A stretch of DNA of 64,000 bases, from IMG/VR virus record IMGVR_UViG_3300032069_000862. One strand, 5' to 3'. Positions 1-64,000 of the stretch are shown here, in pieces. This stretch comes from an uncultured virus (IMG/VR IMGVR_UViG_3300032069_000862) (lineage: Duplodnaviria > Heunggongvirae > Uroviricota > Caudoviricetes). Every line of letters starts with the position of its first letter. Within the stretch, counting starts at the first letter, position 1. The position numbers were made by a program, and so were the translations under genes. The notes under the pieces are model-generated. The model searched no databases. It was not told the origin of the DNA and was given only the letters and a program-made list of their open reading frames with translations.

Positions 1-191
1 TTGATAAGAAAGATTAAAGGTCAGAAGAAAGAATCTCATAAACCAACTGATATAGAACCACATCGTTTACCAGAAAAAAAGACTTATCCGATACCTAAAT
101 CCAGAAATTTTAAATCCCGTCCCGCTTATGAAAAGCGTTTGTGGAAGTCAACTAAGAAAATGCCGAAAAAATTTAAAGACGAGGATGAGGA

Positions 192-488
192 TTGATAAAA
201 ATGGGTTCATGGTATGATTATCTCAAGAAATTTCCGAAGCCAAAAAGCATAGTCATTAAGCCATTTGGTTCAAGACTGAAAATAATTCTTCATTATGGTA
301 ACGTTAAGAAAGATAAGGAAATCATAATAGATGAAATTCTTCTGGATTTGATTGGTGTCGGATTGGATGTCGAGAAAGGCGAACTTTGGGGCGATTGGGG
401 TGGAGCAATCAAAATCGGCGACATTATTTACATTCACAAACCAGAAAATCTAAGAAAACTTCCAAGAGTAAAGGTGAAGTTAGTATGA
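192..488 (+). CDS. small protein with C-terminal KVKVxL[IV]-type tag
   Basis: ends RVKVKLV*; stop overlaps next ATG (ATGA at 485-488). Confidence 0.75.
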   Translation: MIKMGSWYDYLKKFPKPKSIVIKPFGSRLKIILHYGNVKKDKEIIIDEILLDLIGVGLDVEKGELWGDWGGAIKIGDIIYIHKPENLRKLPRVKVKLV

Positions 489-859
489 CAAACTGGATTT
501 GGCAGAACTTAGGAACGATTTCACTTTTAGAATCTTGCACAGAAGATGGCGTTATAATTGTGGATATTAGAGATTTGAGTGATGGCGAAACTAATGTTAA
601 AAAAGTGATGAAGAAAATCGAAATCATAGGCAATCTGTTGGCTATTGGATGTAAAGTTGCAGTTCGTTGCGTCGGGGGCATTAATCGAAGTAATTGCATA
701 GCCATAGCAGTCATGAGTTATTTAATTCCGCATGGCGACCTAGAAGAAACTTGGGAATTTCATTGGAAGTTTACCAAAGAACGAGTTCCGAGAATGCAGA
801 TAGTTCCAGAATTAGAAAGAACTTGCAAGAAAGCTCTAAAGCCTATCAGAAATTGGTAA
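485..859 (+). CDS. dual-specificity/tyrosine phosphatase-like protein
   Basis: CX5R loop RCVGGINRS; likely start ATG 485 (coupled to upstream gene, GGTGA RBS) rather than 386. Confidence 0.75.
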   Translation: MTNWIWQNLGTISLLESCTEDGVIIVDIRDLSDGETNVKKVMKKIEIIGNLLAIGCKVAVRCVGGINRSNCIAIAVMSYLIPHGDLEETWEFHWKFTKERVPRMQIVPELERTCKKALKPIRNW

Positions 860-875
860 CCGTAAGGTTTATATA
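858..875 (+). promoter_or_regulatory. archaeal BRE-TATA promoter (AACCRYAA-nn-TTTAWATA family)
   Basis: AACCGTAAGGTTTATATA; similar elements near 1954, 24784, 25307, 36784, 42086, 43251, 44414, 44610, 52035, 57397, 62933 and (- strand) ~41465-41482. Confidence 0.75.
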
Positions 876-913
876 GTGGTCTGACGATTTTATTCTCAAT
901 AGGTGAAAGATGA

Positions 914-1279
914 ATGTATGAAGAAATAATTAAAGGCATACTTTACGGTGCGTTCTATGGTGGACAAGCCGCTTTGTTCGGTTATTTGAAGTCGGAAGAT
1001 TTGCCACTTAGCTGGAAAGTAGTTTTCACCAAAGACTTCTGGGCGGCATTTGACCCGATTAAGGCTCTAAAGACTGTGTTCTTAGGTATGGCAATGGGTG
1101 CATTGACGCAGGGACAAATCTATGGATTGATACCAACAGACCCAATAATAGGCAATTTTGCCAATGATGTCATAGTAATAGGTGTTGACCAGCTCATGAA
1201 ATTGATAGTCCGTAGGACACCACTCGTAAGAGTCTGGAATGCCTTAAAAGAAAAAGCGGGAAAAACTCCGCTACAATAG
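914..1279 (+). CDS. small membrane protein (holin-like candidate)
   Basis: hydrophobic segments, basic C-terminus, own promoter and GGTGA RBS. Confidence 0.45.
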   Translation: MYEEIIKGILYGAFYGGQAALFGYLKSEDLPLSWKVVFTKDFWAAFDPIKALKTVFLGMAMGALTQGQIYGLIPTDPIIGNFANDVIVIGVDQLMKLIVRRTPLVRVWNALKEKAGKTPLQ

Positions 1280-1289
1280 TGGCGTTTAA

Positions 1290-1925
1290 TTGCCACGAAT
1301 TCACGCTTTAATTCCCACTTTTAATTGTTCCGAGTCGATTATAGACTGTCTAAGAAGTTTAGACGGTAAGGTTGACGAAATTATAATTTTGGATGGAAGA
1401 TGGATTGGCGTAAGTGGTTACAGTCTTCATTCTACTGATGACACTATTGAAAAAATTATCGAGTGGGGCATTGATGCTAAGTCAAAGGTCAAATTAATGC
1501 TCGCCAAAGAACAAGTTCATCAGATAGATGCACGAAACCAACTCATTAATGCTGTGCCAGATGGTGATTTTTTCTTGTTTGTTGATTCCGACGAGATTAT
1601 TGTAAAATGGAATCCAAAAATAGATGAGAATCAAATCGGATACAGAATTCGCATGACCAGTGAGAAAATCTTTAAAGAGAAGCCCGACTTTGGTTTGCCT
1701 TTTCCAATTCCACGATTTATGAAAAAGATTAATGGAATTCGCTTTACAAGAAATCATAGATATATGGAAAATAATGACGGAGCAATCTTGATTGGGGATT
1801 TACCAATCATCGAAATTCTCATTGCGAATTTAACTATGTCCGCATCGAAAGCAATGCGAAATACAATGCAAGATTATGAAACATGGTTGCTTAAATGGGA
1901 GCAGGCAAACGAAAACCTTAAATAG
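1290..1925 (+). CDS. GT2-family glycosyltransferase
   Basis: LIPTFN start, IIILDG..STDDT, ARN, FVDSDE (DxD). Confidence 0.85.
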   Translation: MPRIHALIPTFNCSESIIDCLRSLDGKVDEIIILDGRWIGVSGYSLHSTDDTIEKIIEWGIDAKSKVKLMLAKEQVHQIDARNQLINAVPDGDFFLFVDSDEIIVKWNPKIDENQIGYRIRMTSEKIFKEKPDFGLPFPIPRFMKKINGIRFTRNHRYMENNDGAILIGDLPIIEILIANLTMSASKAMRNTMQDYETWLLKWEQANENLK

Positions 1926-1993
1926 TTCAGCGTATAACTAAACGAATGGCGAGAACCATAAACTTTATATATTAGTTTTTACTTTATATAATT

Positions 1994-2131
1994 TTGCCAG
2001 TTCGATGAACTACCGATTTGAACCACATTCAAGTCGGAAAGGCTACTACCTCAAAAAGTGGTGGTCTTTGAGCAAGACCAGAGGTATGTAAACGACCCTT
2101 ATTGCTCTTGGGCACGTCATCGGATTGGCAA
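1994..2131 (+). ncRNA. putative structured non-coding RNA
   Basis: 15-bp closing stem TTGCCAGTTCGATGA/TCATCGGATTGGCAA, internal hairpins, promoter ~25 nt upstream, T-run downstream, no ORF. Confidence 0.55.
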
Positions 2132-2214
2132 TCCTATTTTATAGTTCATGTTTATTCGAGAATTAGAGAAAAGTTTAAATAGAACGATGTCTTAAATTCT
2201 AATAGTGAAACAAA

Positions 2215-2556
2215 GTGACCGATGATAAAATCTGTCCAATTTGCCAATTAAATTCTAAACCAGAGTGGGCTGCATGTTGCGAATGGTGTTGGAATTTCAT
2301 TGGCTGGATTGACGAATTTTATAAAACTGATTATCGAAAACGATTAACTGAAGGAAAACCAGTCGTAATTTGGGAACGGCTTGAAATCAAGAACATTGAG
2401 TGTTACTTTCCATTGTCAAAGGAAGACTGCACCAAAAGAGCAAGGAAGATTGTCAGGGATATATGTGATAAATGCAATAAAGAAATTGAAGACGGATGTG
2501 AACAATGTGTGTGGCACAGTTTAATGCAATCAATCATAGGTGAGGAAATTTGGTAG
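2215..2556 (+). CDS. Cys-rich hypothetical protein
   Basis: several CxxC pairs. Confidence 0.6.
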   Translation: MTDDKICPICQLNSKPEWAACCEWCWNFIGWIDEFYKTDYRKRLTEGKPVVIWERLEIKNIECYFPLSKEDCTKRARKIVRDICDKCNKEIEDGCEQCVWHSLMQSIIGEEIW

Positions 2557-2777
2557 AATGTCCAAAATGCGGAAGCAAAAATATTAATGAGATAATTAGT
2601 AAAGGCGATTATACAAATGAGGGCATGAATCAAGGAATTAAAGAGTTTGACCTTTATCCAATACGACCATGCGTGGAATTTGAATGTGACGATTGCAAGT
2701 TCAGATGGGAAAATCCCATCTATATCGAATATTTGCTTAAAAGAAATATTAAGGAAGCGAAAATAAATGACAGATGA
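2550..2777 (+). CDS. Zn-ribbon protein
   Basis: CPKCGSKNI...CDDC. Confidence 0.65.
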   Translation: MVECPKCGSKNINEIISKGDYTNEGMNQGIKEFDLYPIRPCVEFECDDCKFRWENPIYIEYLLKRNIKEAKINDR

Positions 2778-3069
2778 AGATATAACTTTCAATAAAAAGC
2801 GGGACGAAATAAACGTAAACGAACCTATAATATGCCCAAACTGCGGTAGTAAAAACATAATTCAGACTCCAATAGGCAAATTCACGTTTAAATGTTTAGA
2901 TTGTGGCTTCAATTGGGATGAAGAACGAATTCATGAAGTTCCAGATGAACAAGAATTTGGAAGCGATGAAGATATAGGCGAATATGATTATGATTATGAA
3001 GATTATGGTTATGAAGACGACGAAGAGGATTTAATGGACGAGGACTGGCTCGACCTAGAGGATGAATAA
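2767..3069 (+). CDS. TFB-like Zn-ribbon protein with acidic tail
   Basis: CPNCGSKNII...CLDCG followed by ~45 aa D/E-rich tail. Confidence 0.65.
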   Translation: MTDEDITFNKKRDEINVNEPIICPNCGSKNIIQTPIGKFTFKCLDCGFNWDEERIHEVPDEQEFGSDEDIGEYDYDYEDYGYEDDEEDLMDEDWLDLEDE

Positions 3070-3247
3070 ATGACCATCAGTCTTTGGAGAATGAGATTCG
3101 GTCTTTGTCCATGTGGATTCTTCTGTAAAGATTGTCTTATTGATGAAATCCACGACAGTGGAGTATTAAAAGGAATATTTTGGCATATTATGTTTCATAC
3201 TCCATTAGGAATTTTAACAATATGGAGATTTGCTAATCACTTAACCT

Positions 3248-3655
3248 ATGTTGTGGATGAACATTTTTTCGATGAGGAATTTGATGCTGACTGAGAGTTA
3301 TGGCGGAATTTGCCCCGTATGTAACTATAAGCGTATGATGTTAAGATATGGCAGTAGTGGATGGTTAGAATATGATGCCTGCCCCAGATGTGGATTCGCC
3401 TTTGCCTCAGATGGACAAGACCCGCCGTTAATTGGTAAAGATTTCTGGAAAGAATTTTTTAAGGCTGAAGGTAAAGCCATGAAAAAAATGGGATTCCCAT
3501 TGACAATGAAGGGCGTTTATGCTTGGATGGAAAGTCTTCCAGAGCCAAAGAATGAACCAATCTCAGTTTTTGATTGGACAGATGGATTTCTCGAAGAAAT
3601 AAAAGAACAAATTAAAAAACAAGGAAAACAAAAAGTCAAAGTGATACTAATATGA
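3248..3655 (+). CDS. Zn-ribbon protein with KVKV tag
   Basis: CPVC/CPRC; ends KVKVILI*; start may be ATG 3284. Confidence 0.7.
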   Translation: MLWMNIFSMRNLMLTESYGGICPVCNYKRMMLRYGSSGWLEYDACPRCGFAFASDGQDPPLIGKDFWKEFFKAEGKAMKKMGFPLTMKGVYAWMESLPEPKNEPISVFDWTDGFLEEIKEQIKKQGKQKVKVILI

Positions 3656-3984
3656 AAACAATAGTTTATAGTGCAAGTGAGATGTATTATTACGTTAAAG
3701 AATTTGCTTGTCCGTGGTGTAATTGGATAAGCACTATGAAATTCAAAACAAAAAAAGAAGCTAATGTTGGATGGGTAAGTAATATGATGGCGTATGGAAA
3801 GTCTGTTAAATATGTTTCTTATTATCGTTCTGTTCTTCCATTCACATTTTGGAAAATTAAAACTGGCAAATCAGTTCAGGTTGAGGATGATGACGAACTC
3901 GTAAGAGATTATGTTCCATGCAGTAAACATAGACCACGATTCTTAAACAGGAAAGACCAAAAGATTAAGGTAATTCTTGTATGA
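3652..3984 (+). CDS. small protein with KVKV tag
   Basis: CPWC; ends KIKVILV*. Confidence 0.7.
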   Translation: MKTIVYSASEMYYYVKEFACPWCNWISTMKFKTKKEANVGWVSNMMAYGKSVKYVSYYRSVLPFTFWKIKTGKSVQVEDDDELVRDYVPCSKHRPRFLNRKDQKIKVILV

Positions 3985-4177
3985 AAAATCCTAAAAAAAT
4001 AAAAGAGAAAGCAATTCGGAAAAGAAAGAAAACTAGACGATGCGTTTCAAAATACAAGGGACGTGGAAAATTTAAACCGAGAGAACCATAACTCTCCCAG
4101 CCTCTTTGATTCTTTTTATAATTTTTGCCATAAGTTTTAAATAGTCTAATCACTTCTAATTTGAATAGTGCTCAAAA

Positions 4178-4627
4178 ATGCGAAATATATTTCAAATTAC
4201 TTGGAAATATTCAAAGTGGATAAGTTCATTTTATTATGTTGGTTTAAAGGATTTATATTTACGAATTTTAACGTGGCTTAAAAAAGAAAATCCGATAGGG
4301 CGGTATGTAGAGATAGTAAACAAAATTGAGCGGGAAATGTATTGTTCAGGAACATCGGCTGGTGGAATGTGTTATAGAGTATTGATTAAGATTTTTTTAT
4401 TTAAAGAATTTTTTGATAGCGATGATGCCATTGAGGAAGTTACTTGCACAATTTTAGAACACGAACTCTTGCATATGACGCTACGCAATCGAATTAACTC
4501 GCAAACAAGCAAAAAATTGGATAATGTTCACATGCCCCTTTTTGCGAATGGACGATGGACAATAGATTGGAAAATGTCCCAGCATCCCACCCCCCCCACA
4601 CCAGCACTTAAAAAATTAATCAACTGA
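4178..4627 (+). CDS. small HExxH (zincin-like) protein
   Basis: LEHELLH; resembles 17465 and 40975 ORFs. Confidence 0.55.
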   Translation: MRNIFQITWKYSKWISSFYYVGLKDLYLRILTWLKKENPIGRYVEIVNKIEREMYCSGTSAGGMCYRVLIKIFLFKEFFDSDDAIEEVTCTILEHELLHMTLRNRINSQTSKKLDNVHMPLFANGRWTIDWKMSQHPTPPTPALKKLIN

Positions 4628-4698
4628 TTAATCCCACAAAATGAAAAGGTTTATATCTCACCTTCTCTATATAATATATCACTCAAAGTGATAAGAAT

Positions 4699-4986
4699 AT
4701 GTCTAATGCGGTTAATTATTGGGGGATTAGTTCTGGTTACTATAAGGAAGTAATTTTTAAAGATAGAACAAGTGGAATAACCATAATGTGCAATGGTTCA
4801 ATACATAATTGCAACGTTTGTATTCATAGGTCATATTGTGACAAAAAAACGGCGAAAACCTTAATGAAGAACGCTCATCTTCATAATAATATGGACATGG
4901 ATAGGATGCGGATTTACATTCCTTATAATTGTCCAATTTATGGTAATCTTAGAGGAAAAGGAAAAGTTAAAGTTCCATTGTATTAA
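4699..4986 (+). CDS. Cys-rich protein with variant tag
   Basis: ends KVKVPLY*. Confidence 0.65.
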   Translation: MSNAVNYWGISSGYYKEVIFKDRTSGITIMCNGSIHNCNVCIHRSYCDKKTAKTLMKNAHLHNNMDMDRMRIYIPYNCPIYGNLRGKGKVKVPLY

Positions 4987-5357
4987 TTCATTATCGAAAA
5001 TCGGCGAATAAAATTATTTGACATTAAAAGAATATATTAATAAACTATCCATGCTTTTCCATACCACATTAACTTTTTTAATAACGTCAAATAAAATTGT
5101 TCGTCAGTTATTCGAGTTTCACAAAGAGTCCATGATTTTACCGAACGGTGAAACGAAGAAGATTATTTTTGACTATGAAAAATTAAATTAGAAAAATTAA
5201 TCAATTGATTAATCTTTTTTGATGTTGCCCGCAGGTTACGTCGTGCATCCGTCGTTCGCTATTAGCGACTTTCCAATCCAGAAACGAACGTTTAATCAAT
5301 TGATTAAGCCAAAAGTTTATAAGGCACGTAAGCTCTTAATATTTTAGGGAAAATGAA

Positions 5358-6056
5358 ATGCCAGAATCAGCAAAACAAAAATTAGAAAATTACTTTGAAC
5401 CAATGCTTTGCCTAGATGCGAAAGAATCTGATTTAGATAATCCTCTTTACATTGGAACAATGAAAATGGATGGAACGATGATTGTCATTGAGAATTTAGA
5501 AGATGGATTTAAGTTTTATTCGAGGCGAGGCTTAACATATAATTCGACCATTCCCGAAATTACTGAAGCCTTCGGGAAAATTCAGCAAAGTTTCCGAGTT
5601 ATTGGCGAATTGGTTTACATTGATTCTGAAGGTCATCAAGTCTTTAGAGGCAGTCAAATTAGATGTCAAATAGGCAATAAAGAAAAAGTTGAGGAATATC
5701 GAAAACTTTATCCCGTAGGAGTTTTCCTATTCGACATAACCAATTTAAACGGAATAGACCTAACCAAATTGCCATTCATTAAAAGATGGAATATTCTTAT
5801 GGCATTCCATAAACTCTATTCGGAATTATTAGGATGGAATAATGTTGTTCGACTTGTGCCTATCAGCATGGAAAAACGCAAGATGTATGAATACGCAAAA
5901 TCCATTGGATTAGAAGGTTTAGTTTTACGGAAGTTAGATGGAATCTATGAAGTTGGCAAAAGAAGTCCAAATATGATAAAACTAAAATGCAGAGAGCATA
6001 GTATCTTCACGCTAAAAGACGGAGAATGGAAATCAAAAGAATGCAAAGGTTTATAA
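5358..6056 (+). CDS. ATP-dependent DNA ligase, adenylation domain only
   Basis: motif I KMDG, SRRG, GELV, LFDI, EGLVLR, IKLK; ends with no OB domain. Confidence 0.85.
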   Translation: MPESAKQKLENYFEPMLCLDAKESDLDNPLYIGTMKMDGTMIVIENLEDGFKFYSRRGLTYNSTIPEITEAFGKIQQSFRVIGELVYIDSEGHQVFRGSQIRCQIGNKEKVEEYRKLYPVGVFLFDITNLNGIDLTKLPFIKRWNILMAFHKLYSELLGWNNVVRLVPISMEKRKMYEYAKSIGLEGLVLRKLDGIYEVGKRSPNMIKLKCREHSIFTLKDGEWKSKECKGL

Positions 6057-6092
6057 GAGACGAAGATATTAATAATTGTAAAGGTGTGAACC

Positions 6093-7076
6093 GTGAGCGA
6101 AGAAAAAAAGGAAGTTAATGTGCAAGACCAAGCCAAAATATTGGCTCTGGCTGTTCAACAAGTCTTAGAAAATGCTAAACAATCAGAATGGGCAAACGTC
6201 AATCAACCATTTACACAAAAATTAGAACAACCAAAAAGTCAGAAAATCGTTAAACCGACTGTGGGCGAAGAGAATAAGAAAGAATTGTCGCCATTCAAAA
6301 CTTTTACTTTCCTCGATACGATGTTTCTCGATTCAACCGACAAGCCAATAGAAGGAATTCCTTTTGGTTCAAACAGCATTTTAACGGGACTGCCAAATTC
6401 GGGAAAAAGCCTTTTAATAGAGGAAATTGCTCTCCGAGTAGCCAATAGCGGAAAGAAAGTTTGCTTTGTGACAAGTGAAGAGGCATGGAAAACAGAAACG
6501 CCTCGATTCGATTTGGAATCAAGATTCCGAGAAAGAGCAAAGATTCTAGGATTAAATTGGGAGACAATAAGCAAAAACCTCTCAGTAATTGATACTGTGA
6601 CATTTGCAGAATTGCGAGAATGGAATGCCTTTGTTTCGACTTATAGAAACTTAGTTGAAAACGAAGGAATTGATTTGGTTCTTGTGGATTCAATGACACT
6701 TTTAGAAGATGTGCGAGGTCAAATCAAATATCGGGTTCTGGAATTAATGAGATATAATCAGATACATGGAATCACTAGCATACTTGTAAACCAAAGAGCA
6801 ATAGAAGAAAGTGATACGCTGGCAATGGCTGGCGGAATTTCGCTTTCGCATATTGTAGATACGGTTTTCGTTCTGGATTACAAAAAAATCTCTTCATGGG
6901 ATGGCACGCTTAAAATGGATATTCCTTCCGCAAAACAAGGGGCTATAATGAATTTCTTCCGAATCCTAAAATGCAGACTTTGTAGATTCAATGCTCATTA
7001 TTTAGGATATGAAATAACCAAAGACGGATTTGTAAAACCAATAAAACCAAATGCTGGGATAAAAAGTGACACCTGA
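6093..7076 (+). CDS. KaiC/RecA-superfamily ATPase
   Basis: Walker A GLPNSGKS, FVTSEE, Walker B LVLVDS, SHIVD, ILKCR. Confidence 0.85.
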   Translation: MSEEKKEVNVQDQAKILALAVQQVLENAKQSEWANVNQPFTQKLEQPKSQKIVKPTVGEENKKELSPFKTFTFLDTMFLDSTDKPIEGIPFGSNSILTGLPNSGKSLLIEEIALRVANSGKKVCFVTSEEAWKTETPRFDLESRFRERAKILGLNWETISKNLSVIDTVTFAELREWNAFVSTYRNLVENEGIDLVLVDSMTLLEDVRGQIKYRVLELMRYNQIHGITSILVNQRAIEESDTLAMAGGISLSHIVDTVFVLDYKKISSWDGTLKMDIPSAKQGAIMNFFRILKCRLCRFNAHYLGYEITKDGFVKPIKPNAGIKSDT

Positions 7077-8401
7077 ACAAATATTGGCTTTAATTCCAAT
7101 GTGGATTTGGATAGGGATTGGGCTTGCTCTTATATTCGTTCCATTCAAAGACGAAGATGAGTGAGGGATAAAAATTGTCTGAATCTCAAAAGAAAATGGC
7201 TCAAAGATTAATTGACATTCTAAAGGAAATGGGTTATCTAACTGTTTCTTGTGAACCTAATGGACGTGTAGCAATCGCATCTATATCAGCTAGAGATGCT
7301 CAATATTCTTTTAAAAAGGCTCAAGCAATGGCTGTAATAAAACTGAGACAAATATTCACAGAAGCCATAGCAATTTATCAAGCCGAAGAATTAGAAAGAG
7401 AATTCGAGGCAATTAAAAAGATAAAGAAGAGGAATATTATAAATGAATACAGATGAGAGACGGGCTTTTAAAATATTGTGCGAAAAATTTCCAGACAATT
7501 TGGGTTTAACATATCATCTATTCATGGAATTTCTTAAATATCGAAAACAACAAAATTTGCCAGACTATCCAAAACCACAAGATTTAGCAAACGAATTCCT
7601 AGAATTCGAATCATTAAAAGAGAATCGAATCGAATGTCCGTATTGTGGATGCCACATTTTACCAAAATACTATTTAGACCACATTTGTATTTGTAGAAAA
7701 ATCAACGAGAGACAGACCAATAAAAAAAATAATTTGTGAGAATATTCCCCCCGCCCCTTTAGAATTTCGATTTTTTATTTTAGCTTGAAAATTTTGTGGC
7801 TGGGTTAAGGCTTATTGAAATTTGATTTTAAAATTGCTCTAGTTTCTAGTGCAAAATCAAATTTAAAATCTAAATCAAATTAATTTCTAAAACCATTAAT
7901 AAATTCTCAAATAAAATAATTTAAAAATTCTCCAAATTTTTTCTTGCCGTTTTTGGCTCTATGTAGCCGCTGGGATATAGTGTAACCTTTTATTTTTTTG
8001 TGGTTGCACTAATTGTTAGTTTGGTTTAATCAATTGATTAATCAGTTGGGTTTTTCTGAATGCTTATTTAATCAATTGATTAATCTTTTAGACTTTACTA
8101 ATGGAAAAGGGCTCGTTCGAAAATGCACTACATGATTTTGAGTTGAAACCCCAAAAGTCTCTCATATTAGGCTGGTTTGAATGAATTGGGCATTTTTCGG
8201 GAATCTTCGATTTTTCGGTCATGAGGATTTGATGGCGGTGGGTTACAGGTTGTAAATAAACTAGAGATTTAGGCTTGTTTTCGGGAATTCGGCATTTTTC
8301 GAGGCAATTCCGACTTTGAAGTAGCGAGGTAGGCGAAATTAAAAAGATTAATCAATTGATTAAGTGAAACCTTTATTAGTTAGCAGAACCATATATCAAT
8401 C

Positions 8402-8596
8402 ATGTCACATAAAAAGTTCTCAACAAACAAAAAGGGAAAATGCACACATGACACAGTTATTGTGAAATGCAATAGAAAAAATTATGCTGAAACTGAATGT
8501 TTAATTTGTGGAAAAAAATTTAGGCTTGAAAAGAGTGAATTTTGGGTATTTTGGGAGAGAAAAAAGAAAAATCCAATTAAGGTGATTTTAATTTGA
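8402..8596 (+). CDS. small Zn-binding protein with KVKV tag
   Basis: CLICG; ends PIKVILI*; probably leaderless. Confidence 0.7.
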   Translation: MSHKKFSTNKKGKCTHDTVIVKCNRKNYAETECLICGKKFRLEKSEFWVFWERKKKNPIKVILI

Positions 8597-8841
8597 AATG
8601 TCCAATTTGTAAAAATGAAATGGAAATTATTAATGGGGACTTTTTTGTTAAAGCGGGATTACCAAAAGGAAATTATAATTTTTATTATGAATGTAAAAAT
8701 TGTGAAGGTAAGGATTTTGGAAGATATGGATATTGTCGAATTTTGACTAAAAGTGGAAAATGGTATTATTTTAGTAATGGAGAATGGTATTTTTTAAAAG
8801 ACATTGAAATTAAAGTTAAGGTTAAGGTTCTTTTAGTTTAG
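8593..8841 (+). CDS. Zn-ribbon protein with KVKV tag
   Basis: CPIC/CKNC; ends KVKVKVLLV*. Confidence 0.7.
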   Translation: MKCPICKNEMEIINGDFFVKAGLPKGNYNFYYECKNCEGKDFGRYGYCRILTKSGKWYYFSNGEWYFLKDIEIKVKVKVLLV

Positions 8842-9168
8842 GAATCTTTATAAGTCGGTTCGACTATATTGTTAATTAAGGAATTAAAATGGCAGAATGT
8901 GAAGATTGCGAAACCCAAAAACATGGAAAACCATTAACTCGTGAGGAAATGTTAAAAGCCATTGAAACCTATAATCGTGATGCACACGAAAAGACTAAGG
9001 GATATGTGAGATAATCAACCATAAGGAATTTAAGTGATATGTTTGAAAATCTCTATAATGAGGCTTGCGTGGACGCTATTAGAATGCTAGTGACTATTTG
9101 TATGATTCTTTTGTGGATTATGGTAGGCGACATTGTCTGGCATTTACTTAAACATTGAGGGAAAATAA

Positions 9169-9351
9169 ATGCATGTGGATTTAGACGAAATCATTTTTGC
9201 TGTGATTTTCCTAATTTTCAATGCTTTTATGCTATCAATGGTCGAAGGATTAATGGCGAAACTGTTCTTTTTAATGTGGACTATTGGAGTGTTTTGCTGT
9301 GCAATTTACATCGTAATAAAAAGAGACAAAAAAGAAACAGACGAACCTTAA
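9169..9351 (+). CDS. small two-TM membrane protein
   Basis: two hydrophobic stretches. Confidence 0.55.
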   Translation: MHVDLDEIIFAVIFLIFNAFMLSMVEGLMAKLFFLMWTIGVFCCAIYIVIKRDKKETDEP

Positions 9352-10030
9352 AATCCTTTAACCTTAAAATCCTTTTTTATTTTAATTTTCCACTTTTTCT
9401 CAGAAACTTAGCAATTTTTTTGGTGTTTAATCGATTAATATATTAATACTGATTTTTGAGGTTTCAGTCAAATTAAGAGTTCAGAGCATGACAGCACGTG
9501 CTGTGCCGTGCTTCCGAGATTTGAAATTAACCTTAAATTAGGCTTGTTTTGGCAAAAGAGACGTAATAAAGTCCTAAAGACAACCTTGGGCAAAAAAACT
9601 AGAAAGATTAATCAATTGATTAATTAATTCGTGAAGGTTTCAAAGGGACAACCTTGGTGTTTACGGGGTTTTATGGAGAAATGTTTATAAGCGAGATTAA
9701 CCATAGCTATATTCAAAGTGAAAAAGTGTGAACAAACCAAGTAATGCGGAAAAAGAATTCGATTATTCTAAACCACACGTTTGCCTTCATTGTGGAGTTT
9801 TTTTCTTAGGTGAAGGTTTGCTGTGTAAAACTTGTCGAAAAGACAAAGGCAAACTAAAGCATAGAGGTTATCGTATTGGAAATCGTGTGTTGTATAGAAT
9901 TGCTCATGGTCAATACGCAGTTTTTATGAGTGGTGAAAATGACATGCGAAATTTGGGAATTGGCATGGTCATATCTGCATTAGCAGTATTAATCTTTATC
10001 GGAGTGACTTGTTTATTAGGGTGATTTTGA

Positions 10031-10930
10031 ATGAGTGAACCAGAAAAAACTCTAGCTCAAAAAATTATTGAGAATGCTCAAATTAAAGAGCCAGAACAGA
10101 AGATGCCTAATGTTTTAGAGAAAGATTCGGAAATTTCGCAAATCACACTTGAGGAAATAATCCAAAAAGTTTTAGATAGTGGTCAAATCATAATCACGGG
10201 CGTTAAACAAACGGGAAAAACAAATACTGCGATGTGGTTAATGAGAACGCTAATGGAATCCACACCACATAAAAACTTAGAAATGCGAACCGTTATTTTC
10301 GACACAGTTTTAAATTGGAGAAATCGATACGATTCAATTCAATATCTCAATGTAGAAGATTTTAGAATCTTACCAACTGTATTAGATTTGATAGTTGATA
10401 TAGGCTATTCTGATTCGAATGAAACTCGGAATGCAATAGGTCAAATTGTAATGAATGATTTTGCTAGAAAAAGAGCCATGAAAGAGAAGTTTTACGGAAA
10501 AGTGCCTTATTATGACGTTTATTTAATAGAAGAGGCTCAAAATTGTCTCGGACAGTTTGCTTTAAATGGTGAAGTCGGGCGTTTTTGGTTAAAGATAATT
10601 TCAGAATGTGCAAACTATAAAATGATATTTCTGTTCATAACTCAGAGGCTCGCAGATGTTTCAACTAAAGTAATTGAAAGAACAAGATACTTTTTACTTG
10701 GCAGCACAAGCGGAGATAATGATTTGGCTAAGATTCGCAGAATGGGGGGGCGAAAACTCGCAGATTATGTTTCTGGTTTAAAGAAAGGTCAATTCATATT
10801 ATTTGATAAAGATTCTAAAAAGCAATATCGAATTACGTTCGATTTGTTTATTCAAAATGGTAAGCCTTACCCTTTTACCAGCCAGAATGGTAAATCCAAA
10901 AGGGGCTATAACGTAGAACAACTGTTTTAA
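10031..10930 (+). CDS. HerA/FtsK-like P-loop ATPase
   Basis: Walker A GVKQTGKT, Walker B YLIEEAQ, FITQR. Confidence 0.75.
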   Translation: MSEPEKTLAQKIIENAQIKEPEQKMPNVLEKDSEISQITLEEIIQKVLDSGQIIITGVKQTGKTNTAMWLMRTLMESTPHKNLEMRTVIFDTVLNWRNRYDSIQYLNVEDFRILPTVLDLIVDIGYSDSNETRNAIGQIVMNDFARKRAMKEKFYGKVPYYDVYLIEEAQNCLGQFALNGEVGRFWLKIISECANYKMIFLFITQRLADVSTKVIERTRYFLLGSTSGDNDLAKIRRMGGRKLADYVSGLKKGQFILFDKDSKKQYRITFDLFIQNGKPYPFTSQNGKSKRGYNVEQLF

Positions 10931-11434
10931 GAAATCTCGCACACTTTCCACAATTTTGTAATTTTTCATTAAAGTTTTCTCTTAGTTTTAACAATTTTGC
11001 TGTTTGAAGTTGCACGCAGACAAACTTGTCTGCAGTTTGCTAACTGAGAAGATTAATCAGTTGATTAATTTTAATTGTGAGTCTGAAACGACGGATTGCA
11101 ATCCGACGGGTAGGGGTTTTTAAAAGATTAATCAATTGATTAATTTTATTTTGGAGCTGTGAGCTGGAGAACTGCTGGAACACGGGTTGCAACCAGATTG
11201 GTCGAGGAAGAAGTAGAGGGGCTGAAAAGATTAATCAATTGGTTAAGTTTGCTCTTTGATTTAAGGTTCTTTTGGCAAACCGAACTCATTTTAAGGTTTT
11301 ACTAATTAATCAATTGATTAATCTTTTTATTTTGGAGTGGCATGGAGTGGCAGTGGGTCCCCCACTCCTCTGCCTTCTGTCTTGGCAGCAGTAAACTTTA
11401 TTAATCTGTGAGTGCAATATTAATTTAGATAAAC

Positions 11435-11644
11435 ATGAAAGCAATTAAGGATAGTAGATATACTTTTCGTGTAAGCGTTAGTTGTAAATGTGAAGTGTGT
11501 AATTTTGAGGCTCACACTCACAAAGAAATAGATGAGCATTTAAAATTGGGGCATAATTTTAGGGTTGATGATTTAAATAAATGGTTTGAAATACGGGATT
11601 ATGAATTCAACAAGTTACCGAAGGTTAAGGTGTTACTTATATGA
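11435..11644 (+). CDS. C2H2-type Zn-finger protein with KVKV tag
   Basis: CEVC...H....H; ends KVKVLLI*. Confidence 0.7.
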   Translation: MKAIKDSRYTFRVSVSCKCEVCNFEAHTHKEIDEHLKLGHNFRVDDLNKWFEIRDYEFNKLPKVKVLLI

Positions 11645-11892
11645 AAGCGATTGTGATTACTAATAATAATTATCGTGGTCAATTCGTGGTCTGGCTTTTA
11701 AGTATGAATAGACATTACATAAAATATGCGGTGAAAAAGTTAATTGCTGAGGGAAAAGCGGAAGTTTTTGAAATTGGTAAAGATGATAATGAAGATTGGG
11801 AAAAAAACAAAAAGCATTATGCTAAAGCATGGCTTGATTTAGGCGAAATTGTTTTTGGAAAAACGGAAAAGGTGAAGGTGAAATTAATTTGA
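11641..11892 (+). CDS. small protein with KVKV tag
   Basis: ends KVKVKLI*; ATGA coupling. Confidence 0.7.
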   Translation: MKAIVITNNNYRGQFVVWLLSMNRHYIKYAVKKLIAEGKAEVFEIGKDDNEDWEKNKKHYAKAWLDLGEIVFGKTEKVKVKLI

Positions 11893-12128
11893 AATGTGAT
11901 AGATGTGGTCATAAGATAACAAATCATACGATTTATTTTGGCACATGGAAAAACCCAGAAACTATGGAAAAAGCAGAATTGTGTCAAAAATGCTATGAGA
12001 TTTGGAATAAAATTTGGTGGAAAAAATTTCAATCGTGTAGCGTCAATTCCACGCCAGAAATCTCGGAAAAAATCCTTTCACTATTTACGGAATTTATGAG
12101 ATTGAAGGTAAAGGTGATTTTAATATGA
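11889..12128 (+). CDS. Zn-finger protein with KVKV tag (paralog of 13904)
   Basis: KCDRCG...LCQKC; ends KVKVILI*. Confidence 0.7.
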   Translation: MKCDRCGHKITNHTIYFGTWKNPETMEKAELCQKCYEIWNKIWWKKFQSCSVNSTPEISEKILSLFTEFMRLKVKVILI

Positions 12129-12319
12129 GCGGAAAACTTAGAGAAAAAATAATATTTTTGAATGGGATTCCAATTATGGTTTATGAAAAAAACGCTAATC
12201 GACAATTTGAAATTGAAATATGGCTAGAGCCAGAAAGTCTATTGAAAGAATTAAACTTAGTGAAACTTCGTGAGTGTATAAAAGAAACCAAAATTCCAAA
12301 ATTAGATTATGTTGTTTAA
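12125..12319 (+). CDS. hypothetical protein, untagged member of the run
   Basis: coupled start; ends KLDYVV. Confidence 0.6.
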   Translation: MSGKLREKIIFLNGIPIMVYEKNANRQFEIEIWLEPESLLKELNLVKLRECIKETKIPKLDYVV

Positions 12320-12331
12320 AAGTGAACAAAA

Positions 12332-12520
12332 ATGTCAGAAATAAAACGTGGTTGCTACTACTGTGCGAATCGCAATAAATTCAATTGTAAAATCCGCAAA
12401 AAGAATTGGGGTTCTCTTTTTAATGGTTTAATCAAAAACGAAAAGGATATACTAAAGTATAACTTAGGAACAAAATGCCGACAATTTGAACCAAAAAAGG
12501 TTAAGGTGTTGTTAGTTTGA
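12332..12520 (+). CDS. Cys-rich protein with KVKV tag
   Basis: ends KKVKVLLV*. Confidence 0.7.
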   Translation: MSEIKRGCYYCANRNKFNCKIRKKNWGSLFNGLIKNEKDILKYNLGTKCRQFEPKKVKVLLV

Positions 12521-12753
12521 CTAAATTTAAATGTTCGGCTTTAAACGGAAAATTTTGCGGAAATTATAGTAAGCCTAAGTTATGCTGTTATTATTGTTCA
12601 AACCTTCGTGAATGCTTAAAAAAATGGAATCGTTCAAATTGCACGGATATTTATTGTAAAGTAGAAAAACATAATAAATATTGTTCTTTAATTAGGGATT
12701 TTTTTAGAGATAATCCTAATTACAAAATTAAGGTTAAAGTGATACTGATTTGA
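12517..12753 (+). CDS. Cys-rich protein with KVKV tag (paralog of 14349)
   Basis: KFKCSxLNGKFCGN...; ends KIKVKVILI*. Confidence 0.75.
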   Translation: MTKFKCSALNGKFCGNYSKPKLCCYYCSNLRECLKKWNRSNCTDIYCKVEKHNKYCSLIRDFFRDNPNYKIKVKVILI

Positions 12754-12974
12754 CAACATATCAAAAAATCTGTGCGGAATGCGAGAATCCTTTTACATGT
12801 CAAAATGAATGTCATGGAATGTTTGCAAAAATTAAAAAATGTTGTTACTGTGTGGAATGTATTAAAAGAGATAGATTAGACATATATGGCAAACATTTAA
12901 CACACGAAAAATCGGATTTGCGATTATGTTCTCAATTTAAAAAGACGCAAACGGTTAAGGTGATGCTTGTTTGA
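12750..12974 (+). CDS. Cys-rich protein with KVKV tag (paralog of 14122)
   Basis: CxxC..FTC..EC; ends TVKVMLV*. Confidence 0.7.
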   Translation: MTTYQKICAECENPFTCQNECHGMFAKIKKCCYCVECIKRDRLDIYGKHLTHEKSDLRLCSQFKKTQTVKVMLV

Positions 12975-13177
12975 ATTGTGCAAGATGTCACAATAAAGGA
13001 ATTGAGGTCTCAGCTACTTTTAAGATTCGTGAATATTTTAAAGGCAAATTTACTACTGAAAAGTATTTATGCGAAAAGTGTTTAAACGAGTTTAAGAAAA
13101 CGTGCATACCAGAAAACAAAAAATTTGGTTATCGTTATAAGATTTCTGAATTGTCAGTTAAAGTTATTTTGGTGTAA
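12971..13177 (+). CDS. Zn-finger protein with KVKV tag
   Basis: CARC...LCEKC; ends SVKVILV*. Confidence 0.7.
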   Translation: MNCARCHNKGIEVSATFKIREYFKGKFTTEKYLCEKCLNEFKKTCIPENKKFGYRYKISELSVKVILV

Positions 13178-13303
13178 GAAAGTTTTCTGAGGATGGAGAG
13201 GGCGGGCTGGGACGGGGCAAAAAAATTGAAAAGATTAATCAATTGATTAATCACTTTCAAAACATTTATAAGTTAGAATAAACACTAATTAAAGTGATAG
13301 ATA

Positions 13304-13501
13304 ATGAAACCATATCGGAAATTCCTTACATTCATTGCATGGCTCATATCGTTCATTTCTCTACTTTTAGGGATTTTTACATCATATATCATTTTTCACA
13401 TAATTTTTCTCATATCGTGGATAATCTACGGATGCCTAAAAGAAATTCCACAAAACGCTTATAAATGGCTAAAGAACAGAGGTAAACAAAATGTCAAATA
13501 A
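13304..13501 (+). CDS. small membrane protein
   Basis: long hydrophobic stretch. Confidence 0.55.
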   Translation: MKPYRKFLTFIAWLISFISLLLGIFTSYIIFHIIFLISWIIYGCLKEIPQNAYKWLKNRGKQNVK

Positions 13502-13907
13502 AATTCTAACTTTTGAATTAGAAGATATATTCGATTCAATAAATTATAAGAATGGCGTTTTTAAGGATGCTGATATAATAATGAGCCAGAATATTGAATG
13601 TATTTTGAGAAGAGAGGGTTTTTGGAACAAGAAATTGAAAATAGTCTTTCCATGCGGTGCAAATCAGCTAATCGATGTGGAAAATGGCTGTTATCAATAC
13701 GATTTTGAAATTTTTGACGGATTTGATAAAATAGTTGCGAATGGAGTTGCTTATGGCAGTTGTGCCATAATTTTGAAAGATAGAGGCACGATTAAATCTA
13801 CGGAGTTTGAAGATATAGATTATGCTGAAATTACGGACATGCAAATTGAAATGTATAATCATAGTTTAGAACGAATCGGAGAAAAAGTTAAGGTGATTCT
13901 AGTTTGA
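13491..13907 (+). CDS. hypothetical protein with KVKV tag
   Basis: ends EKVKVILV*. Confidence 0.7.
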   Translation: MSNKILTFELEDIFDSINYKNGVFKDADIIMSQNIECILRREGFWNKKLKIVFPCGANQLIDVENGCYQYDFEIFDGFDKIVANGVAYGSCAIILKDRGTIKSTEFEDIDYAEITDMQIEMYNHSLERIGEKVKVILV

Positions 13908-14125
13908 CAATTAAATGTGACAGATGTGGAAAAGACGAATTTTTCACTCCGAATAATTGGGGTAAGAAAAAACCGACTTATTTATGTAAAGAATGTGCAA
14001 CTGAATGGACACGAATTTATCTTAACTGTATATTAAACAATTTTTCCATCAAACAAATAACTCACATTTTTGACTCAAAATTTATGAACGTGAAAGACAA
14101 AAAAGTTAAGGTGACGCTTATTTGA
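13904..14125 (+). CDS. Zn-finger protein with KVKV tag
   Basis: KCDRCG...LCKEC; ends KKVKVTLI*. Confidence 0.7.
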   Translation: MTIKCDRCGKDEFFTPNNWGKKKPTYLCKECATEWTRIYLNCILNNFSIKQITHIFDSKFMNVKDKKVKVTLI

Positions 14126-14352
14126 TTCTTAAAAGACGTTGTGAACGCTGCGGTAAAAATTTCACTTGTCGATTTGAATGTGGAATTGAGGGAAAATTTA
14201 TGAATGATGGAGCTTGTTTTTGTGATAAATGCTATAAAATACTTTTTAATTTCGAATCAGCTAAAAAACTCAAATTAAGTGAAGTTTGCGAATCACGATT
14301 TGGTAAAGAGGCAATATCAAAAAAAGAAAAAATTAAGGTGTTGTTGATATGA
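14122..14352 (+). CDS. Cys-rich protein with KVKV tag
   Basis: ends KIKVLLI*. Confidence 0.7.
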   Translation: MILKRRCERCGKNFTCRFECGIEGKFMNDGACFCDKCYKILFNFESAKKLKLSEVCESRFGKEAISKKEKIKVLLI

Positions 14353-14597
14353 ACAAATTTAAATGTTCGTTTTTAAACGGAAAATTTTGCGGAAATTTTA
14401 GTGAACCTAACTTGTGCTGCTATCGCTGTAAATTCCTTCGTGAATGTTTAGAAAAATGGAATCGGTCAAATTGCACAGACATTTATTGTAAAATAGAAAA
14501 ACGTAATAAATGGTGTTCTGCCATTATAAGATTTTTTAAAGATAATCCTAATCTTAATCCCAATCGCAAAATTAAGGTTAAGGTGATACTGATATGA
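14349..14597 (+). CDS. Cys-rich protein with KVKV tag
   Basis: close paralog of 12517; ends KIKVKVILI*. Confidence 0.75.
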   Translation: MNKFKCSFLNGKFCGNFSEPNLCCYRCKFLRECLEKWNRSNCTDIYCKIEKRNKWCSAIIRFFKDNPNLNPNRKIKVKVILI

Positions 14598-14782
14598 CTG
14601 AGAATTGTAAAGATTGTGAGGATTTAATCGAGAAATATGGTGAGGAAAACCTAAATTTCTGCGAATTTTGTGAACATTATTATCATGGAAAATATTGTGA
14701 TTGTGGAGAAGGTCAAGAATTAAAAGAGCTAGAAAAACAACAAAAACGACACAAGTCTAAAGTTAAGGTCAAATTAATATGA
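14594..14782 (+). CDS. Cys-rich protein with KVKV tag
   Basis: ends KVKVKLI*. Confidence 0.7.
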   Translation: MTENCKDCEDLIEKYGEENLNFCEFCEHYYHGKYCDCGEGQELKELEKQQKRHKSKVKVKLI

Positions 14783-14964
14783 AGGTTAAAATTATTAAAG
14801 CGAGTAAACCGACATATTGGTATGCGAATAAAATAGGTTGCGTGTTTGAGGTTAAGGAAGTTATTTGGCGTGGAAAAAAGGAATACCGATTAATAAAGGA
14901 TAATAGCTATATTATACACATTGAGGATACGAAAACGGAAAAAGTAAAGGTGATTTTAGTTTGA
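14779..14964 (+). CDS. small beta-rich (SH3-like?) protein with KVKV tag
   Basis: KVKIIK...WY...IG.VFEV; ends EKVKVILV*. Confidence 0.7.
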   Translation: MKVKIIKASKPTYWYANKIGCVFEVKEVIWRGKKEYRLIKDNSYIIHIEDTKTEKVKVILV

Positions 14965-15010
14965 TAAATAAGGAAAAGAACCTTAAAACCATATCAGAAG
15001 TGAGGGATTT

Positions 15011-15220
15011 ATGAGTTTTCAAGATTACGATGATTTATGCGTGGAATGTGAATTCCATGATAAATGTCACAAAAACGGAATTGACTATGCGAAGGTTGAA
15101 CATTGTCAAATAGATGCTTTTGGTCACAATGGAAATTGGTTAAAGATTCCAAAACCGAAACCAATTAAGTTAAAGATTCCAAAAGAAAAACCAAAACCAA
15201 TAAAAGTGATATTGATTTGA
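15011..15220 (+). CDS. Cys-rich protein with KVKV tag
   Basis: CVEC; LKIPK duplicated; ends PIKVILI*. Confidence 0.7.
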   Translation: MSFQDYDDLCVECEFHDKCHKNGIDYAKVEHCQIDAFGHNGNWLKIPKPKPIKLKIPKEKPKPIKVILI

Positions 15221-15351
15221 AAGTTCTGGTCACAAGTGGTTGCGGATTGCCCCTTTTTTCAGAGAAACTTAATCAATTGATTAATCTTCTCACAGTAGTT
15301 AAAAAGTAAAACAAGCCTCTGAAAGAGAAAGTTAAAGTTATTTTGGTTTAA
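15217..15351 (+). pseudogene. degenerate tagged ORF
   Basis: TTG overlapping upstream stop, in-frame TAA at 15307-15309, same frame then reads KEKVKVILV*. Confidence 0.5.
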
Positions 15352-16759
15352 AAACCCCCCTAGCCCGCTGCATTTTTCTAATTTTTCCGAGCCTAAAATT
15401 TATAAGTTTTTCAAAACCTCTCAATTAATTTTAATTTAATCAATTGATTAATCTTTTTTGGTTTCGCCACAAGGTTGCTGGCATTAATTTATTTATAAAT
15501 CTCTTTAAACAGTTTCTAAATTTTCTCTAAAAAAATGACAGAAAATTAAAAATTAAAAATTTGGCTCTATGTAGCGGCTATGCGACCTTCAGTTTAACTT
15601 TCTATGCAACCAATTTAACTTTCCATGCAACCAGAAAAATGGGGAAATAACCACAAATAAAGGAGTGTTCAGGATTTGAGGCGATTTTAGAGGTGGATTT
15701 TCTATTTGTGGTTATTTTCACGGTTTTTTTCACGACTTGTCTTTTTGTTCTACACTTGTATATATAGGCAAACAGATATTTAAACAAATCCTTTAATCAA
15801 TTGATTAATCAATGGAAATTTAAACATTGAATCAAATCTATAAACAAGTATAAACAAGTCAAAAACCACAAAATTAATCAATTGATTAATCAGTAAACAG
15901 ATTTTCAAAAACTGATTAATCGATAATGTCAAATCGCTAAAAAACCCACGTTAAATTTCACAATATCCATAAAAATTTAAAGCCTAAACGAAGTCGCTTT
16001 TAACCCGAATCGTTCAAATTCTGCTTATCGGATTTAAACCGTCAATAAAATCAATTCCGAAATTTATCATGGGCAAACAAGAACTGATTTTTAAAAACGA
16101 CCTCAAACGACGGTTTTTTAGCGATATTAGGCATAATTCTAGTTTTTCGGTTTGTTTTTTGGTTTAATCGACTGATTAAGTTTTTTGACTGTTTCGTGTA
16201 GTTTTGTTGAACAGATAAGCAATTTGGTTTAATCAATTGATTAATTAATTTCTGATATGGGCAGCATGGAGAAATATCTTTTTTTTGAACATATCCAAAA
16301 TTAGACATATTAACTCTAAAATTTTAGAGTAGCTCTAATTTTTTAGATGTGTTTATTTTGAGACATATTTAATCAGTTGATTAATCTTTTTAATTTGGGC
16401 TTGTTTTGATTTTAGAATTATTAAATTGCGGTTCTTTTTAGATTTAAAGGCAAATTTGAGGATTTTCAAAAATCCTTTACAATTGTAAACCGTGACTTGT
16501 ATGCCAAATATACACGATTTATAAACAAAAACCAAAACCTTTAAATAAACTGTATATTTCCATAAAATCGCATGGAATTAATTTTCCATGCTTTTAGGAT
16601 TTTAAGAGGTTTACAAACGTAAACGAATTGCTTATATAATCATGCGGCTTCCATGCTTTTTGATTTATTTTTCCATAAAGTCAAAATCTCACTCCGTGAA
16701 AAACTCACTCCATAACGGAGTATATAAAGAGGTATATAAAGACTTCGAAGTTTATATAT

Positions 16760-17098
16760 CTAAAGAAAACTCGCTAAATATCGAACCTTTTCGTGAACAA
16801 GGTCTTTTCTAGCCATATTTTTGTAGTGGTGAACTTTTCCATGACAATAAGAGCATAAGAGAACAAAATTGTCAATATTTGATTCAATGTAATCCAATCC
16901 TTCGGGTTTATTTGAATTAGGGTGCTGTTTGCCGTGTATTTCGTGAAAGCTCAATGATAATCGCCTTATTTTGAATTTAGTTAATCCTTCAAGCCTTCCA
17001 CAAACAAAACACTTATTTCCAAGCCTATTTTTCAATTCTATTCGCTTTTCAGCCATCATTTTCTCATATTTTTCAAGGAATTTATCCATATTAAACAC
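16760..17098 (-). CDS. HNH endonuclease-like protein
   Basis: LGNKCFVCG...FHEIH...LLCSYCHGKVH. Confidence 0.75.
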   Translation of the reverse strand: MFNMDKFLEKYEKMMAEKRIELKNRLGNKCFVCGRLEGLTKFKIRRLSLSFHEIHGKQHPNSNKPEGLDYIESNIDNFVLLCSYCHGKVHHYKNMARKDLVHEKVRYLASFL

Positions 17099-17464
17099 AC
17101 TCTTATAGATATTCGAATTAATATATAAGTTTTATGGTTAAAGCTCAATTTAGCCTCAGAAAAACTGTATATCGTGAAAAAAACTTAAATATACGTCGAA
17201 TAAGGCTAAATTGAGGTTCTTTTTTCAAATTTGTTGATATACAAATCAGAGACTATTTAAATGTGTATTTGTGAACTACATAAAAACGAATAAGATTTTA
17301 TTTATATAGTATGGAAAACTCCATAAAATTCAACATACAAGATTCCATAAACTTAGGTTTTTCGGAAAACTTAGACGATTTTTCGCAATTTTTGGTTTTT
17401 CCATAAAGGCATACATGGATTTACTTATGATTTTTTAAAACCGTATTATTGAAGGTCAATAAAA

Positions 17465-17962
17465 ATGCAAACTAAAAAAGTGATTTGTGATATTTCAGAA
17501 AATCAAAACTTAGTGAAAAATCTTTTAGGCAATTTTAACAGATTTGAGACCTTTAAAGTGGTATTTTGTAAAATGGATTATTCAGAATTCGGTAAAACAC
17601 AACCACAATTTAATAGGATTTTGATTAATGACTTAAAACCAAAATATCAACAAATTTACACATTAATTCACGAACGAATACACGAAATAATCGATAAAGT
17701 TTTAGGATTTAACATAATTTCCGCAAAAATAGACGGTTTACATGATTTAATTGATTATCTTGTTTCAGATTTTAGGTTTACTTATCAGTCTTATATCTTT
17801 AATCACGGTTTTAAGGATTTTATTCATACATGCATAAGTCGATATGTCATTAAGAGAAAATTAACCAAATTTAAGGCTAAGTTTTACCTTATTGCATTAT
17901 TGAAACAAAAAGGTTATACAGAAATTGAAATTGCGGAAACATTAAAAAAGGTCGTGAATTAA
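17465..17962 (+). CDS. HExxH protein
   Basis: LIHERIH. Confidence 0.55.
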   Translation: MQTKKVICDISENQNLVKNLLGNFNRFETFKVVFCKMDYSEFGKTQPQFNRILINDLKPKYQQIYTLIHERIHEIIDKVLGFNIISAKIDGLHDLIDYLVSDFRFTYQSYIFNHGFKDFIHTCISRYVIKRKLTKFKAKFYLIALLKQKGYTEIEIAETLKKVVN

Positions 17963-18128
17963 ATGCAAAAAAAACTTAGCGATTTTAAGGAATTTAAGGC
18001 AATTTGTGATTATTTTGATAAACAAGTTAAGAAATTAAGAGATTTAGAAAATAAGACTAAAAACGGGTCGAAAACACAAATCCAAACAGATTTGTGTCGA
18101 TACCGTGAAAAGCGGTTAAAATAAAGGG

Positions 18129-18422
18129 GTGTTTGGAAAAATGAACGAAAATCGGATAAATTGGTTTGAATTGCAACAAATTTGCGACAGAACGGGTTTA
18201 TCGGTTAATTTAGAGGCTTTAATCGGTAAACAAGACAAATGCAAGCACGAAATCGCAATTCCAACCAGATTTGAGGCTGTTTCGCCAAACTACCAAATTG
18301 CTGAAGTTGTTTGTGTAAAATGTGGCAAAATCGTGGGTCTTTTGGCGAGAAAAGCCTTACCCCAGCTCAGTTTTTTGAATCTGAGCCAAAACAAGTCGGA
18401 AAACGAAAAAGAGGTGGAATAA
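18129..18422 (+). CDS. Zn-binding hypothetical protein
   Basis: CKH...CVKCG. Confidence 0.55.
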   Translation: MFGKMNENRINWFELQQICDRTGLSVNLEALIGKQDKCKHEIAIPTRFEAVSPNYQIAEVVCVKCGKIVGLLARKALPQLSFLNLSQNKSENEKEVE

Positions 18423-18597
18423 ATTGAGAAAAACCAAAAAGAATCTTAAATCAAGCGATTTCAAAACCGTGTGTGACGCATTATTAAACCATCAAGACAA
18501 AAAAACCAAAAAAGAACATGGAATTAAGTCGCAATTCACAAAAGAAACCCTTAGAATCCCTGAAAATCCAAAAGAGACTTAAAATGAGGTGGAATGA

Positions 18598-18909
18598 ATG
18601 AAAATTGAGATATTTGTGGTTAAAACGCTAAATCCGAATCAAAAAAGACTTGATTCAATAAAAGAATCTTTAATTAGGCTGTTCAATGGTTTAACTGTTA
18701 TACCTAATTGTGATGGCTATTGGCAAGACAATAAATATAAAGATGGCGGCACAATTTGGCACGATAAAGTAGAAATATGGCAAATCTACACCGATTTTAA
18801 AGAAAAGACGGTAAAAAAGGCTTTAAAACCATATTTAACTATAATTCAGGGTATAACACAGCAAACAAGTCAAGCCTATGCCTTAAACAACGAAATATAC
18901 TTTATTTGA
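18598..18909 (+). CDS. hypothetical protein (small alpha/beta fold)
   Basis: FNGLTV...GYW; GAGGTG RBS. Confidence 0.55.
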   Translation: MKIEIFVVKTLNPNQKRLDSIKESLIRLFNGLTVIPNCDGYWQDNKYKDGGTIWHDKVEIWQIYTDFKEKTVKKALKPYLTIIQGITQQTSQAYALNNEIYFI

Positions 18910-18928
18910 GGAGATTTAGTAAAAAGAG

Positions 18929-19822
18929 GTGAAAATCATGTCAGAAAATAAAATCGTCTCAAAAATCGGTGGAAAATCGATAAAAGGCGTGAATTACATC
19001 GATTCGCACGAATATATACCTAAAGCTAAGGCTATTTTGGAAACGGTTGGCAATTTAAGGCTTGTTGGTGAAACAGGGACAGGAAAAACCACGATGGTGC
19101 ATAAACTTAGCGAAATTTACGATATGCCTTTATTCGAAATTGTCTTAACTAGAGATATAACTAAATGGGACTTATTGGCAAGTGATGTGCTGCGTGAAGG
19201 TTCTACTCAAACAAGAGAAGGCATAATTTTAAAATGGCTGCGTGCAGATAAAGGCATTTTATACTTAGATGGCTTTAATTATGCCGAACCGTCAATTTTG
19301 AGCTTAATTGAAAGCCTAACAGACTTTAGAGGTTCAGTTTGGATTCCAGAGCTTGAAAGCGTCTTTAAACGAACCGAAAAACACTATTTAATCATAAGTT
19401 ACAATCCTTCGGAGAAAAGCGGCTATTCTGGGACCTTTTTGGAGAATATCGCCACAATTCGAAGATTTGAAGGCTTGATAGTCGATTATATCGACAGAAA
19501 AGACGAAATAGACCTGATTCGTGACGCAAATGGCGGAGACTACGATTTTGCGGTCAAATTTGTCGAAATAGCCAGAAAAACAAGAGATTTATACAAAAGG
19601 GGCAAATTGCGAACTCCGATTACTACGGGAAATCTATTGAATTATGCAAGTCTATTTGGCAAAAAGAACTTATCTGAAGCTGATTTAGTCGAAATAGCCG
19701 CATCGCTTTACCCAGAAGATGAAAGAGAACTATTTACGAGGCTATTCGAAGAAAAAGGCGAAATTGATGTCGAAAAAGCCAAAAAAGACGCAGAACAAGA
19801 CGCAGATGACGAAACAAGCTAA
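18929..19822 (+). CDS. MoxR/CbbQ/NorQ-like AAA+ ATPase
   Basis: Walker A GETGTGKT, atypical Walker B LYLDGFN, SYNP, RRF arginine finger; vWA partner downstream. Confidence 0.85.
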   Translation: MKIMSENKIVSKIGGKSIKGVNYIDSHEYIPKAKAILETVGNLRLVGETGTGKTTMVHKLSEIYDMPLFEIVLTRDITKWDLLASDVLREGSTQTREGIILKWLRADKGILYLDGFNYAEPSILSLIESLTDFRGSVWIPELESVFKRTEKHYLIISYNPSEKSGYSGTFLENIATIRRFEGLIVDYIDRKDEIDLIRDANGGDYDFAVKFVEIARKTRDLYKRGKLRTPITTGNLLNYASLFGKKNLSEADLVEIAASLYPEDERELFTRLFEEKGEIDVEKAKKDAEQDADDETS

Positions 19823-20132
19823 AAATGAGGAGATTAAAATGGCAAAATATGAAATTATCGTAAACAATTTAGAAAAACCATACGATAAAACAAAAATCAT
19901 AACTCCGAATTTGGCAAATAAAAACATGGCTTTAACATGGATTAAATACAATAGACCCTTTAAATTCTATGGCATTATTTCCATAAGAAAACTTAGCGAA
20001 AAATCGATTAAAGAGGTTTGAAACATGGCATACACAATAATAGCTCTAGAAATTGCCTTAATTTCCTTATGGTTTTTTGTAAACCAAATTTGCGAAAATA
20101 AAGACAAAAAAGAGGTTAAAAACTAAAAAGAG

Positions 20133-20783
20133 GTGGAAAATATGGATAAAAACGAAATCGTGTTAGATGCTAAGGCTTTAGAGACAATGGGGCTGCATTC
20201 TGAAGAGATTTACACGATTGAATACGATTTAGCATCGGAATTGAAAATTAGACGCAATTCCACGCCCGAAGAGAAAAAACAAGCTCAAAAAATGAACGAA
20301 TTGGCTAGAGAATTCCGAAATAAGCTGCAATTTATCTTAAAATTCAAATTGCATGCAACAAAACACTTAGAATCATCATGGATAATCTCTAAGGAAAATT
20401 TAGAAGCCGCTGTTAATACCTTATCAGAGCTAAAAGAATCTATGAGAAATAAAGGCTTTAAAGATGTCGATAAAAGACTTAGAATAATCCCTATTTTGAC
20501 AACAGTCGAAGGATTCGAAAGCTACGAGGAAAAGAAGGCTGAATTTCTGCTAAATTTCGCTATGGAACATACAAAATACTGTGATTTGGCAATTAAGACT
20601 AAAAAAATGCCTAGAGGGACAATGTGGCGATGCAAAGAGGCTTATTCGATAATTAATGCCTTAAAAGAGGAGCTAAAGGGAAATAAGCGTTATAATGAGC
20701 TTGTTGATACCGTTGGAGTCTTAGGCGAACGTATTTCGCTTGCAGAAGCCTCAATAAAGCCAGAAACCGAAAAAGAAGCCTAA
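20133..20783 (+). CDS. helical hypothetical protein in MoxR-vWA operon
   Basis: 216 aa ORF with GAGGTG RBS. Confidence 0.65.
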   Translation: MENMDKNEIVLDAKALETMGLHSEEIYTIEYDLASELKIRRNSTPEEKKQAQKMNELAREFRNKLQFILKFKLHATKHLESSWIISKENLEAAVNTLSELKESMRNKGFKDVDKRLRIIPILTTVEGFESYEEKKAEFLLNFAMEHTKYCDLAIKTKKMPRGTMWRCKEAYSIINALKEELKGNKRYNELVDTVGVLGERISLAEASIKPETEKEA

Positions 20784-20831
20784 ATCTTCCCTATTTTCTT
20801 ATGTAAAAAAAACAAAAAAGAGGTTTGAAAT

Positions 20832-22505
20832 ATGAAAAATAAACAAAAAAAGAACGGTAAAAATGAAAATTTCAGCGAGCAATTAGATGATTTGCGGAAT
20901 TTAGCCTTAACCATAACAAAAGATGACAAAATAGGTGTGAAATATGACGCAAAAGCTCAAACAAGCTATTTTAATCCAGAAAATGATGAAATAACCTTAT
21001 CTCTAGCTCCATACCCAGAATTCGTTTCAAAAACTGAACGATTAGCTAAAAAAATCTTAGATGGGGATTTATTACACGAATCGCTACATAATACTTTAAC
21101 TAAACCAATTTGGCATAGTTTAAACAATTTTGCTACACATATCCAAAATAAAAGAGGTTCAGTAGAATTAGCTAAACACATTATAAATCTTGTTGAGGAT
21201 AAACGAATAAACTATTTTGGAGAAATTAGATTTAGGCTTGATTTAGGCAAACGATTGCAATTAGCGAATCTTATCTTAAAAGACACGATAGAAACGTCGC
21301 TAAAGAATAAACGACAACCAATTACGCTTAATTTTGGCGAAGCACCTTTAATTATGGGCGTTTTGTGTGATAAAGGCTTATATGAGGCTAATGTGACAGA
21401 AATAACTCAAAAAATGTCAGATAAGGCAAAAGAGGCAACAAATAAGGCTTTAGAAATATTGGAAAATACCAAATATATGAGGTTAAAAATCGACATAATA
21501 AAGGCAATTGAGCAAATATACGACTTAATTGAACCGTTTTGCGACAAATCTAGCGAATCCGAACTTAAAATGCTAATTCCGTCACGCAGAGGGGGCGATT
21601 TAAAAGGAGAACTTTCAAATTCGCTTAAAAACGCTTTAATGGCTCAAATTAAAGAGGAAGAGCAAAAAGAGGCAAAAGAAAAGGCTCAACAGCTAATTGA
21701 AGACTTATTAAAGGGCGGTTCGGCTGGAGAAGGCACGGGCGAAGAGATTCCAGCTCCAGAGCCGAATTTTGCGGAGTATTCACGATTAGTGGACAGAAAT
21801 AAAGCGGAAATAACCAAATTGCTCAATAAACTAAAGATTCACTTAAAACCACGCTTTAAAAGGGAGATTTTCCAAAAACGAGGCAAATTTATGTCGCCTT
21901 TAACCTCTAGAGCATATATAAACTCATTTCGCAGCGAAGTCAAAAACGTATATATGAACAATAGAGTAAAATTCGAAAAAGAACAAGTCGCAATAGGATT
22001 TTTATTCGACTTTAGCGGCAGTGTAGAACGGTCACAAGCCTTAGACATCACAACAATATTAAATGAAGTATTTGGTAATTATGTCGATGATTTAGGGTTT
22101 GCAATTGCCGTATTTGGCGAAAACAGTCAAAAAATAAAGACGTTTTTCGAAACCTTCGCTAATACACGAGCTAGAATCGGAAATATCAATGTTTCAGCCT
22201 CTGGAACGGAAATAAGCGTTAATTTGGCTTCGTTTCTCAAAATGCTCAATAAAGTGAACCCAGAACGTCATAAAATGCTTGTAATAGCCTCTGATTTCAA
22301 TTTCGGCGATGAAGATAAGGCTTTAGACCTAATAAAGCTATATTCGAAGGCTAATATTGATATGATTTTCATTGGTTTTTGTGATTGTCAAAAAGTTAAA
22401 ACCTTCGCTAGCGGAGTTAAAGGAATCATTAAGAGAACATACATAAAGAACGTAAAAGAATTGCCAGATAGGTTCTTAGAGGTATATCTAAGTTTACAAA
22501 AATAA
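20832..22505 (+). CDS. vWA (MIDAS) protein with N-terminal HExxH domain, CobT-like MoxR partner
   Basis: LLHESLH...NLVEDKRI; FDFSGS, SGT, IASD MIDAS elements. Confidence 0.85.
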   Translation: MKNKQKKNGKNENFSEQLDDLRNLALTITKDDKIGVKYDAKAQTSYFNPENDEITLSLAPYPEFVSKTERLAKKILDGDLLHESLHNTLTKPIWHSLNNFATHIQNKRGSVELAKHIINLVEDKRINYFGEIRFRLDLGKRLQLANLILKDTIETSLKNKRQPITLNFGEAPLIMGVLCDKGLYEANVTEITQKMSDKAKEATNKALEILENTKYMRLKIDIIKAIEQIYDLIEPFCDKSSESELKMLIPSRRGGDLKGELSNSLKNALMAQIKEEEQKEAKEKAQQLIEDLLKGGSAGEGTGEEIPAPEPNFAEYSRLVDRNKAEITKLLNKLKIHLKPRFKREIFQKRGKFMSPLTSRAYINSFRSEVKNVYMNNRVKFEKEQVAIGFLFDFSGSVERSQALDITTILNEVFGNYVDDLGFAIAVFGENSQKIKTFFETFANTRARIGNINVSASGTEISVNLASFLKMLNKVNPERHKMLVIASDFNFGDEDKALDLIKLYSKANIDMIFIGFCDCQKVKTFASGVKGIIKRTYIKNVKELPDRFLEVYLSLQK

Positions 22506-22518
22506 AGAGGTTAAAACC

Positions 22519-22830
22519 ATGACATACCAAATAGTTAAAACGGGCGATTTGCGATTCTTTTACAAAAATAGGCAATTAAAAGCCACGTTGCAGATAAGCG
22601 ACGCTATTAATAAGCATAAATGTGCAACGGTTCGCTTAAATGATTCGTTATTCAAAAGCGGGTCTAGTCAATTGGCTGTTTACACATCGGACTTCGAAAA
22701 ACACTCAGATGAACGAATCCTCTCTTTTATAGTCAATGAAACTAATTCAGAGCTTGGAAACGCCATATTTCGACAAATAAGGCAAGATTTGGGCTTTAAA
22801 CCCGACAAAATAAAGGTTCAATTGATTTAA
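22519..22830 (+). CDS. hypothetical protein with KVKV tag
   Basis: ends KIKVQLI*. Confidence 0.7.
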   Translation: MTYQIVKTGDLRFFYKNRQLKATLQISDAINKHKCATVRLNDSLFKSGSSQLAVYTSDFEKHSDERILSFIVNETNSELGNAIFRQIRQDLGFKPDKIKVQLI

Positions 22831-22843
22831 AGAGGTTAAGACC

Positions 22844-23050
22844 GTGTTAAACAAAAAAGACATTAAAATATTGAATCAACAAAAAACAAAAAATCCATGC
22901 GGCTTAATTGCATGCGTAAAACGTAAAAAAGACTGTAAAACTTGCTCAGTTAAGTATATGACAAAACACAAATTTGCGATTAGTGATTTTAATTGGTTTT
23001 ATGAACCAATAAAACGCAAAAAAACCAAAATAAAAGTGATGTTGATATGA
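22844..23050 (+). CDS. Cys-rich protein with KVKV tag
   Basis: ends KIKVMLI*. Confidence 0.7.
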   Translation: MLNKKDIKILNQQKTKNPCGLIACVKRKKDCKTCSVKYMTKHKFAISDFNWFYEPIKRKKTKIKVMLI

Positions 23051-23440
23051 GTGGTTTAGGGATAAGTGAACGGTTCTCTAGAGCTAAAAACTTAGAGATA
23101 ATACTAGAGCATTATAGACAAAATCCGCAATTGACAAAACAACAAGTAAACTATTTGTCACGGTTCACATGGATAAACCATAAAAAAGGCTTGAGTTATC
23201 CTTTATGCAATTGTCTAAGATGTGAAGGTTTAAACGCTATTTTAGAGACGGAATCAAAAAATAAACCATAAAAAGAGGTGAAAAAGAAAATGCAACCCAA
23301 AACAGATATAGAAAAAGCAAAAGAGCTATTAGATGGATTAATTTCGGAAATAGAGCAAGAAGGCAGTTTTTTAAACGAACACGGTTGCGAATTTGTCTTG
23401 CCCGACTTAAAGCAAATCAGAAAACTGCTAAAATGACAAA

Positions 23441-23492
23441 AGAGGCTTGAATCAGCCTCTAATTTCCTCTCTTTTTTGAGTTTATTTTTTAA
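23441..23492 (+). terminator. putative terminator
   Basis: AGAGGCT...AGCCTCT hairpin followed by T-rich tracts at the end of the 17.4-23.4 kb gene run. Confidence 0.45.
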
Positions 23493-24486
23493 TTTAAACC
23501 CTATTTTAATTGACAAAATTTTAATTTTTTTACTGCTGCCCCAAAATAAAAAGATTAATCAATTGATTAAGTCTTAACTAATCTAATCAGTGAATTGAAC
23601 CAGCAGTTGCACTCACAATTCTGGGCAAGATTTGAGTTTCTCTTCACAACTACAGCCTTTAAATCGCTTCTTTTGGCAATCCGCCCCTAAAACGAGCTTA
23701 TTTTTTACCGAGTGCGTTTTTTCCATAACTCAATAAATTAATCAATTGATTAAGCAATTTGTGATATTGGCAAATGAAGACCGCAGAAAATAAGCTCAAA
23801 TCTGGTCTCTTTAATCTAATTCGCACCGAATTAGGCTCGTTTAACCAATCAAGCCACAATTTCAGCCTTATCAAGTGACTAATCAACCAATAATCACTAA
23901 GACCCTAATCAACCTAAACAACAACATGGTATATCAGTTAATTAATTAACCTCTAAAACATGGCATGTTTGTTTATTTGTTTAGTGGTTATGAGACGTTA
24001 ATTAGTATGGTATAGTATGGTAATTAATTAATAGTGGTTGTTTAATGGTTAATTAACTAAATTGAGCTTGAAACAAGCCCAAAACAACAAAACAAACCAA
24101 ACTCTCCCGCCAAACAACAATTCCGCCACAAAATAAGCCCAGATTTCCATGGTTGACTAGACCATATGGTAATTGTGGATGTTGACTGGTTTGCCATAGT
24201 AATTTGTGAAGTGACAAGTTAAACATGGCTGGTCACTTGAATGGGTTAATTTGTTGGGCATATGCTCGAAAAATTGGTTGGGAAGTTAGCACATGATTCG
24301 GTGCGGATTCGTGCTCATTTAACCTATGGATTGCTCAGTAGTTTTGAGCAAGTAAACATATAGTTAACATATAGTTATGGATGGCATATGCATGATAAGC
24401 CGATTATGCCATTTCGGGGGCTTCTTCGAATTTACATCCATAATGTTTATATATCTGATAGTCATATTATTATGTTTGTGACATAA

Positions 24487-24756
24487 ATGAGTGAACGCTA
24501 CAATAAATTTAATAGTGACATGCGACTTGCCTTAATAACATTGTTAGGAAATAAATGCATTGAATGTGGAAGTAAAGAAAATTTGATATTACATCATAGA
24601 GATAAAAATGAATTAAATAACATTGTGGCAAATTTTGAAGTTTTATGCAGGTCTTGTCATTCCAAAATACATGAAGAAGAACTTACAAGAGGAATGGCTC
24701 GCACTATAGCTCTCAAAAAACAAGGAAAGCAAAAAATTCATAGTTTAGTATACTAA
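24487..24756 (+). CDS. HNH endonuclease
   Basis: CIECG...LHHRDKN..NN...N..LCRSCHSKIH. Confidence 0.85.
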   Translation: MSERYNKFNSDMRLALITLLGNKCIECGSKENLILHHRDKNELNNIVANFEVLCRSCHSKIHEEELTRGMARTIALKKQGKQKIHSLVY

Positions 24757-24852
24757 ATATACGAATTAATCAATTGATTAAGCAACCGCAAGCCTTATAT
24801 ATTGCTTTGAGACTACTCTAACATGAATGAAAGAATGAAGAGGTGATTGTGA

Positions 24853-25299
24853 ATGAAAGAAAGATTTAAGTTTGAAACTGTTATGATTTACAATGAGAAA
24901 AAGGGACTAGAGGAACGCCAATACTTTAAAATCAAGCAAGTCTTAACATGGCAACTATATATTCGTCCAATAAAACTTTGGTTTGAACCTTGTCCGAAAT
25001 GCCAAGCATTAATTGATGAAGAATATTCTGACTGTATTAAAAATAATCTGCTCCCTAATTCGAGCCTATTTTCTGCTGTCTCCCGTCGAGACTTTACAAC
25101 ACTTCCAATGTTATTGGTAACAATTATTTGTAAAGACTGTAAAAAATATCTACTGAAGAAAATGTTGGATGCTTCGGAAGTTATTCTAGGCAATAAAGAC
25201 TATGAACCAATGTTTGAATTGTCACGAAGATGGCTTGATGATGAGGATTCTAGGATACAAATTTCAAAGGAAGATTATGAAAAAAGCATGTTTGTTTAG
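24853..25299 (+). CDS. Zn-binding hypothetical protein
   Basis: CPKC...CKDC; palindrome plus promoter upstream. Confidence 0.6.
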   Translation: MKERFKFETVMIYNEKKGLEERQYFKIKQVLTWQLYIRPIKLWFEPCPKCQALIDEEYSDCIKNNLLPNSSLFSAVSRRDFTTLPMLLVTIICKDCKKYLLKKMLDASEVILGNKDYEPMFELSRRWLDDEDSRIQISKEDYEKSMFV

Positions 25300-25346
25300 T
25301 TTAATTAACCGAAACATTTAAATATCCCTTTTTTTATATAATAGTA

Positions 25347-25502
25347 TGGGCAAACGGGACGATTCGAAGGCAAGGTCATACAGCACGGGGTTGCTCCCGA
25401 AGCCATGGTGCTTGCCAGAGTCGAAAGCTAATGACCTGCCGTTGATGGCGTGAGTCGCACTCCACCATTCGATGGATGTGAGGCATACCTTGTTTGCGTC
25501 CT
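25347..25502 (+). ncRNA. putative structured non-coding RNA
   Basis: GC-rich island; GCAAAC/GTTTGC end pairing, GGCAAGGTCAT/ATGACCTGCC stem, CGGGG-TTGC-TCCCG hairpin; promoter at 25307-25324. Confidence 0.55.
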
Positions 25503-25598
25503 TTATGCTCGCCAACGTTCGTTAAGGACGTTGGTAATTTATTTCCGTAATCTTTATATACTTGTGTCAATTAGTTTTATTGTGGAGACTATATTTAA

Positions 25599-25769
25599 AT
25601 GAAGCCAAAAGTCAAAAAGAAACTAATGATTCTTCTCGGCTATCAAATTAGCAATCTAGGATGGTTCACGGCATGGCATTTTTATGGCGGAGACCCATTA
25701 GGTTTTATTGTTGGAATTATAATAATTTGTCTTGCAGATGCTCTTGTTATATGGAAAGAATGGGATTAA
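25599..25769 (+). CDS. small membrane protein (not in ORF track)
   Basis: MKPKVKKKLMILLGYQ...IVGIIIICLADALVIWKEWD*; promoter at ~25545-25560. Confidence 0.5.
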   Translation: MKPKVKKKLMILLGYQISNLGWFTAWHFYGGDPLGFIVGIIIICLADALVIWKEWD

Positions 25770-25832
25770 TTCAAAGTTTTTTAAGTTTTTTAATTATTTT
25801 TCACCATTAATGTTTAGTTATGTTGGAGATAT

Positions 25833-27215
25833 TCAAGGAGACGAGTTCACCTCATATTGAAAACTTGAACAGTAAAATTCGAGTTCAACTTCCCATTCTC
25901 TTTCATCTGAGCCTTCTTTGCTATATCTATATTCCTTCAATATTCTTGAAAGCCAGCATGTATAAGTCCAACGAGGATAATTTTGTCCAGATTCAGTTTT
26001 TGCTGTAACAGTCACGATTGCATTAGTATTAAACATATCATTTAAAGTGATTTTTTGAGCATCTGTAAGACGAACGGTAATTGTGAGTCGTCTATTATCT
26101 ATCACAAATGTCCCTGTATCAACAAATTCGCCCTCTGGATTTAAAGGAATTTGTCTTATTGCGGGGTCACAACCCTGTTCTTCTGACCATGCAATTGCGT
26201 CACATTCTAAAGTTCCAATTGTAATATGTGTTGTTGTTAGTGTTGGTGTTGCCCAAGACCAACAAGCATAAGGAGTTCGAGTAAAAGAAAGGTCTGAACC
26301 CACAGTTTCAAAATTAATTGTTCCAATATATAATTTTCTTATAACTTTAGAAGTATCAAGCACCATGTAGAGGTATTCGCTTTCAGAGAAATTACAAAGT
26401 CCCACAGGCAGATTAACACTTGAATAATATATATAATTAAGAGTGCTCTTGTTAAACCTACATATTCTATTTCCGTTAGCGAATGTCCCAAAAATACTAT
26501 CACCAATAACAAATTTATAACGAGTTGGAAGGTTTGTATTACTATCACTTTTCTCTTGGTCATAGGTATTTAAGTTAGTTTTTAATACTCTCCATCTATC
26601 TCGATAACTGCCAAAACAATAAACGTAAGTGTCATCAATCGCAAAATGTGGAGCACCCCTATATGCTGTAAAACTATAAATCTTTGTAGCTATAACTGAA
26701 AAACTTGTTAAATCAATCTTCTGAATTATAGGTCTATAGTATAATGAAACTGATTGTTGCAACCCAACCCAAAGAATCTGGGAGTCATAAGGGTCATTCT
26801 CAATAGTTGAATAATTCCCTGTGGACTCAAGATTTAAAGAACCCACCAAACTAAGGTCTGAGGTTTGAAACTTTAATAATTTTGGGGTGCTTAATGCAAC
26901 ATAAACATAATTACCAACTACGCAAACTGAAGCACTCTCGGAAGGGTAATTAATTAAATTGTTATATGCTTCCTCTACCATATTAGATATTCTAATTTTG
27001 CGTATAGTTATATTTTGATAATTACTTGAAAGTCCAACCCAATATAGGTATGTCCCATCACCAAAAAGATTATTATACGAATATCCCCTACTATAACCAG
27101 TCGGACAGATGTATTCACCAACCTTAGATTTATTTTCCCAATCAGTAACATCGAATTTCTCAATTCTATCTGCCGTCCCTGCCGAAATTGTAGCTATGAA
27201 GATTAATTTTGTCAT
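25833..27215 (-). CDS. tail-tip/receptor-binding protein: beta-propeller-like N-term plus conserved C-terminal (distal-tail-like) domain
   Basis: last ~125 aa nearly identical to those of 28077..29531; tail module context. Confidence 0.65.
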   Translation of the reverse strand: MTKLIFIATISAGTADRIEKFDVTDWENKSKVGEYICPTGYSRGYSYNNLFGDGTYLYWVGLSSNYQNITIRKIRISNMVEEAYNNLINYPSESASVCVVGNYVYVALSTPKLLKFQTSDLSLVGSLNLESTGNYSTIENDPYDSQILWVGLQQSVSLYYRPIIQKIDLTSFSVIATKIYSFTAYRGAPHFAIDDTYVYCFGSYRDRWRVLKTNLNTYDQEKSDSNTNLPTRYKFVIGDSIFGTFANGNRICRFNKSTLNYIYYSSVNLPVGLCNFSESEYLYMVLDTSKVIRKLYIGTINFETVGSDLSFTRTPYACWSWATPTLTTTHITIGTLECDAIAWSEEQGCDPAIRQIPLNPEGEFVDTGTFVIDNRRLTITVRLTDAQKITLNDMFNTNAIVTVTAKTESGQNYPRWTYTCWLSRILKEYRYSKEGSDEREWEVELEFYCSSFQYEVNSSP

Positions 27216-27333
27216 TCTGGTTTTACCTCTTCATTAATTAATACTGAAATCAATTCGACAATAAACATATTCTGTCATGGAGACGAATTCACCTCAGCAT
27301 TTGTTATAGTTATTTGTATCAAATTAATCTCCT

Positions 27334-28080
27334 TTATTTTATTATAATTAATTCAATTGTTAATCGCCAAGGATATGTATCGTTCTCGTCTCTAGCATAT
27401 TTGGCATCAATACTTCGCAACCATACATTATCATTGAATTCATATATATTATCCACTAGAACCACAGTTGTATGTCCCTCTAATAGTTGGTCTAAAGTCC
27501 ATTTTTCGGCATCAGTAACTCTCATTTCATATGTGACTACTGTAGTCCGTTTACTCCAAATATTAGTATCAATCTCGGCGGGTTGATTTATATACTTTGG
27601 CATCATAACTAGACTTCTTTTAGTAATATCTGTTCTAAGAATGAAATCATAATCAACGCCGTTTAATGTTATTTTTGCAAAAACATCGGTCATAGATATA
27701 TCATCTATATAAACGTCACCAGAACTATTGAATATTATTTCAGAAATTACTTTATTTTCAGTTAATCCCGTCACTACACATTCTGTCCATGTATTTTGAG
27801 GAGCATCAAAGGATTTGTCTGTGACGGTGTTATCTGTATAACGAACTTCTAGATACATACCATCAGTCAAACCTGTTCCATATACCCAAAACGTAAAACT
27901 TAACAAAGTCGTGTCCCACAACACATTCAGATTTTGTTTTATTTCTCCACCGCCTGTAGCCAATAGTTTAGCAGAATAATTTCCAGAATGTTTTATTGTC
28001 GAATTGATTTCAGCACCAGTATAAGTCCATCCAGTAAAGTCACCAGTCTCGAAATCGCCATTTGTTATATATTCTGTCAT
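27334..28080 (-). CDS. tail protein with carbohydrate-binding-like N-terminal domain
   Basis: ITNGDFETGDFTGW...VYIDDIS jelly-roll signature; distantly related C-terminal domain. Confidence 0.65.
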   Translation of the reverse strand: MTEYITNGDFETGDFTGWTYTGAEINSTIKHSGNYSAKLLATGGGEIKQNLNVLWDTTLLSFTFWVYGTGLTDGMYLEVRYTDNTVTDKSFDAPQNTWTECVVTGLTENKVISEIIFNSSGDVYIDDISMTDVFAKITLNGVDYDFILRTDITKRSLVMMPKYINQPAEIDTNIWSKRTTVVTYEMRVTDAEKWTLDQLLEGHTTVVLVDNIYEFNDNVWLRSIDAKYARDENDTYPWRLTIELIIIK

Positions 28081-29531
28081 GGAGACGAATTCACCTCATA
28101 GTAAAAACTTGAACAATAAAATTCTAATTCAACTTCCCACTCACGTTCATCTGAATCTAATTTGCTATAACTATATTCTTTTAATATTCTGAAAGTCCAA
28201 CACGTATATTCCCAACGAGGATAATCCTCTCCTGATTCAGTTTTTGCCATAATCGTTATAGTGGCATTAGCATTAAACATATCATTTAAAGTGACTTTTT
28301 GAGCATCTGTAAGGCGAACAGTAATTGTGAGTCGTCTATTGTCTATCACAAATGTTCCCGTATCTATAAGTTCGCCTTCTTCTGCTAATGGACGTTGTCT
28401 AATTGCTGGGTCACAAGTTTGACTTTCTGACCATGCAATTGCATCACAATACAAAGTTCCACCAGCGTTTGATATTTTAATTATACTGGATGGTTCTTCA
28501 GCTCCAAATCTGAGACTATATGAAGCAACGGTAATAATCCAACAGACTCCATTTTTAGAATTATCAATTGCACTTATAAATTCATTTTGTGTTATAGGAC
28601 TTGTTTCAGTTGCTAATGTCTTTTCTTCTGACCATGAACCAGAATCAATAATACTCGTCTTGAATTTTACTTCTTTCGTAGAAGGTTTAGTCCAATACGC
28701 ATAAATTGTTGAATCAGTAACACCAATAGAATATTCACCATAATCTTCCAAAACTACAAGGACTGTTTCACTACTCCATCCACCAGATTCAGTCCAAGTC
28801 TTAAAGACTAAATCCTTGTTTGTTCTTGAACATAAGAAATATAAAATATTGTCTTTCACAGTTACAGATTGATTGTAGCCAGTGCTAACTATTATTGTAG
28901 GAGAAGCATCCCAAGAAGTCCCATTATAGAATTTTCCCCTCAAATCTTCTGGAATACTGTATTTTTCATAAATCGCATACATTTTTCCGCCGTCTAATCC
29001 AATAATACCAACACCTTCAAATGAGGTCGTCCCAGAACTATCTAATTGTGTAGGAGTTCCCCAAGAACTTCCAGAGATGTCATTAGCTTTAATAACATAA
29101 GGTAGCCATGGTCCGTTAGGTCTGTAAGTGTAACCGACCCAAGGATAACCAAATGAATCAGTTGTGACTGTTGGATGTTGAAATGAAACATTTGTTACGG
29201 CGGCTTTGACTGTTTGTTGGTTACCCCACGATATTGTTCCATTGGCATTTAAAGTTCCTTGTTTATAATAGAGAGCACTGTAAGTCTTGGAATAAACTAA
29301 ATGTATAGTTGTAGTTGATGGCTTTAAAAATATGGAGAAATTGTAATAAACATCAGTTACCAGAATCTTTGCTGACCAAGTAGTTCCATCTGAACTGGTT
29401 CTGTAACAAATTTTATAATCAACATCATTGTAGAATATCCAATACAAACCATTAGCGAAGACTATCTGTCTTTGCCATGGATGAGCAAGATACTCGCTTG
29501 AGTTTGCGTCAACCGTTGATATTATTGTCAA
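28077..29531 (-). CDS. tail-tip/receptor-binding protein with BNR/Asp-box propeller plus conserved C-terminal domain
   Basis: YRTSSDGTTWS Asp-box, repeated SW/GW blades. Confidence 0.7.
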   Translation of the reverse strand: MTIISTVDANSSEYLAHPWQRQIVFANGLYWIFYNDVDYKICYRTSSDGTTWSAKILVTDVYYNFSIFLKPSTTTIHLVYSKTYSALYYKQGTLNANGTISWGNQQTVKAAVTNVSFQHPTVTTDSFGYPWVGYTYRPNGPWLPYVIKANDISGSSWGTPTQLDSSGTTSFEGVGIIGLDGGKMYAIYEKYSIPEDLRGKFYNGTSWDASPTIIVSTGYNQSVTVKDNILYFLCSRTNKDLVFKTWTESGGWSSETVLVVLEDYGEYSIGVTDSTIYAYWTKPSTKEVKFKTSIIDSGSWSEEKTLATETSPITQNEFISAIDNSKNGVCWIITVASYSLRFGAEEPSSIIKISNAGGTLYCDAIAWSESQTCDPAIRQRPLAEEGELIDTGTFVIDNRRLTITVRLTDAQKVTLNDMFNANATITIMAKTESGEDYPRWEYTCWTFRILKEYSYSKLDSDEREWEVELEFYCSSFYYEVNSSP

Positions 29532-32500
29532 TACTCATACCTCGACCATTCTGTTCTAAGTCTGAATATGTAGAATCTAGCCCATAAAGTTGTAGTGTCG
29601 GCGTGGTTAGCAGTTATTTTAGCATATAGTGGTTTTACTGTAACCATTTCTGGTTTAATAACGACGTAACTAACTGGGTCTGATTCTCCTTCGTTCTCTA
29701 TATCGTAAACGTTCCAATAAAAGGCTTGTGACGTTTTATCGTAATACATTTCAAAACGATATTTTCTATTTGAGATTATTGTTCTGATTGGACTATCTAT
29801 CCACGTTCCTTCTTTCTTATACCTAGCATAAACCGTGAATGCACTTGCCCCTTTAACTATTTTATAAAGAAATCCAACATCAGTTTGACTGTCATATAGA
29901 CCAAAAACTACATAATCACCTTCTTTCCAATATCTTGTATCTCCACTTTCTACTTGATAACAATATCCTTCACAAATAAGTTTTGGTTCTCGTGTCAATG
30001 GAATATTAAATTCTATGCTAAGGTCTCCAGCCGTTGTTGTAAGTTTATCATATCTCATTTCTATTTCTATAGATTGAACTCCTGTTCCAGTATTAGGACC
30101 ATAAAGCCCTAATTTATCTCCTGATATTTCTATTGTTCTGCCATCTGTTGGTGGACTTTCGCTATCGGGGTCTGGATTTTTATACCACTGTGGGTCAGTT
30201 CTTTTTTCTCCTATCTCAACATCTTCATGGCTTGCTGATTGTTCCCAACTGTCACTAACTTTCGTCACATCAACTTCAGATTTATCAGTTCCTTCTCCAC
30301 TCCAATCCTCTGCAACTGTTCCAACTATTCCTAATTCTTTAAGTCGTCTATAAATATCTGCCCATTCGTCTTCTTGAGTTTCCCAAGCCTTGCCTATAAC
30401 TAATGTTATTTGTTCACCGTTTTCATCTATGTCCTTCGTAATATTATAGATTGTTTTTGCTCCACTTAATCCAGTCAATGAATCAGTAATAGTAACGTCA
30501 TCACCCACATCATAAGCCATAGAGTTATATGTATCATTATTCACAATTATTGTTGCTTGGTCTTCAATGCTGGCACTTTCTTTCAGTTTAATTAATGCCA
30601 TCAAATCCGTCAAATCTTTATTCGCTTGAACTTTCTGAGTTTCCACGTCTTCATAGAATCCTCTAATTGTATCCATTGCCGTAGTATCTTCTTTCCAATC
30701 CGATGAAACTTTCTCTTGGCGTTGTCCTTCTCCTCTGCCTATAATTTTGACTCTTTGAACTGTTGATTCAACACTTTTAGTTCTGGTCACTCCGCCAAGA
30801 TTAGTTCCTTTAATGAATGAAATAGTTGCTGATTTATCGCTTCCTCTACGATTATTAAAATGAAATGTATTATTAGCATCATATGCTATCCACCATTTAT
30901 ATGGTTCATATGAAGCGTGACATTTAGATACGACTGAATTAATACTGTCAATCAATCTTTCCATTGCAATATTTAATGGACCTATTGGGGTTGAATAAGA
31001 ACTGTCAAATGATAATGCCTTTATATATGGACCACCTAAATATGGTGGTGGCGATGCTGGTTCGGTCAACCCATCCAGATAAACCCTATACTTTAATGCT
31101 GGAGCATAATAAACATAAATTTGTGAGATAGCCCATCCGTGAGTGGCATTTGCCGAAGTAATTTTAATCTTGAGATTATTTAATGTTTGTGGTTGCCAAC
31201 TATGAATACAGTCTCTAAAAGTATTATTTGTAACTGTTGCCAACTGAAGTTCCTGATGTCCTATACTGTCTATTTCACCATTAGAATGCGTTGCAAGTTT
31301 GCTGAACCATCTTACAAGGTCTAATCTGAAAATTCCTGCAGCTTGATTTGAACAGTCCGCTTCAACGTCGAAACAATCGGGCGTTCCATTTCCAGTTGTA
31401 TTAACGGCAGTTTTAGAAATTCGCAGATATGAAACTCCGCCCTGAACTTCATAGCCCTTGACAAATCCGCTTGTATTATTATAAACTTCAAGTTTAAGTC
31501 TATGCCATTCATTCGCACTTAAATAGTCTGTTGTTGAAACTACTTCCCAGTATCCAGCAGAGTGTCCCCAGAGAACCCACCACCATTTATCTTGGTTTGC
31601 AGTGACATCTCTAACACGAACATCTAAAGCTCCATGAATGGCTGCACTTGCATTATTTATTCCATTCACGTCTTTGTCATAAATCTTCGCTAGATTAACC
31701 CATCCCCAATAAGCAGTCCCCTTAAACCCTACTACGGCATATGTTATTTTAATGCCACCTTTATCTATCTCTGTAGGTGAATGTGAACCACCGCCTGTAA
31801 TTGAGCTAATATCAATTTTCATTTTTACTGAATTCCAATCTGCCAGTGTAGTTAATGTGTCTCCAATACTAAATTCTGCAATTTGATATGATGTTGAATT
31901 ACATATAGCCGCACCTATACTTACCCATGCAGACTGGTGAGCAACCCACAATCTTACTCCAAAGTTTATTTGGGTTGCATGACCATCAACTCCATCATAT
32001 AATTTGGCATAAATTCGTATTCTACAGTATGGATGACCCCCACCTGAATTTCCGAGGTCTCGTAAAATTGCCTGATACTTCGCATCTAAATTTTCGAACG
32101 TCCAATAATCTTTATAATATCCTACATCCTCTGGATATGCTGTTGCATACACAAGGTTCTCATCGCCACCACCATAATCATTAAGATATGGAGCAGTTCC
32201 CGTTTTTTGCCATATTAAAGTATCTCCGTCTATTCCATCTTCAGTCCAAGAATCAACTTCCATGCCATTACCGTAAGGCACTCCGTTGTCAGGGTCATCC
32301 CTATCCACAGCTTCGCTTGGAACACTTGGAAGTTTAACATAGAAATCTGTATAACATTCATTTGTTGGGTCAACTTCTTCTTCAAGATAATAATCTTGGT
32401 CTGCCGTTGCCGTTATTTTAAATGAACGTAAACCTTCTATATAGTCAACCGTATCAAATGCTGCTGTTGCTGTTCCACCATATCTAGTGAAGGTTAGAGC

Positions 32501-34222
32501 ATCTTCAAATCCATCGCTGAAACGTAATGCATATTCAATATTTCCCCAAGTTAATGCTTGGTATCTATATCTCAATGTTCCATCATTAGTATCTGACCAA
32601 TGTTTCAAAAGATATACATCGTCCATGCTTGCATCGCTATAAACATAAATGTCAAAATTGCTCCCTGATTTTGTGAAACGAACATAATAATAAGTATTCA
32701 AGGAGACTGAAAGTGCTGTTCCATTTCCAGTTCCGCCAGAATCTTTGTTAATATAATTAAGAGTCAAAGTTCCATTATCATCTCCAACAAACAATGCAAT
32801 CAAGTAATGTCCAGCAGTGTTGTATTGGTCATAAAGTTTCTCTAAATTAGTTCCAAGACAGAATGGAATATAGGCTTCTGCGTGTGGTTGACTTGACGTT
32901 AATTTAAAGGCGAAGAGCCAATCAGCGTTGCTAACCCCGCCCACACCATAGTCATAATAATAGTATGCGGCTTCTGCATGGTAATTATCATGGTAAACAA
33001 TTGTTTTTTCCGCATTTAGAGAAATGTGAGCATTAGGGTCAACTTCAGTCCATCCAGTATCCCAAGTAATTAAATCTTCTAAAACAGAAACAATATCATA
33101 GTTTATTGGATAACTCTCGTCGTCGTTTCTACTTTCAAAGTAAACGCCACAAACATTTTCCATTTCTTCAAAATCAATTTCAAAATAATCATTAACTTCT
33201 TGTGTGCCAGAAGTTACATATGTTACAGCTATTGCACAATAATCAATTTTAGAATACAACGCCGTGGAACGATTTATAAACTTTATTTTAACTGCATTAA
33301 GGTCTGCTATTGTAGTGATGATATTGGATAGGTCATATTCTAAATATGTCCACCCAAGGTCTCTTCCAGTCTGATGGAATAAGAATTGCCAAGCATTGAG
33401 TGATTGAACCCAAACATAACAATCAAATTCGGCTTGAATCCATAGCCAGTATGTCCAGTTTGTCGCCCAATAAATCTGTAATCTTGGATTAGAAATACTT
33501 GTTACCTCTGCTGAGGGAAGTCCATGTTCCGCCCTATCTTGGGCAATGGTTTGTAGATTCCATTCACTAATTTGACCGTCCGTTCCTGAATAAATATAGT
33601 TATCATCGCCTTGAACAGTTAAATATGGTGACGAACCATGAGTTGACCATTCTTGAGTAACCGCCGAATTGGCTTCAAGAACTGCTTCATTAAATGGAGT
33701 TCCACTATTTCTCCACCCTAAACCCTTCTTCCTTAAAATTGTCCATTCGGGTGCTCCAGCCGATGTTCTATATGCCGATAAGTCTGTAATTCTTGAAATA
33801 TCTATTCCCCAACCAGCTTTATTGTTTGGATATGTTGAAACTGGGTCTGATTGAGGACATCTAAGCAGAAATTTTATAAGTTCAACGGCACTAACTTTTC
33901 CAAAAAATCCGCCTAAATCTTCATCCATTTCAGTGAATCCTTCGCCATATTTCTTCCATAGAATAACTGAAGCATCACGACCAGAAATATTCAAGTATCG
34001 GTCTTGGCTTCCCCAATCAATCTCAATGCCTTCCACATAACCTTTAAATTCGGTAGTTCCATCACGTTTGATTTCAACTAAGTCCCAAAAATTTATAGTT
34101 TCATCATATGCAACAGTAGCACTAAAAGTTGGCGGACTATCTATATCACGTTTTCGGTCAAAACTAATCGTTTTATATTTTTTTGAACTTCCACCAATTT
34201 CGATGGTCCAAGTTTTAGACAT
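29528..34222 (-). CDS. large tail hub/central fibre protein with inserted adhesin domains
   Basis: follows TMP; hub-like N-terminus (FKGYVE...ISGRD) and C-terminal part (VGDDVTITD); discoidin-like and lectin-like inserts. Confidence 0.7.
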   Translation of the reverse strand: MSKTWTIEIGGSSKKYKTISFDRKRDIDSPPTFSATVAYDETINFWDLVEIKRDGTTEFKGYVEGIEIDWGSQDRYLNISGRDASVILWKKYGEGFTEMDEDLGGFFGKVSAVELIKFLLRCPQSDPVSTYPNNKAGWGIDISRITDLSAYRTSAGAPEWTILRKKGLGWRNSGTPFNEAVLEANSAVTQEWSTHGSSPYLTVQGDDNYIYSGTDGQISEWNLQTIAQDRAEHGLPSAEVTSISNPRLQIYWATNWTYWLWIQAEFDCYVWVQSLNAWQFLFHQTGRDLGWTYLEYDLSNIITTIADLNAVKIKFINRSTALYSKIDYCAIAVTYVTSGTQEVNDYFEIDFEEMENVCGVYFESRNDDESYPINYDIVSVLEDLITWDTGWTEVDPNAHISLNAEKTIVYHDNYHAEAAYYYYDYGVGGVSNADWLFAFKLTSSQPHAEAYIPFCLGTNLEKLYDQYNTAGHYLIALFVGDDNGTLTLNYINKDSGGTGNGTALSVSLNTYYYVRFTKSGSNFDIYVYSDASMDDVYLLKHWSDTNDGTLRYRYQALTWGNIEYALRFSDGFEDALTFTRYGGTATAAFDTVDYIEGLRSFKITATADQDYYLEEEVDPTNECYTDFYVKLPSVPSEAVDRDDPDNGVPYGNGMEVDSWTEDGIDGDTLIWQKTGTAPYLNDYGGGDENLVYATAYPEDVGYYKDYWTFENLDAKYQAILRDLGNSGGGHPYCRIRIYAKLYDGVDGHATQINFGVRLWVAHQSAWVSIGAAICNSTSYQIAEFSIGDTLTTLADWNSVKMKIDISSITGGGSHSPTEIDKGGIKITYAVVGFKGTAYWGWVNLAKIYDKDVNGINNASAAIHGALDVRVRDVTANQDKWWWVLWGHSAGYWEVVSTTDYLSANEWHRLKLEVYNNTSGFVKGYEVQGGVSYLRISKTAVNTTGNGTPDCFDVEADCSNQAAGIFRLDLVRWFSKLATHSNGEIDSIGHQELQLATVTNNTFRDCIHSWQPQTLNNLKIKITSANATHGWAISQIYVYYAPALKYRVYLDGLTEPASPPPYLGGPYIKALSFDSSYSTPIGPLNIAMERLIDSINSVVSKCHASYEPYKWWIAYDANNTFHFNNRRGSDKSATISFIKGTNLGGVTRTKSVESTVQRVKIIGRGEGQRQEKVSSDWKEDTTAMDTIRGFYEDVETQKVQANKDLTDLMALIKLKESASIEDQATIIVNNDTYNSMAYDVGDDVTITDSLTGLSGAKTIYNITKDIDENGEQITLVIGKAWETQEDEWADIYRRLKELGIVGTVAEDWSGEGTDKSEVDVTKVSDSWEQSASHEDVEIGEKRTDPQWYKNPDPDSESPPTDGRTIEISGDKLGLYGPNTGTGVQSIEIEMRYDKLTTTAGDLSIEFNIPLTREPKLICEGYCYQVESGDTRYWKEGDYVVFGLYDSQTDVGFLYKIVKGASAFTVYARYKKEGTWIDSPIRTIISNRKYRFEMYYDKTSQAFYWNVYDIENEGESDPVSYVVIKPEMVTVKPLYAKITANHADTTTLWARFYIFRLRTEWSRYEY

Positions 34223-34228
34223 TTAAAT

Positions 34229-35134
34229 TTACCGTCTCCGTCGCATTCTTCTACGCCATGCTTCACTTAATTTTTCGTCTAAATCATCAATATCTGCTTT
34301 AGTATTAACCGTTTCAATTGTGACTGGCATCTCATAGAAGTTAGTTTCTCCCCCACCACGCCCTAAATCATTTCCTATTTGAGTAGGTCTATTAGTTGTC
34401 GGATTATAAATCACTTCATGCTTATGAACGAGTGCCAATCCAGTCTCTCCAACGCTTCTTGTTCCCATTGGAAATCCTTTTTTGGTAGCACTTGCATATG
34501 CCCCATAAAATGCACCGACTGCCCCTGCACCTGCTGCTACAGCATATATTACTCCAATATCACCAGCTACTGCTCTTAGAAATAGTATAGCAGCCGCCAA
34601 TGCCAATATGACACCTATTAATACGCTGATAACAGGTGGTAGAGTTTTACATATCTCATACATTAACATAAATGCTGCAAAAGCCGTAGTTATCGCTATT
34701 GCTAATGCTCCGAAAGCCGCTACATGAGTCCATATTACTGTTTGTTGTAATGCCAAAATAGCATTAATCGTCATAGCAGCACCACCAAAAATCATAAGAG
34801 CACTAACAGCTAAAAGAAGTATAGAGACAAATGTCCTTAATGCTTCACTTTGTCCCATAGTCTTAGCTAAACTATCTACGGCATTAACAAATGGTTTCAA
34901 TGCAGTTGTTGTTCTAGCCATTTCCATACCTGCTTGACCCAACATACCACCAAATGTCATCCACATCATTCCAGCCATCAACCCTTGAACAGCAGCTCTG
35001 TGCGTTGCCTGAGCTAGAATTGCTTCCTTTTTTGTTAAATTATCAAGATTTAACATTGTTGCTTGAAACGCTCTGTCTGTATAATTTACAGCTCTTAAAG
35101 CAATCCAAATAGTTCTTAAACCTAACGCAGGCAT
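34229..35134 (-). CDS. short tape measure protein
   Basis: Ala-rich, hydrophobic; TMP-type C-terminal GFPMGTRSVGETGLALVH.HEV; position after chaperones. Confidence 0.7.
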   Translation of the reverse strand: MPALGLRTIWIALRAVNYTDRAFQATMLNLDNLTKKEAILAQATHRAAVQGLMAGMMWMTFGGMLGQAGMEMARTTTALKPFVNAVDSLAKTMGQSEALRTFVSILLLAVSALMIFGGAAMTINAILALQQTVIWTHVAAFGALAIAITTAFAAFMLMYEICKTLPPVISVLIGVILALAAAILFLRAVAGDIGVIYAVAAGAGAVGAFYGAYASATKKGFPMGTRSVGETGLALVHKHEVIYNPTTNRPTQIGNDLGRGGGETNFYEMPVTIETVNTKADIDDLDEKLSEAWRRRMRRRR

Positions 35135-35589
35135 TAATCGCCACCTCTACTCATTAGTTCTTGAAGTGCTTTATCAACGAGTTCTTCTATTTCATCTTCA
35201 TGCAACATAATAGCTTCAACCAGAAATGGCACGCCGAAATACATTCCTCTTCCGCCTTTAAATGCGTGTCCATCATGAACAAAATTAACATAATTACTTG
35301 TTGGAATTCCAGTTTTTGGATTAATAATAGAAGGGTCGCCAGCACTGATAACAACGTCTATGATTGTATTTGGTTCACTAGCCGTCAGTGTTCCACCTTC
35401 ACCTTTCTGAATTGAACTTGCTAACGCACCAGTATCTTTTGGACAAAGGGCTATCGCATCTTCAACTATCTGGTCAACCAAGATTTCTAATTTTTCTCTG
35501 ACTTCTTCTACTAAGTCTTCACTAACTTCTTCAATTTTATCTCTAGTTTTTCGTTTTGTTCCACTATCGGATTCAAATACTACTGACAT
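35134..35589 (-). CDS. HK97 gp10-like tail completion protein
   Basis: CPKDTGALASSI, YVNFVHDG, PFL. Confidence 0.75.
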   Translation of the reverse strand: MSVVFESDSGTKRKTRDKIEEVSEDLVEEVREKLEILVDQIVEDAIALCPKDTGALASSIQKGEGGTLTASEPNTIIDVVISAGDPSIINPKTGIPTSNYVNFVHDGHAFKGGRGMYFGVPFLVEAIMLHEDEIEELVDKALQELMSRGGD

Positions 35590-35591
35590 TT

Positions 35592-35804
35592 TTATCGCCT
35601 TGGCGGTCTCTGAAAAGACCCGCCTTTCGGACTTGACGGCAGATTTGAATTCGCATTAATTCTTTCTCCCTCTTCATATAAATAAGCTAAAATCGTCATA
35701 TAATCTGCTGGATTTTTGATGCGTTCTTTCAATTCTGAAAGTGTGCAATGAAGGAAATTACATACGCACATTTTTTGAAACCCGTAATCAGACTTTAAAA
35801 ATTT
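35592..35804 (-). CDS. tail assembly chaperone frameshift extension (gpGT-like)
   Basis: -1 frame entered at slippery A AAT TTT (35798-35804). Confidence 0.65.
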   Translation of the reverse strand, partial: KFLKSDYGFQKMCVCNFLHCTLSELKERIKNPADYMTILAYLYEEGERINANSNLPSSPKGGSFQRPPRR

Positions 35805-36250
35805 TCCGCAGTTATCCCCAGTAGTTCCAGAATTCCAGCCAAATGTATCTGGAACAATTGCTGAAAGACTAAATTCGAACGTTCTTTCCATTCTTGAGCA
35901 GTGTGTTCTGGATTAACAATAAGTTTCGCCATCATTTCAAACTGAAGGTCTTTGTATTTAGTCCATATATCAGTTGGTATTTCTTCTAGTTTATTTTTAT
36001 ATTCAAGCAATTCTGTTGGAAGCATCTCTTCCCATTCTTGCTGTGTTGGTCTCCTAATCCAACAAAGAACTTTGCCAGTTGCAGGGTCAATTAATGGGTC
36101 ACTAATTTTATTGAAATCCATCAGATTTTTTTCGAGAACTACCGCATCAGTCGTCATTGACTTTTTGGCTTCTTCCTGTAGTTTGAACTTCTCTTCTATT
36201 TCTTTCTTAGTAAGGGGCTTATGTTTGCGGATAAACTCTTCTTTAGACAT
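35795..36250 (-). CDS. tail assembly chaperone (gpG-like)
   Basis: upstream of TMP, ends at a slippery heptamer. Confidence 0.7.
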   Translation of the reverse strand: MSKEEFIRKHKPLTKKEIEEKFKLQEEAKKSMTTDAVVLEKNLMDFNKISDPLIDPATGKVLCWIRRPTQQEWEEMLPTELLEYKNKLEEIPTDIWTKYKDLQFEMMAKLIVNPEHTAQEWKERSNLVFQQLFQIHLAGILELLGITAENF

Positions 36251-36314
36251 GAAATCACTCTGCCTATATCAGTATCACTTCTTATATAAAACTCTTATGC
36301 TTAACAAATTTTGT

Positions 36315-36656
36315 TTAACGGGTTTCATTATTTTCGTATCGTTTAATCCAGTTGCAGTTAGCACAAAGAAGTTGATAATCTTTAGAACCAAGTTTAATTT
36401 GTCTGAGGATAAATCTATACTGTTGTAATTGTCCATTTTTATTTCCGCATATTTTTCTTTTTTCTCTGAGTCCACCACCATGCACATGGTCAATTTGTAA
36501 ACATCTAATATCCGTGCAACCATTAGGAACTAAACAGTTAGGATTAGAACACTTATTCCCAAGAAGTTCGAAAATTTCCATTCTAATTTTATGATTATAA
36601 ATTTTATTGTAATTTTTATCCTTTTTAGAAACGCCCGTTTTATTATGTTCCAACAT
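36315..36656 (-). CDS. HNH endonuclease
   Basis: LGNKC...LQIDHVHGGG...YQLLCANCN. Confidence 0.8.
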   Translation of the reverse strand: MLEHNKTGVSKKDKNYNKIYNHKIRMEIFELLGNKCSNPNCLVPNGCTDIRCLQIDHVHGGGLREKRKICGNKNGQLQQYRFILRQIKLGSKDYQLLCANCNWIKRYENNETR

Positions 36657-36852
36657 GACCTTTACCTTCCTTAAAAGGAGAAAATCGAGTATTTAAATGT
36701 TTTGGTTTATATTTAAAATTAATGAAACTAAGGTCCATACTATGTGATATAAAGAGTTTGTTAGATATAAAGGTTGCGAAAAAACCATAAGATTTAAATA
36801 CTTGTTTGTGTTTACTATTTGTGTTTAATCAATTGATTAAGCAAGTGGTTGA

Positions 36853-37185
36853 ATGCTCACATCTAAAATGAAAAAATATCTTGAAAAATTACCTGAAAAG
36901 CCAAAGAAAACTATTAAACATTGCGTTTATATGAACCGCATTCAGAAACGCATTGAACGAGAATTGGATATGTTACTTTGGTTGGCGATTCACTATCCAG
37001 AAGTTTTCTTGGACGAAGAACGTGAATGGAAAGAAGAAAGCGGAAAAATAATGAGTCACAGACGATTGAAGAAACTTTTACTTGCCGTGAAAGCCCTGAA
37101 TCCGAAAATGGAAGTCGAACTTGTCCTAAAACAACTTGACTATAACGAAGAGGTTTTACCGCCAGAACTACGGAATAAATCCTAA
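36853..37185 (+). CDS. hypothetical protein
   Basis: ORF behind TATA and palindrome 36825. Confidence 0.6.
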   Translation: MLTSKMKKYLEKLPEKPKKTIKHCVYMNRIQKRIERELDMLLWLAIHYPEVFLDEEREWKEESGKIMSHRRLKKLLLAVKALNPKMEVELVLKQLDYNEEVLPPELRNKS

Positions 37186-37248
37186 TCTTTCTTCGTCTCC
37201 CGAGTAAACAACCAATTCAAGATTATCCATAAAAGAAACAGTCCCAAC

Positions 37249-37956
37249 TCAATGAGTATTATTTCCCTTATTCCCATTGTCATCTTCCCTCGGCTTAACA
37301 TAAAATGGGCATCCTTCTCTAACTCGCATCGGTCTATATGGGCAATATTTACATTCATCAATTTTTGGAGTTAATATTTCTGGCTTTTGTTTTTGAATAG
37401 CATCTAATATTGACAAGATTTGCCAAATGCAATTTTGAAGAAACATTTCCCGTTCTTCTTCCGTCATTGTTATTTCCCAAACTGTCACACTATAATTAAT
37501 GATGTTCATTACCATAAGATAACCCGTATTTACTTTCATCACCGACATAGCGATGGCTAATTGTTCCAACCAAGACTGAGGCAGGTCTTCTTTACGATAA
37601 ATCTTTTTGCGGGTTGTCTTTGTCTCGATGGGGTATTTGTCATATAATGCATCAACTGTCACATATAACTGGTCGGCAATCGTAAATACTTTTTCTTGTG
37701 CCTCAAAGTTCTTATGCAAAGCAATATGAGCGAGTGTTCCCAACAATAATATTCCAACGTCTTGACTCGAATATTTTGCTTCTATCTTTTTCGTAATTCT
37801 AAAATAGGCTTTGAGTGGACACGCAATGGCATCGCTTCGATGCAGCCCAGTTCTTCCAGTAACAGATTGACTATAATATTCTTTAAGCATAATTTCGCTG
37901 AACTGTTTTACCATATCGGCGTTGTGTTCAATCTTCATCTGAAACCACCTTTTCAA
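37249..37956 (-). CDS. Cas4-like PD-(D/E)xK exonuclease (solo, viral)
   Basis: CPLKAYF, GTLAH, VDAL..IETKT, C-terminal CKYCPY...CP Fe-S pattern. Confidence 0.8.
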   Translation of the reverse strand: MKRWFQMKIEHNADMVKQFSEIMLKEYYSQSVTGRTGLHRSDAIACPLKAYFRITKKIEAKYSSQDVGILLLGTLAHIALHKNFEAQEKVFTIADQLYVTVDALYDKYPIETKTTRKKIYRKEDLPQSWLEQLAIAMSVMKVNTGYLMVMNIINYSVTVWEITMTEEEREMFLQNCIWQILSILDAIQKQKPEILTPKIDECKYCPYRPMRVREGCPFYVKPREDDNGNKGNNTH

Positions 37957-38176
37957 GAAAGTCTATAAACTCTTCAGAAGTCATGCCTTTTAATATGTCT
38001 TTCTCGGTTGCTAATGCCCGTTTGACAGCCTTTAAACGTTCCACAGCTTCAGTATTCCTTACAAATGTATCAACTTGCCGTTTTTCCAGTTTCACACGAT
38101 ACAACGTTGCCAATGTTAAAACGGCGGTCATTAATAAATTTGAAACCAGAATTGCTATTTCGATTTCGAATCCCAT
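37928..38176 (-). CDS. small membrane-anchored protein
   Basis: N-terminal TM plus coiled coil. Confidence 0.5.
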   Translation of the reverse strand: MGFEIEIAILVSNLLMTAVLTLATLYRVKLEKRQVDTFVRNTEAVERLKAVKRALATEKDILKGMTSEEFIDFLEKVVSDED

Positions 38177-39858
38177 AGATTAAATCCACCCCATATTTTG
38201 GACCATGGGTCACTTTGGTCTTGTTCGCTTGCTTTCGTTTCTTTTTTGGTTTGAGTATCATCTTCTGTAAGTTCGTAAGTATGAGTATCAGTCAGTTTTT
38301 GCATTGCCCGCCAAAATGGTGAATGTCCAACAACTTCACCATAATAACTCATCGCATAAAGCAAACTATCAAAAGAATGGTCGTCTTGTTTACGGATAAC
38401 TCCATGCTCATCATAAGACAATTGCTTCAGACTTCTAATCAAATCCTCAAAAGCACATGGAATGACAATCATATGACGTTCAATATATCGTTTAATCGTA
38501 TAAACATATTGAGTTTTGTCCTTTCCGCCTTCAACATTGAATAATTTATGGACGGCGAAACCCAAATTTGACAAGGCATTATTGTAAGCCCATTCTCTTG
38601 GGTCTGGACGAATAATCTCGATTTGAAGGGTTTTTGCCAATTCAGAAGCGAAATGGATTTTTTCGGAGTCTGTTTGTCCAACAAGTTCCTGACTAAATAA
38701 AACAAAAACGAAATCTCGGAATCTGCCGACGGCTGAATAAGCACATGGGGATGCTTCGCCCCAATCTATTCCCATAATTCTTTCCTTTACAAATTGCATT
38801 AATGCTTGTCTAGTTGATGGGGGAATTATTCCTTCAGGCACACCGCACAATTGAAGGAATGATTGAACCATTGGACAATGTCCTTCTTTATATGGAAGAC
38901 ACGGTAAATCGTGGTCAGGACAATACGTGCACACACATGAATCAACATCATTTGGATTAAATACTAGACCTGATGAAATGCTTATTCCGCCAAGAGCCTC
39001 AACTAACCATTCATCATTCGATTTATCAAGTCTAAGAATTGAAACATTTCTATCTGGCATCCATGGGATATTTGACGACCAGTTTTTAGGATTCATGTCC
39101 ATGTAAATTTTGTATGGGTCTTTTTCACCAGATATGTGTTTCACTATTGCCCATCTATAACGTTTATAACCAAGTTTTTCAGCATTATTCCACGTTTGAA
39201 TGAAGTCGCCATGCACGAAATGGGCGGTGCTTGACTTAATTATGTGAATATCAGGACTCGTTGAAACTTCCCAAAGAGCGGCTCTAATAAATTTTGTTCC
39301 ACCTGCTTCTTCACCAGATGCTTCCTCATCAATAATAACATCATGAACGTGTGGTCCACGAATACTTGTGCCACTGCATGCATGAAAGGTTACGGAACTA
39401 TCGGCTAAACTTTTAACTTCTTTTTCAATTAGTTTTAATTTGTATTTCTTGAGTTCATCACTATTATTAATCCATCCAGTAATATATGAATGAATTTTAT
39501 CGCTCTGGTCACGAGACCCACCCATAGCCGCTATGTCATAATTTTCATGAGTAAAAATTCGCCATATCACATAAACAGCCAGAACAAAAGTTTTTCCAGC
39601 TCCCCTTCCTGCAATTATAATGGCTAATCTAACTCTTCCAGAAGCTAAATCTTCCAAAAATTCGATTTGGTCTGCTGAAAGTTGAATTGGTGCTCCAGAA
39701 GTTGGGTCTATTTGAAGAATTTCGTAGGCAAATCTTACTGGACCTGCCAATCGCCATTTTCTTCGCCATTCAGAATATTCTCTTGTTAATTGAGGGTTAC
39801 GCCTAAATTTTTCAAGCATTTTTAGTTCTTCATCGTAAACTGAACGTGCTTTAGGCAT
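38155..39858 (-). CDS. terL: terminase large subunit
   Basis: Walker A GRGAGKT, Walker B IIDEE, SST coupling motif, RNase H GIDWG and DDHSFDSLLYA. Confidence 0.9.
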   Translation of the reverse strand: MPKARSVYDEELKMLEKFRRNPQLTREYSEWRRKWRLAGPVRFAYEILQIDPTSGAPIQLSADQIEFLEDLASGRVRLAIIIAGRGAGKTFVLAVYVIWRIFTHENYDIAAMGGSRDQSDKIHSYITGWINNSDELKKYKLKLIEKEVKSLADSSVTFHACSGTSIRGPHVHDVIIDEEASGEEAGGTKFIRAALWEVSTSPDIHIIKSSTAHFVHGDFIQTWNNAEKLGYKRYRWAIVKHISGEKDPYKIYMDMNPKNWSSNIPWMPDRNVSILRLDKSNDEWLVEALGGISISSGLVFNPNDVDSCVCTYCPDHDLPCLPYKEGHCPMVQSFLQLCGVPEGIIPPSTRQALMQFVKERIMGIDWGEASPCAYSAVGRFRDFVFVLFSQELVGQTDSEKIHFASELAKTLQIEIIRPDPREWAYNNALSNLGFAVHKLFNVEGGKDKTQYVYTIKRYIERHMIVIPCAFEDLIRSLKQLSYDEHGVIRKQDDHSFDSLLYAMSYYGEVVGHSPFWRAMQKLTDTHTYELTEDDTQTKKETKASEQDQSDPWSKIWGGFNLWDSKSK

Positions 39859-39859
39859 T

Positions 39860-40318
39860 TTATGACCGCTTTCCTAGTTGTATTTCCCTCAGTTTAATTC
39901 GCAGATTGGCTTCTTCATTAATTAGTAATCTAATGGTGTGTCTCTTTTCCGTCATTAATTGTTTACGAGTTGCGAGAGCACCTATAACTCCTATCCATTT
40001 CTTGGCTTCCAATGAAGTTTTCGCATCCTTTAATCCTTTAACTGCATTTTCATTCTCGGTTTTGAGACTTTCAATTTCACTAGCAATCGCTTCAACTGTT
40101 AAAATTCGTTCCTTGATTTTAGCGTGAATTAAATCAATTAATTCGTGGATTCTAGTGGCTTCTGAAGGGGGCATTTCCGAAACAATTTCTTTAGCTATTT
40201 CCAATGGCAATTCTGCTTCAATATCTACTGGGGACTGACCTTCCGTTTCAAGCTGAATCAGCAAAAGAATTTTTTCTTGGTCTCCAACTTTCCAATTTAT
40301 TATTTTAGCTATTACCAT
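39860..40318 (-). CDS. helical protein upstream of terL (possible TerS)
   Basis: position only. Confidence 0.35.
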   Translation of the reverse strand: MVIAKIINWKVGDQEKILLLIQLETEGQSPVDIEAELPLEIAKEIVSEMPPSEATRIHELIDLIHAKIKERILTVEAIASEIESLKTENENAVKGLKDAKTSLEAKKWIGVIGALATRKQLMTEKRHTIRLLINEEANLRIKLREIQLGKRS

Positions 40319-40494
40319 TCAATTCACTCTTCATTAATGAAAGTAATATAATAATCCAGTATTTAAGATTTATGGAAGAAAAAATGTGGATGTTAGTTAT
40401 AAAAAAGTAAAACACATTCTGTTAATATCAAGGAATAAGTTTATATAGTGAAATAGTCATCCTTTTAATCACTAATAAGAAGAGATGTTAAAAT

Positions 40495-40938
40495 ATGGGT
40501 GGACCATATAGAGCTACGAATTTGGTAATAGTGATAACCAAATCAGATAACAGTCAATATACTGTTGGTGTTTGTGAAGGGTTAGATATTGACCTTGGAT
40601 ACGAAGGCGGGGCAGAACCAGTTTATGGGTCTCGAATTAGAAAACATAGTGCTGGAAGCAAAACTGCAACGTTCACATTGACAAGATGGTTCTATGCTGA
40701 TGAATATATGGAAGATTTGCTCTTAGACTTGTTCACAGGTGAAGTAACATTTTCGCTCAAAGGCAGTTTGATTACAAATGCTGGAGTTCCAATTGAACAT
40801 ACAAGCGTAACAATAACTGGTTGTCGTTTATATCGGTGGAGACCTCGAACAGGCGGAGCAGATGACATCATTGGCGAAGAAGCAAGCGGTCAAGGAACTG
40901 ACTGGTCAATAGACGTAGAGCCAATACCAAGTCCATAG
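40495..40938 (+). CDS. tail tube (major tail) protein
   Basis: 147 aa beta-rich; VGVCEGLDI...EPVYG...G.KTATFTLTRW...ITGC tube-like pattern. Confidence 0.7.
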   Translation: MGGPYRATNLVIVITKSDNSQYTVGVCEGLDIDLGYEGGAEPVYGSRIRKHSAGSKTATFTLTRWFYADEYMEDLLLDLFTGEVTFSLKGSLITNAGVPIEHTSVTITGCRLYRWRPRTGGADDIIGEEASGQGTDWSIDVEPIPSP

Positions 40939-40974
40939 TAATTTACCATAATTCAACAAAAATTCTTTCTTTCT

Positions 40975-41241
40975 TTAATAGAGCAGATTATATACTTCTG
41001 CATCCCAGTGCCAAACTTTCTTGTATATCTTATCCATTTTATTGGCGGTTCTTGAACCCGCAACTTTTAAAATGACGGCGTGAAGCGTTTCATGAGTGAT
41101 TAATTGTTCAATCTCATCAATAAAAACTGTTTCATCCTCTTTAGAAAGATTAATGGCATAGATATATATGGTCTTTTCTTGATGGTAGAATATTCCACCG
41201 TAAATCTTTGGTAACATAAACTTAAATTTAAGTTGTCGCAT
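40975..41241 (-). CDS. mini HExxH protein
   Basis: ITHETLH. Confidence 0.6.
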   Translation of the reverse strand: MRQLKFKFMLPKIYGGIFYHQEKTIYIYAINLSKEDETVFIDEIEQLITHETLHAVILKVAGSRTANKMDKIYKKVWHWDAEVYNLLY

Positions 41242-41428
41242 TCAGTTTCCCTGCCAACTTTAATATATTCAAATATTCACGGGCTATGGTAGTAGAAACG
41301 TGTTCTTCGTAACAGAATTTAGCTAGAATGACTTCTTCGGGCTGTTCTCCTCGTTCCTTTAACATTTTCAGTAGTATTTCTACTCGTTGTTCTCTGTTGT
41401 GTTTTGGTTTGGGGTAGATGCCACTCAT
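41228..41428 (-). CDS. small winged-HTH DNA-binding protein
   Basis: VSTTIAREYLNILKLAGKL recognition-helix pattern; own promoter. Confidence 0.55.
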   Translation of the reverse strand: MSGIYPKPKHNREQRVEILLKMLKERGEQPEEVILAKFCYEEHVSTTIAREYLNILKLAGKLNATT

Positions 41429-42129
41429 TTGTTTTGCCTGTTATTACTGTTATGATTGTGTGATTTATAAACTTTGCGGTTGGTGTGTCTCTGGGTGGGT
41501 TTTTGCCTGTGTCTGTGCCTGCCTGTGCCTGTGGGTGTGGGTGGGTCTGGGTGTCTGTGGGTGTCTTAGGGTTTTTAGTTTGGAGTGTGGTAGCAGTTAG
41601 TATAGTTTAATAGAGAAGAATAGTGTCTAGTTTAGTTTAATGGTGCTCTCTGGTCGTTAATCAACTTGGCGTAGTTTGTTAGGACCCACTTGAAAAATTA
41701 ATAACATAACTTTTCAAATGGTTCTTCAAACTTTCCATCAATAGTCCCAAGCCACAACATTTCAGTTGTCAAGTGCTCAGGCTTTTTGATTGGTTCGGCA
41801 TAATTCAAGTTTGGAAACACCAATATTTAAAGTGGGCAGACTTCTATATAAACATTACTCTGGATTAATCAATTGATTAAACTTAATTTTTTGACCAATT
41901 TGCAATAATTTGGATGATAGCCTAATACGAAATCTATCGAAAAACTTAATCAGTTGATTAAGTTCGAAGTATTTTGTTCGAGGTATTTTAACTATGATGT
42001 CAAATGTAATAAAACTTATACGAACGGGTGTGCCGAAAAGTCGTCGAAAAGATTAATCAGTTGATTAAGCCCGAAGCAGGCAGAAAACCGTAACGTTTAA
42101 ATAGAGCGACTGCCACAGAATATTCAAAT

Positions 42130-43083
42130 GTGATTAAAATGGTTAAAAAACCTGAATCTTGGAAACCAAAAATTAAGATATGGGATGGAACTAATGTTCA
42201 CGGTTCATATGATACATTAGTAGGAGCACAACTGACAGATATGTTGAAATTGATGGGGTTCAATGCGGAACATAAAGGTCAATGGAGTTTTGAAGACCTT
42301 CACAATGGAAAAATTGCATTTGTAACACATCCAAGACGTTTAGCTTCAATTAATCCCTACACAGTATCTCAAAGAGATGCAGAGAAATTCATCCTTCAAA
42401 TGTTTAAAGGTGCGTTGCCAAAAAATATATGTATGACGGTATGTGCTCATGGTCATACTACAAGAGGTTCTATTGATGACGACCCATTCAGAGTAATTAA
42501 TCTTCCAGCATGGACTACATTTATTGAATATCAGAAGGCTTTAGCTAACTTCCCTCACTTCCAACCAGATATTGGTGCATATTTCATAATAATAACAAAG
42601 GATGGACGTGTTCATACACAAAAATGGCTCTATAAACCATTCGTTTACAATCATCTTGAAGGAAAGATTTACGAAGAAGAAACAGGAACGCCAGAAGAAG
42701 AAGCCAAAAAGAAGAAATTTGTCCCCGAAGATAAAGTGGTGGTCGAAAACTATCTTTTGGAAATGCTTAGAGATGCAAAATTCGTTGTAGTGGCGATTGC
42801 CGATTTCCATATCGGCGAAGTCTATTCGGTTGCTCCACCAAAATATACTCTCGGTGGACGAGAATATGATTTGTCTTCTGATTTGACGGAAGCAAATAAA
42901 AAAATCTATCGATATTGGCAAAACTTCGTTGAAGTATGCAAACTGATAAAACCACACGAAATATGGATAGTTGGAGACGCTCTCGGCGGGGCAACAATCT
43001 TTGAAAAGAATAGAATAGTCCTCAAATCCACATTAGAAGAACAGAAAGCAATGTTTGCAGAATTATTCAAACTATTTCTTTAA
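42130..43083 (+). CDS. circularly permuted calcineurin-like metallophosphoesterase
   Basis: order GTNVH, THP, AHGHT, LPAW, then ADFHIG, VGDA (motifs I/II at the C-terminus). Confidence 0.7.
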   Translation: MIKMVKKPESWKPKIKIWDGTNVHGSYDTLVGAQLTDMLKLMGFNAEHKGQWSFEDLHNGKIAFVTHPRRLASINPYTVSQRDAEKFILQMFKGALPKNICMTVCAHGHTTRGSIDDDPFRVINLPAWTTFIEYQKALANFPHFQPDIGAYFIIITKDGRVHTQKWLYKPFVYNHLEGKIYEEETGTPEEEAKKKKFVPEDKVVVENYLLEMLRDAKFVVVAIADFHIGEVYSVAPPKYTLGGREYDLSSDLTEANKKIYRYWQNFVEVCKLIKPHEIWIVGDALGGATIFEKNRIVLKSTLEEQKAMFAELFKLFL

Positions 43084-43089
43084 TTTCTT

Positions 43090-43254
43090 TGTGACCCTGA
43101 TTTAGTTTGAAAAACTAAACAAAAATGCGAACCTCTAAAACTTTGAAAAAACTAATGAAACGTGTGAACCTTGTATGATGTTGAAAAACTAGAGCAAATT
43201 GTGAACCCGTTAAAGCCTCTAAAAGAGTTGAAAAACTACAAGAATTTGTGAACC
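43090..43254 (+). repeat. TIGR-like dual-repeat guide array (upstream, 4 units)
   Basis: TGTGAACC-type repeat at 43090, 43126, 43163, 43200, 43247 alternating with TTGAAAAACT; mostly 9-10-nt spacers; periods 36, 37, 37, 47. Confidence 0.85.
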
Positions 43255-43303
43255 GCAACCTTTAAATATTCAATATGTAATAGTCTCTTTTGAGGAAATA
43301 AAA

Positions 43304-44245
43304 ATGGAAAAAATATTACCATCTGGAATAACTGAAGAACAATTGCTTCATCTTAGAAGTTTACTCGATAAATTCGAAGGTATGCAACGTGCTAGGATTT
43401 CTTTTGAAAATCAAATACGAGCCATAAGTCAAGGAACTGGTTCAACTGTTGGTCGTCTCGGATTCATATTGGAACAAGGTGTTGTAGAAGGTGTAGAAAA
43501 GTCTGCAATTGAGGGGGTTGGAAAAAAGAAAATTCTCGGAATAAAATGTTATGAAGATGCAATGGAAAAAGAAATGCGTCCAATTGTTGAAAATCATAGA
43601 CTTTGGATTGAATGGTTGCGTGGAGTCAAAGGTATTGGGATACTTACAGCCGCTAAAATAATAGCTTGGATTGAACCTTATTGGGCTGAACTTGATATAG
43701 TCTTACGAATCAAAAAGCGAGAAAAAACTGGTGAGGAATTGGCTGAACCCGTATTAAAAACCGTAAAACTTTTCAGACCAAATGCCCGTAGTTCTCTGAT
43801 TAAATTGTGTGGCTATGCAGTTAATGATGAAGATAAAAGAGCCTACTTTAGAGCACCAAATAAACCCATCGTTGGAAATGCTAAATTAAGAAAAATGTTC
43901 TATATTCTTTTTGAGGCAGTTTTGCGACAGAAAGGCAAGTGTTATGATTTATGGAAGCGGTATCATGATGAAGAAATCGCTAACTATTCTAACTACCTTC
44001 AAAAATGGTATGGTGCATCAACACGACAAGAAGCCAAAAAACTTAATCCCAAAAAATACATTCCGAATACTTTAGACCTTAGCCGAAGACGGTTCATCAA
44101 AACATTCATATCAATTCTATGGGAAAAATACCAAGAAATATACGGACTGCCAATTACAACTCCACAACACGCTCGTAATATTCCGTTAGAAACTAATGAA
44201 TGGATTCATCCAATAGACCTCTGCGAAACTGACAGAGTAATGTGA
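43304..44245 (+). CDS. tasA: IS110-related Nop-domain RNA-binding protein lacking nuclease domain (TasA-like)
   Basis: LRSLL...R.R....NQI coiled coil, LRGVKGIGILTAAKII HhH-like, GNAKLRK; no N-terminal DEDD/RuvC; flanked by arrays. Confidence 0.75.
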   Translation: MEKILPSGITEEQLLHLRSLLDKFEGMQRARISFENQIRAISQGTGSTVGRLGFILEQGVVEGVEKSAIEGVGKKKILGIKCYEDAMEKEMRPIVENHRLWIEWLRGVKGIGILTAAKIIAWIEPYWAELDIVLRIKKREKTGEELAEPVLKTVKLFRPNARSSLIKLCGYAVNDEDKRAYFRAPNKPIVGNAKLRKMFYILFEAVLRQKGKCYDLWKRYHDEEIANYSNYLQKWYGASTRQEAKKLNPKKYIPNTLDLSRRRFIKTFISILWEKYQEIYGLPITTPQHARNIPLETNEWIHPIDLCETDRVM

Positions 44246-44417
44246 ACCTACGAGTGATTGAAAAAAACTAATGAAACCTGTGAACCTAATTGTGCATTGA
44301 AAAACTCTGTGCGATTGTGAACCCTAGAGCGAAGTTGCAAAACTAATTAAGATTGTGAACCTAACAAGATTGTGAAAACCTAAGTCTATCTTGAAAAACT
44401 CCCGAAATGTGTGAACC
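44241..44417 (+). repeat. TIGR-like dual-repeat guide array (downstream, ~4.5 units)
   Basis: TGTGAACC at 44241, 44279, 44316, 44354, (variant 44371), 44410 alternating with TTGAAAAACT variants; 9-11-nt spacers. Confidence 0.85.
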
Positions 44418-44464
44418 ATAATCTTTAAATATTCCCTTTTTTATCTTTTGTTTATAGTGGTTTG

Positions 44465-44611
44465 ATGCCCAATCATCAGTGTAGAACTTGTAAAAATTGT
44501 CCAGATTATAATCCGCAAGATAAACAAATTCACGGGTCATTTCCAAAATATTGTCCCAAGGCGAAACGTGTAATTACATGGTGGGAAGTATGTGAATTCT
44601 ATGAACCATAA
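44465..44611 (+). CDS. 48-aa Cys-rich protein (not in ORF track)
   Basis: MPNHQCRTCKNC...YCPK...VCEFYEP*; promoter at 44414-44431. Confidence 0.55.
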   Translation: MPNHQCRTCKNCPDYNPQDKQIHGSFPKYCPKAKRVITWWEVCEFYEP

Positions 44612-44659
44612 CCGCAACCTTTAAATACTTCCTTTACACTTTTTTGTTAGTGATTAAAT

Positions 44660-45211
44660 ATGTCTGAACCAGAAAAGAAACCTGAAGAAGCGAAACCAGA
44701 ACAAGTAAAACGTTCATTTGTTTCTGAAGAAGATTCGAAGAAGACGGCAGAAGAAAAGAAAGAAATCCTTAAAATTCCGCCAGCAGAAATAACTTTAATG
44801 TATGTTTCCAAAGAACTCAGGGAAATGAATGCCAAGTTTGATAAATTGCTTGCAATTTTTGAAAATGCCACATCTCAACTTAAATCTCAACCAACAACAA
44901 TGACAACAACAACAATGACTCCAAACGTGGTAAAGACTGGAGTTCCAACACCTGAACCAAAACCAGCAGAAGCAAAAGTTCCAGAAATGTCGGCTCGTCT
45001 TGCAGAAGTCAAACTGAAATTGGGCGAATTTGCAAATATGTTGAATTTTGATGAACAAACATCCGCTCAATTTATAAAAGTTTCTCCAAAGCAATTTTTA
45101 GGTGCAGAAAACTTTGCCAAAATAGCCACATTAATCAGAACTGAGTTCGGTGGACAATATGTTTCTCAGGGGAAACACAGTCATTTTCTAGTGCCTAAAC
45201 AGAAGGCATAG
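44660..45211 (+). CDS. hypothetical protein with C-terminal PKQFLG.ENFAKIA domain
   Basis: from memory this domain resembles uncharacterised Bathyarchaeia proteins; not verified. Confidence 0.5.
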   Translation: MSEPEKKPEEAKPEQVKRSFVSEEDSKKTAEEKKEILKIPPAEITLMYVSKELREMNAKFDKLLAIFENATSQLKSQPTTMTTTTMTPNVVKTGVPTPEPKPAEAKVPEMSARLAEVKLKLGEFANMLNFDEQTSAQFIKVSPKQFLGAENFAKIATLIRTEFGGQYVSQGKHSHFLVPKQKA

Positions 45212-45611
45212 GCTTTGTGTCGTCGCAACTTCCATCTTTGGACGTTTTCTAATCATAAGGCTTTTCTTGAAATTGTTGAGATACTTAATAGAAAAGAATA
45301 TGAGAAGACCAGTGGTCCATCTGGAATGGTCTTAGTAGTGACCAAATATTTAGACGATGAAATCAAAATGAAACGTGACAGTTATCCATATGATGATTTG
45401 CTTAAACTTGCTGACGAAGAAAAAATACAACTTAACGAGATTCCTTTCTCTAATTGGAAAACATTTAAAGCAGTTGTGGACTTTGTTGCCAAAAAGAAAT
45501 TAACTGATGTTCTTGGCGTGGTTCAAATAGAACTTGCCTCTTAACAGTTATTGTCAAGCCAGAGAATAAACTTTAAATAGTAGAATTAATATTGTTCTAT
45601 CACTATAAAGA

Positions 45612-45989
45612 GTGATTAAAATGGAAAACATCGATATGTTTGTAAAGGCAATTTCCGAGTATGAAGGCATGGAAATCCAAGAAGCAAGACTAAGTTATGC
45701 AGAGCGTCAAAATCTGCCCGATTCAGCATTCTGTGGTCCCGATAGAACTTATCCTGCTCAAGATGCGGCACACGTCCGAAATGGATTCGCACGTTTATCA
45801 TTGTTCGGGGGTAGGCTTCCAGAACCAATTAGGAAGAAAATCTATCTCTGCTTGGTTAGACGTGCAAAGAAATTTGGCGTTGAACACGACCCTAAAACAT
45901 ATAAATGGGGCAAATACGTAACTGAAGCCAAAATTGAATCAGATGCCAAGAAAATAATAGATTGGTATCTTAAACAACTCGGAATTTAG
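45612..45989 (+). CDS. head-module protein (DUF6582-like)
   Basis: ERQNLPDSAFCGPDRTYP..DAAHVRN..ARL. Confidence 0.6.
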   Translation: MIKMENIDMFVKAISEYEGMEIQEARLSYAERQNLPDSAFCGPDRTYPAQDAAHVRNGFARLSLFGGRLPEPIRKKIYLCLVRRAKKFGVEHDPKTYKWGKYVTEAKIESDAKKIIDWYLKQLGI

Positions 45990-46000
45990 GTGAGGGCGTA

Positions 46001-46381
46001 ATGCCCGTCGAAATAACTGCGAACTTCATAAGAATTAGAGTGGCGAGTCCTAGTCAATTTTTAAGATTCAGAGTCAAGACTCTAGGTGCTGGCATAAAGG
46101 CAGTTATTGGTTTTAGAAAGGGCGGTGGCTCTCAAATTCAAAGTGTTCTATTCCCCAAAAGCCGTTATACCCTTGCATCTGCGAGAGCGTGGATAGAGAA
46201 GCATGGAATGGCAGTTCATGAAACTTATTTGGTGACCGATATAGATGTGGGTGTTGACTATATTGATTTTAAGGAAGTGTTGGTCACTCCAGAGATGGAA
46301 ATGGATTTGGTAGAACTGGAAAGTCATGCCGTAGATGTCAAAAATATAAAGAAAGAAACGTGGGAGTGGCTTTTGGAATGA
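46001..46381 (+). CDS. head-module hypothetical protein
   Basis: GIKAVIG...IQSVLFPK..YT...ARAW pattern; upstream of protease. Confidence 0.55.
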   Translation: MPVEITANFIRIRVASPSQFLRFRVKTLGAGIKAVIGFRKGGGSQIQSVLFPKSRYTLASARAWIEKHGMAVHETYLVTDIDVGVDYIDFKEVLVTPEMEMDLVELESHAVDVKNIKKETWEWLLE

Positions 46382-47034
46382 TGGAAGAACAAATGATAAT
46401 GTTTCCATTCGAATATATTTCTCCCGCTCATATTTCCGTAGAAGAATCTTATCATGGCGTTGCAATAATAACTGGAACACTGCTTGCCGAAGGAATTAGT
46501 CGAAATGGCAATCTTTACACAGTTGAAGAAATGGCAAATATAGCCCCACAAGCCGAGGGAATGCCAATTTATGTTGGGACAATGGAAGGAATTGACCCGA
46601 ATACAGGTCTAAAAGTTAAGGGAATGCACGCTAATCTCGAAGAAAATCGGGTTGGAAGAATCATTCGTGCTGTTTTCGACCCAATTGCTCGAAAAATCAA
46701 GTTCTGGGCAGAAATCGTGAATACAGCAACACATTCTGACATAATTCAAAAAATCAAGAAGGGTTGGGGCATTTCTATAGGCGGAATTGCAACGAATGCC
46801 AAATATGCACTCGATAAAGTTGCCAATAGAATAGTAACAAAAATCATGGGACTTCAATTAAATCATGTTCAATTACTTGCTCCAAATGTGATTCGTGGAA
46901 TGGATTCTGCACAAGTAGAAGATGTTCAAATTCAAGAATCAATGTTATTTTATGAATTTAAAGAACCAAAAGTTCGGATAGAAAGAATCAGAATTAAGAC
47001 TGGTTACAGGGTAGTCGCAGATGTGGAACGTTGA
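46360..47034 (+). CDS. prohead (capsid maturation) protease
   Basis: GISRNGNLYT, H...VGRI, GISIGG, NHVQLL. Confidence 0.7.
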   Translation: MGVAFGMMEEQMIMFPFEYISPAHISVEESYHGVAIITGTLLAEGISRNGNLYTVEEMANIAPQAEGMPIYVGTMEGIDPNTGLKVKGMHANLEENRVGRIIRAVFDPIARKIKFWAEIVNTATHSDIIQKIKKGWGISIGGIATNAKYALDKVANRIVTKIMGLQLNHVQLLAPNVIRGMDSAQVEDVQIQESMLFYEFKEPKVRIERIRIKTGYRVVADVER

Positions 47035-47247
47035 CTGGGAGCAATATCGTAAGAATCTTGAATTAGAACGTAGAGAATGGGCTGAATACGATAAAAGGCA
47101 TGAATTTTTGAAGGAACAAATGCTGAAACGAATTGCCAAGTTGGAAGCCGAAAAAGAAAAAGTCAAGATAGAATTTATCCGTAAGTCCAAATGGGCTCAT
47201 CGTGCCTATATGAGGCACGTCGAAAAGAAATTTAAGCCAACTATTAG

Positions 47248-47739
47248 TTAAGCAGTTAATAAAAGCCACGCAACGAAACATTCTTCATAGTATTCATTTG
47301 CGACAAACACTTTAACTTTTTCTATACATGATTTGCACAATGTTATTAAATTGTCCACAGCAAAATCTGTTGGATTACGATTTATATGATAAACTTCAAG
47401 ATTTTCTCTAGTTCCGCATTTTTGACAGGTTTTGTTGTCACGTTCAAGAATTAAATCAACATTAAATATTTTGAATGCTGGCAATTGTTTATGGTGTGCA
47501 ATCCATTTACCTTTTAAATCTAATTTGAGATTCATTAAAAGTTTTTTATACGCCACTAATATAAATGCCTGTTCGATGAGATATTCTACAGTTTGACTTT
47601 TTGATAAATCCATAAACTTGGCTAATATATCAATTTGTTTTGCCAAATCTTCTTTAATCCATATTGATGTATGTTTTCTTGCCATATTATCCGCACCTAT
47701 TTCGGTGCTCTTCCGAGGAATAACTTTATATATATTCAT
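47248..47739 (-). CDS. RHH-HNH fusion protein
   Basis: HTSIWIKEDLAKQID...SKSQTV RHH; ILERDNKTCQKCG...NLITLCKSC. Confidence 0.7.
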   Translation of the reverse strand: MNIYKVIPRKSTEIGADNMARKHTSIWIKEDLAKQIDILAKFMDLSKSQTVEYLIEQAFILVAYKKLLMNLKLDLKGKWIAHHKQLPAFKIFNVDLILERDNKTCQKCGTRENLEVYHINRNPTDFAVDNLITLCKSCIEKVKVFVANEYYEECFVAWLLLTA

Positions 47740-47759
47740 CTGCTATTTAAACCTTACGG

Positions 47760-48548
47760 TTGATTAATATGTCAACACCCGAAGAAATTAAAGATAAGGA
47801 AAAGAAAGAGAAACAAGAACCACTCAAAGTCGATGTTACTGTTGATTCTGAACAAATGAAGGTCATTTTAAAGGAACTACAAGAAGAGAAAGAGCGAGCA
47901 AAGAAAGCAGAAGAGGAAGCCAAGAAAGCCGCTGAAGAAAAGAAAGCCGCCGAAGAAGCACTTGAAAAGACAAAATTAGAATCCGAAGATTACAGGAGCA
48001 AACTTGAAATAGTTGCTACAAAAGAATTTGAGAAGAAACGCAATGAAGTTATCGCCAAGGCAAAAGAAGTTATTAAAGATGAGAAACGCCTTAAAATGAT
48101 AGAAGATGAATTGACTGACCCAGAAAAGTTGAAGGCAACTGAGTTCATGCTTACAACTTTGGATGAAACTTTGAAGAAAGGTGCAGAAGAGGCAAAATTA
48201 GCAGAAGAGGCAAGACTGAAGGCTGAAGCAGACAAGAAAGCGGCAGAAGAAGAGGCTAAAAAGAAAGCTCCCGCAGGTTCAGTGCCATTAAGTCCCGCTC
48301 AAGTTGGCGGTGCACCATCAAATGAGGAAGGCTATGATACTTATGTAGCAATGATTCAAGACCTAAGACGCAAAGTTAGAAGTGGAACACCAGAAGAAGC
48401 CGCTGAAGCCGAAGAAGTCTTAAATGAACTATTTAAGAAATGGGTCACAGCAATTAAGAGGAAATATGAAGGCATGAAAGACATTGCTTATGAAGAAGAG
48501 AAGCAAAAGTCAGTTCGTGACATAACTAAGAAAGGCGGTGCTGTATAA
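47760..48548 (+). CDS. capsid scaffolding protein
   Basis: E/K/A-rich coiled coil between protease and MCP. Confidence 0.65.
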   Translation: MINMSTPEEIKDKEKKEKQEPLKVDVTVDSEQMKVILKELQEEKERAKKAEEEAKKAAEEKKAAEEALEKTKLESEDYRSKLEIVATKEFEKKRNEVIAKAKEVIKDEKRLKMIEDELTDPEKLKATEFMLTTLDETLKKGAEEAKLAEEARLKAEADKKAAEEEAKKKAPAGSVPLSPAQVGGAPSNEEGYDTYVAMIQDLRRKVRSGTPEEAAEAEEVLNELFKKWVTAIKRKYEGMKDIAYEEEKQKSVRDITKKGGAV

Positions 48549-48970
48549 TGTCAGAAAAACCTAAAGAATATAAAGTTTCGCCAATGGAAGTTCACGTCAA
48601 ATTCTGTGTGGACGAACGTGTAGTATCAATAAACAATCAATTAACATATCAGAAATGGGTCTATGAACAATCTGATTTTCCATGTCCTCAATGCGGAAAA
48701 ACAACTGATGTTCTCTTTATGAGATTACCTTTAGGTGTCTTTAGAACCTGTTCATGGGATGGTTTCACGGAAAGAATAACTCCAACACATTCTGAAACAG
48801 GGGAACAAATAGCCTATTTAGCTGAACAAAGAGTAATTAGCACGGAAGAAGCATGGGAAGTTATGGAAAGAAACAAGTCAACAGTGCCACCATTCCTGCC
48901 ACCTTGGATGCCACCGAGAACGAGACGTGGCAAAAAACCTAAACCACCACCAATTCCACCAGAAGCATAG
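48548..48970 (+). CDS. Zn-ribbon protein with Pro-rich tail
   Basis: CPQCG...CSWD; PPFLPPWMPP...PKPPPIPP. Confidence 0.6.
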   Translation: MSEKPKEYKVSPMEVHVKFCVDERVVSINNQLTYQKWVYEQSDFPCPQCGKTTDVLFMRLPLGVFRTCSWDGFTERITPTHSETGEQIAYLAEQRVISTEEAWEVMERNKSTVPPFLPPWMPPRTRRGKKPKPPPIPPEA

Positions 48971-49091
48971 TAAAATCTCTTTCATTCAAAATCCCATCTC
49001 TTTTTTTAAACTTTAACATTAGATGTAAAAATAATTTTAAATACTTGGCTGATATATCATTCCATAACAATTGAAAAGTTGTTGAAGAAAA

Positions 49092-49994
49092 ATGCCAAAA
49101 ATAACTATACAAGAAACCCTATTGTCGGGTTCAGACGTAGTGGCTGCTGGATTTGCTCCATATTTGCTTTACAGCGAAGTCATTGAAGGTGCAAGACGAC
49201 CACTCGCATTTCTGCAAATAGTCAAAGAAGACTTTAGTCTGATTGGAAAAGATGGTTATACCATTAATTTCATGAAGGCAAGTCCACTTTCGGCTGCTCA
49301 GAAAACTGAGTCAGAAATGAGTTCTGGCATTACCGCAAGTGCTAAAACAATCACAAAGACTGCCTTGACAGTTCCCGATGTTATCGTTAGTGCAGTTGAA
49401 TTTACTGATATATTGATGGAAGACCATCCGTCAATAGATTGGGTAAGACTGAAACTAAGAAACATGGGTGCGGCTGTCATGGAATATCTTGACGCTCTTG
49501 TTTATAGCACTATAGCGGCTGCTGGCGGAAGCACAACTAAAACGACTGAGGCAAGTTTAACTTATGGCGTAGTCATGGATACATTAGCCTCAATGGAAAA
49601 CCTTAACTGGGTTGCAGACGATGCTAATCCACCATTCTTGATTTTGAGTCCTGCTGAAGCAAGCTATTTAATGCAAGATACCGCATTCGTTGATGCAAGA
49701 CGCTATACGGCAAAAAATCTTGAACATATAGTTGAAGGCGAAATCGGAATGTATGCTGGATGCCGTGTGTTGAAGACTCCGTATCTAAAGGACAAAAGTT
49801 ACGTTTTCATTGTATTCCCGCCAGATGGTCCAAATGGACCTGTGGTGGTTCTGGCATGGAAGCGACGCTTGACCGTCAAGAATGAACGTTACGAAAATAA
49901 GGCATACACGTATTACATAACCAGCATAAGAGCAAATGCCGCAGTAGTCCAAGCCGACGGGGTTGCAAGAATCGAAATAAGTGCAACTCCATAG
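49092..49994 (+). CDS. major capsid protein (HK97 fold)
   Basis: 300 aa; GYTINF, spine helix NMGAAVMEYLDALV, LILSP, GEIGMYAGCRV. Confidence 0.85.
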   Translation: MPKITIQETLLSGSDVVAAGFAPYLLYSEVIEGARRPLAFLQIVKEDFSLIGKDGYTINFMKASPLSAAQKTESEMSSGITASAKTITKTALTVPDVIVSAVEFTDILMEDHPSIDWVRLKLRNMGAAVMEYLDALVYSTIAAAGGSTTKTTEASLTYGVVMDTLASMENLNWVADDANPPFLILSPAEASYLMQDTAFVDARRYTAKNLEHIVEGEIGMYAGCRVLKTPYLKDKSYVFIVFPPDGPNGPVVVLAWKRRLTVKNERYENKAYTYYITSIRANAAVVQADGVARIEISATP

Positions 49995-50163
49995 TAGTCC
50001 TATTTTTTTGGACTCGGAGTTTGCTCTCCCATTTTTTTATTTTCATATTTTTGAATTAGTTCATTTTATGAACTAACATAAATTGTAAAGATTTAAGAAA
50101 AGATTTAAATAGTTGGATGTATATTGATTGGTCAGGACACGTATTTAGAGGTGTCGTTAAAAA

Positions 50164-51237
50164 ATGGCGTATTCGGACGAAGAAAATGTTTATGAAGCCT
50201 GCGGTATGAACTCTAGTGTAGTTCAGAGTCTTTCTGGCAAAAACTCAAGTGAAGTAACTACTTTAATTACTGAATATATTTCGGAAGCCGACTTAAAAAT
50301 TAAGCGTCTTTTGAAAATTCCAATAACCATTAGAAAAGAATATCACGAATTTGACTGGGATGAAACTGTTGAATTAGGTCCTTATGAAGACAAAGAAGAG
50401 TTTTTCAGTTCTTACGACCCTGAAAACTGCGTTGAAGAAATTTTTGCACTATATGATGATTCTGGAAGGGTAAAATTACCGTATCCTAAAAACTGTGATG
50501 ATTTAACTGAAGATGTAACTGATATGACTGGCACGAATGCGACTCTTTCCAAGGAAACAACCATTGTGAAATGTGGAACAGCAAGCATTAAAGCAGTATT
50601 TTCAGCCGCTGGAAGTTTCTATTTCCCAAAAAACGCAAATCTTGAAAAGAATATTTACCCTTGGGATTATGTTGGATTCTGGTTCAGAACAAGTGATAAA
50701 ACTGCAACATTTACTATAAAATTCTATGATATAGATGGAAATGTCGAATATCAAACATTCGCTTTGACGCAGAATGATACTTGGCAAATAGTCGCACTTC
50801 AAATGTCTGATAATACTGGTTCAATAGATTGGAGTGATGCATTATGCCAAAAGATTGAAATATTGTCAGATAAGGCTTGCACGATTTATTTTGATAACTT
50901 CTGTTTCAACGATGGATACTTCTGGACATACCCAGAAGGATTAATTTGTTGGTGCGAACCAGACTCAGACCCAGATGGAGAAATTGAAGTTACATACTCT
51001 TACGACCCGTTTAAAGTGAATGTTCCAGTTGATATTAAACTCGCATCGTCTAAATTAGCGGGAGCATTACTTATTGACTATCTGATTGGGCACAGACAAC
51101 AAATAACTGGATTCGAACAAATGGCTGAAACTATGGATACAAGACCAGATAGAGAAACTTTAGAGGTTGTTAGAACGAGACTTCGCAGAGAAGCATATGA
51201 AGCGTTGGCTGGCTTTGGTTTCGGGACATATAGATAA
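50164..51237 (+). CDS. head-tail adaptor with inserted carbohydrate-binding-like domain
   Basis: MAYS..., ISEAD..I, VTYSY...VPVDIKLAS..LAG; insert with VGFWFR...IYFDN. Confidence 0.65.
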   Translation: MAYSDEENVYEACGMNSSVVQSLSGKNSSEVTTLITEYISEADLKIKRLLKIPITIRKEYHEFDWDETVELGPYEDKEEFFSSYDPENCVEEIFALYDDSGRVKLPYPKNCDDLTEDVTDMTGTNATLSKETTIVKCGTASIKAVFSAAGSFYFPKNANLEKNIYPWDYVGFWFRTSDKTATFTIKFYDIDGNVEYQTFALTQNDTWQIVALQMSDNTGSIDWSDALCQKIEILSDKACTIYFDNFCFNDGYFWTYPEGLICWCEPDSDPDGEIEVTYSYDPFKVNVPVDIKLASSKLAGALLIDYLIGHRQQITGFEQMAETMDTRPDRETLEVVRTRLRREAYEALAGFGFGTYR

Positions 51238-51250
51238 ATTTGGTGATTAA

Positions 51251-51742
51251 ATGTCAACAGTTGGACATATGGAAGTCGTTAAATCGAAAATAATTTCGAT
51301 AATTGAAGATGCAGATTCCGATTTAACCGCAATTACATCTCCTAGTGAATGGCATCACGTTATTGGTAATTGGCGTGTGCAAAATTGGGAGTTGCAGGAA
51401 TCAAGACTTCCATTAGTTACTGTTAGACTTGGAACTGGCAGGTTTACAGATGTTGCTTATGGACGCAAAATAACTAGCACAACTCATGGATTATATGTTG
51501 TTTATCCCTTTTCGGCTCACGTTTTTGCAATAAATTCTACTACTGGACTTAAAGCAAAAAATGCTATGGATTTGGCTGATGCAATAATTGAATATCTTGA
51601 AAATTACGGTGGCGATTCAACTTCTGGAATACTTTATTTCTATGAAATGACTGCTAGAGAATCAGAAGTTGAGGGCGGTCCAACAAGATTTTCTCGCATC
51701 ATCATCGAAGGCTTCGTAACCTGCAAACGACCATTATCATAG
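51251..51742 (+). CDS. tail terminator/neck protein
   Basis: LPLVTV, FSAHVFA, AMDLADAIIEYL pattern; follows adaptor. Confidence 0.55.
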   Translation: MSTVGHMEVVKSKIISIIEDADSDLTAITSPSEWHHVIGNWRVQNWELQESRLPLVTVRLGTGRFTDVAYGRKITSTTHGLYVVYPFSAHVFAINSTTGLKAKNAMDLADAIIEYLENYGGDSTSGILYFYEMTARESEVEGGPTRFSRIIIEGFVTCKRPLS

Positions 51743-52796
51743 TCGTGAAATAAATGCAGGGTATAGCTAAAAATCTTAAAGCCTTTTATTCTCCATTATC
51801 TTTTACATGGCATTTGAATCTCGACGAAATTGAATTCGAAGTTCGCTATTTGCTGTTACATGGTGTAGATGTTCGTATCCAATATCGAATCTTGAATGCG
51901 ACACAAATAGAATGGAATTGGGAAAAAGATATTTTTAATATAATAAAGTGGAAAGAAGCGAAACTTACTGATAGATGGGAGATTTTTAATCCCGACCAAC
52001 CTCGCTCGCTTGCGAAGACTGTGACTGTTAAGTAAACCGCAAAGTTTATTAAGCAGTCTGTTATACTTTCTTCTGTATGTGACTGAAAATGAGTTTCACA
52101 AATGAAATTGAAGGAACAGTATTTCGATGTTCTGGATTTCGTGGTCGGATTATACGACTCATATTATGGACTGACACCTTAAAGGAGACTGGGCATCCAA
52201 TTCCATCAACTATAGATATTCTATTTCCAACTACAATGTCACTTCAAACAATCACTGATATTATTATTGGGATTGATAAAAAATTTCCAGTTTTAGCAAT
52301 TATAGATGGATGCCAATTATACAAAATAAATAAAACAATTGAATTTGCTAAAAAGCCGTGTGAGGGTTGCAAATGACTGAAGAATCAGAGAAAGAAAAAA
52401 AGAAAGAACGAAAACTCGTTATAGAATTGGACTTGGACGAACTTGATAAACCAATTGAAAGAAAAACACAGCAAGGTTGTGAAATCTGGCAGAAAGACGA
52501 AGACGTTAGTCCTGAATTCCAAGAATTTATAGAGAATCTTAAATATCTTTCTAAATATTTGGCAGTTTGCGTGAATGAAGGTCCCGAAGTCAAGGATAAT
52601 ATCATGAAGAGAATGGTTGCACTTAAATTGGTCATTGAAGAATTTTTCCAAAACTTAAACATTAATGGCTATTTGGCATATGGTATGCTCTTTGAAACTT
52701 TAGGGGATGTTTATATGAACATTAGTGGAAAACAAAAAACAATTGGCTTGCTTAGACAAATTTTCAATCGGGGGGAACAATTAGCTAAACAAAAGA

Positions 52797-53063
52797 GTGA
52801 GAAATATGTCAGTTGATGAACCACTTCCAGTTGACCCCACAATTTCAGTAATTGAATATACTACAATCTATAAAACTCAAAAATGGTGGCATGCAGTCGT
52901 TTTGGCAAATATGTTCGGGCACAATAAGATTATGATATTTCTGTGGCAGCAGAAAGACGGTAAATGGAAGCGAAAACATAAATTCGGAATTAACTTCGTT
53001 AAAGACTGGGAAAAAATGAAACCAGTAATAGAAGATTATATTAAGAAGGGGAATATACAATGA
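52797..53063 (+). CDS. possible PC4-like ssDNA-binding protein
   Basis: beta-hairpins with WKRKHKFGI..DW helix; coupled to radA. Confidence 0.4.
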   Translation: MRNMSVDEPLPVDPTISVIEYTTIYKTQKWWHAVVLANMFGHNKIMIFLWQQKDGKWKRKHKFGINFVKDWEKMKPVIEDYIKKGNIQ

Positions 53064-54046
53064 CTGATGAAATTATGGACGTTAAGGAACTTCTTGTTAA
53101 ACAAAAAGGAGCACTTTTCAAAGAATATCTTGATAGATATAAGAAGAAGGAAGCATTAAATCCAATATCCTTAAAAGAATTGGAAGAGTCAGAGTCAAAA
53201 GAACTAAAAATTAAAACTGGAACAGTAATCGATGAAATAATTAGTGGCGGAATTCCAGAAGGCAAATCTCTTCTAATGTATGGTGCATTCCGTTCTGGAA
53301 AAACGCAAACGTGTTTAACTATGGCGGTTCTTTGTCCAAATAAAGTAATTTACATAGACCCTGAGAAAAGTCTTAGAATTGAACGGCTGAAACAAATATG
53401 TGAAGCTAGACATCTAAATTGGGAATCCATTAGAGATAAAATTATTTATTACAGACCAAAGTCTTGGATAGAACAAATGTTGATTATTCAAAGTCTTCCA
53501 GCCCCATCTGATGTTGATAAAGTGGATTTGATAATTTGTGATTCAATATCAAAATTATTCAGAGGAATAGAATTTCTCGGCAGAGAAACCATTCAAGTGA
53601 AAAACGGACTCATAAGAGAATTCATTTTGGCTCTTGAAAGAATAGCCGATTTACATCAAGCGGCACTTGTTTATACAACTCAAATTTATGATAAACCCGT
53701 GGCTACGCTATATGCATCATTATCAGATATACAAATGCCAATTGGTGGACGTTCAGTAGAACATCAACCAGATTTTATCCTATTCTTCCGAAAAGCAACA
53801 GGAAATGTTAGAATTGTGGAAATGATGGATTCAAGTTATACTGCATTAGGGGAGAGAGCATTTCTGATTAATGAAAAAGGCATCGATAACGTGCCAGATT
53901 CCGCTAAAGTTGCAAAAACATTAAAAGAAAGGGAAGAGAAATTCGCTGCAAAACAAGCACAGGAAAAACTAGAAGGTAAAAAACCCAAGAAAGAAGATGA
54001 GGAAATTCCAGAAGACGAAGAACAACCACCCGAAGAGGAATCATAA
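53060..54046 (+). CDS. radA: RadA/Rad51-family recombinase
   Basis: KTG..IDEIISGGI, GAFRSGKTQ, YIDPE, IICDS, TTQ, PIGG. Confidence 0.85.
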   Translation: MTDEIMDVKELLVKQKGALFKEYLDRYKKKEALNPISLKELEESESKELKIKTGTVIDEIISGGIPEGKSLLMYGAFRSGKTQTCLTMAVLCPNKVIYIDPEKSLRIERLKQICEARHLNWESIRDKIIYYRPKSWIEQMLIIQSLPAPSDVDKVDLIICDSISKLFRGIEFLGRETIQVKNGLIREFILALERIADLHQAALVYTTQIYDKPVATLYASLSDIQMPIGGRSVEHQPDFILFFRKATGNVRIVEMMDSSYTALGERAFLINEKGIDNVPDSAKVAKTLKEREEKFAAKQAQEKLEGKKPKKEDEEIPEDEEQPPEEES

Positions 54047-54511
54047 ATGACAATGAGATTCAAACTAACTCCACACGTCAAAGCAATCTTGAAAGGACGT
54101 GGAATGTGCAAAGACGATAGATTAATATGTGCATCTGAAACTTGTCTCTTTCATCCGATGGGAACTTCTGACCCAGACTATGGAAAAGATATAGAAATTA
54201 AAGGATATGGAATTTGTCCAAGATGTGGAATGAAAACTGATTATTCGGCGGGCATTGAATGGGATGATAAAACTCGGACAGTTCTTCTTAAATGTTCTGG
54301 TTGCGGAAGAGTTATTCCAAAAAAATATATAACTTGGACTCAAGAAGTAGTTTCGAGACATCGAAGACATAAACATTTCTATTATCATGCTGAATGTTGG
54401 GACAAATTTTTCATAGATGTTGAAGACGATGAAGAAGAGACGGCACTATATTCTGGTCAAAGTGATTGTGAATTATGCAGGTTAATAAAATGGGCACAAA
54501 AATTAAAGTAA
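54047..54511 (+). CDS. multi-Zn-finger protein
   Basis: CPRCG, CSGCG, YHAECW. Confidence 0.6.
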   Translation: MTMRFKLTPHVKAILKGRGMCKDDRLICASETCLFHPMGTSDPDYGKDIEIKGYGICPRCGMKTDYSAGIEWDDKTRTVLLKCSGCGRVIPKKYITWTQEVVSRHRRHKHFYYHAECWDKFFIDVEDDEEETALYSGQSDCELCRLIKWAQKLK

Positions 54512-54939
54512 AAGGTTATAGAATGCGATATGCGGGTGCTCATGGTGGTGGCGTTGTAGTTGTTTTGCCATTTGACCCCCGTAAAGGAATTTGTGAAGCA
54601 TGTGGTAAATCTGTTGAACGAGAAGAAATTAAGAATACGGCATTGCATCATTGGTTCTACGCCTATGCTCCAAAAACCGTTAAGGAAAATCCAATGCTTG
54701 CTCTTGATAATACTAGCGAACTCTGTTATTATTGTCACGTTCAGCTTGCTGACCCGATTCGTGCTTTGCTTTATGCCAGTCCAGAACGTGTGGTAAATGT
54801 GGCGAAATTACTCAAGGGCGAACAATTAGATAAATTCATTAAAGTTTTATCTGCCGTAATTCAAATGTTAAAAACTGAAAAAAACGTGAATCCATTTGCC
54901 CAGAAATTGTTGGAGAAGATGGCAAAAAATGAAGACTAA
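54475..54939 (+). CDS. HNH-like protein
   Basis: CEACG...ALHHW...N..ELCYYCH. Confidence 0.6.
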   Translation: MQVNKMGTKIKVKGYRMRYAGAHGGGVVVVLPFDPRKGICEACGKSVEREEIKNTALHHWFYAYAPKTVKENPMLALDNTSELCYYCHVQLADPIRALLYASPERVVNVAKLLKGEQLDKFIKVLSAVIQMLKTEKNVNPFAQKLLEKMAKNED

Positions 54940-55495
54940 AAAGAAACATAGTCCCATATTTTATGTGGCTCATACCTTTAGTGAGAGGCATCACATAAGG
55001 GATAAAGTAATTCCTGAATTACAAAAATTAGGAATTGAAACGGTTAATCCCTTTTATGAGAAAGATGGTTCATGGAAGAAGAATCGTCCAGAAGTTAAAT
55101 TGGCAGATGAATTGGGAAGGGATGCCGAAGCAATGGAGATATTCACAAGTAAAGTTGTTAATAGACATGAAAATATAGTTGAAACTGACTTAGACCTGAT
55201 TCGAAGTGTTGATGGAATAATTGCATTCATGCCAGAAGGTTCAACTGGAACAACTTGTGAAATTTGGACATGCGGTGGAATATTCAAGTGGCTTGCCAAA
55301 CGTGGTTATCCCATGAAAGAATTTTTAGGAAAGCCAGTATTTCTAGTTACAACTACAACTAGATTATTTACTCATCCTTGGATTCAATATGCCTGTGTGC
55401 GAGTTTTTAGAACTGAGAGAGGTTTAATTGGCTATCTTAAACGTGAACTGCCAAGAATAAGGCAACAGGTAGAAGATAGAAGAGACGGAAAATAG
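54896..55495 (+). CDS. nucleoside 2-deoxyribosyltransferase-like / nucleotide hydrolase
   Basis: FYVAHTF, NPF, DLDLIRSVDGIIA, STGTTCEI, GKPV. Confidence 0.75.
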   Translation: MPRNCWRRWQKMKTKKKHSPIFYVAHTFSERHHIRDKVIPELQKLGIETVNPFYEKDGSWKKNRPEVKLADELGRDAEAMEIFTSKVVNRHENIVETDLDLIRSVDGIIAFMPEGSTGTTCEIWTCGGIFKWLAKRGYPMKEFLGKPVFLVTTTTRLFTHPWIQYACVRVFRTERGLIGYLKRELPRIRQQVEDRRDGK

Positions 55496-56578
55496 ATGGT
55501 TGACCATATAAGCCGTGAACAATTTCTGTTAGACCTATTTGGAAATTTAGGAAGAGAGTTAGGAAATCCCAATCAAGTTTATCACGATAATCCAAACGAT
55601 ATTTTAACTTTTGTTGAAGATTGTAGAAAAAATAAACTTCCCGCTTTCATGAGCATTCAGCCACGAATAGGTCATAATCAAATATATGGCATTGAAAAGG
55701 TCTTCTGGGATTTCGATTTTGCCTCTAAGAGTGAAAAACTTACAGAATCCCAAATTAAAAAACGTAAAGAGGAACTGGAAACTGAAATAAGAATATTTAT
55801 AAATAAAATGCTTGAAACATCTCATGGAATTCAACCATTAATAGTCAAAACTCGAAAAGGCTATCACGTCTATTTATTTTTCGATAGCATCTATGAAATC
55901 GATTCCGATATTGATTATTGGAATGATGTATATAAAGAACTTCAAATGATGTTCATTAAAAGCAATTCCCACGAGTATAGATATTTCGATTCCGTCTCTT
56001 CCAGCATTAAAAACATGGCACGTATCCCGACATCAATTCATGAAATATCTGGAGAAGAATGTAAAGTTCTCAATGTTAATCTTGAACCAACAAAATTAAG
56101 AGAATTGAATTTTTACCGACTTTATGGTTTGAAACGAAAACATTTAAAATTGGCTTGTGATATTGTTACTGAACGAAGACAAAAACATAAAGAAGAAGTA
56201 GAAAAGCATCGAGAAGAATCAAGAGAATATTGGGAAGAAACCCATGGGTTTGTAGGTAAAATTCGCCCCTGTTTCATGAATCGAATAGAGGCTGGAACAA
56301 TGTGCCATGCTCAACGATTGGCACTTTTAAATGAGGCGTTTTATTCTGGTTATGATACTGTCGAAAAAGTTGTCGATTTATATCGCAAGTTTAAGGATTT
56401 CAATGATAAAACCACGAGGTATCACGTTGAACGATTCTTCAAGGATAAACTGGATAAAACTAAAGAAGAATCACGGATTCGACCCTATAAGTGTGAAACG
56501 ATAAGAAAGTTTGGTTGGTGTCTCGAAAGTGACATCTGTCCAATTTGGCAAAAACACAAAGGAGAGCGTAAAAATTAG
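55496..56578 (+). CDS. archaeo-eukaryotic primase, PriS fused to PriL-like C-terminal domain
   Basis: WDFD, KGYHVY, MARIP; C-terminal PC..., H.QR, PYKCETI...C...CP. Confidence 0.85.
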   Translation: MVDHISREQFLLDLFGNLGRELGNPNQVYHDNPNDILTFVEDCRKNKLPAFMSIQPRIGHNQIYGIEKVFWDFDFASKSEKLTESQIKKRKEELETEIRIFINKMLETSHGIQPLIVKTRKGYHVYLFFDSIYEIDSDIDYWNDVYKELQMMFIKSNSHEYRYFDSVSSSIKNMARIPTSIHEISGEECKVLNVNLEPTKLRELNFYRLYGLKRKHLKLACDIVTERRQKHKEEVEKHREESREYWEETHGFVGKIRPCFMNRIEAGTMCHAQRLALLNEAFYSGYDTVEKVVDLYRKFKDFNDKTTRYHVERFFKDKLDKTKEESRIRPYKCETIRKFGWCLESDICPIWQKHKGERKN

Positions 56579-56897
56579 TTTCCAAAGAAAGAAAAAATCG
56601 TTCTAAAAAGAAAGAGAAATCTGAGAAACAATGGAGAGAAGAGTTTGAAGACTTGAAGAGGCAGTATGAAAATTCTCATGAAAAAATGATAAATAGAAAC
56701 AAAACATTGCTGGAAGGTGTAAAAAATGCACAAAAAAACTAAATCAAAAATATCGAGAACTAAGGAAGCAAAAGAAGTAAAAGCGAAATGGGCTTGGCTG
56801 GAGCAGATATATTTCAAAATCGATACTATAGAAAAGCGACTTGATGCATTGGAAGAAACCGTAAAGTTTATATCGGACGAGATACAGAAATTACAGG

Positions 56898-57329
56898 ATG
56901 ATAGAAATGGTCACAGAGAAAAAACATGAAGAGGATTACACCCTTAAAGATTCTGGAAAACGAAAAATCTTTGAAACGGGAGCAAATCGTGATTTAAGTT
57001 CTGGAAAAGGACGATTCGATTTATTGCCACCGCAAACTATTAGAGCATTGGCAATTCATTATGAAAAAGGTTGCATTAAATATGGCGAAAGGAACTGGGA
57101 AAAAGGAATTCCAGTATCCAGATATGTTGATTCAGCCATGCGTCATCTACTTCAGTTTCTTGATGGGTTGGATGATGAAAATCATTTAATAGCTGCTCTT
57201 TGGAATATAGCGAGCATGTATGAGACAATTCTCAGAATTCAACAGGGAAAATTACCAGAATCATTATATGATTTACCAGCAAAAGTAAAATTACCAGATG
57301 TTTATAAAGTCCTAAAGGCTAAAAAATGA
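56898..57329 (+). CDS. dATP/dGTP diphosphohydrolase-domain protein (DUF5664-like)
   Basis: GKGRFDLLP, G.IKYGERNWEKG, SAMRHL, HLIAALWN. Confidence 0.8.
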   Translation: MIEMVTEKKHEEDYTLKDSGKRKIFETGANRDLSSGKGRFDLLPPQTIRALAIHYEKGCIKYGERNWEKGIPVSRYVDSAMRHLLQFLDGLDDENHLIAALWNIASMYETILRIQQGKLPESLYDLPAKVKLPDVYKVLKAKK

Positions 57330-57451
57330 TTTAGAATAAAATCCGAATAAATCTCCATAATTTTTTGTTTTTCAATCATAAAAATTGATTAATTTCACCA
57401 TAAACCTTATATATTGGATATTACTATTCTATTAGTATCAGTGGTGCATTT

Positions 57452-59650
57452 ATGCCTAGAAAATCAACTAAAAAAGAAGAAAACTTACCTGAATCTAAGC
57501 CCGAAACAATTCCATTTTCCGATTGGGCAAAAGAAGAAGCCCAGCGTAAAGGGACTACAGTAGCAAAAGTAGTTCAAGAAGTTTTTCAAGACGGGTTTCT
57601 TACCTATATTGAAGAAAGTGGCGGTGTGGTTAAACTGGATGCCAGTCAATTATTCAAATCTCAGGTCAACGCTAATGATATTGCAACATATATTCGTCTT
57701 AGAAAAAGTTTTGCTCCAGTTTCGGCTTGTGTGGATTATATAAAAGACACGATTCTCGGTAGCGGAATATCAGTAACTACTAGGGTTGAAGATGCCAAAG
57801 ACTCATTTAAACAAGAACTTAAAGAATACGTTGAAACTTTTATTGAAGAGGTCTATCAGGACGAGTTTATTTCTGGTTTGTTTGAATTGATAGACGTAAT
57901 TCTTGATAATGCACTGACGACTGGTGTTGGTGCTGCTGAAATCATATATGACCTAGATAAATTGGTCGATTTTGAAAGTTATATTAAGGATTTTAAAACT
58001 ATTAAATCTAAGGATGCCAATGGTAGAGAAGTTGATGTAGTAATATATGATACAGTAGAACCAGAATGGAAAGACTTAGTTGGCATTAAAAGGATGAAAA
58101 TCATTAATGAAGCCTATAGACGACTTAAACTATATCGTGACCCACAATCTTGGTTGCCCGTTTATTGGACTTTAGACGAGGTTAATCCAGAAAGTGTATC
58201 GCAATCTGACCCGAATCTTCCAGTTCAACTTAAAGCCCTTAAAAAGAAATCCGTGATTAATCCCACTATGAAACTTCATACTTGGCAGTTATTTTGGCTT
58301 TCATTAAATCGTAAAGATTTTTCAGAAAGAGGCGAAAGTGTAATTGCCCCAGCAGCTTCAATGGCGTTAGTTTTGGAAAGAATTCTGAATGCTGTTGGAG
58401 AAGGCATTTATCGTGCAGGGAACAAAAAATATTTCATCATATGCGGAACTCCCGAAAGACCGTGGTCTGAACCATATATTAGGAACATGATTAAGGAATT
58501 AAAGGAAGCATCTGAAAAGAATTGGTCAACGATTCCTGTTCCATCAGGATTTGATATTAAAGATATTGGTGGACAAATCTTCGAAGCCACAGATGTTGTT
58601 ACTTATTATCTTAAACTTATCGCTAAAAGCATGAAAGTTCCAAATCACGTTGTTGGATTGCCATATAGAGCTGGAACAGAACCAAGTTATAACTTCCAAC
58701 GCATGAGAAACGATTTGAAGAAAGCCATTGGAAGGCAATTGCTTCTGCGTCATATATGGTGTAAATATGGAAAAACAAAACAAAAACAAGGCGGAAGGGG
58801 CACACAAAAGTTGGGAAGTCCAGAAATCCGATTTAAAACTGAAGGATTACTTAGCGACCCCGAAAGACTTAAAATGTATGTTGGTTTGTTAAACGTTGCT
58901 AATCCAATAAGTCCTCAAGTAAAATTAGAAGTTGAAAAATCCATTTGTAACATTATGGGTTGGGATGAAGTGCGACTTCCAACACAGGAAGAATTAGAGA
59001 AACAAATGGAAGAAGCAGACAAGGCTATGAAAAAGAAACTTGCAGAAAAAGAGAAACCTGAAAAAACTATCGAAGAACCTGAAAAAGAAGGACAGCCACC
59101 ACAAACCATTGAAGCCACAGAAAAACGTTTGGAAGGCGGAGTTAATGTGAGAAAAGTTGGAACTAAAAAAGGACTTGCAAGACCAATGGGTGGAACACGT
59201 ATTCCATCAGTTCAAGAATCAGCAGAGGAAGAAGAAATTCAAGAGGCAGTTCCAGAACCGCAATCCCAAAAAGTAGAATTCACTTTTAAACATGAACCAC
59301 AATCAATAGAGGTTAAAACTCCGTTGGATGAAATCATGCGGAAATTGGCTGAAGACCAAACTGAACTTACCAAAAAACAAAAAGAACGTGAGGATAAACT
59401 AAAATTACTTGATGAAGAAGAAAGCATTAAAAAGAAACAGAAACTGCAACTTGAAATAAAAAACATTGAGATATTAATTGAAGAAACGAAAAAGGATATA
59501 GATGAGAAGAACGCCGAAATAGAAAAAATTAAGGCTGAAACAGAAAAGTTTAAAACCGAATCTGAAGAAATAAAGAAAACACATGCCCAAAAACGCAAAG
59601 TTATGAAGAAACTCGAAGAGAAACTCGGAAAAGATAAGGTGATAGAATAG
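57452..59650 (+). CDS. portal protein with long charged C-terminal extension
   Basis: VSACVDYI, ALTTGVG..EI, RGESVI.PA, IAKSMKVP..VG portal pattern. Confidence 0.75.
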   Translation: MPRKSTKKEENLPESKPETIPFSDWAKEEAQRKGTTVAKVVQEVFQDGFLTYIEESGGVVKLDASQLFKSQVNANDIATYIRLRKSFAPVSACVDYIKDTILGSGISVTTRVEDAKDSFKQELKEYVETFIEEVYQDEFISGLFELIDVILDNALTTGVGAAEIIYDLDKLVDFESYIKDFKTIKSKDANGREVDVVIYDTVEPEWKDLVGIKRMKIINEAYRRLKLYRDPQSWLPVYWTLDEVNPESVSQSDPNLPVQLKALKKKSVINPTMKLHTWQLFWLSLNRKDFSERGESVIAPAASMALVLERILNAVGEGIYRAGNKKYFIICGTPERPWSEPYIRNMIKELKEASEKNWSTIPVPSGFDIKDIGGQIFEATDVVTYYLKLIAKSMKVPNHVVGLPYRAGTEPSYNFQRMRNDLKKAIGRQLLLRHIWCKYGKTKQKQGGRGTQKLGSPEIRFKTEGLLSDPERLKMYVGLLNVANPISPQVKLEVEKSICNIMGWDEVRLPTQEELEKQMEEADKAMKKKLAEKEKPEKTIEEPEKEGQPPQTIEATEKRLEGGVNVRKVGTKKGLARPMGGTRIPSVQESAEEEEIQEAVPEPQSQKVEFTFKHEPQSIEVKTPLDEIMRKLAEDQTELTKKQKEREDKLKLLDEEESIKKKQKLQLEIKNIEILIEETKKDIDEKNAEIEKIKAETEKFKTESEEIKKTHAQKRKVMKKLEEKLGKDKVIE

Positions 59651-59651
59651 A

Positions 59652-59987
59652 ATGCCATATCTCATAATATATAAAGATGCCGATTTAAAACAAGCGATTA
59701 CTGAAATTAAGACCGATGAACCTGTTTTGGCAGGGCAAATGTATGAAACTACATTTTACGTCAAAAACATTTCAAACTTTGAACTATTGGATATTTTATT
59801 TATTGCAAGCGATTCAGATGTTTCATTTAATCCGAGAGTGATTCAACACATGAATCCAAACGAAGTAATTGCCGTTAAAACTGTTTGGAAACCAACATTA
59901 ACCAGAATGACTCCTCTCAATACACAAATTTCGGCAGACTTTCGGGTAATAGTGAGAAATCCAAGTGACCATAAACATAAATCTTAA
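59652..59987 (+). CDS. Ig-like beta-sandwich protein
   Basis: FYVKN, MNPNE..VKTVW. Confidence 0.5.
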   Translation: MPYLIIYKDADLKQAITEIKTDEPVLAGQMYETTFYVKNISNFELLDILFIASDSDVSFNPRVIQHMNPNEVIAVKTVWKPTLTRMTPLNTQISADFRVIVRNPSDHKHKS

Positions 59988-60026
59988 ATACTCGAATTGA
60001 TAATTAAATAAATAGGTTGAAAAAAT

Positions 60027-60563
60027 ATGCCAAAACAAAAATTTGGAATAATTGACGAAATCGAGTGGGTTCATAGAGACAAGAACGGTAAAGTCATTAA
60101 GAGATACAATAGTGATAGTTGGCAGAATCGCTTATTGAGAGCACTGCATTTGAAAAGGCATGAATTAATAGTTGCTGTTGGAATGGCAAATGTGGCTGGA
60201 TTGATACTAACGGATATTGGCGGAACTGCTTATGACTATATTGGTATTGGAACTGGAACAACCGCCCCATCAGTTAATGATACAGCATTAGGAAATCAGA
60301 AAAGCAGATTAGCCGCAGTAGGCACAAGAGTTACCACTACATATACGAATGATACGGCTAAATTAGTGGTCACATTCAGTAAAGCCAATGATGCTGGCTT
60401 AACTGGCACAATGGATATAACTGAAGTAGGCGTGTTCTACGATGCAGAGGGCGTTACAGTATCAATGCTTTGGAGACAGACTTTCACTGCTGAATCAATG
60501 AACTGGGACGCTGGCGATACACTCGAAATGACTTGTAAGACACAGATAAAGCAAGGAACGTAA
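60027..60563 (+). CDS. virion structural protein (fibre-anchor-like)
   Basis: YIGIGTGTTAP...DTAL, ITEVGVF, GDTL. Confidence 0.65.
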   Translation: MPKQKFGIIDEIEWVHRDKNGKVIKRYNSDSWQNRLLRALHLKRHELIVAVGMANVAGLILTDIGGTAYDYIGIGTGTTAPSVNDTALGNQKSRLAAVGTRVTTTYTNDTAKLVVTFSKANDAGLTGTMDITEVGVFYDAEGVTVSMLWRQTFTAESMNWDAGDTLEMTCKTQIKQGT

Positions 60564-60777
60564 AAATTTAAATCCTGATGAGGATTGCTACACTTTGCCA
60601 CTTAGAAAGATAGGTCAACCATTATAAGGTGATAAGACATTTACCATCAAAATCCAAGTGAAACAAGGATGATTTTCCAAAAATTAGAGGGTTCAAGGCA
60701 ATGCAAAAGGAATAACAACGAGTGCTACTACTATTTCCGTAACATTAAATTTAATTCCAAATTTGTAGTCACCTCTG

Positions 60778-61980
60778 GTGCTGGTGCAAATGGCTATTAT
60801 TGATTCTTTTACTAGTTCTTATAGTGGCACGACTCCTTTTTATGCAGTTCACCCTTCGAGTAGCACATATCAGAGTGCAAATGGTCAAAGTTTTGTTACT
60901 CCTGCTTCTTCTCAATATGTTTTGGATTCAGTTGTGTTTAAGTTAAAAAAAGTATTAGCTCCTGATGGGGTGGTGGTTGTGCGGTTGTATGCTCATTCTG
61001 GAACTTACGGAACTTCATCTGTTCCAAGCGGGGCTGCGTTAGCGGAAAGTGATGAGATAAGTATGGCTACAATTCCAACTTCAGCAACAGATATTACTTT
61101 TGTTTTTAGTGGCGTTAATCGTGTTACGTTGAGTGTGAACACTCATTATTGTGTTGCTGTTGTTGTTAAGTCTGCGACTTTGATAAACACGAGTAATTAT
61201 ATTGTTATTTATAGGAGCACCGCAAGTGGTCATGGTGGTAATTTCTTTTCGTATTATAGTTCTGCTTGGAATGCGAAGAGCTCCTATGATGCTTATTTTA
61301 TTGTTTATGGTGTGTTAGGTTATACCGCTAAGACTAAGACAATAACAGAATTGCTTGGCGGATTAGACAGTAAATCCCGAATTAAATCAATTCATAGAAC
61401 TATGACTGAATTATTAGGCGGATTAGACGTTAAAAGTTGGGTTCATGGACGCTATAAAACTATAACAGAGTTACTTGGTTTAACAGATACTAAGTCAAGA
61501 ATTAAATCTTATTATAGAGTATTTAATGAAATTTTAGGACTGAAAGATGTTTATAGTAGAATAAAATCAATTCATAGAATTGTTACAGAACTATTAGGCA
61601 CATTGGATACAAGTGCATGGGAAATTACAGGAAAGAAGGCAAAAATCGCAGGAAAAACAGTAATCGAAGAAATAGAATTATTAACAGGAATAAAAATTCC
61701 AATCATGTTCTCTAGGCAATACAACATACTAAGTCTTCTATCCGATTTATCATCCGCTCAATTGCAAGAAATTTTAGAAGCAAAATCCGATTATGCTAAA
61801 GCAGTTATGTTAGACCTGTTTCAAATGGACTTGCCAATCAATTACAGGAAACTTGATGAATCAATCGCTAAATTAACCGCATCCCTGAAATATCATAAAG
61901 ACGAACAATTACTCAAAATTCTAATTAATTTGATAACGTTAAAAGAAATCCTTGACTTCCTTGACGACACTTATGATTAA
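60778..61980 (+). CDS. fibre-like protein with ~21-aa repeats
   Basis: N-terminal jelly-roll (GQSF.TP); five T[IM]TELLG..D.KSR-type repeats. Confidence 0.6.
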   Translation: MLVQMAIIDSFTSSYSGTTPFYAVHPSSSTYQSANGQSFVTPASSQYVLDSVVFKLKKVLAPDGVVVVRLYAHSGTYGTSSVPSGAALAESDEISMATIPTSATDITFVFSGVNRVTLSVNTHYCVAVVVKSATLINTSNYIVIYRSTASGHGGNFFSYYSSAWNAKSSYDAYFIVYGVLGYTAKTKTITELLGGLDSKSRIKSIHRTMTELLGGLDVKSWVHGRYKTITELLGLTDTKSRIKSYYRVFNEILGLKDVYSRIKSIHRIVTELLGTLDTSAWEITGKKAKIAGKTVIEEIELLTGIKIPIMFSRQYNILSLLSDLSSAQLQEILEAKSDYAKAVMLDLFQMDLPINYRKLDESIAKLTASLKYHKDEQLLKILINLITLKEILDFLDDTYD

Positions 61981-61981
61981 T

Positions 61982-62440
61982 CTATTGAATTACGAGTTCT
62001 TTTGCATCCTTATTATATTCGGCTTCACAAACTAGAAATTGTCCACTTATGAATACTTTTTTAATGGTTTCTAAAAATGATTTCATGTTCTTAGGTTTTA
62101 ATCCGACTCCACGAATTGAATACCAACGTTCACGTTCAGTTGACCATTCAAACTTAATTTTTGCAAGAGTTTCTTCAGTCAACGGCACAAGAGTATCTTC
62201 CTTCTTTTCTAATGTTGATACTGATTTAAGAATTTGTTCTAGACAAGGTTGACATATTAAAGTCATATCTTCCAACATGAATTTTGCTGGTTGTCTGCAA
62301 GATTTACAAACTGCATCTTTAATAAATTCAGGAACAGGTAAAACTTTCACTTTAATAGACTTCTCTGGAACATAAGTATAATTCAAAGTTTTAGATAACT
62401 TTTCTTCCTGTCCAGCCTTCAGTCTAATGAATATCTGCAC
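61982..62440 (-). CDS. Zn-finger hypothetical protein
   Basis: CKSC...CQPC. Confidence 0.55.
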   Translation of the reverse strand: MQIFIRLKAGQEEKLSKTLNYTYVPEKSIKVKVLPVPEFIKDAVCKSCRQPAKFMLEDMTLICQPCLEQILKSVSTLEKKEDTLVPLTEETLAKIKFEWSTERERWYSIRGVGLKPKNMKSFLETIKKVFISGQFLVCEAEYNKDAKELVIQ

Positions 62441-62449
62441 CTTTTCACC

Positions 62450-62863
62450 TTAGATATAAACTGTAGCCTTTTTTTTCCCCTTCGGAATCCAAATCATGTC
62501 AGCGTCATCTATTTGTTTTTCTTCAGGTTTCTCAGGATTCAGATTTTTAATGAAAATTTCACATGCACCAGTCCATTTCTTTATTCGACAAAAACCAAGT
62601 TTTTCATAAAATGGAACGACATCTTCAAGGGAATAAAGATAAATTGGCTTTTTCTTTTCTTGAGCATATCGCATTACAACTTTCAACATAATTCGTCCAT
62701 AACCCCGCATTTGAAATTTTTCGTCAACGTTCACATCTGTAATGGTTATCTGGGTTCTATCTTCCATGAATAACGTTTCGCCTATTTGTTTTCCATCTCG
62801 TGTTAGACGGCACGTTCCATCTTTTGAATCGAACCTAACTATTAACTTCATATCTAACCACAA
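62450..62863 (-). CDS. GNAT acetyltransferase
   Basis: VDEKFQMRGYG, PFYEKLGF. Confidence 0.85.
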   Translation of the reverse strand: MWLDMKLIVRFDSKDGTCRLTRDGKQIGETLFMEDRTQITITDVNVDEKFQMRGYGRIMLKVVMRYAQEKKKPIYLYSLEDVVPFYEKLGFCRIKKWTGACEIFIKNLNPEKPEEKQIDDADMIWIPKGKKKATVYI

Positions 62864-62980
62864 GAAGAATCTAATGCGTCTAAATATATAAAGATTACGG
62901 CTAATTTTAACAGTTTAATCAATTGATTAAACAACCACAATATTTAAATATCGCCGTGTCCATTCTAAATTAGTGATTCG

Positions 62981-64000
62981 ATGTTATACGTCATAAGTAG
63001 CAACTACAATCCTAAGTTAAACGCAATCGTGCTGAGACTTTATAATGATAAGACTCAGCAAATTGAAGAATGGACAGATGTAGATTATAAGGCATATTTC
63101 TTGGCGAGTGCCAAACTTGACCAACCGATAAAAGGCGTGATAAATTCAGAAGATATTATTAAGTATGATGCTCTTCAACATAAACATGTGACAATGAACA
63201 AGACATACTTGGCATATCCGTCATATGTTAAACAGACTCATGGAATGCCACAAGTTTATGAAAATCACGTTAAATTTTTCCAAGGATATATCTATGACAA
63301 GAACATTATGATGGGAATGCCATACGAAAGGAAAGATGGTAAACTCGAATTCGTGGCGGATTCAGAGGCGGAAAAACGTGTTGAACAAGTTTTGAAATTA
63401 ATGAAAATTGATGAAAATGATAAAAGTTGTTTCGAGACTTGGGCAAGATTGCTTGAGTATTCTGCTCCCAATTTTAAGAGGGCGAGTTTGGATTTAGAAA
63501 TTATGAATGAAACTGAAAATAAAGTCCCAAATGCTGAAAGTGCCAATTTACCAATTTTATGTGCGTGTCTGGCTTCGAATACTGGGGAAAGGATTGCACT
63601 CATATTACTTCGAGAAAATAAAGTTTTAGATGTCTATCCAGACTCTTGCACTCAGACTATATTTTTCTCATCCGAGATTGAACTTATCAAAATGATTTTT
63701 CGTCTGTTCAGTGAATATCCATTTATAATAACTTTCAATGGTGACGATTTTGACCTGAAATATCTTGCTATGCGAGCATTACGACTTGGAATTCCAGAAG
63801 CAGAAATTCCAATTGAAGTGAGAGATAGAATTACTTTGTTAACTAAGGGAATTCATATCGATTTATATAAATTCTTCTATATCCGAGCAATGCAAATCTA
63901 CGCCTTTCAGCAAAAATATAAAACTATTGACTTGGATACCATTTCAAAAGCATTAATTAATAAAGGTAAAATTCAGACGGATAAATGGGTCAATGACCTA
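62981..64000 (+). CDS. polB: family B DNA polymerase (PolB1-like), 5' part, runs off window
   Basis: translated by hand from ATG 62981: MLYVISSNY..., ExoI SLDLEI, ExoII TFNGDDFDLKYL, IHIDLYKFF..RAMQIYAF. Confidence 0.9.
   Translation, partial: MLYVISSNYNPKLNAIVLRLYNDKTQQIEEWTDVDYKAYFLASAKLDQPIKGVINSEDIIKYDALQHKHVTMNKTYLAYPSYVKQTHGMPQVYENHVKFFQGYIYDKNIMMGMPYERKDGKLEFVADSEAEKRVEQVLKLMKIDENDKSCFETWARLLEYSAPNFKRASLDLEIMNETENKVPNAESANLPILCACLASNTGERIALILLRENKVLDVYPDSCTQTIFFSSEIELIKMIFRLFSEYPFIITFNGDDFDLKYLAMRALRLGIPEAEIPIEVRDRITLLTKGIHIDLYKFFYIRAMQIYAFQQKYKTIDLDTISKALINKGKIQTDKWVNDL

Follow-up and report, generated by a model that had tools for sequence, protein, structure and literature searches.

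The window (the whole 64,000-nt stretch of DNA analysed) carries on its plus strand 22 listed ORFs whose products share a C-terminal tag with the consensus K-[VI]-K-V-x-L-[IV]-stop. The DNA is that of an uncultured archaeal virus. Gene calling was mechanical, every open frame being read from its first start, and among the downstream ORFs termed "coupled" some may not be genes. The first tagged ORF (192..488, 98 aa) ended in RVKVKLV-TGA, its stop being overlapped by the ATG of the next ORF. The ORF 3248..3655 (135 aa, KVKVILI-TGA), with a tagged and 78% identical ortholog in the relative G001, was coupled to 3652..3984 (110 aa, KIKVILV-TGA, Val written GTA), downstream of which lay an ORF of just 36 aa. 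The variant KVKVPLY-TAA was found at the end of 4699..4986 (95 aa), which was uncoupled, used the codons AAA GTT and had no GGTG; its G001 counterpart, with 24% identity over 72 aa, had the same last seven residues and also a TAA stop. Of the following pair, 8402..8596 (64 aa, PIKVILI-TGA) was coupled through a TTG and 8593..8841 (82 aa, KVKVLLV-TAG, Val written GTT) was uncoupled.

A long array was opened by 11435..11644 (69 aa, KVKVLLI-TGA) and continued with 11641..11892 (83 aa, KVKVKLI-TGA; KIRVILI in the G001 ortholog), 11889..12128 (79 aa, KVKVILI-TGA, coupled to the untagged 12125-12319), 12332..12520 (62 aa, KVKVLLV-TGA; 85% identical G001 ortholog ending KVEVLLV), 12517..12753 (78 aa, KVKVILI-TGA) and 12750..12974 (74 aa, TVKVMLV-TGA). 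A sub-array was closed by 12971..13177 (68 aa, SVKVILV-TAA), uncoupled and written AAA GTT, whose 48% identical G001 ortholog was also tagged and also ended in TAA. Then came 13491..13907 (KVKVILV-TGA), the longest tagged protein of the window (138 aa), whose family bears three different tags in other lineages, 13904..14125 (73 aa, KVKVTLI-TGA), 14122..14352 (76 aa, KIKVLLI-TGA), 14349..14597 (82 aa, KVKVILI-TGA), 14594..14782 (62 aa, KVKVKLI-TGA, Val written GTC), 14779..14964 (61 aa, KVKVILV-TGA), followed by 17 codons and no real partner, and 15011..15220 (69 aa, PIKVILI-TGA), a family tagged KVLFT in lineages L209 and L213. A 23rd copy of the tag, absent from the earlier list, was located at 15331-15351, at the end of 13 open codons with no start codon (15310..15351, plus strand, NKPLKEKVKVILV-TAA). 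The last two tagged ORFs were 22519..22830 (103 aa, KIKVQLI-TAA, uncoupled, Val written GTT), adjoining the 3' end of a vWA gene, and 22844..23050 (68 aa, KIKVMLI-TGA), coupled to 23047.

The endings were checked directly and agreed with the original prediction in all 22 ORFs, 21 ending in [VI]KVxL[IV] and the one at 4699 in its variant. The pattern [VI]KV.L[IVY]-stop was carried by 22 of the 157 plus-strand ORFs of at least 40 aa in the window and by none of the 163 on the minus strand. In a six-frame scan of the window, the hexapeptide [VI]KV.L[IV] occurred 22 times in the three plus frames, always immediately 5' of a stop, with no internal copies and none in the minus frames. A relaxed-motif set of the window plus G001 comprised 62 sites, and all 62 lay on the coding strand immediately before a stop. 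As had been claimed, the tag was present on none of the window's Pfam-annotated structural or replication proteins, and its carriers were mostly unrelated: once the tags were trimmed, 12517/14349 was the sole clear paralog pair (76% identity), together with a few weak Zn-ribbon links (E 1e-5 to 1e-2). The view that many accessory proteins, unrelated to one another, are marked by the tag was supported. No published account of such a tag was found.

The 12 residues preceding the tag were enriched in Lys (23.5% vs 11.8% in the protein body; 28% in a second set), and the linkers of orthologs varied in length. At least two CxxC pairs were present in 27/60 and 12/16 of the tagged proteins of two sets, which suggests, from the sequences, nucleic-acid-binding Zn-ribbons. 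Because the tagged proteins were poorly modelled (mean pLDDT 37), it is from sequence features that the tag would be a free C-terminal tail.

A conserved module adjoins the tag arrays. It consists, all on the plus strand, of a MoxR-type AAA+ ATPase (18929..19822; Pfam AAA_5, 2.9e-13) with 189 homologs at E<=1e-20, a conserved protein without a Pfam match, p216 (20133..20783), present at 21 of the 25 MoxR loci spanning at least 6 kb, and a 557-aa protein (20832..22505) with an HExxH motif in its N-terminal half and a C-terminal vWA domain. The residues H82-E83-x-x-H86 and those of the MIDAS (D393, S395, S397, D488) were invariant in this protein. Its AF2 model had a mean pLDDT of 85.5, and the nearest structures to the vWA domain were the MDN1/Rea1 MIDAS (Z 20.4, 199 aligned, rmsd 2.9) and NorD (Z 18.1). 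The MoxR/p216/HExxH-vWA module may be considered, tentatively, a candidate reader of the tag; the tag-bearing lineages other than G001 and G002 came from searching for MoxR, and the co-occurrence of tag and module is therefore ascertained and not an independent test.

The codons of the tag showed where selection acts. The information content of the tag alignment was 3-periodic, and Leu was invariant in the 62 sites of the window and G001, where all six of its codons were used at roughly genome-wide frequencies. Five of them (TTA, TTG, CTA, CTT, CTG) occurred in the window, as previously noted. Leu makes up merely 29% of xTx codons, yet TTY, ATN and GTN were absent from this position. The same was observed in another tag family, ExVxFT (87 sites), with Val in 87/87 (GTG 40, GTT 19, GTA 17, GTC 11), Phe in 87/87 (TTC 44, TTT 43) and a basic residue at -7 encoded by AAA, AAG, AGA, AGG or CGG; in the relative G002, Arg was written AGG beside TGA stops vs AGA or CGA beside TAA/TAG. 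The persistence of the tag without a coupled partner, also part of the original prediction, held at five window sites with TAA or TAG and three further sites with TGA but no downstream ORF of at least 40 aa; in the window and G001 together, 16 of 62 sites were uncoupled. In two ortholog pairs without coupling (24% and 48% identity) the tag was retained, with TAA at every stop, and six homologs of 13491 retained it despite divergence of the preceding 8-10 residues. Codon periodicity, free synonymous use and uncoupled persistence thus indicate that the tag is maintained by selection on its amino acids, as had been proposed.

That proposal nevertheless overlooked a second code. In 18 of the 22 listed ORFs the stop was a TGA within an ATGA or TTGA start/stop overlap (WTGA), with AAGGTG exactly 8 nt 5' of the overlapping start. 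The tag is therefore dual-coded: AAG GTG is a Shine-Dalgarno (SD) site, and TGA together with the codon before it makes the WTGA overlap. In the window and G001, Val was GTG at 45 of 46 coupled vs 5 of 16 uncoupled sites, and GGTG was present at 32/46 vs 4/16 (Fisher p = 0.003); Lys within the SD was AAG in 32/34, the Lys two codons further 5' was AAA in 31/45, and TTG starts were frequent at the tag junctions. Since these codons double as SD, spacer and overlapping start, part of the DNA conservation (GTG Val, AAG Lys, W at the third base of the last codon, TGA) reflects translational coupling. Other WTGA junctions of the same genomes were tagless, ending in YIKKGNIQ, KKPCEGCK or ETWEWLLE, and ordinary junctions of G002 ended in EEVKKQ or KKKVKQK. 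Hence, the SD is an overlay on the tag and does not account for it.

Similar arrays of related uncultured viruses carried other tags, namely F[VI]FR, [KR]ExVxFT, VxF[DN], VxLT, WRIA and [DE][KR]VC. The window's tag belongs to a series of at least six that are each specific to a lineage in this group of viruses. Most followed a hydrophobic-x-hydrophobic-z pattern, and in L209 all 38 six-frame occurrences of E.V.FT were followed by a stop. Each tag family embedded an SD and a stop/start junction, in architectures such as SD + 8 nt + ATGA, AGG TGA, TGG AGA ... TAATG and AAG GTG TGT TAG ATG. Clustering of the 227 tagged proteins gave 151 groups, of which 103 were singletons, and three protein families switched among KVxLI, VxFT, VxLT, VxFD and FVFR by lineage. 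The tag tracks the genome, not the protein family. One relative encoded three peptidases, among them an archaeal-type LonB protease; LonB was likewise found in G003 and G004, relatives without tags.

Natural variants were also found in the arrays. An in-frame AAAAAG insertion at 12494 adds KK to the Lys linker of 12332..12520, and the sole SNP within any tag (14585 G>A, in 14349..14597) is synonymous, GTG to GTA. One strain joined 12539 to 14372, a 1832-nt deletion between the paralogs 12517 and 14349 that exploited 26 nt of paralog identity and not the tag, a 9-nt insertion occurred at the junction 14591, and a join in another strain, 15193 to 15322 (128 nt skipped), fell just 5' of two tags. 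Judging by the frame read from the coordinates, this last join would make the orphan tag the in-frame end of gene 15011. In the window, G001 and L201, conserved flanks enclosed cassettes that differed in content and order.

Several explanations were weighed against these data. The 18 WTGA joints with their exact 8-nt spacing, the junction embedded in every tag family and the near-constant GTG at coupled sites would all be expected if the tag were a mere by-product of coupling, that is, the upstream-frame reading of a ribosome-binding site, spacer and ATGA, conserved as DNA or RNA only. This is hardly credible, as conservation followed the codon and admitted no TTY, ATN or GTN at Leu, basic residues were kept through AAA, AGA and CGG, uncoupled genes dropped GGTG yet still ended in the peptide when their bodies were just 24-48% identical, and other coupled junctions of the same and related genomes had no such tail. 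Conservation at the DNA level only was largely refuted by this peptide-level conservation and uncoupled retention. Because every tag family contains an SD and a junction, the tags could stem from, and still serve, translation as such: the final residues or tRNAs of the nascent chain would tune termination, ribosome retention and re-initiation with no separate reader. Their invariable position at the stop, their variation with junction architecture and the frequent TTG starts fit this idea, which we nevertheless consider unlikely: the 16 uncoupled sites and the two deeply diverged uncoupled pairs kept the tag, many coupled junctions function without one, and conservation extends 6-7 residues back, taking in a Glu and a basic residue that lie beyond the SD.

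Recombination was considered as well, the tag being a joint kept uniform by concerted evolution, either through gene conversion or by inheritance of the recipient genome's junction. The shuffled cassettes, the 15193-15322 fusion, the 1832-nt deletion, the insertion at 14591 and the resident genome's tag on orthologs speak for it. Nevertheless, codon identity at positions sharing an amino acid was 0.44-0.47 within genomes vs 0.443 between them, and adjacent tagged genes were no more alike in codons in two of three genomes (window, p = 0.14; G001, p = 0.35); the third, L209, was marginally higher (0.54 vs 0.46, p = 0.019), and local duplication therefore plays some part. Homogenisation of synonymous sites and gene conversion were not seen, the large deletion did not use the tag, and recombination accounts for modularity but not for amino-acid conservation, which makes it improbable. 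A more general role, with no specific reader, would be sticking to membranes or nucleic acids, self-association by strand pairing, or resistance or attraction to proteolysis. The Lys-rich region before the tag, the CxxC pairs and the hydrophobic-x-hydrophobic-z pattern are in line with it; this role is doubtful, since a generic property needs neither near-invariant, lineage-specific end residues (I/V, T, D/N, R, A, C) nor a strict choice of Leu vs Phe held in dozens of genes per genome.

We slightly favor, at a little better than an even chance, the explanation that K-[VI]-K-V-x-L-[IV]-COOH serves as an address tag, portable and C-terminal, with a putative genome-specific reader, its codons having been co-opted as a gene joint. 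The tag would be a short strand-prone tail after a linker that is rich in Lys, Pro and Glu and varies in length; it is found on small orphan proteins, often CxxC-rich, which number from about 23 in the window to 39 in G001. It would be read for docking, turnover or loading by a single shared partner peculiar to the genome or its host, and the beta-strand docking signal, degron or virion-loading signal first proposed are candidate roles; such a partner seems most likely because every cassette bears its own genome's tag whatever its protein family. Where a gene follows, Lys-Val is written AAG GTG, with the ATGA or TTGA overlap 8 nt on, so each cassette ends in a standard joint expressing the next, and it is at these joints or close to them that natural strains acquire, drop and fuse cassettes.

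Compared with known systems, the joints resemble termination-reinitiation, in which genes are coupled at ATGA/TGATG-type overlaps with an SD site inside the upstream gene: a GGTG-containing SD lies 8 nt before the stop-overlapping start, and the SD-forming synonyms AAG and GTG are used only where a gene follows the tag. Unlike coupling alone, the array has a seven-residue peptide with free synonymous variation, kept when uncoupled and missing at further coupled junctions. Degrons at the C terminus (ssrA-like tags, ClpX C-motifs, Lon degrons) share the strictly C-terminal position and the hydrophobic end following basic residues, and a relative has LonB; unlike ssrA-like degrons, the viral tags are genome-encoded per gene and not added, and LonB also occurs in the tag-less G003 and G004. 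The 557-aa vWA protein adjoining the MoxR ATPase, with its invariant MIDAS, recalls vWA-AAA+ pairs such as the Rea1/MDN1 MIDAS with its UBL ligands and NorQ-NorD, and complement factor B binds its partner's C-terminal carboxylate. It differs from Rea1/MDN1 and NorD in its unclassified N-terminal HExxH half, and its candidate link to the tag comes from gene neighbourhood, with the module as search bait.

Phage T4 internal proteins have a capsid targeting sequence, and encapsulins, whose shell has the HK97 fold, load cargo through C-terminal peptides; both are likewise short, portable terminal peptides common to unrelated small proteins and independent of the cargo fold; an HK97-type capsid match was found in the window. 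The T4 sequence is N-terminal and cleaved. Unlike both, the viral tag is carried by at least 20% of the genes and changes between close lineages, one and the same protein family bearing different tags in different lineages.

The original prediction had listed 22 ORFs of the window ending in a common tag, [VI]KVxL[IV] followed by a stop codon (with the variant KVKVPLY in the ORF starting at 4699), and 22/22 of them were found to end as described. When the window was translated in six frames, the core pattern [VI]KV.L[IV] occurred 22 times, always on the plus strand and directly before a stop codon, and no occurrence was found internally or on the minus strand. The tag was carried by 22/157 ORFs of the plus strand vs. 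0/163 of the minus strand, and a 23rd copy, with a TAA stop and no start codon, was located at 15310-15351. The relaxed motif [VI][KRE]V.L[IVLY]-stop gave 62 sites, 23 in the window and 39 in G001 (a complete relative of 112 kb from IMG/VR), all 62 of them in coding orientation and placed at a stop. In L209, a metagenomic locus with a different tag, E.V.FT stood before a stop in 38/38 six-frame occurrences, and the internal occurrences of tag motifs in coding frames numbered 0-1 in the window, G001 and L209. The occurrence of the tag is real and far from chance. Scans of IMG/VR with DNA patterns detected arrays, among the matches listed, only in G001, and at least 103 other loci had single, chance-like matches.

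The tagged proteins were, as had been proposed, mostly unrelated to each other. After trimming the tag, the sole clear paralogs among the 22 were the products of the genes starting at 12517 and 14349 (76% identity), the other tagged proteins of the window having at most a weak Zn-ribbon similarity to each other, and the Pfam search gave nothing beyond weak zinc-ribbon matches. The 227 tagged proteins collected across lineages were distributed in 151 BLASTP clusters, of which 103 were singletons, and a Pfam match at E<=1e-4 was obtained for 0/105 tagged proteins examined. In the alignments of individual families, the bodies aligned and were followed by a linker rich in Lys, Pro and Glu, variable in length, and then by the tag; Lys made up 23.5% of the 12 residues preceding the tag vs. 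11.8% of the body. The AF2 model of the 13491 family (6 sequences) had a mean pLDDT of 37, too low for a structural reading of the tag.

The DNA of the tag, with the consensus RTN AAR GTG NNN YTN RTW TGA in the window, was also found to carry translation signals. It contains AAGGTG, a Shine-Dalgarno (SD)-type site placed at array junctions exactly 8 nt 5' of the start of the next gene, whose ATG or TTG is formed by the third base of the last tag codon and the TG of the stop. GGTG was also present 5-10 nt ahead of many non-overlapping starts in the window. Coupled sites, defined by a TGA stop, an overlapping start and a downstream ORF of at least 40 aa, accounted for 46/62 tag sites, and uncoupled ones for 16/62. 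GGTG was found in 32/46 coupled vs. 4/16 uncoupled sites (Fisher p = 0.003), and the Val codon was GTG in 45/46 vs. 5/16, the uncoupled sites mostly using GTT, the preferred Val codon of the genome (0.50). As an internal control, the Lys within the SD was encoded by AAG in 32/34 cases, and the Lys two codons upstream by AAA in 31/45. The tag is dual-coded, since it specifies a peptide and, at the same time, the SD site and the start/stop joint of the next gene; this was missed by the original prediction. By their SD spacing and start/stop overlap, the junctions fit the translationally coupled type, for which dependence on termination of the upstream gene would be predicted. Programmed frameshifting of the RF2 type at the junction was rejected, as the downstream gene lies in the -1 frame and no common slippery pattern was present.

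Because the SD and the start overlap lie inside the tag codons, part of the DNA conservation is ordinary translational coupling; nevertheless, coupling does not explain the peptide. The tag Leu was present in 62/62 sites via all six codons, at about the genome usage, in agreement with the codon variation reported originally; Leu represents only 29% of xTx codons, and Phe, Ile, Val and Met never occupied this position in the 62 sites. The information content of the tag was concentrated in the first two bases of the codons, the third base carrying little. The claim that the peptide persists in genes with no coupled partner was also confirmed, the 16 uncoupled sites being tagged all the same. The peptide is retained in two pairs of uncoupled orthologs, each gene with a TAA stop, whose bodies are 48% and 24% identical (the latter over 72 residues). 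The ending KVKV[IML]L[IV] is common to six homologs of 13491, which come from at least four other viruses and differ in the 8-10 residues before the tag. Other WTGA junctions of the same genomes (YIKKGNIQ, KKPCEGCK and ETWEWLLE before the stop) and ordinary junctions in G002, a more distant complete relative (EEVKKQ and KKKVKQK), bear no tag, and therefore coupling needs no hydrophobic tail. The synonymous variation and the retention of the peptide in uncoupled genes argue against conservation at the DNA level only and, together with the codon periodicity, uphold the earlier proposal that selection acts on the protein. The uniformity of the tag could otherwise be attributed to an integron-like joint or to one homogenised by conversion. 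Adjacent genes were marginally more alike at their tag codons in L209 (p = 0.019), but not in the window (p = 0.14) or G001 (p = 0.35), and the codon identity given the same amino acid was 0.44-0.47 within genomes vs. 0.443 between the window and G001. With synonymous identity equal within and between genomes, this alternative was not supported; since synonymous sites are not homogenised, the tag uniformity reflects selection on residues and not homogenised DNA.

Relatives of the terminase family numbered 97 hits. The KVxLI pattern was absent from three complete genomes with related terminases, G002 (52% terminase identity to the window), G003 and G004 (both about 35%). G002 has a tag of its own, about 16-17 of its small ORFs ending in F[VI]FR-stop, with the Arg codon AGG before TGA, so that the SD AGGTGA includes the stop, and AGA or CGA before TAA or TAG; no enriched C-terminus was found in G003 and G004. 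A search of JGI metagenomes with the MoxR alignment yielded 58 loci, and tags were scored on the 25 loci of at least 6 kb, among which L199 and L224 are the same record and L209 and L213 are near-identical. At least three small ORFs with a common C-terminal 4-mer were present in 17/25 loci and at least five in 12/25, the other 8 having at most two. The tag types were [KR]-E-x-V-x-F-T, V-x-F-[DN], V-x-L-T, W-R-I-A, [DE]-[KR]-V-C, F[VI]FR and KVxL[IV], the first being carried by 41 ORFs in 20 kb of L209, and every type contains an SD and a stop/start junction, each in its own register. In the ExVxFT family (87 sites), Val was found in 87/87 over four codons, Phe in 87/87 (TTC 44, TTT 43) and Glu in 83/87 (GAA 55, GAG 28), with a basic residue at -7 encoded by five codons. 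The tag of each lineage is conserved as a peptide.

Members of the same protein family carried the tag of their own genome. The 13491 family ends in KVKVILV in the window, KVKVLLI in G001, KVEFT in L209 and TVILT in L220, the 15011 family ends in IKVILI (window and L201) or KVLFT (L209 and L213), and a third family ends, across lineages, in FVFR, KIKVVLI, VVQFT and IVKFD. Hence, the tag follows the genome and not the protein family. The window tag is one instance of a broader pattern, not described before, in which arrays of viral mini-proteins bear C-terminal tags specific to their genome; literature queries at the level of abstracts and of passages of PMC5434244, framed in terms other than the peptide itself, gave no published account of such tags.

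The window, G001 and L201 differed in the content and order of the cassettes lying between conserved flanks, and natural variants were obtained by aligning contigs of independent sediment metagenomes to 11300-15400. One natural strain joins 15193 to 15322, which by frame arithmetic would give gene 15011 the "orphan" tag as an in-frame C-terminus. Another rearrangement was a deletion of 1832 nt between the paralogs at 12517-12753 and 14349-14597 (12539 joined to 14372, with 26 shared bases), by which one natural strain loses about eight genes. A natural in-frame insertion of AAAAAG within a Lys linker and a natural 9-nt insertion at junction 14591 were also observed. Of the 38 single-base differences in this region, one was in a tag, a synonymous GTG->GTA change. 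The sample of variants is of low statistical power, but shows the joints in use, cassettes being gained, lost and fused at or near them. Separately, the palindrome AATCAATTGATT, which reads ...NQLIN... in ORF lists, was found 20 times in the window (e.g., at 8028, 8070, 8350, 11130, 11308, 13237, 15271, 15438, 23557, and 23740) and 24 times in G001. Most copies lie between genes and flank the tagged arrays, and the palindrome probably marks operon boundaries, as promoter, operator or terminator.

The window is, judging by its Pfam matches, DNA of a tailed virus. These include an HK97-type capsid protein, a large terminase, an HK97 gp10-like tail component, RadA, an ATP-dependent ligase, a KaiC-like ATPase and a MoxR ATPase adjoining a vWA protein. 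No match was found for the terminase among GenBank phages (tblastn), and the tRNA search of the window found none. Near its beginning, a dual-specificity-phosphatase-like ORF (488-859; DSPc 1e-05, under the Pfam cut-off) forms a coupled pair with the first tagged gene and lies near a family-2 glycosyltransferase (1290-1925, Pfam). The ORF at 4178-4627 encodes 149 aa that include HELLH, an HExxH motif, and gave no Pfam match; it is present in G001 at 64% identity and absent from G002-G004. Between the arrays and the MoxR genes, where the window is richest in AT (GC 0.28), the opposite (minus) strand carries an HNH-endonuclease-like ORF (16760-17098). G001 shares syntenic blocks of 70-88% identity with the window and encodes MCM, an archaeal-type LonB, ribosomal protein L10e, papain-like and trypsin-like peptidases and a cluster for glycan synthesis and sugar modification; on the basis of this gene set, the virus is archaeal. 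Together with these genes, the part of G001 outside the span of the window (L004-L009) also encodes two DruA-like proteins, an SPFH/Band 7 protein and a Spo11/TopoVI-A-like Toprim protein. When the viral L10e was used as a query for the host, the sole match was one "uncultured archaeon" MAG (G005), whose contigs C132 and C26 (L196 and L197) are fragments of a third virus of the clade, with tagged genes and 79-89% nucleotide identity to G001; their presence in the MAG could stem from faulty binning or point, weakly, to the host. In the remainder of this MAG and in 20 related small archaeal genomes, the tag pattern was found at control level only, and these candidate hosts thus showed no tag. 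One member of the MoxR homolog set is labelled Candidatus Aenigmatarchaeota.

A candidate partner of the tag is the module formed by the MoxR ATPase (18929..19822; AAA_5 at 2.9e-13 in Pfam), p216 (20133..20783) and a 557-aa HExxH-vWA protein (20832..22505). The three genes are present in the tagged genomes (window, G001 and G002) and not in the untagged G003 and G004, a comparison confounded by phylogeny; in most of the MoxR-baited loci with enough sequence the trio was kept together, with arrays beside or inside it. Among 28 sequences of the 557-aa protein, the MIDAS residues D393, S395, S397 and D488 and the motif H82-E83-x-x-H86 were invariant, and E122 and D123 nearly so. In its model (mean pLDDT 85.5), the folds closest to the vWA domain were the MIDAS domain of MDN1/Rea1 (Z 20.4, rmsd 2.9 over 199 aligned) and NorD (Z 18.1), and the HExxH half consisted of a small sheet followed by long helices bearing H82, E83, H86, E122 and D123. 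This N-terminal half had no Pfam or PDB sequence match, and all matches in the fold searches of the whole model fell in the vWA domain. The protein may combine a metallopeptidase, putatively of the zincin type, with a MIDAS domain. An uncontrolled complex prediction, in which the vWA protein (28-row alignment) was paired with Mg, Zn and residues 95-138 from the 13491 family, gave scores of 0.00, 0.43, and 0.00, which speak neither for nor against binding. It is conceivable, though improbable, that the module binds the tag by its free carboxylate and its hydrophobic-x-hydrophobic strand and, on cue, unfolds, processes, clears or loads a fifth of the proteins of the virus, tag and reader co-evolving. 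As the reader of the tag, the MoxR module is a lead and not a finding, and a doubtful one; if it were the reader, the accessory proteins, which change fast, would be addressed in each virus lineage by a code of its own.

Among the genes of large viruses are many tiny orphans without known roles. In this group of archaeal viruses, a lineage-specific peptide, presumed to be an address, is common to about a fifth of the genes, which would imply one common partner for a fast-evolving accessory set. The tag offers a handle to find that partner, with the peptide as bait and the tag type as a marker of co-evolution across lineages, and, being recognisable by a regular expression, would allow accessory repertoires to be identified automatically in metagenomes. 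One short sequence combines the roles of a protein signal, a ribosome-binding site, a start codon and a modular joint between genes, and this multi-role joint may explain how array genes are gained and lost without loss of expression.

Among known systems, NorQ-NorD and Rea1-MIDAS resemble the module of the window, where a MoxR AAA_5 gene likewise adjoins a vWA protein with an intact MIDAS. A C-terminal degron is, like this tag, situated at a free C-terminus (62/62 and 38/38 directly before a stop); the candidate proteases for such a reading would be the LonB, trypsin-like and papain-like peptidases of G001, LonB being also present in the tag-less G003 and G004. The T4 CTS and the encapsulin cargo-loading peptide are likewise single short terminal peptides on sequence-unrelated proteins; by that parallel, the tagged proteins would be predicted in the particle or on a defined receptor. 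As in that type of system, the tag is under amino-acid selection independent of the cargo, as indicated by its synonymous variation and by its change with lineage within protein families.
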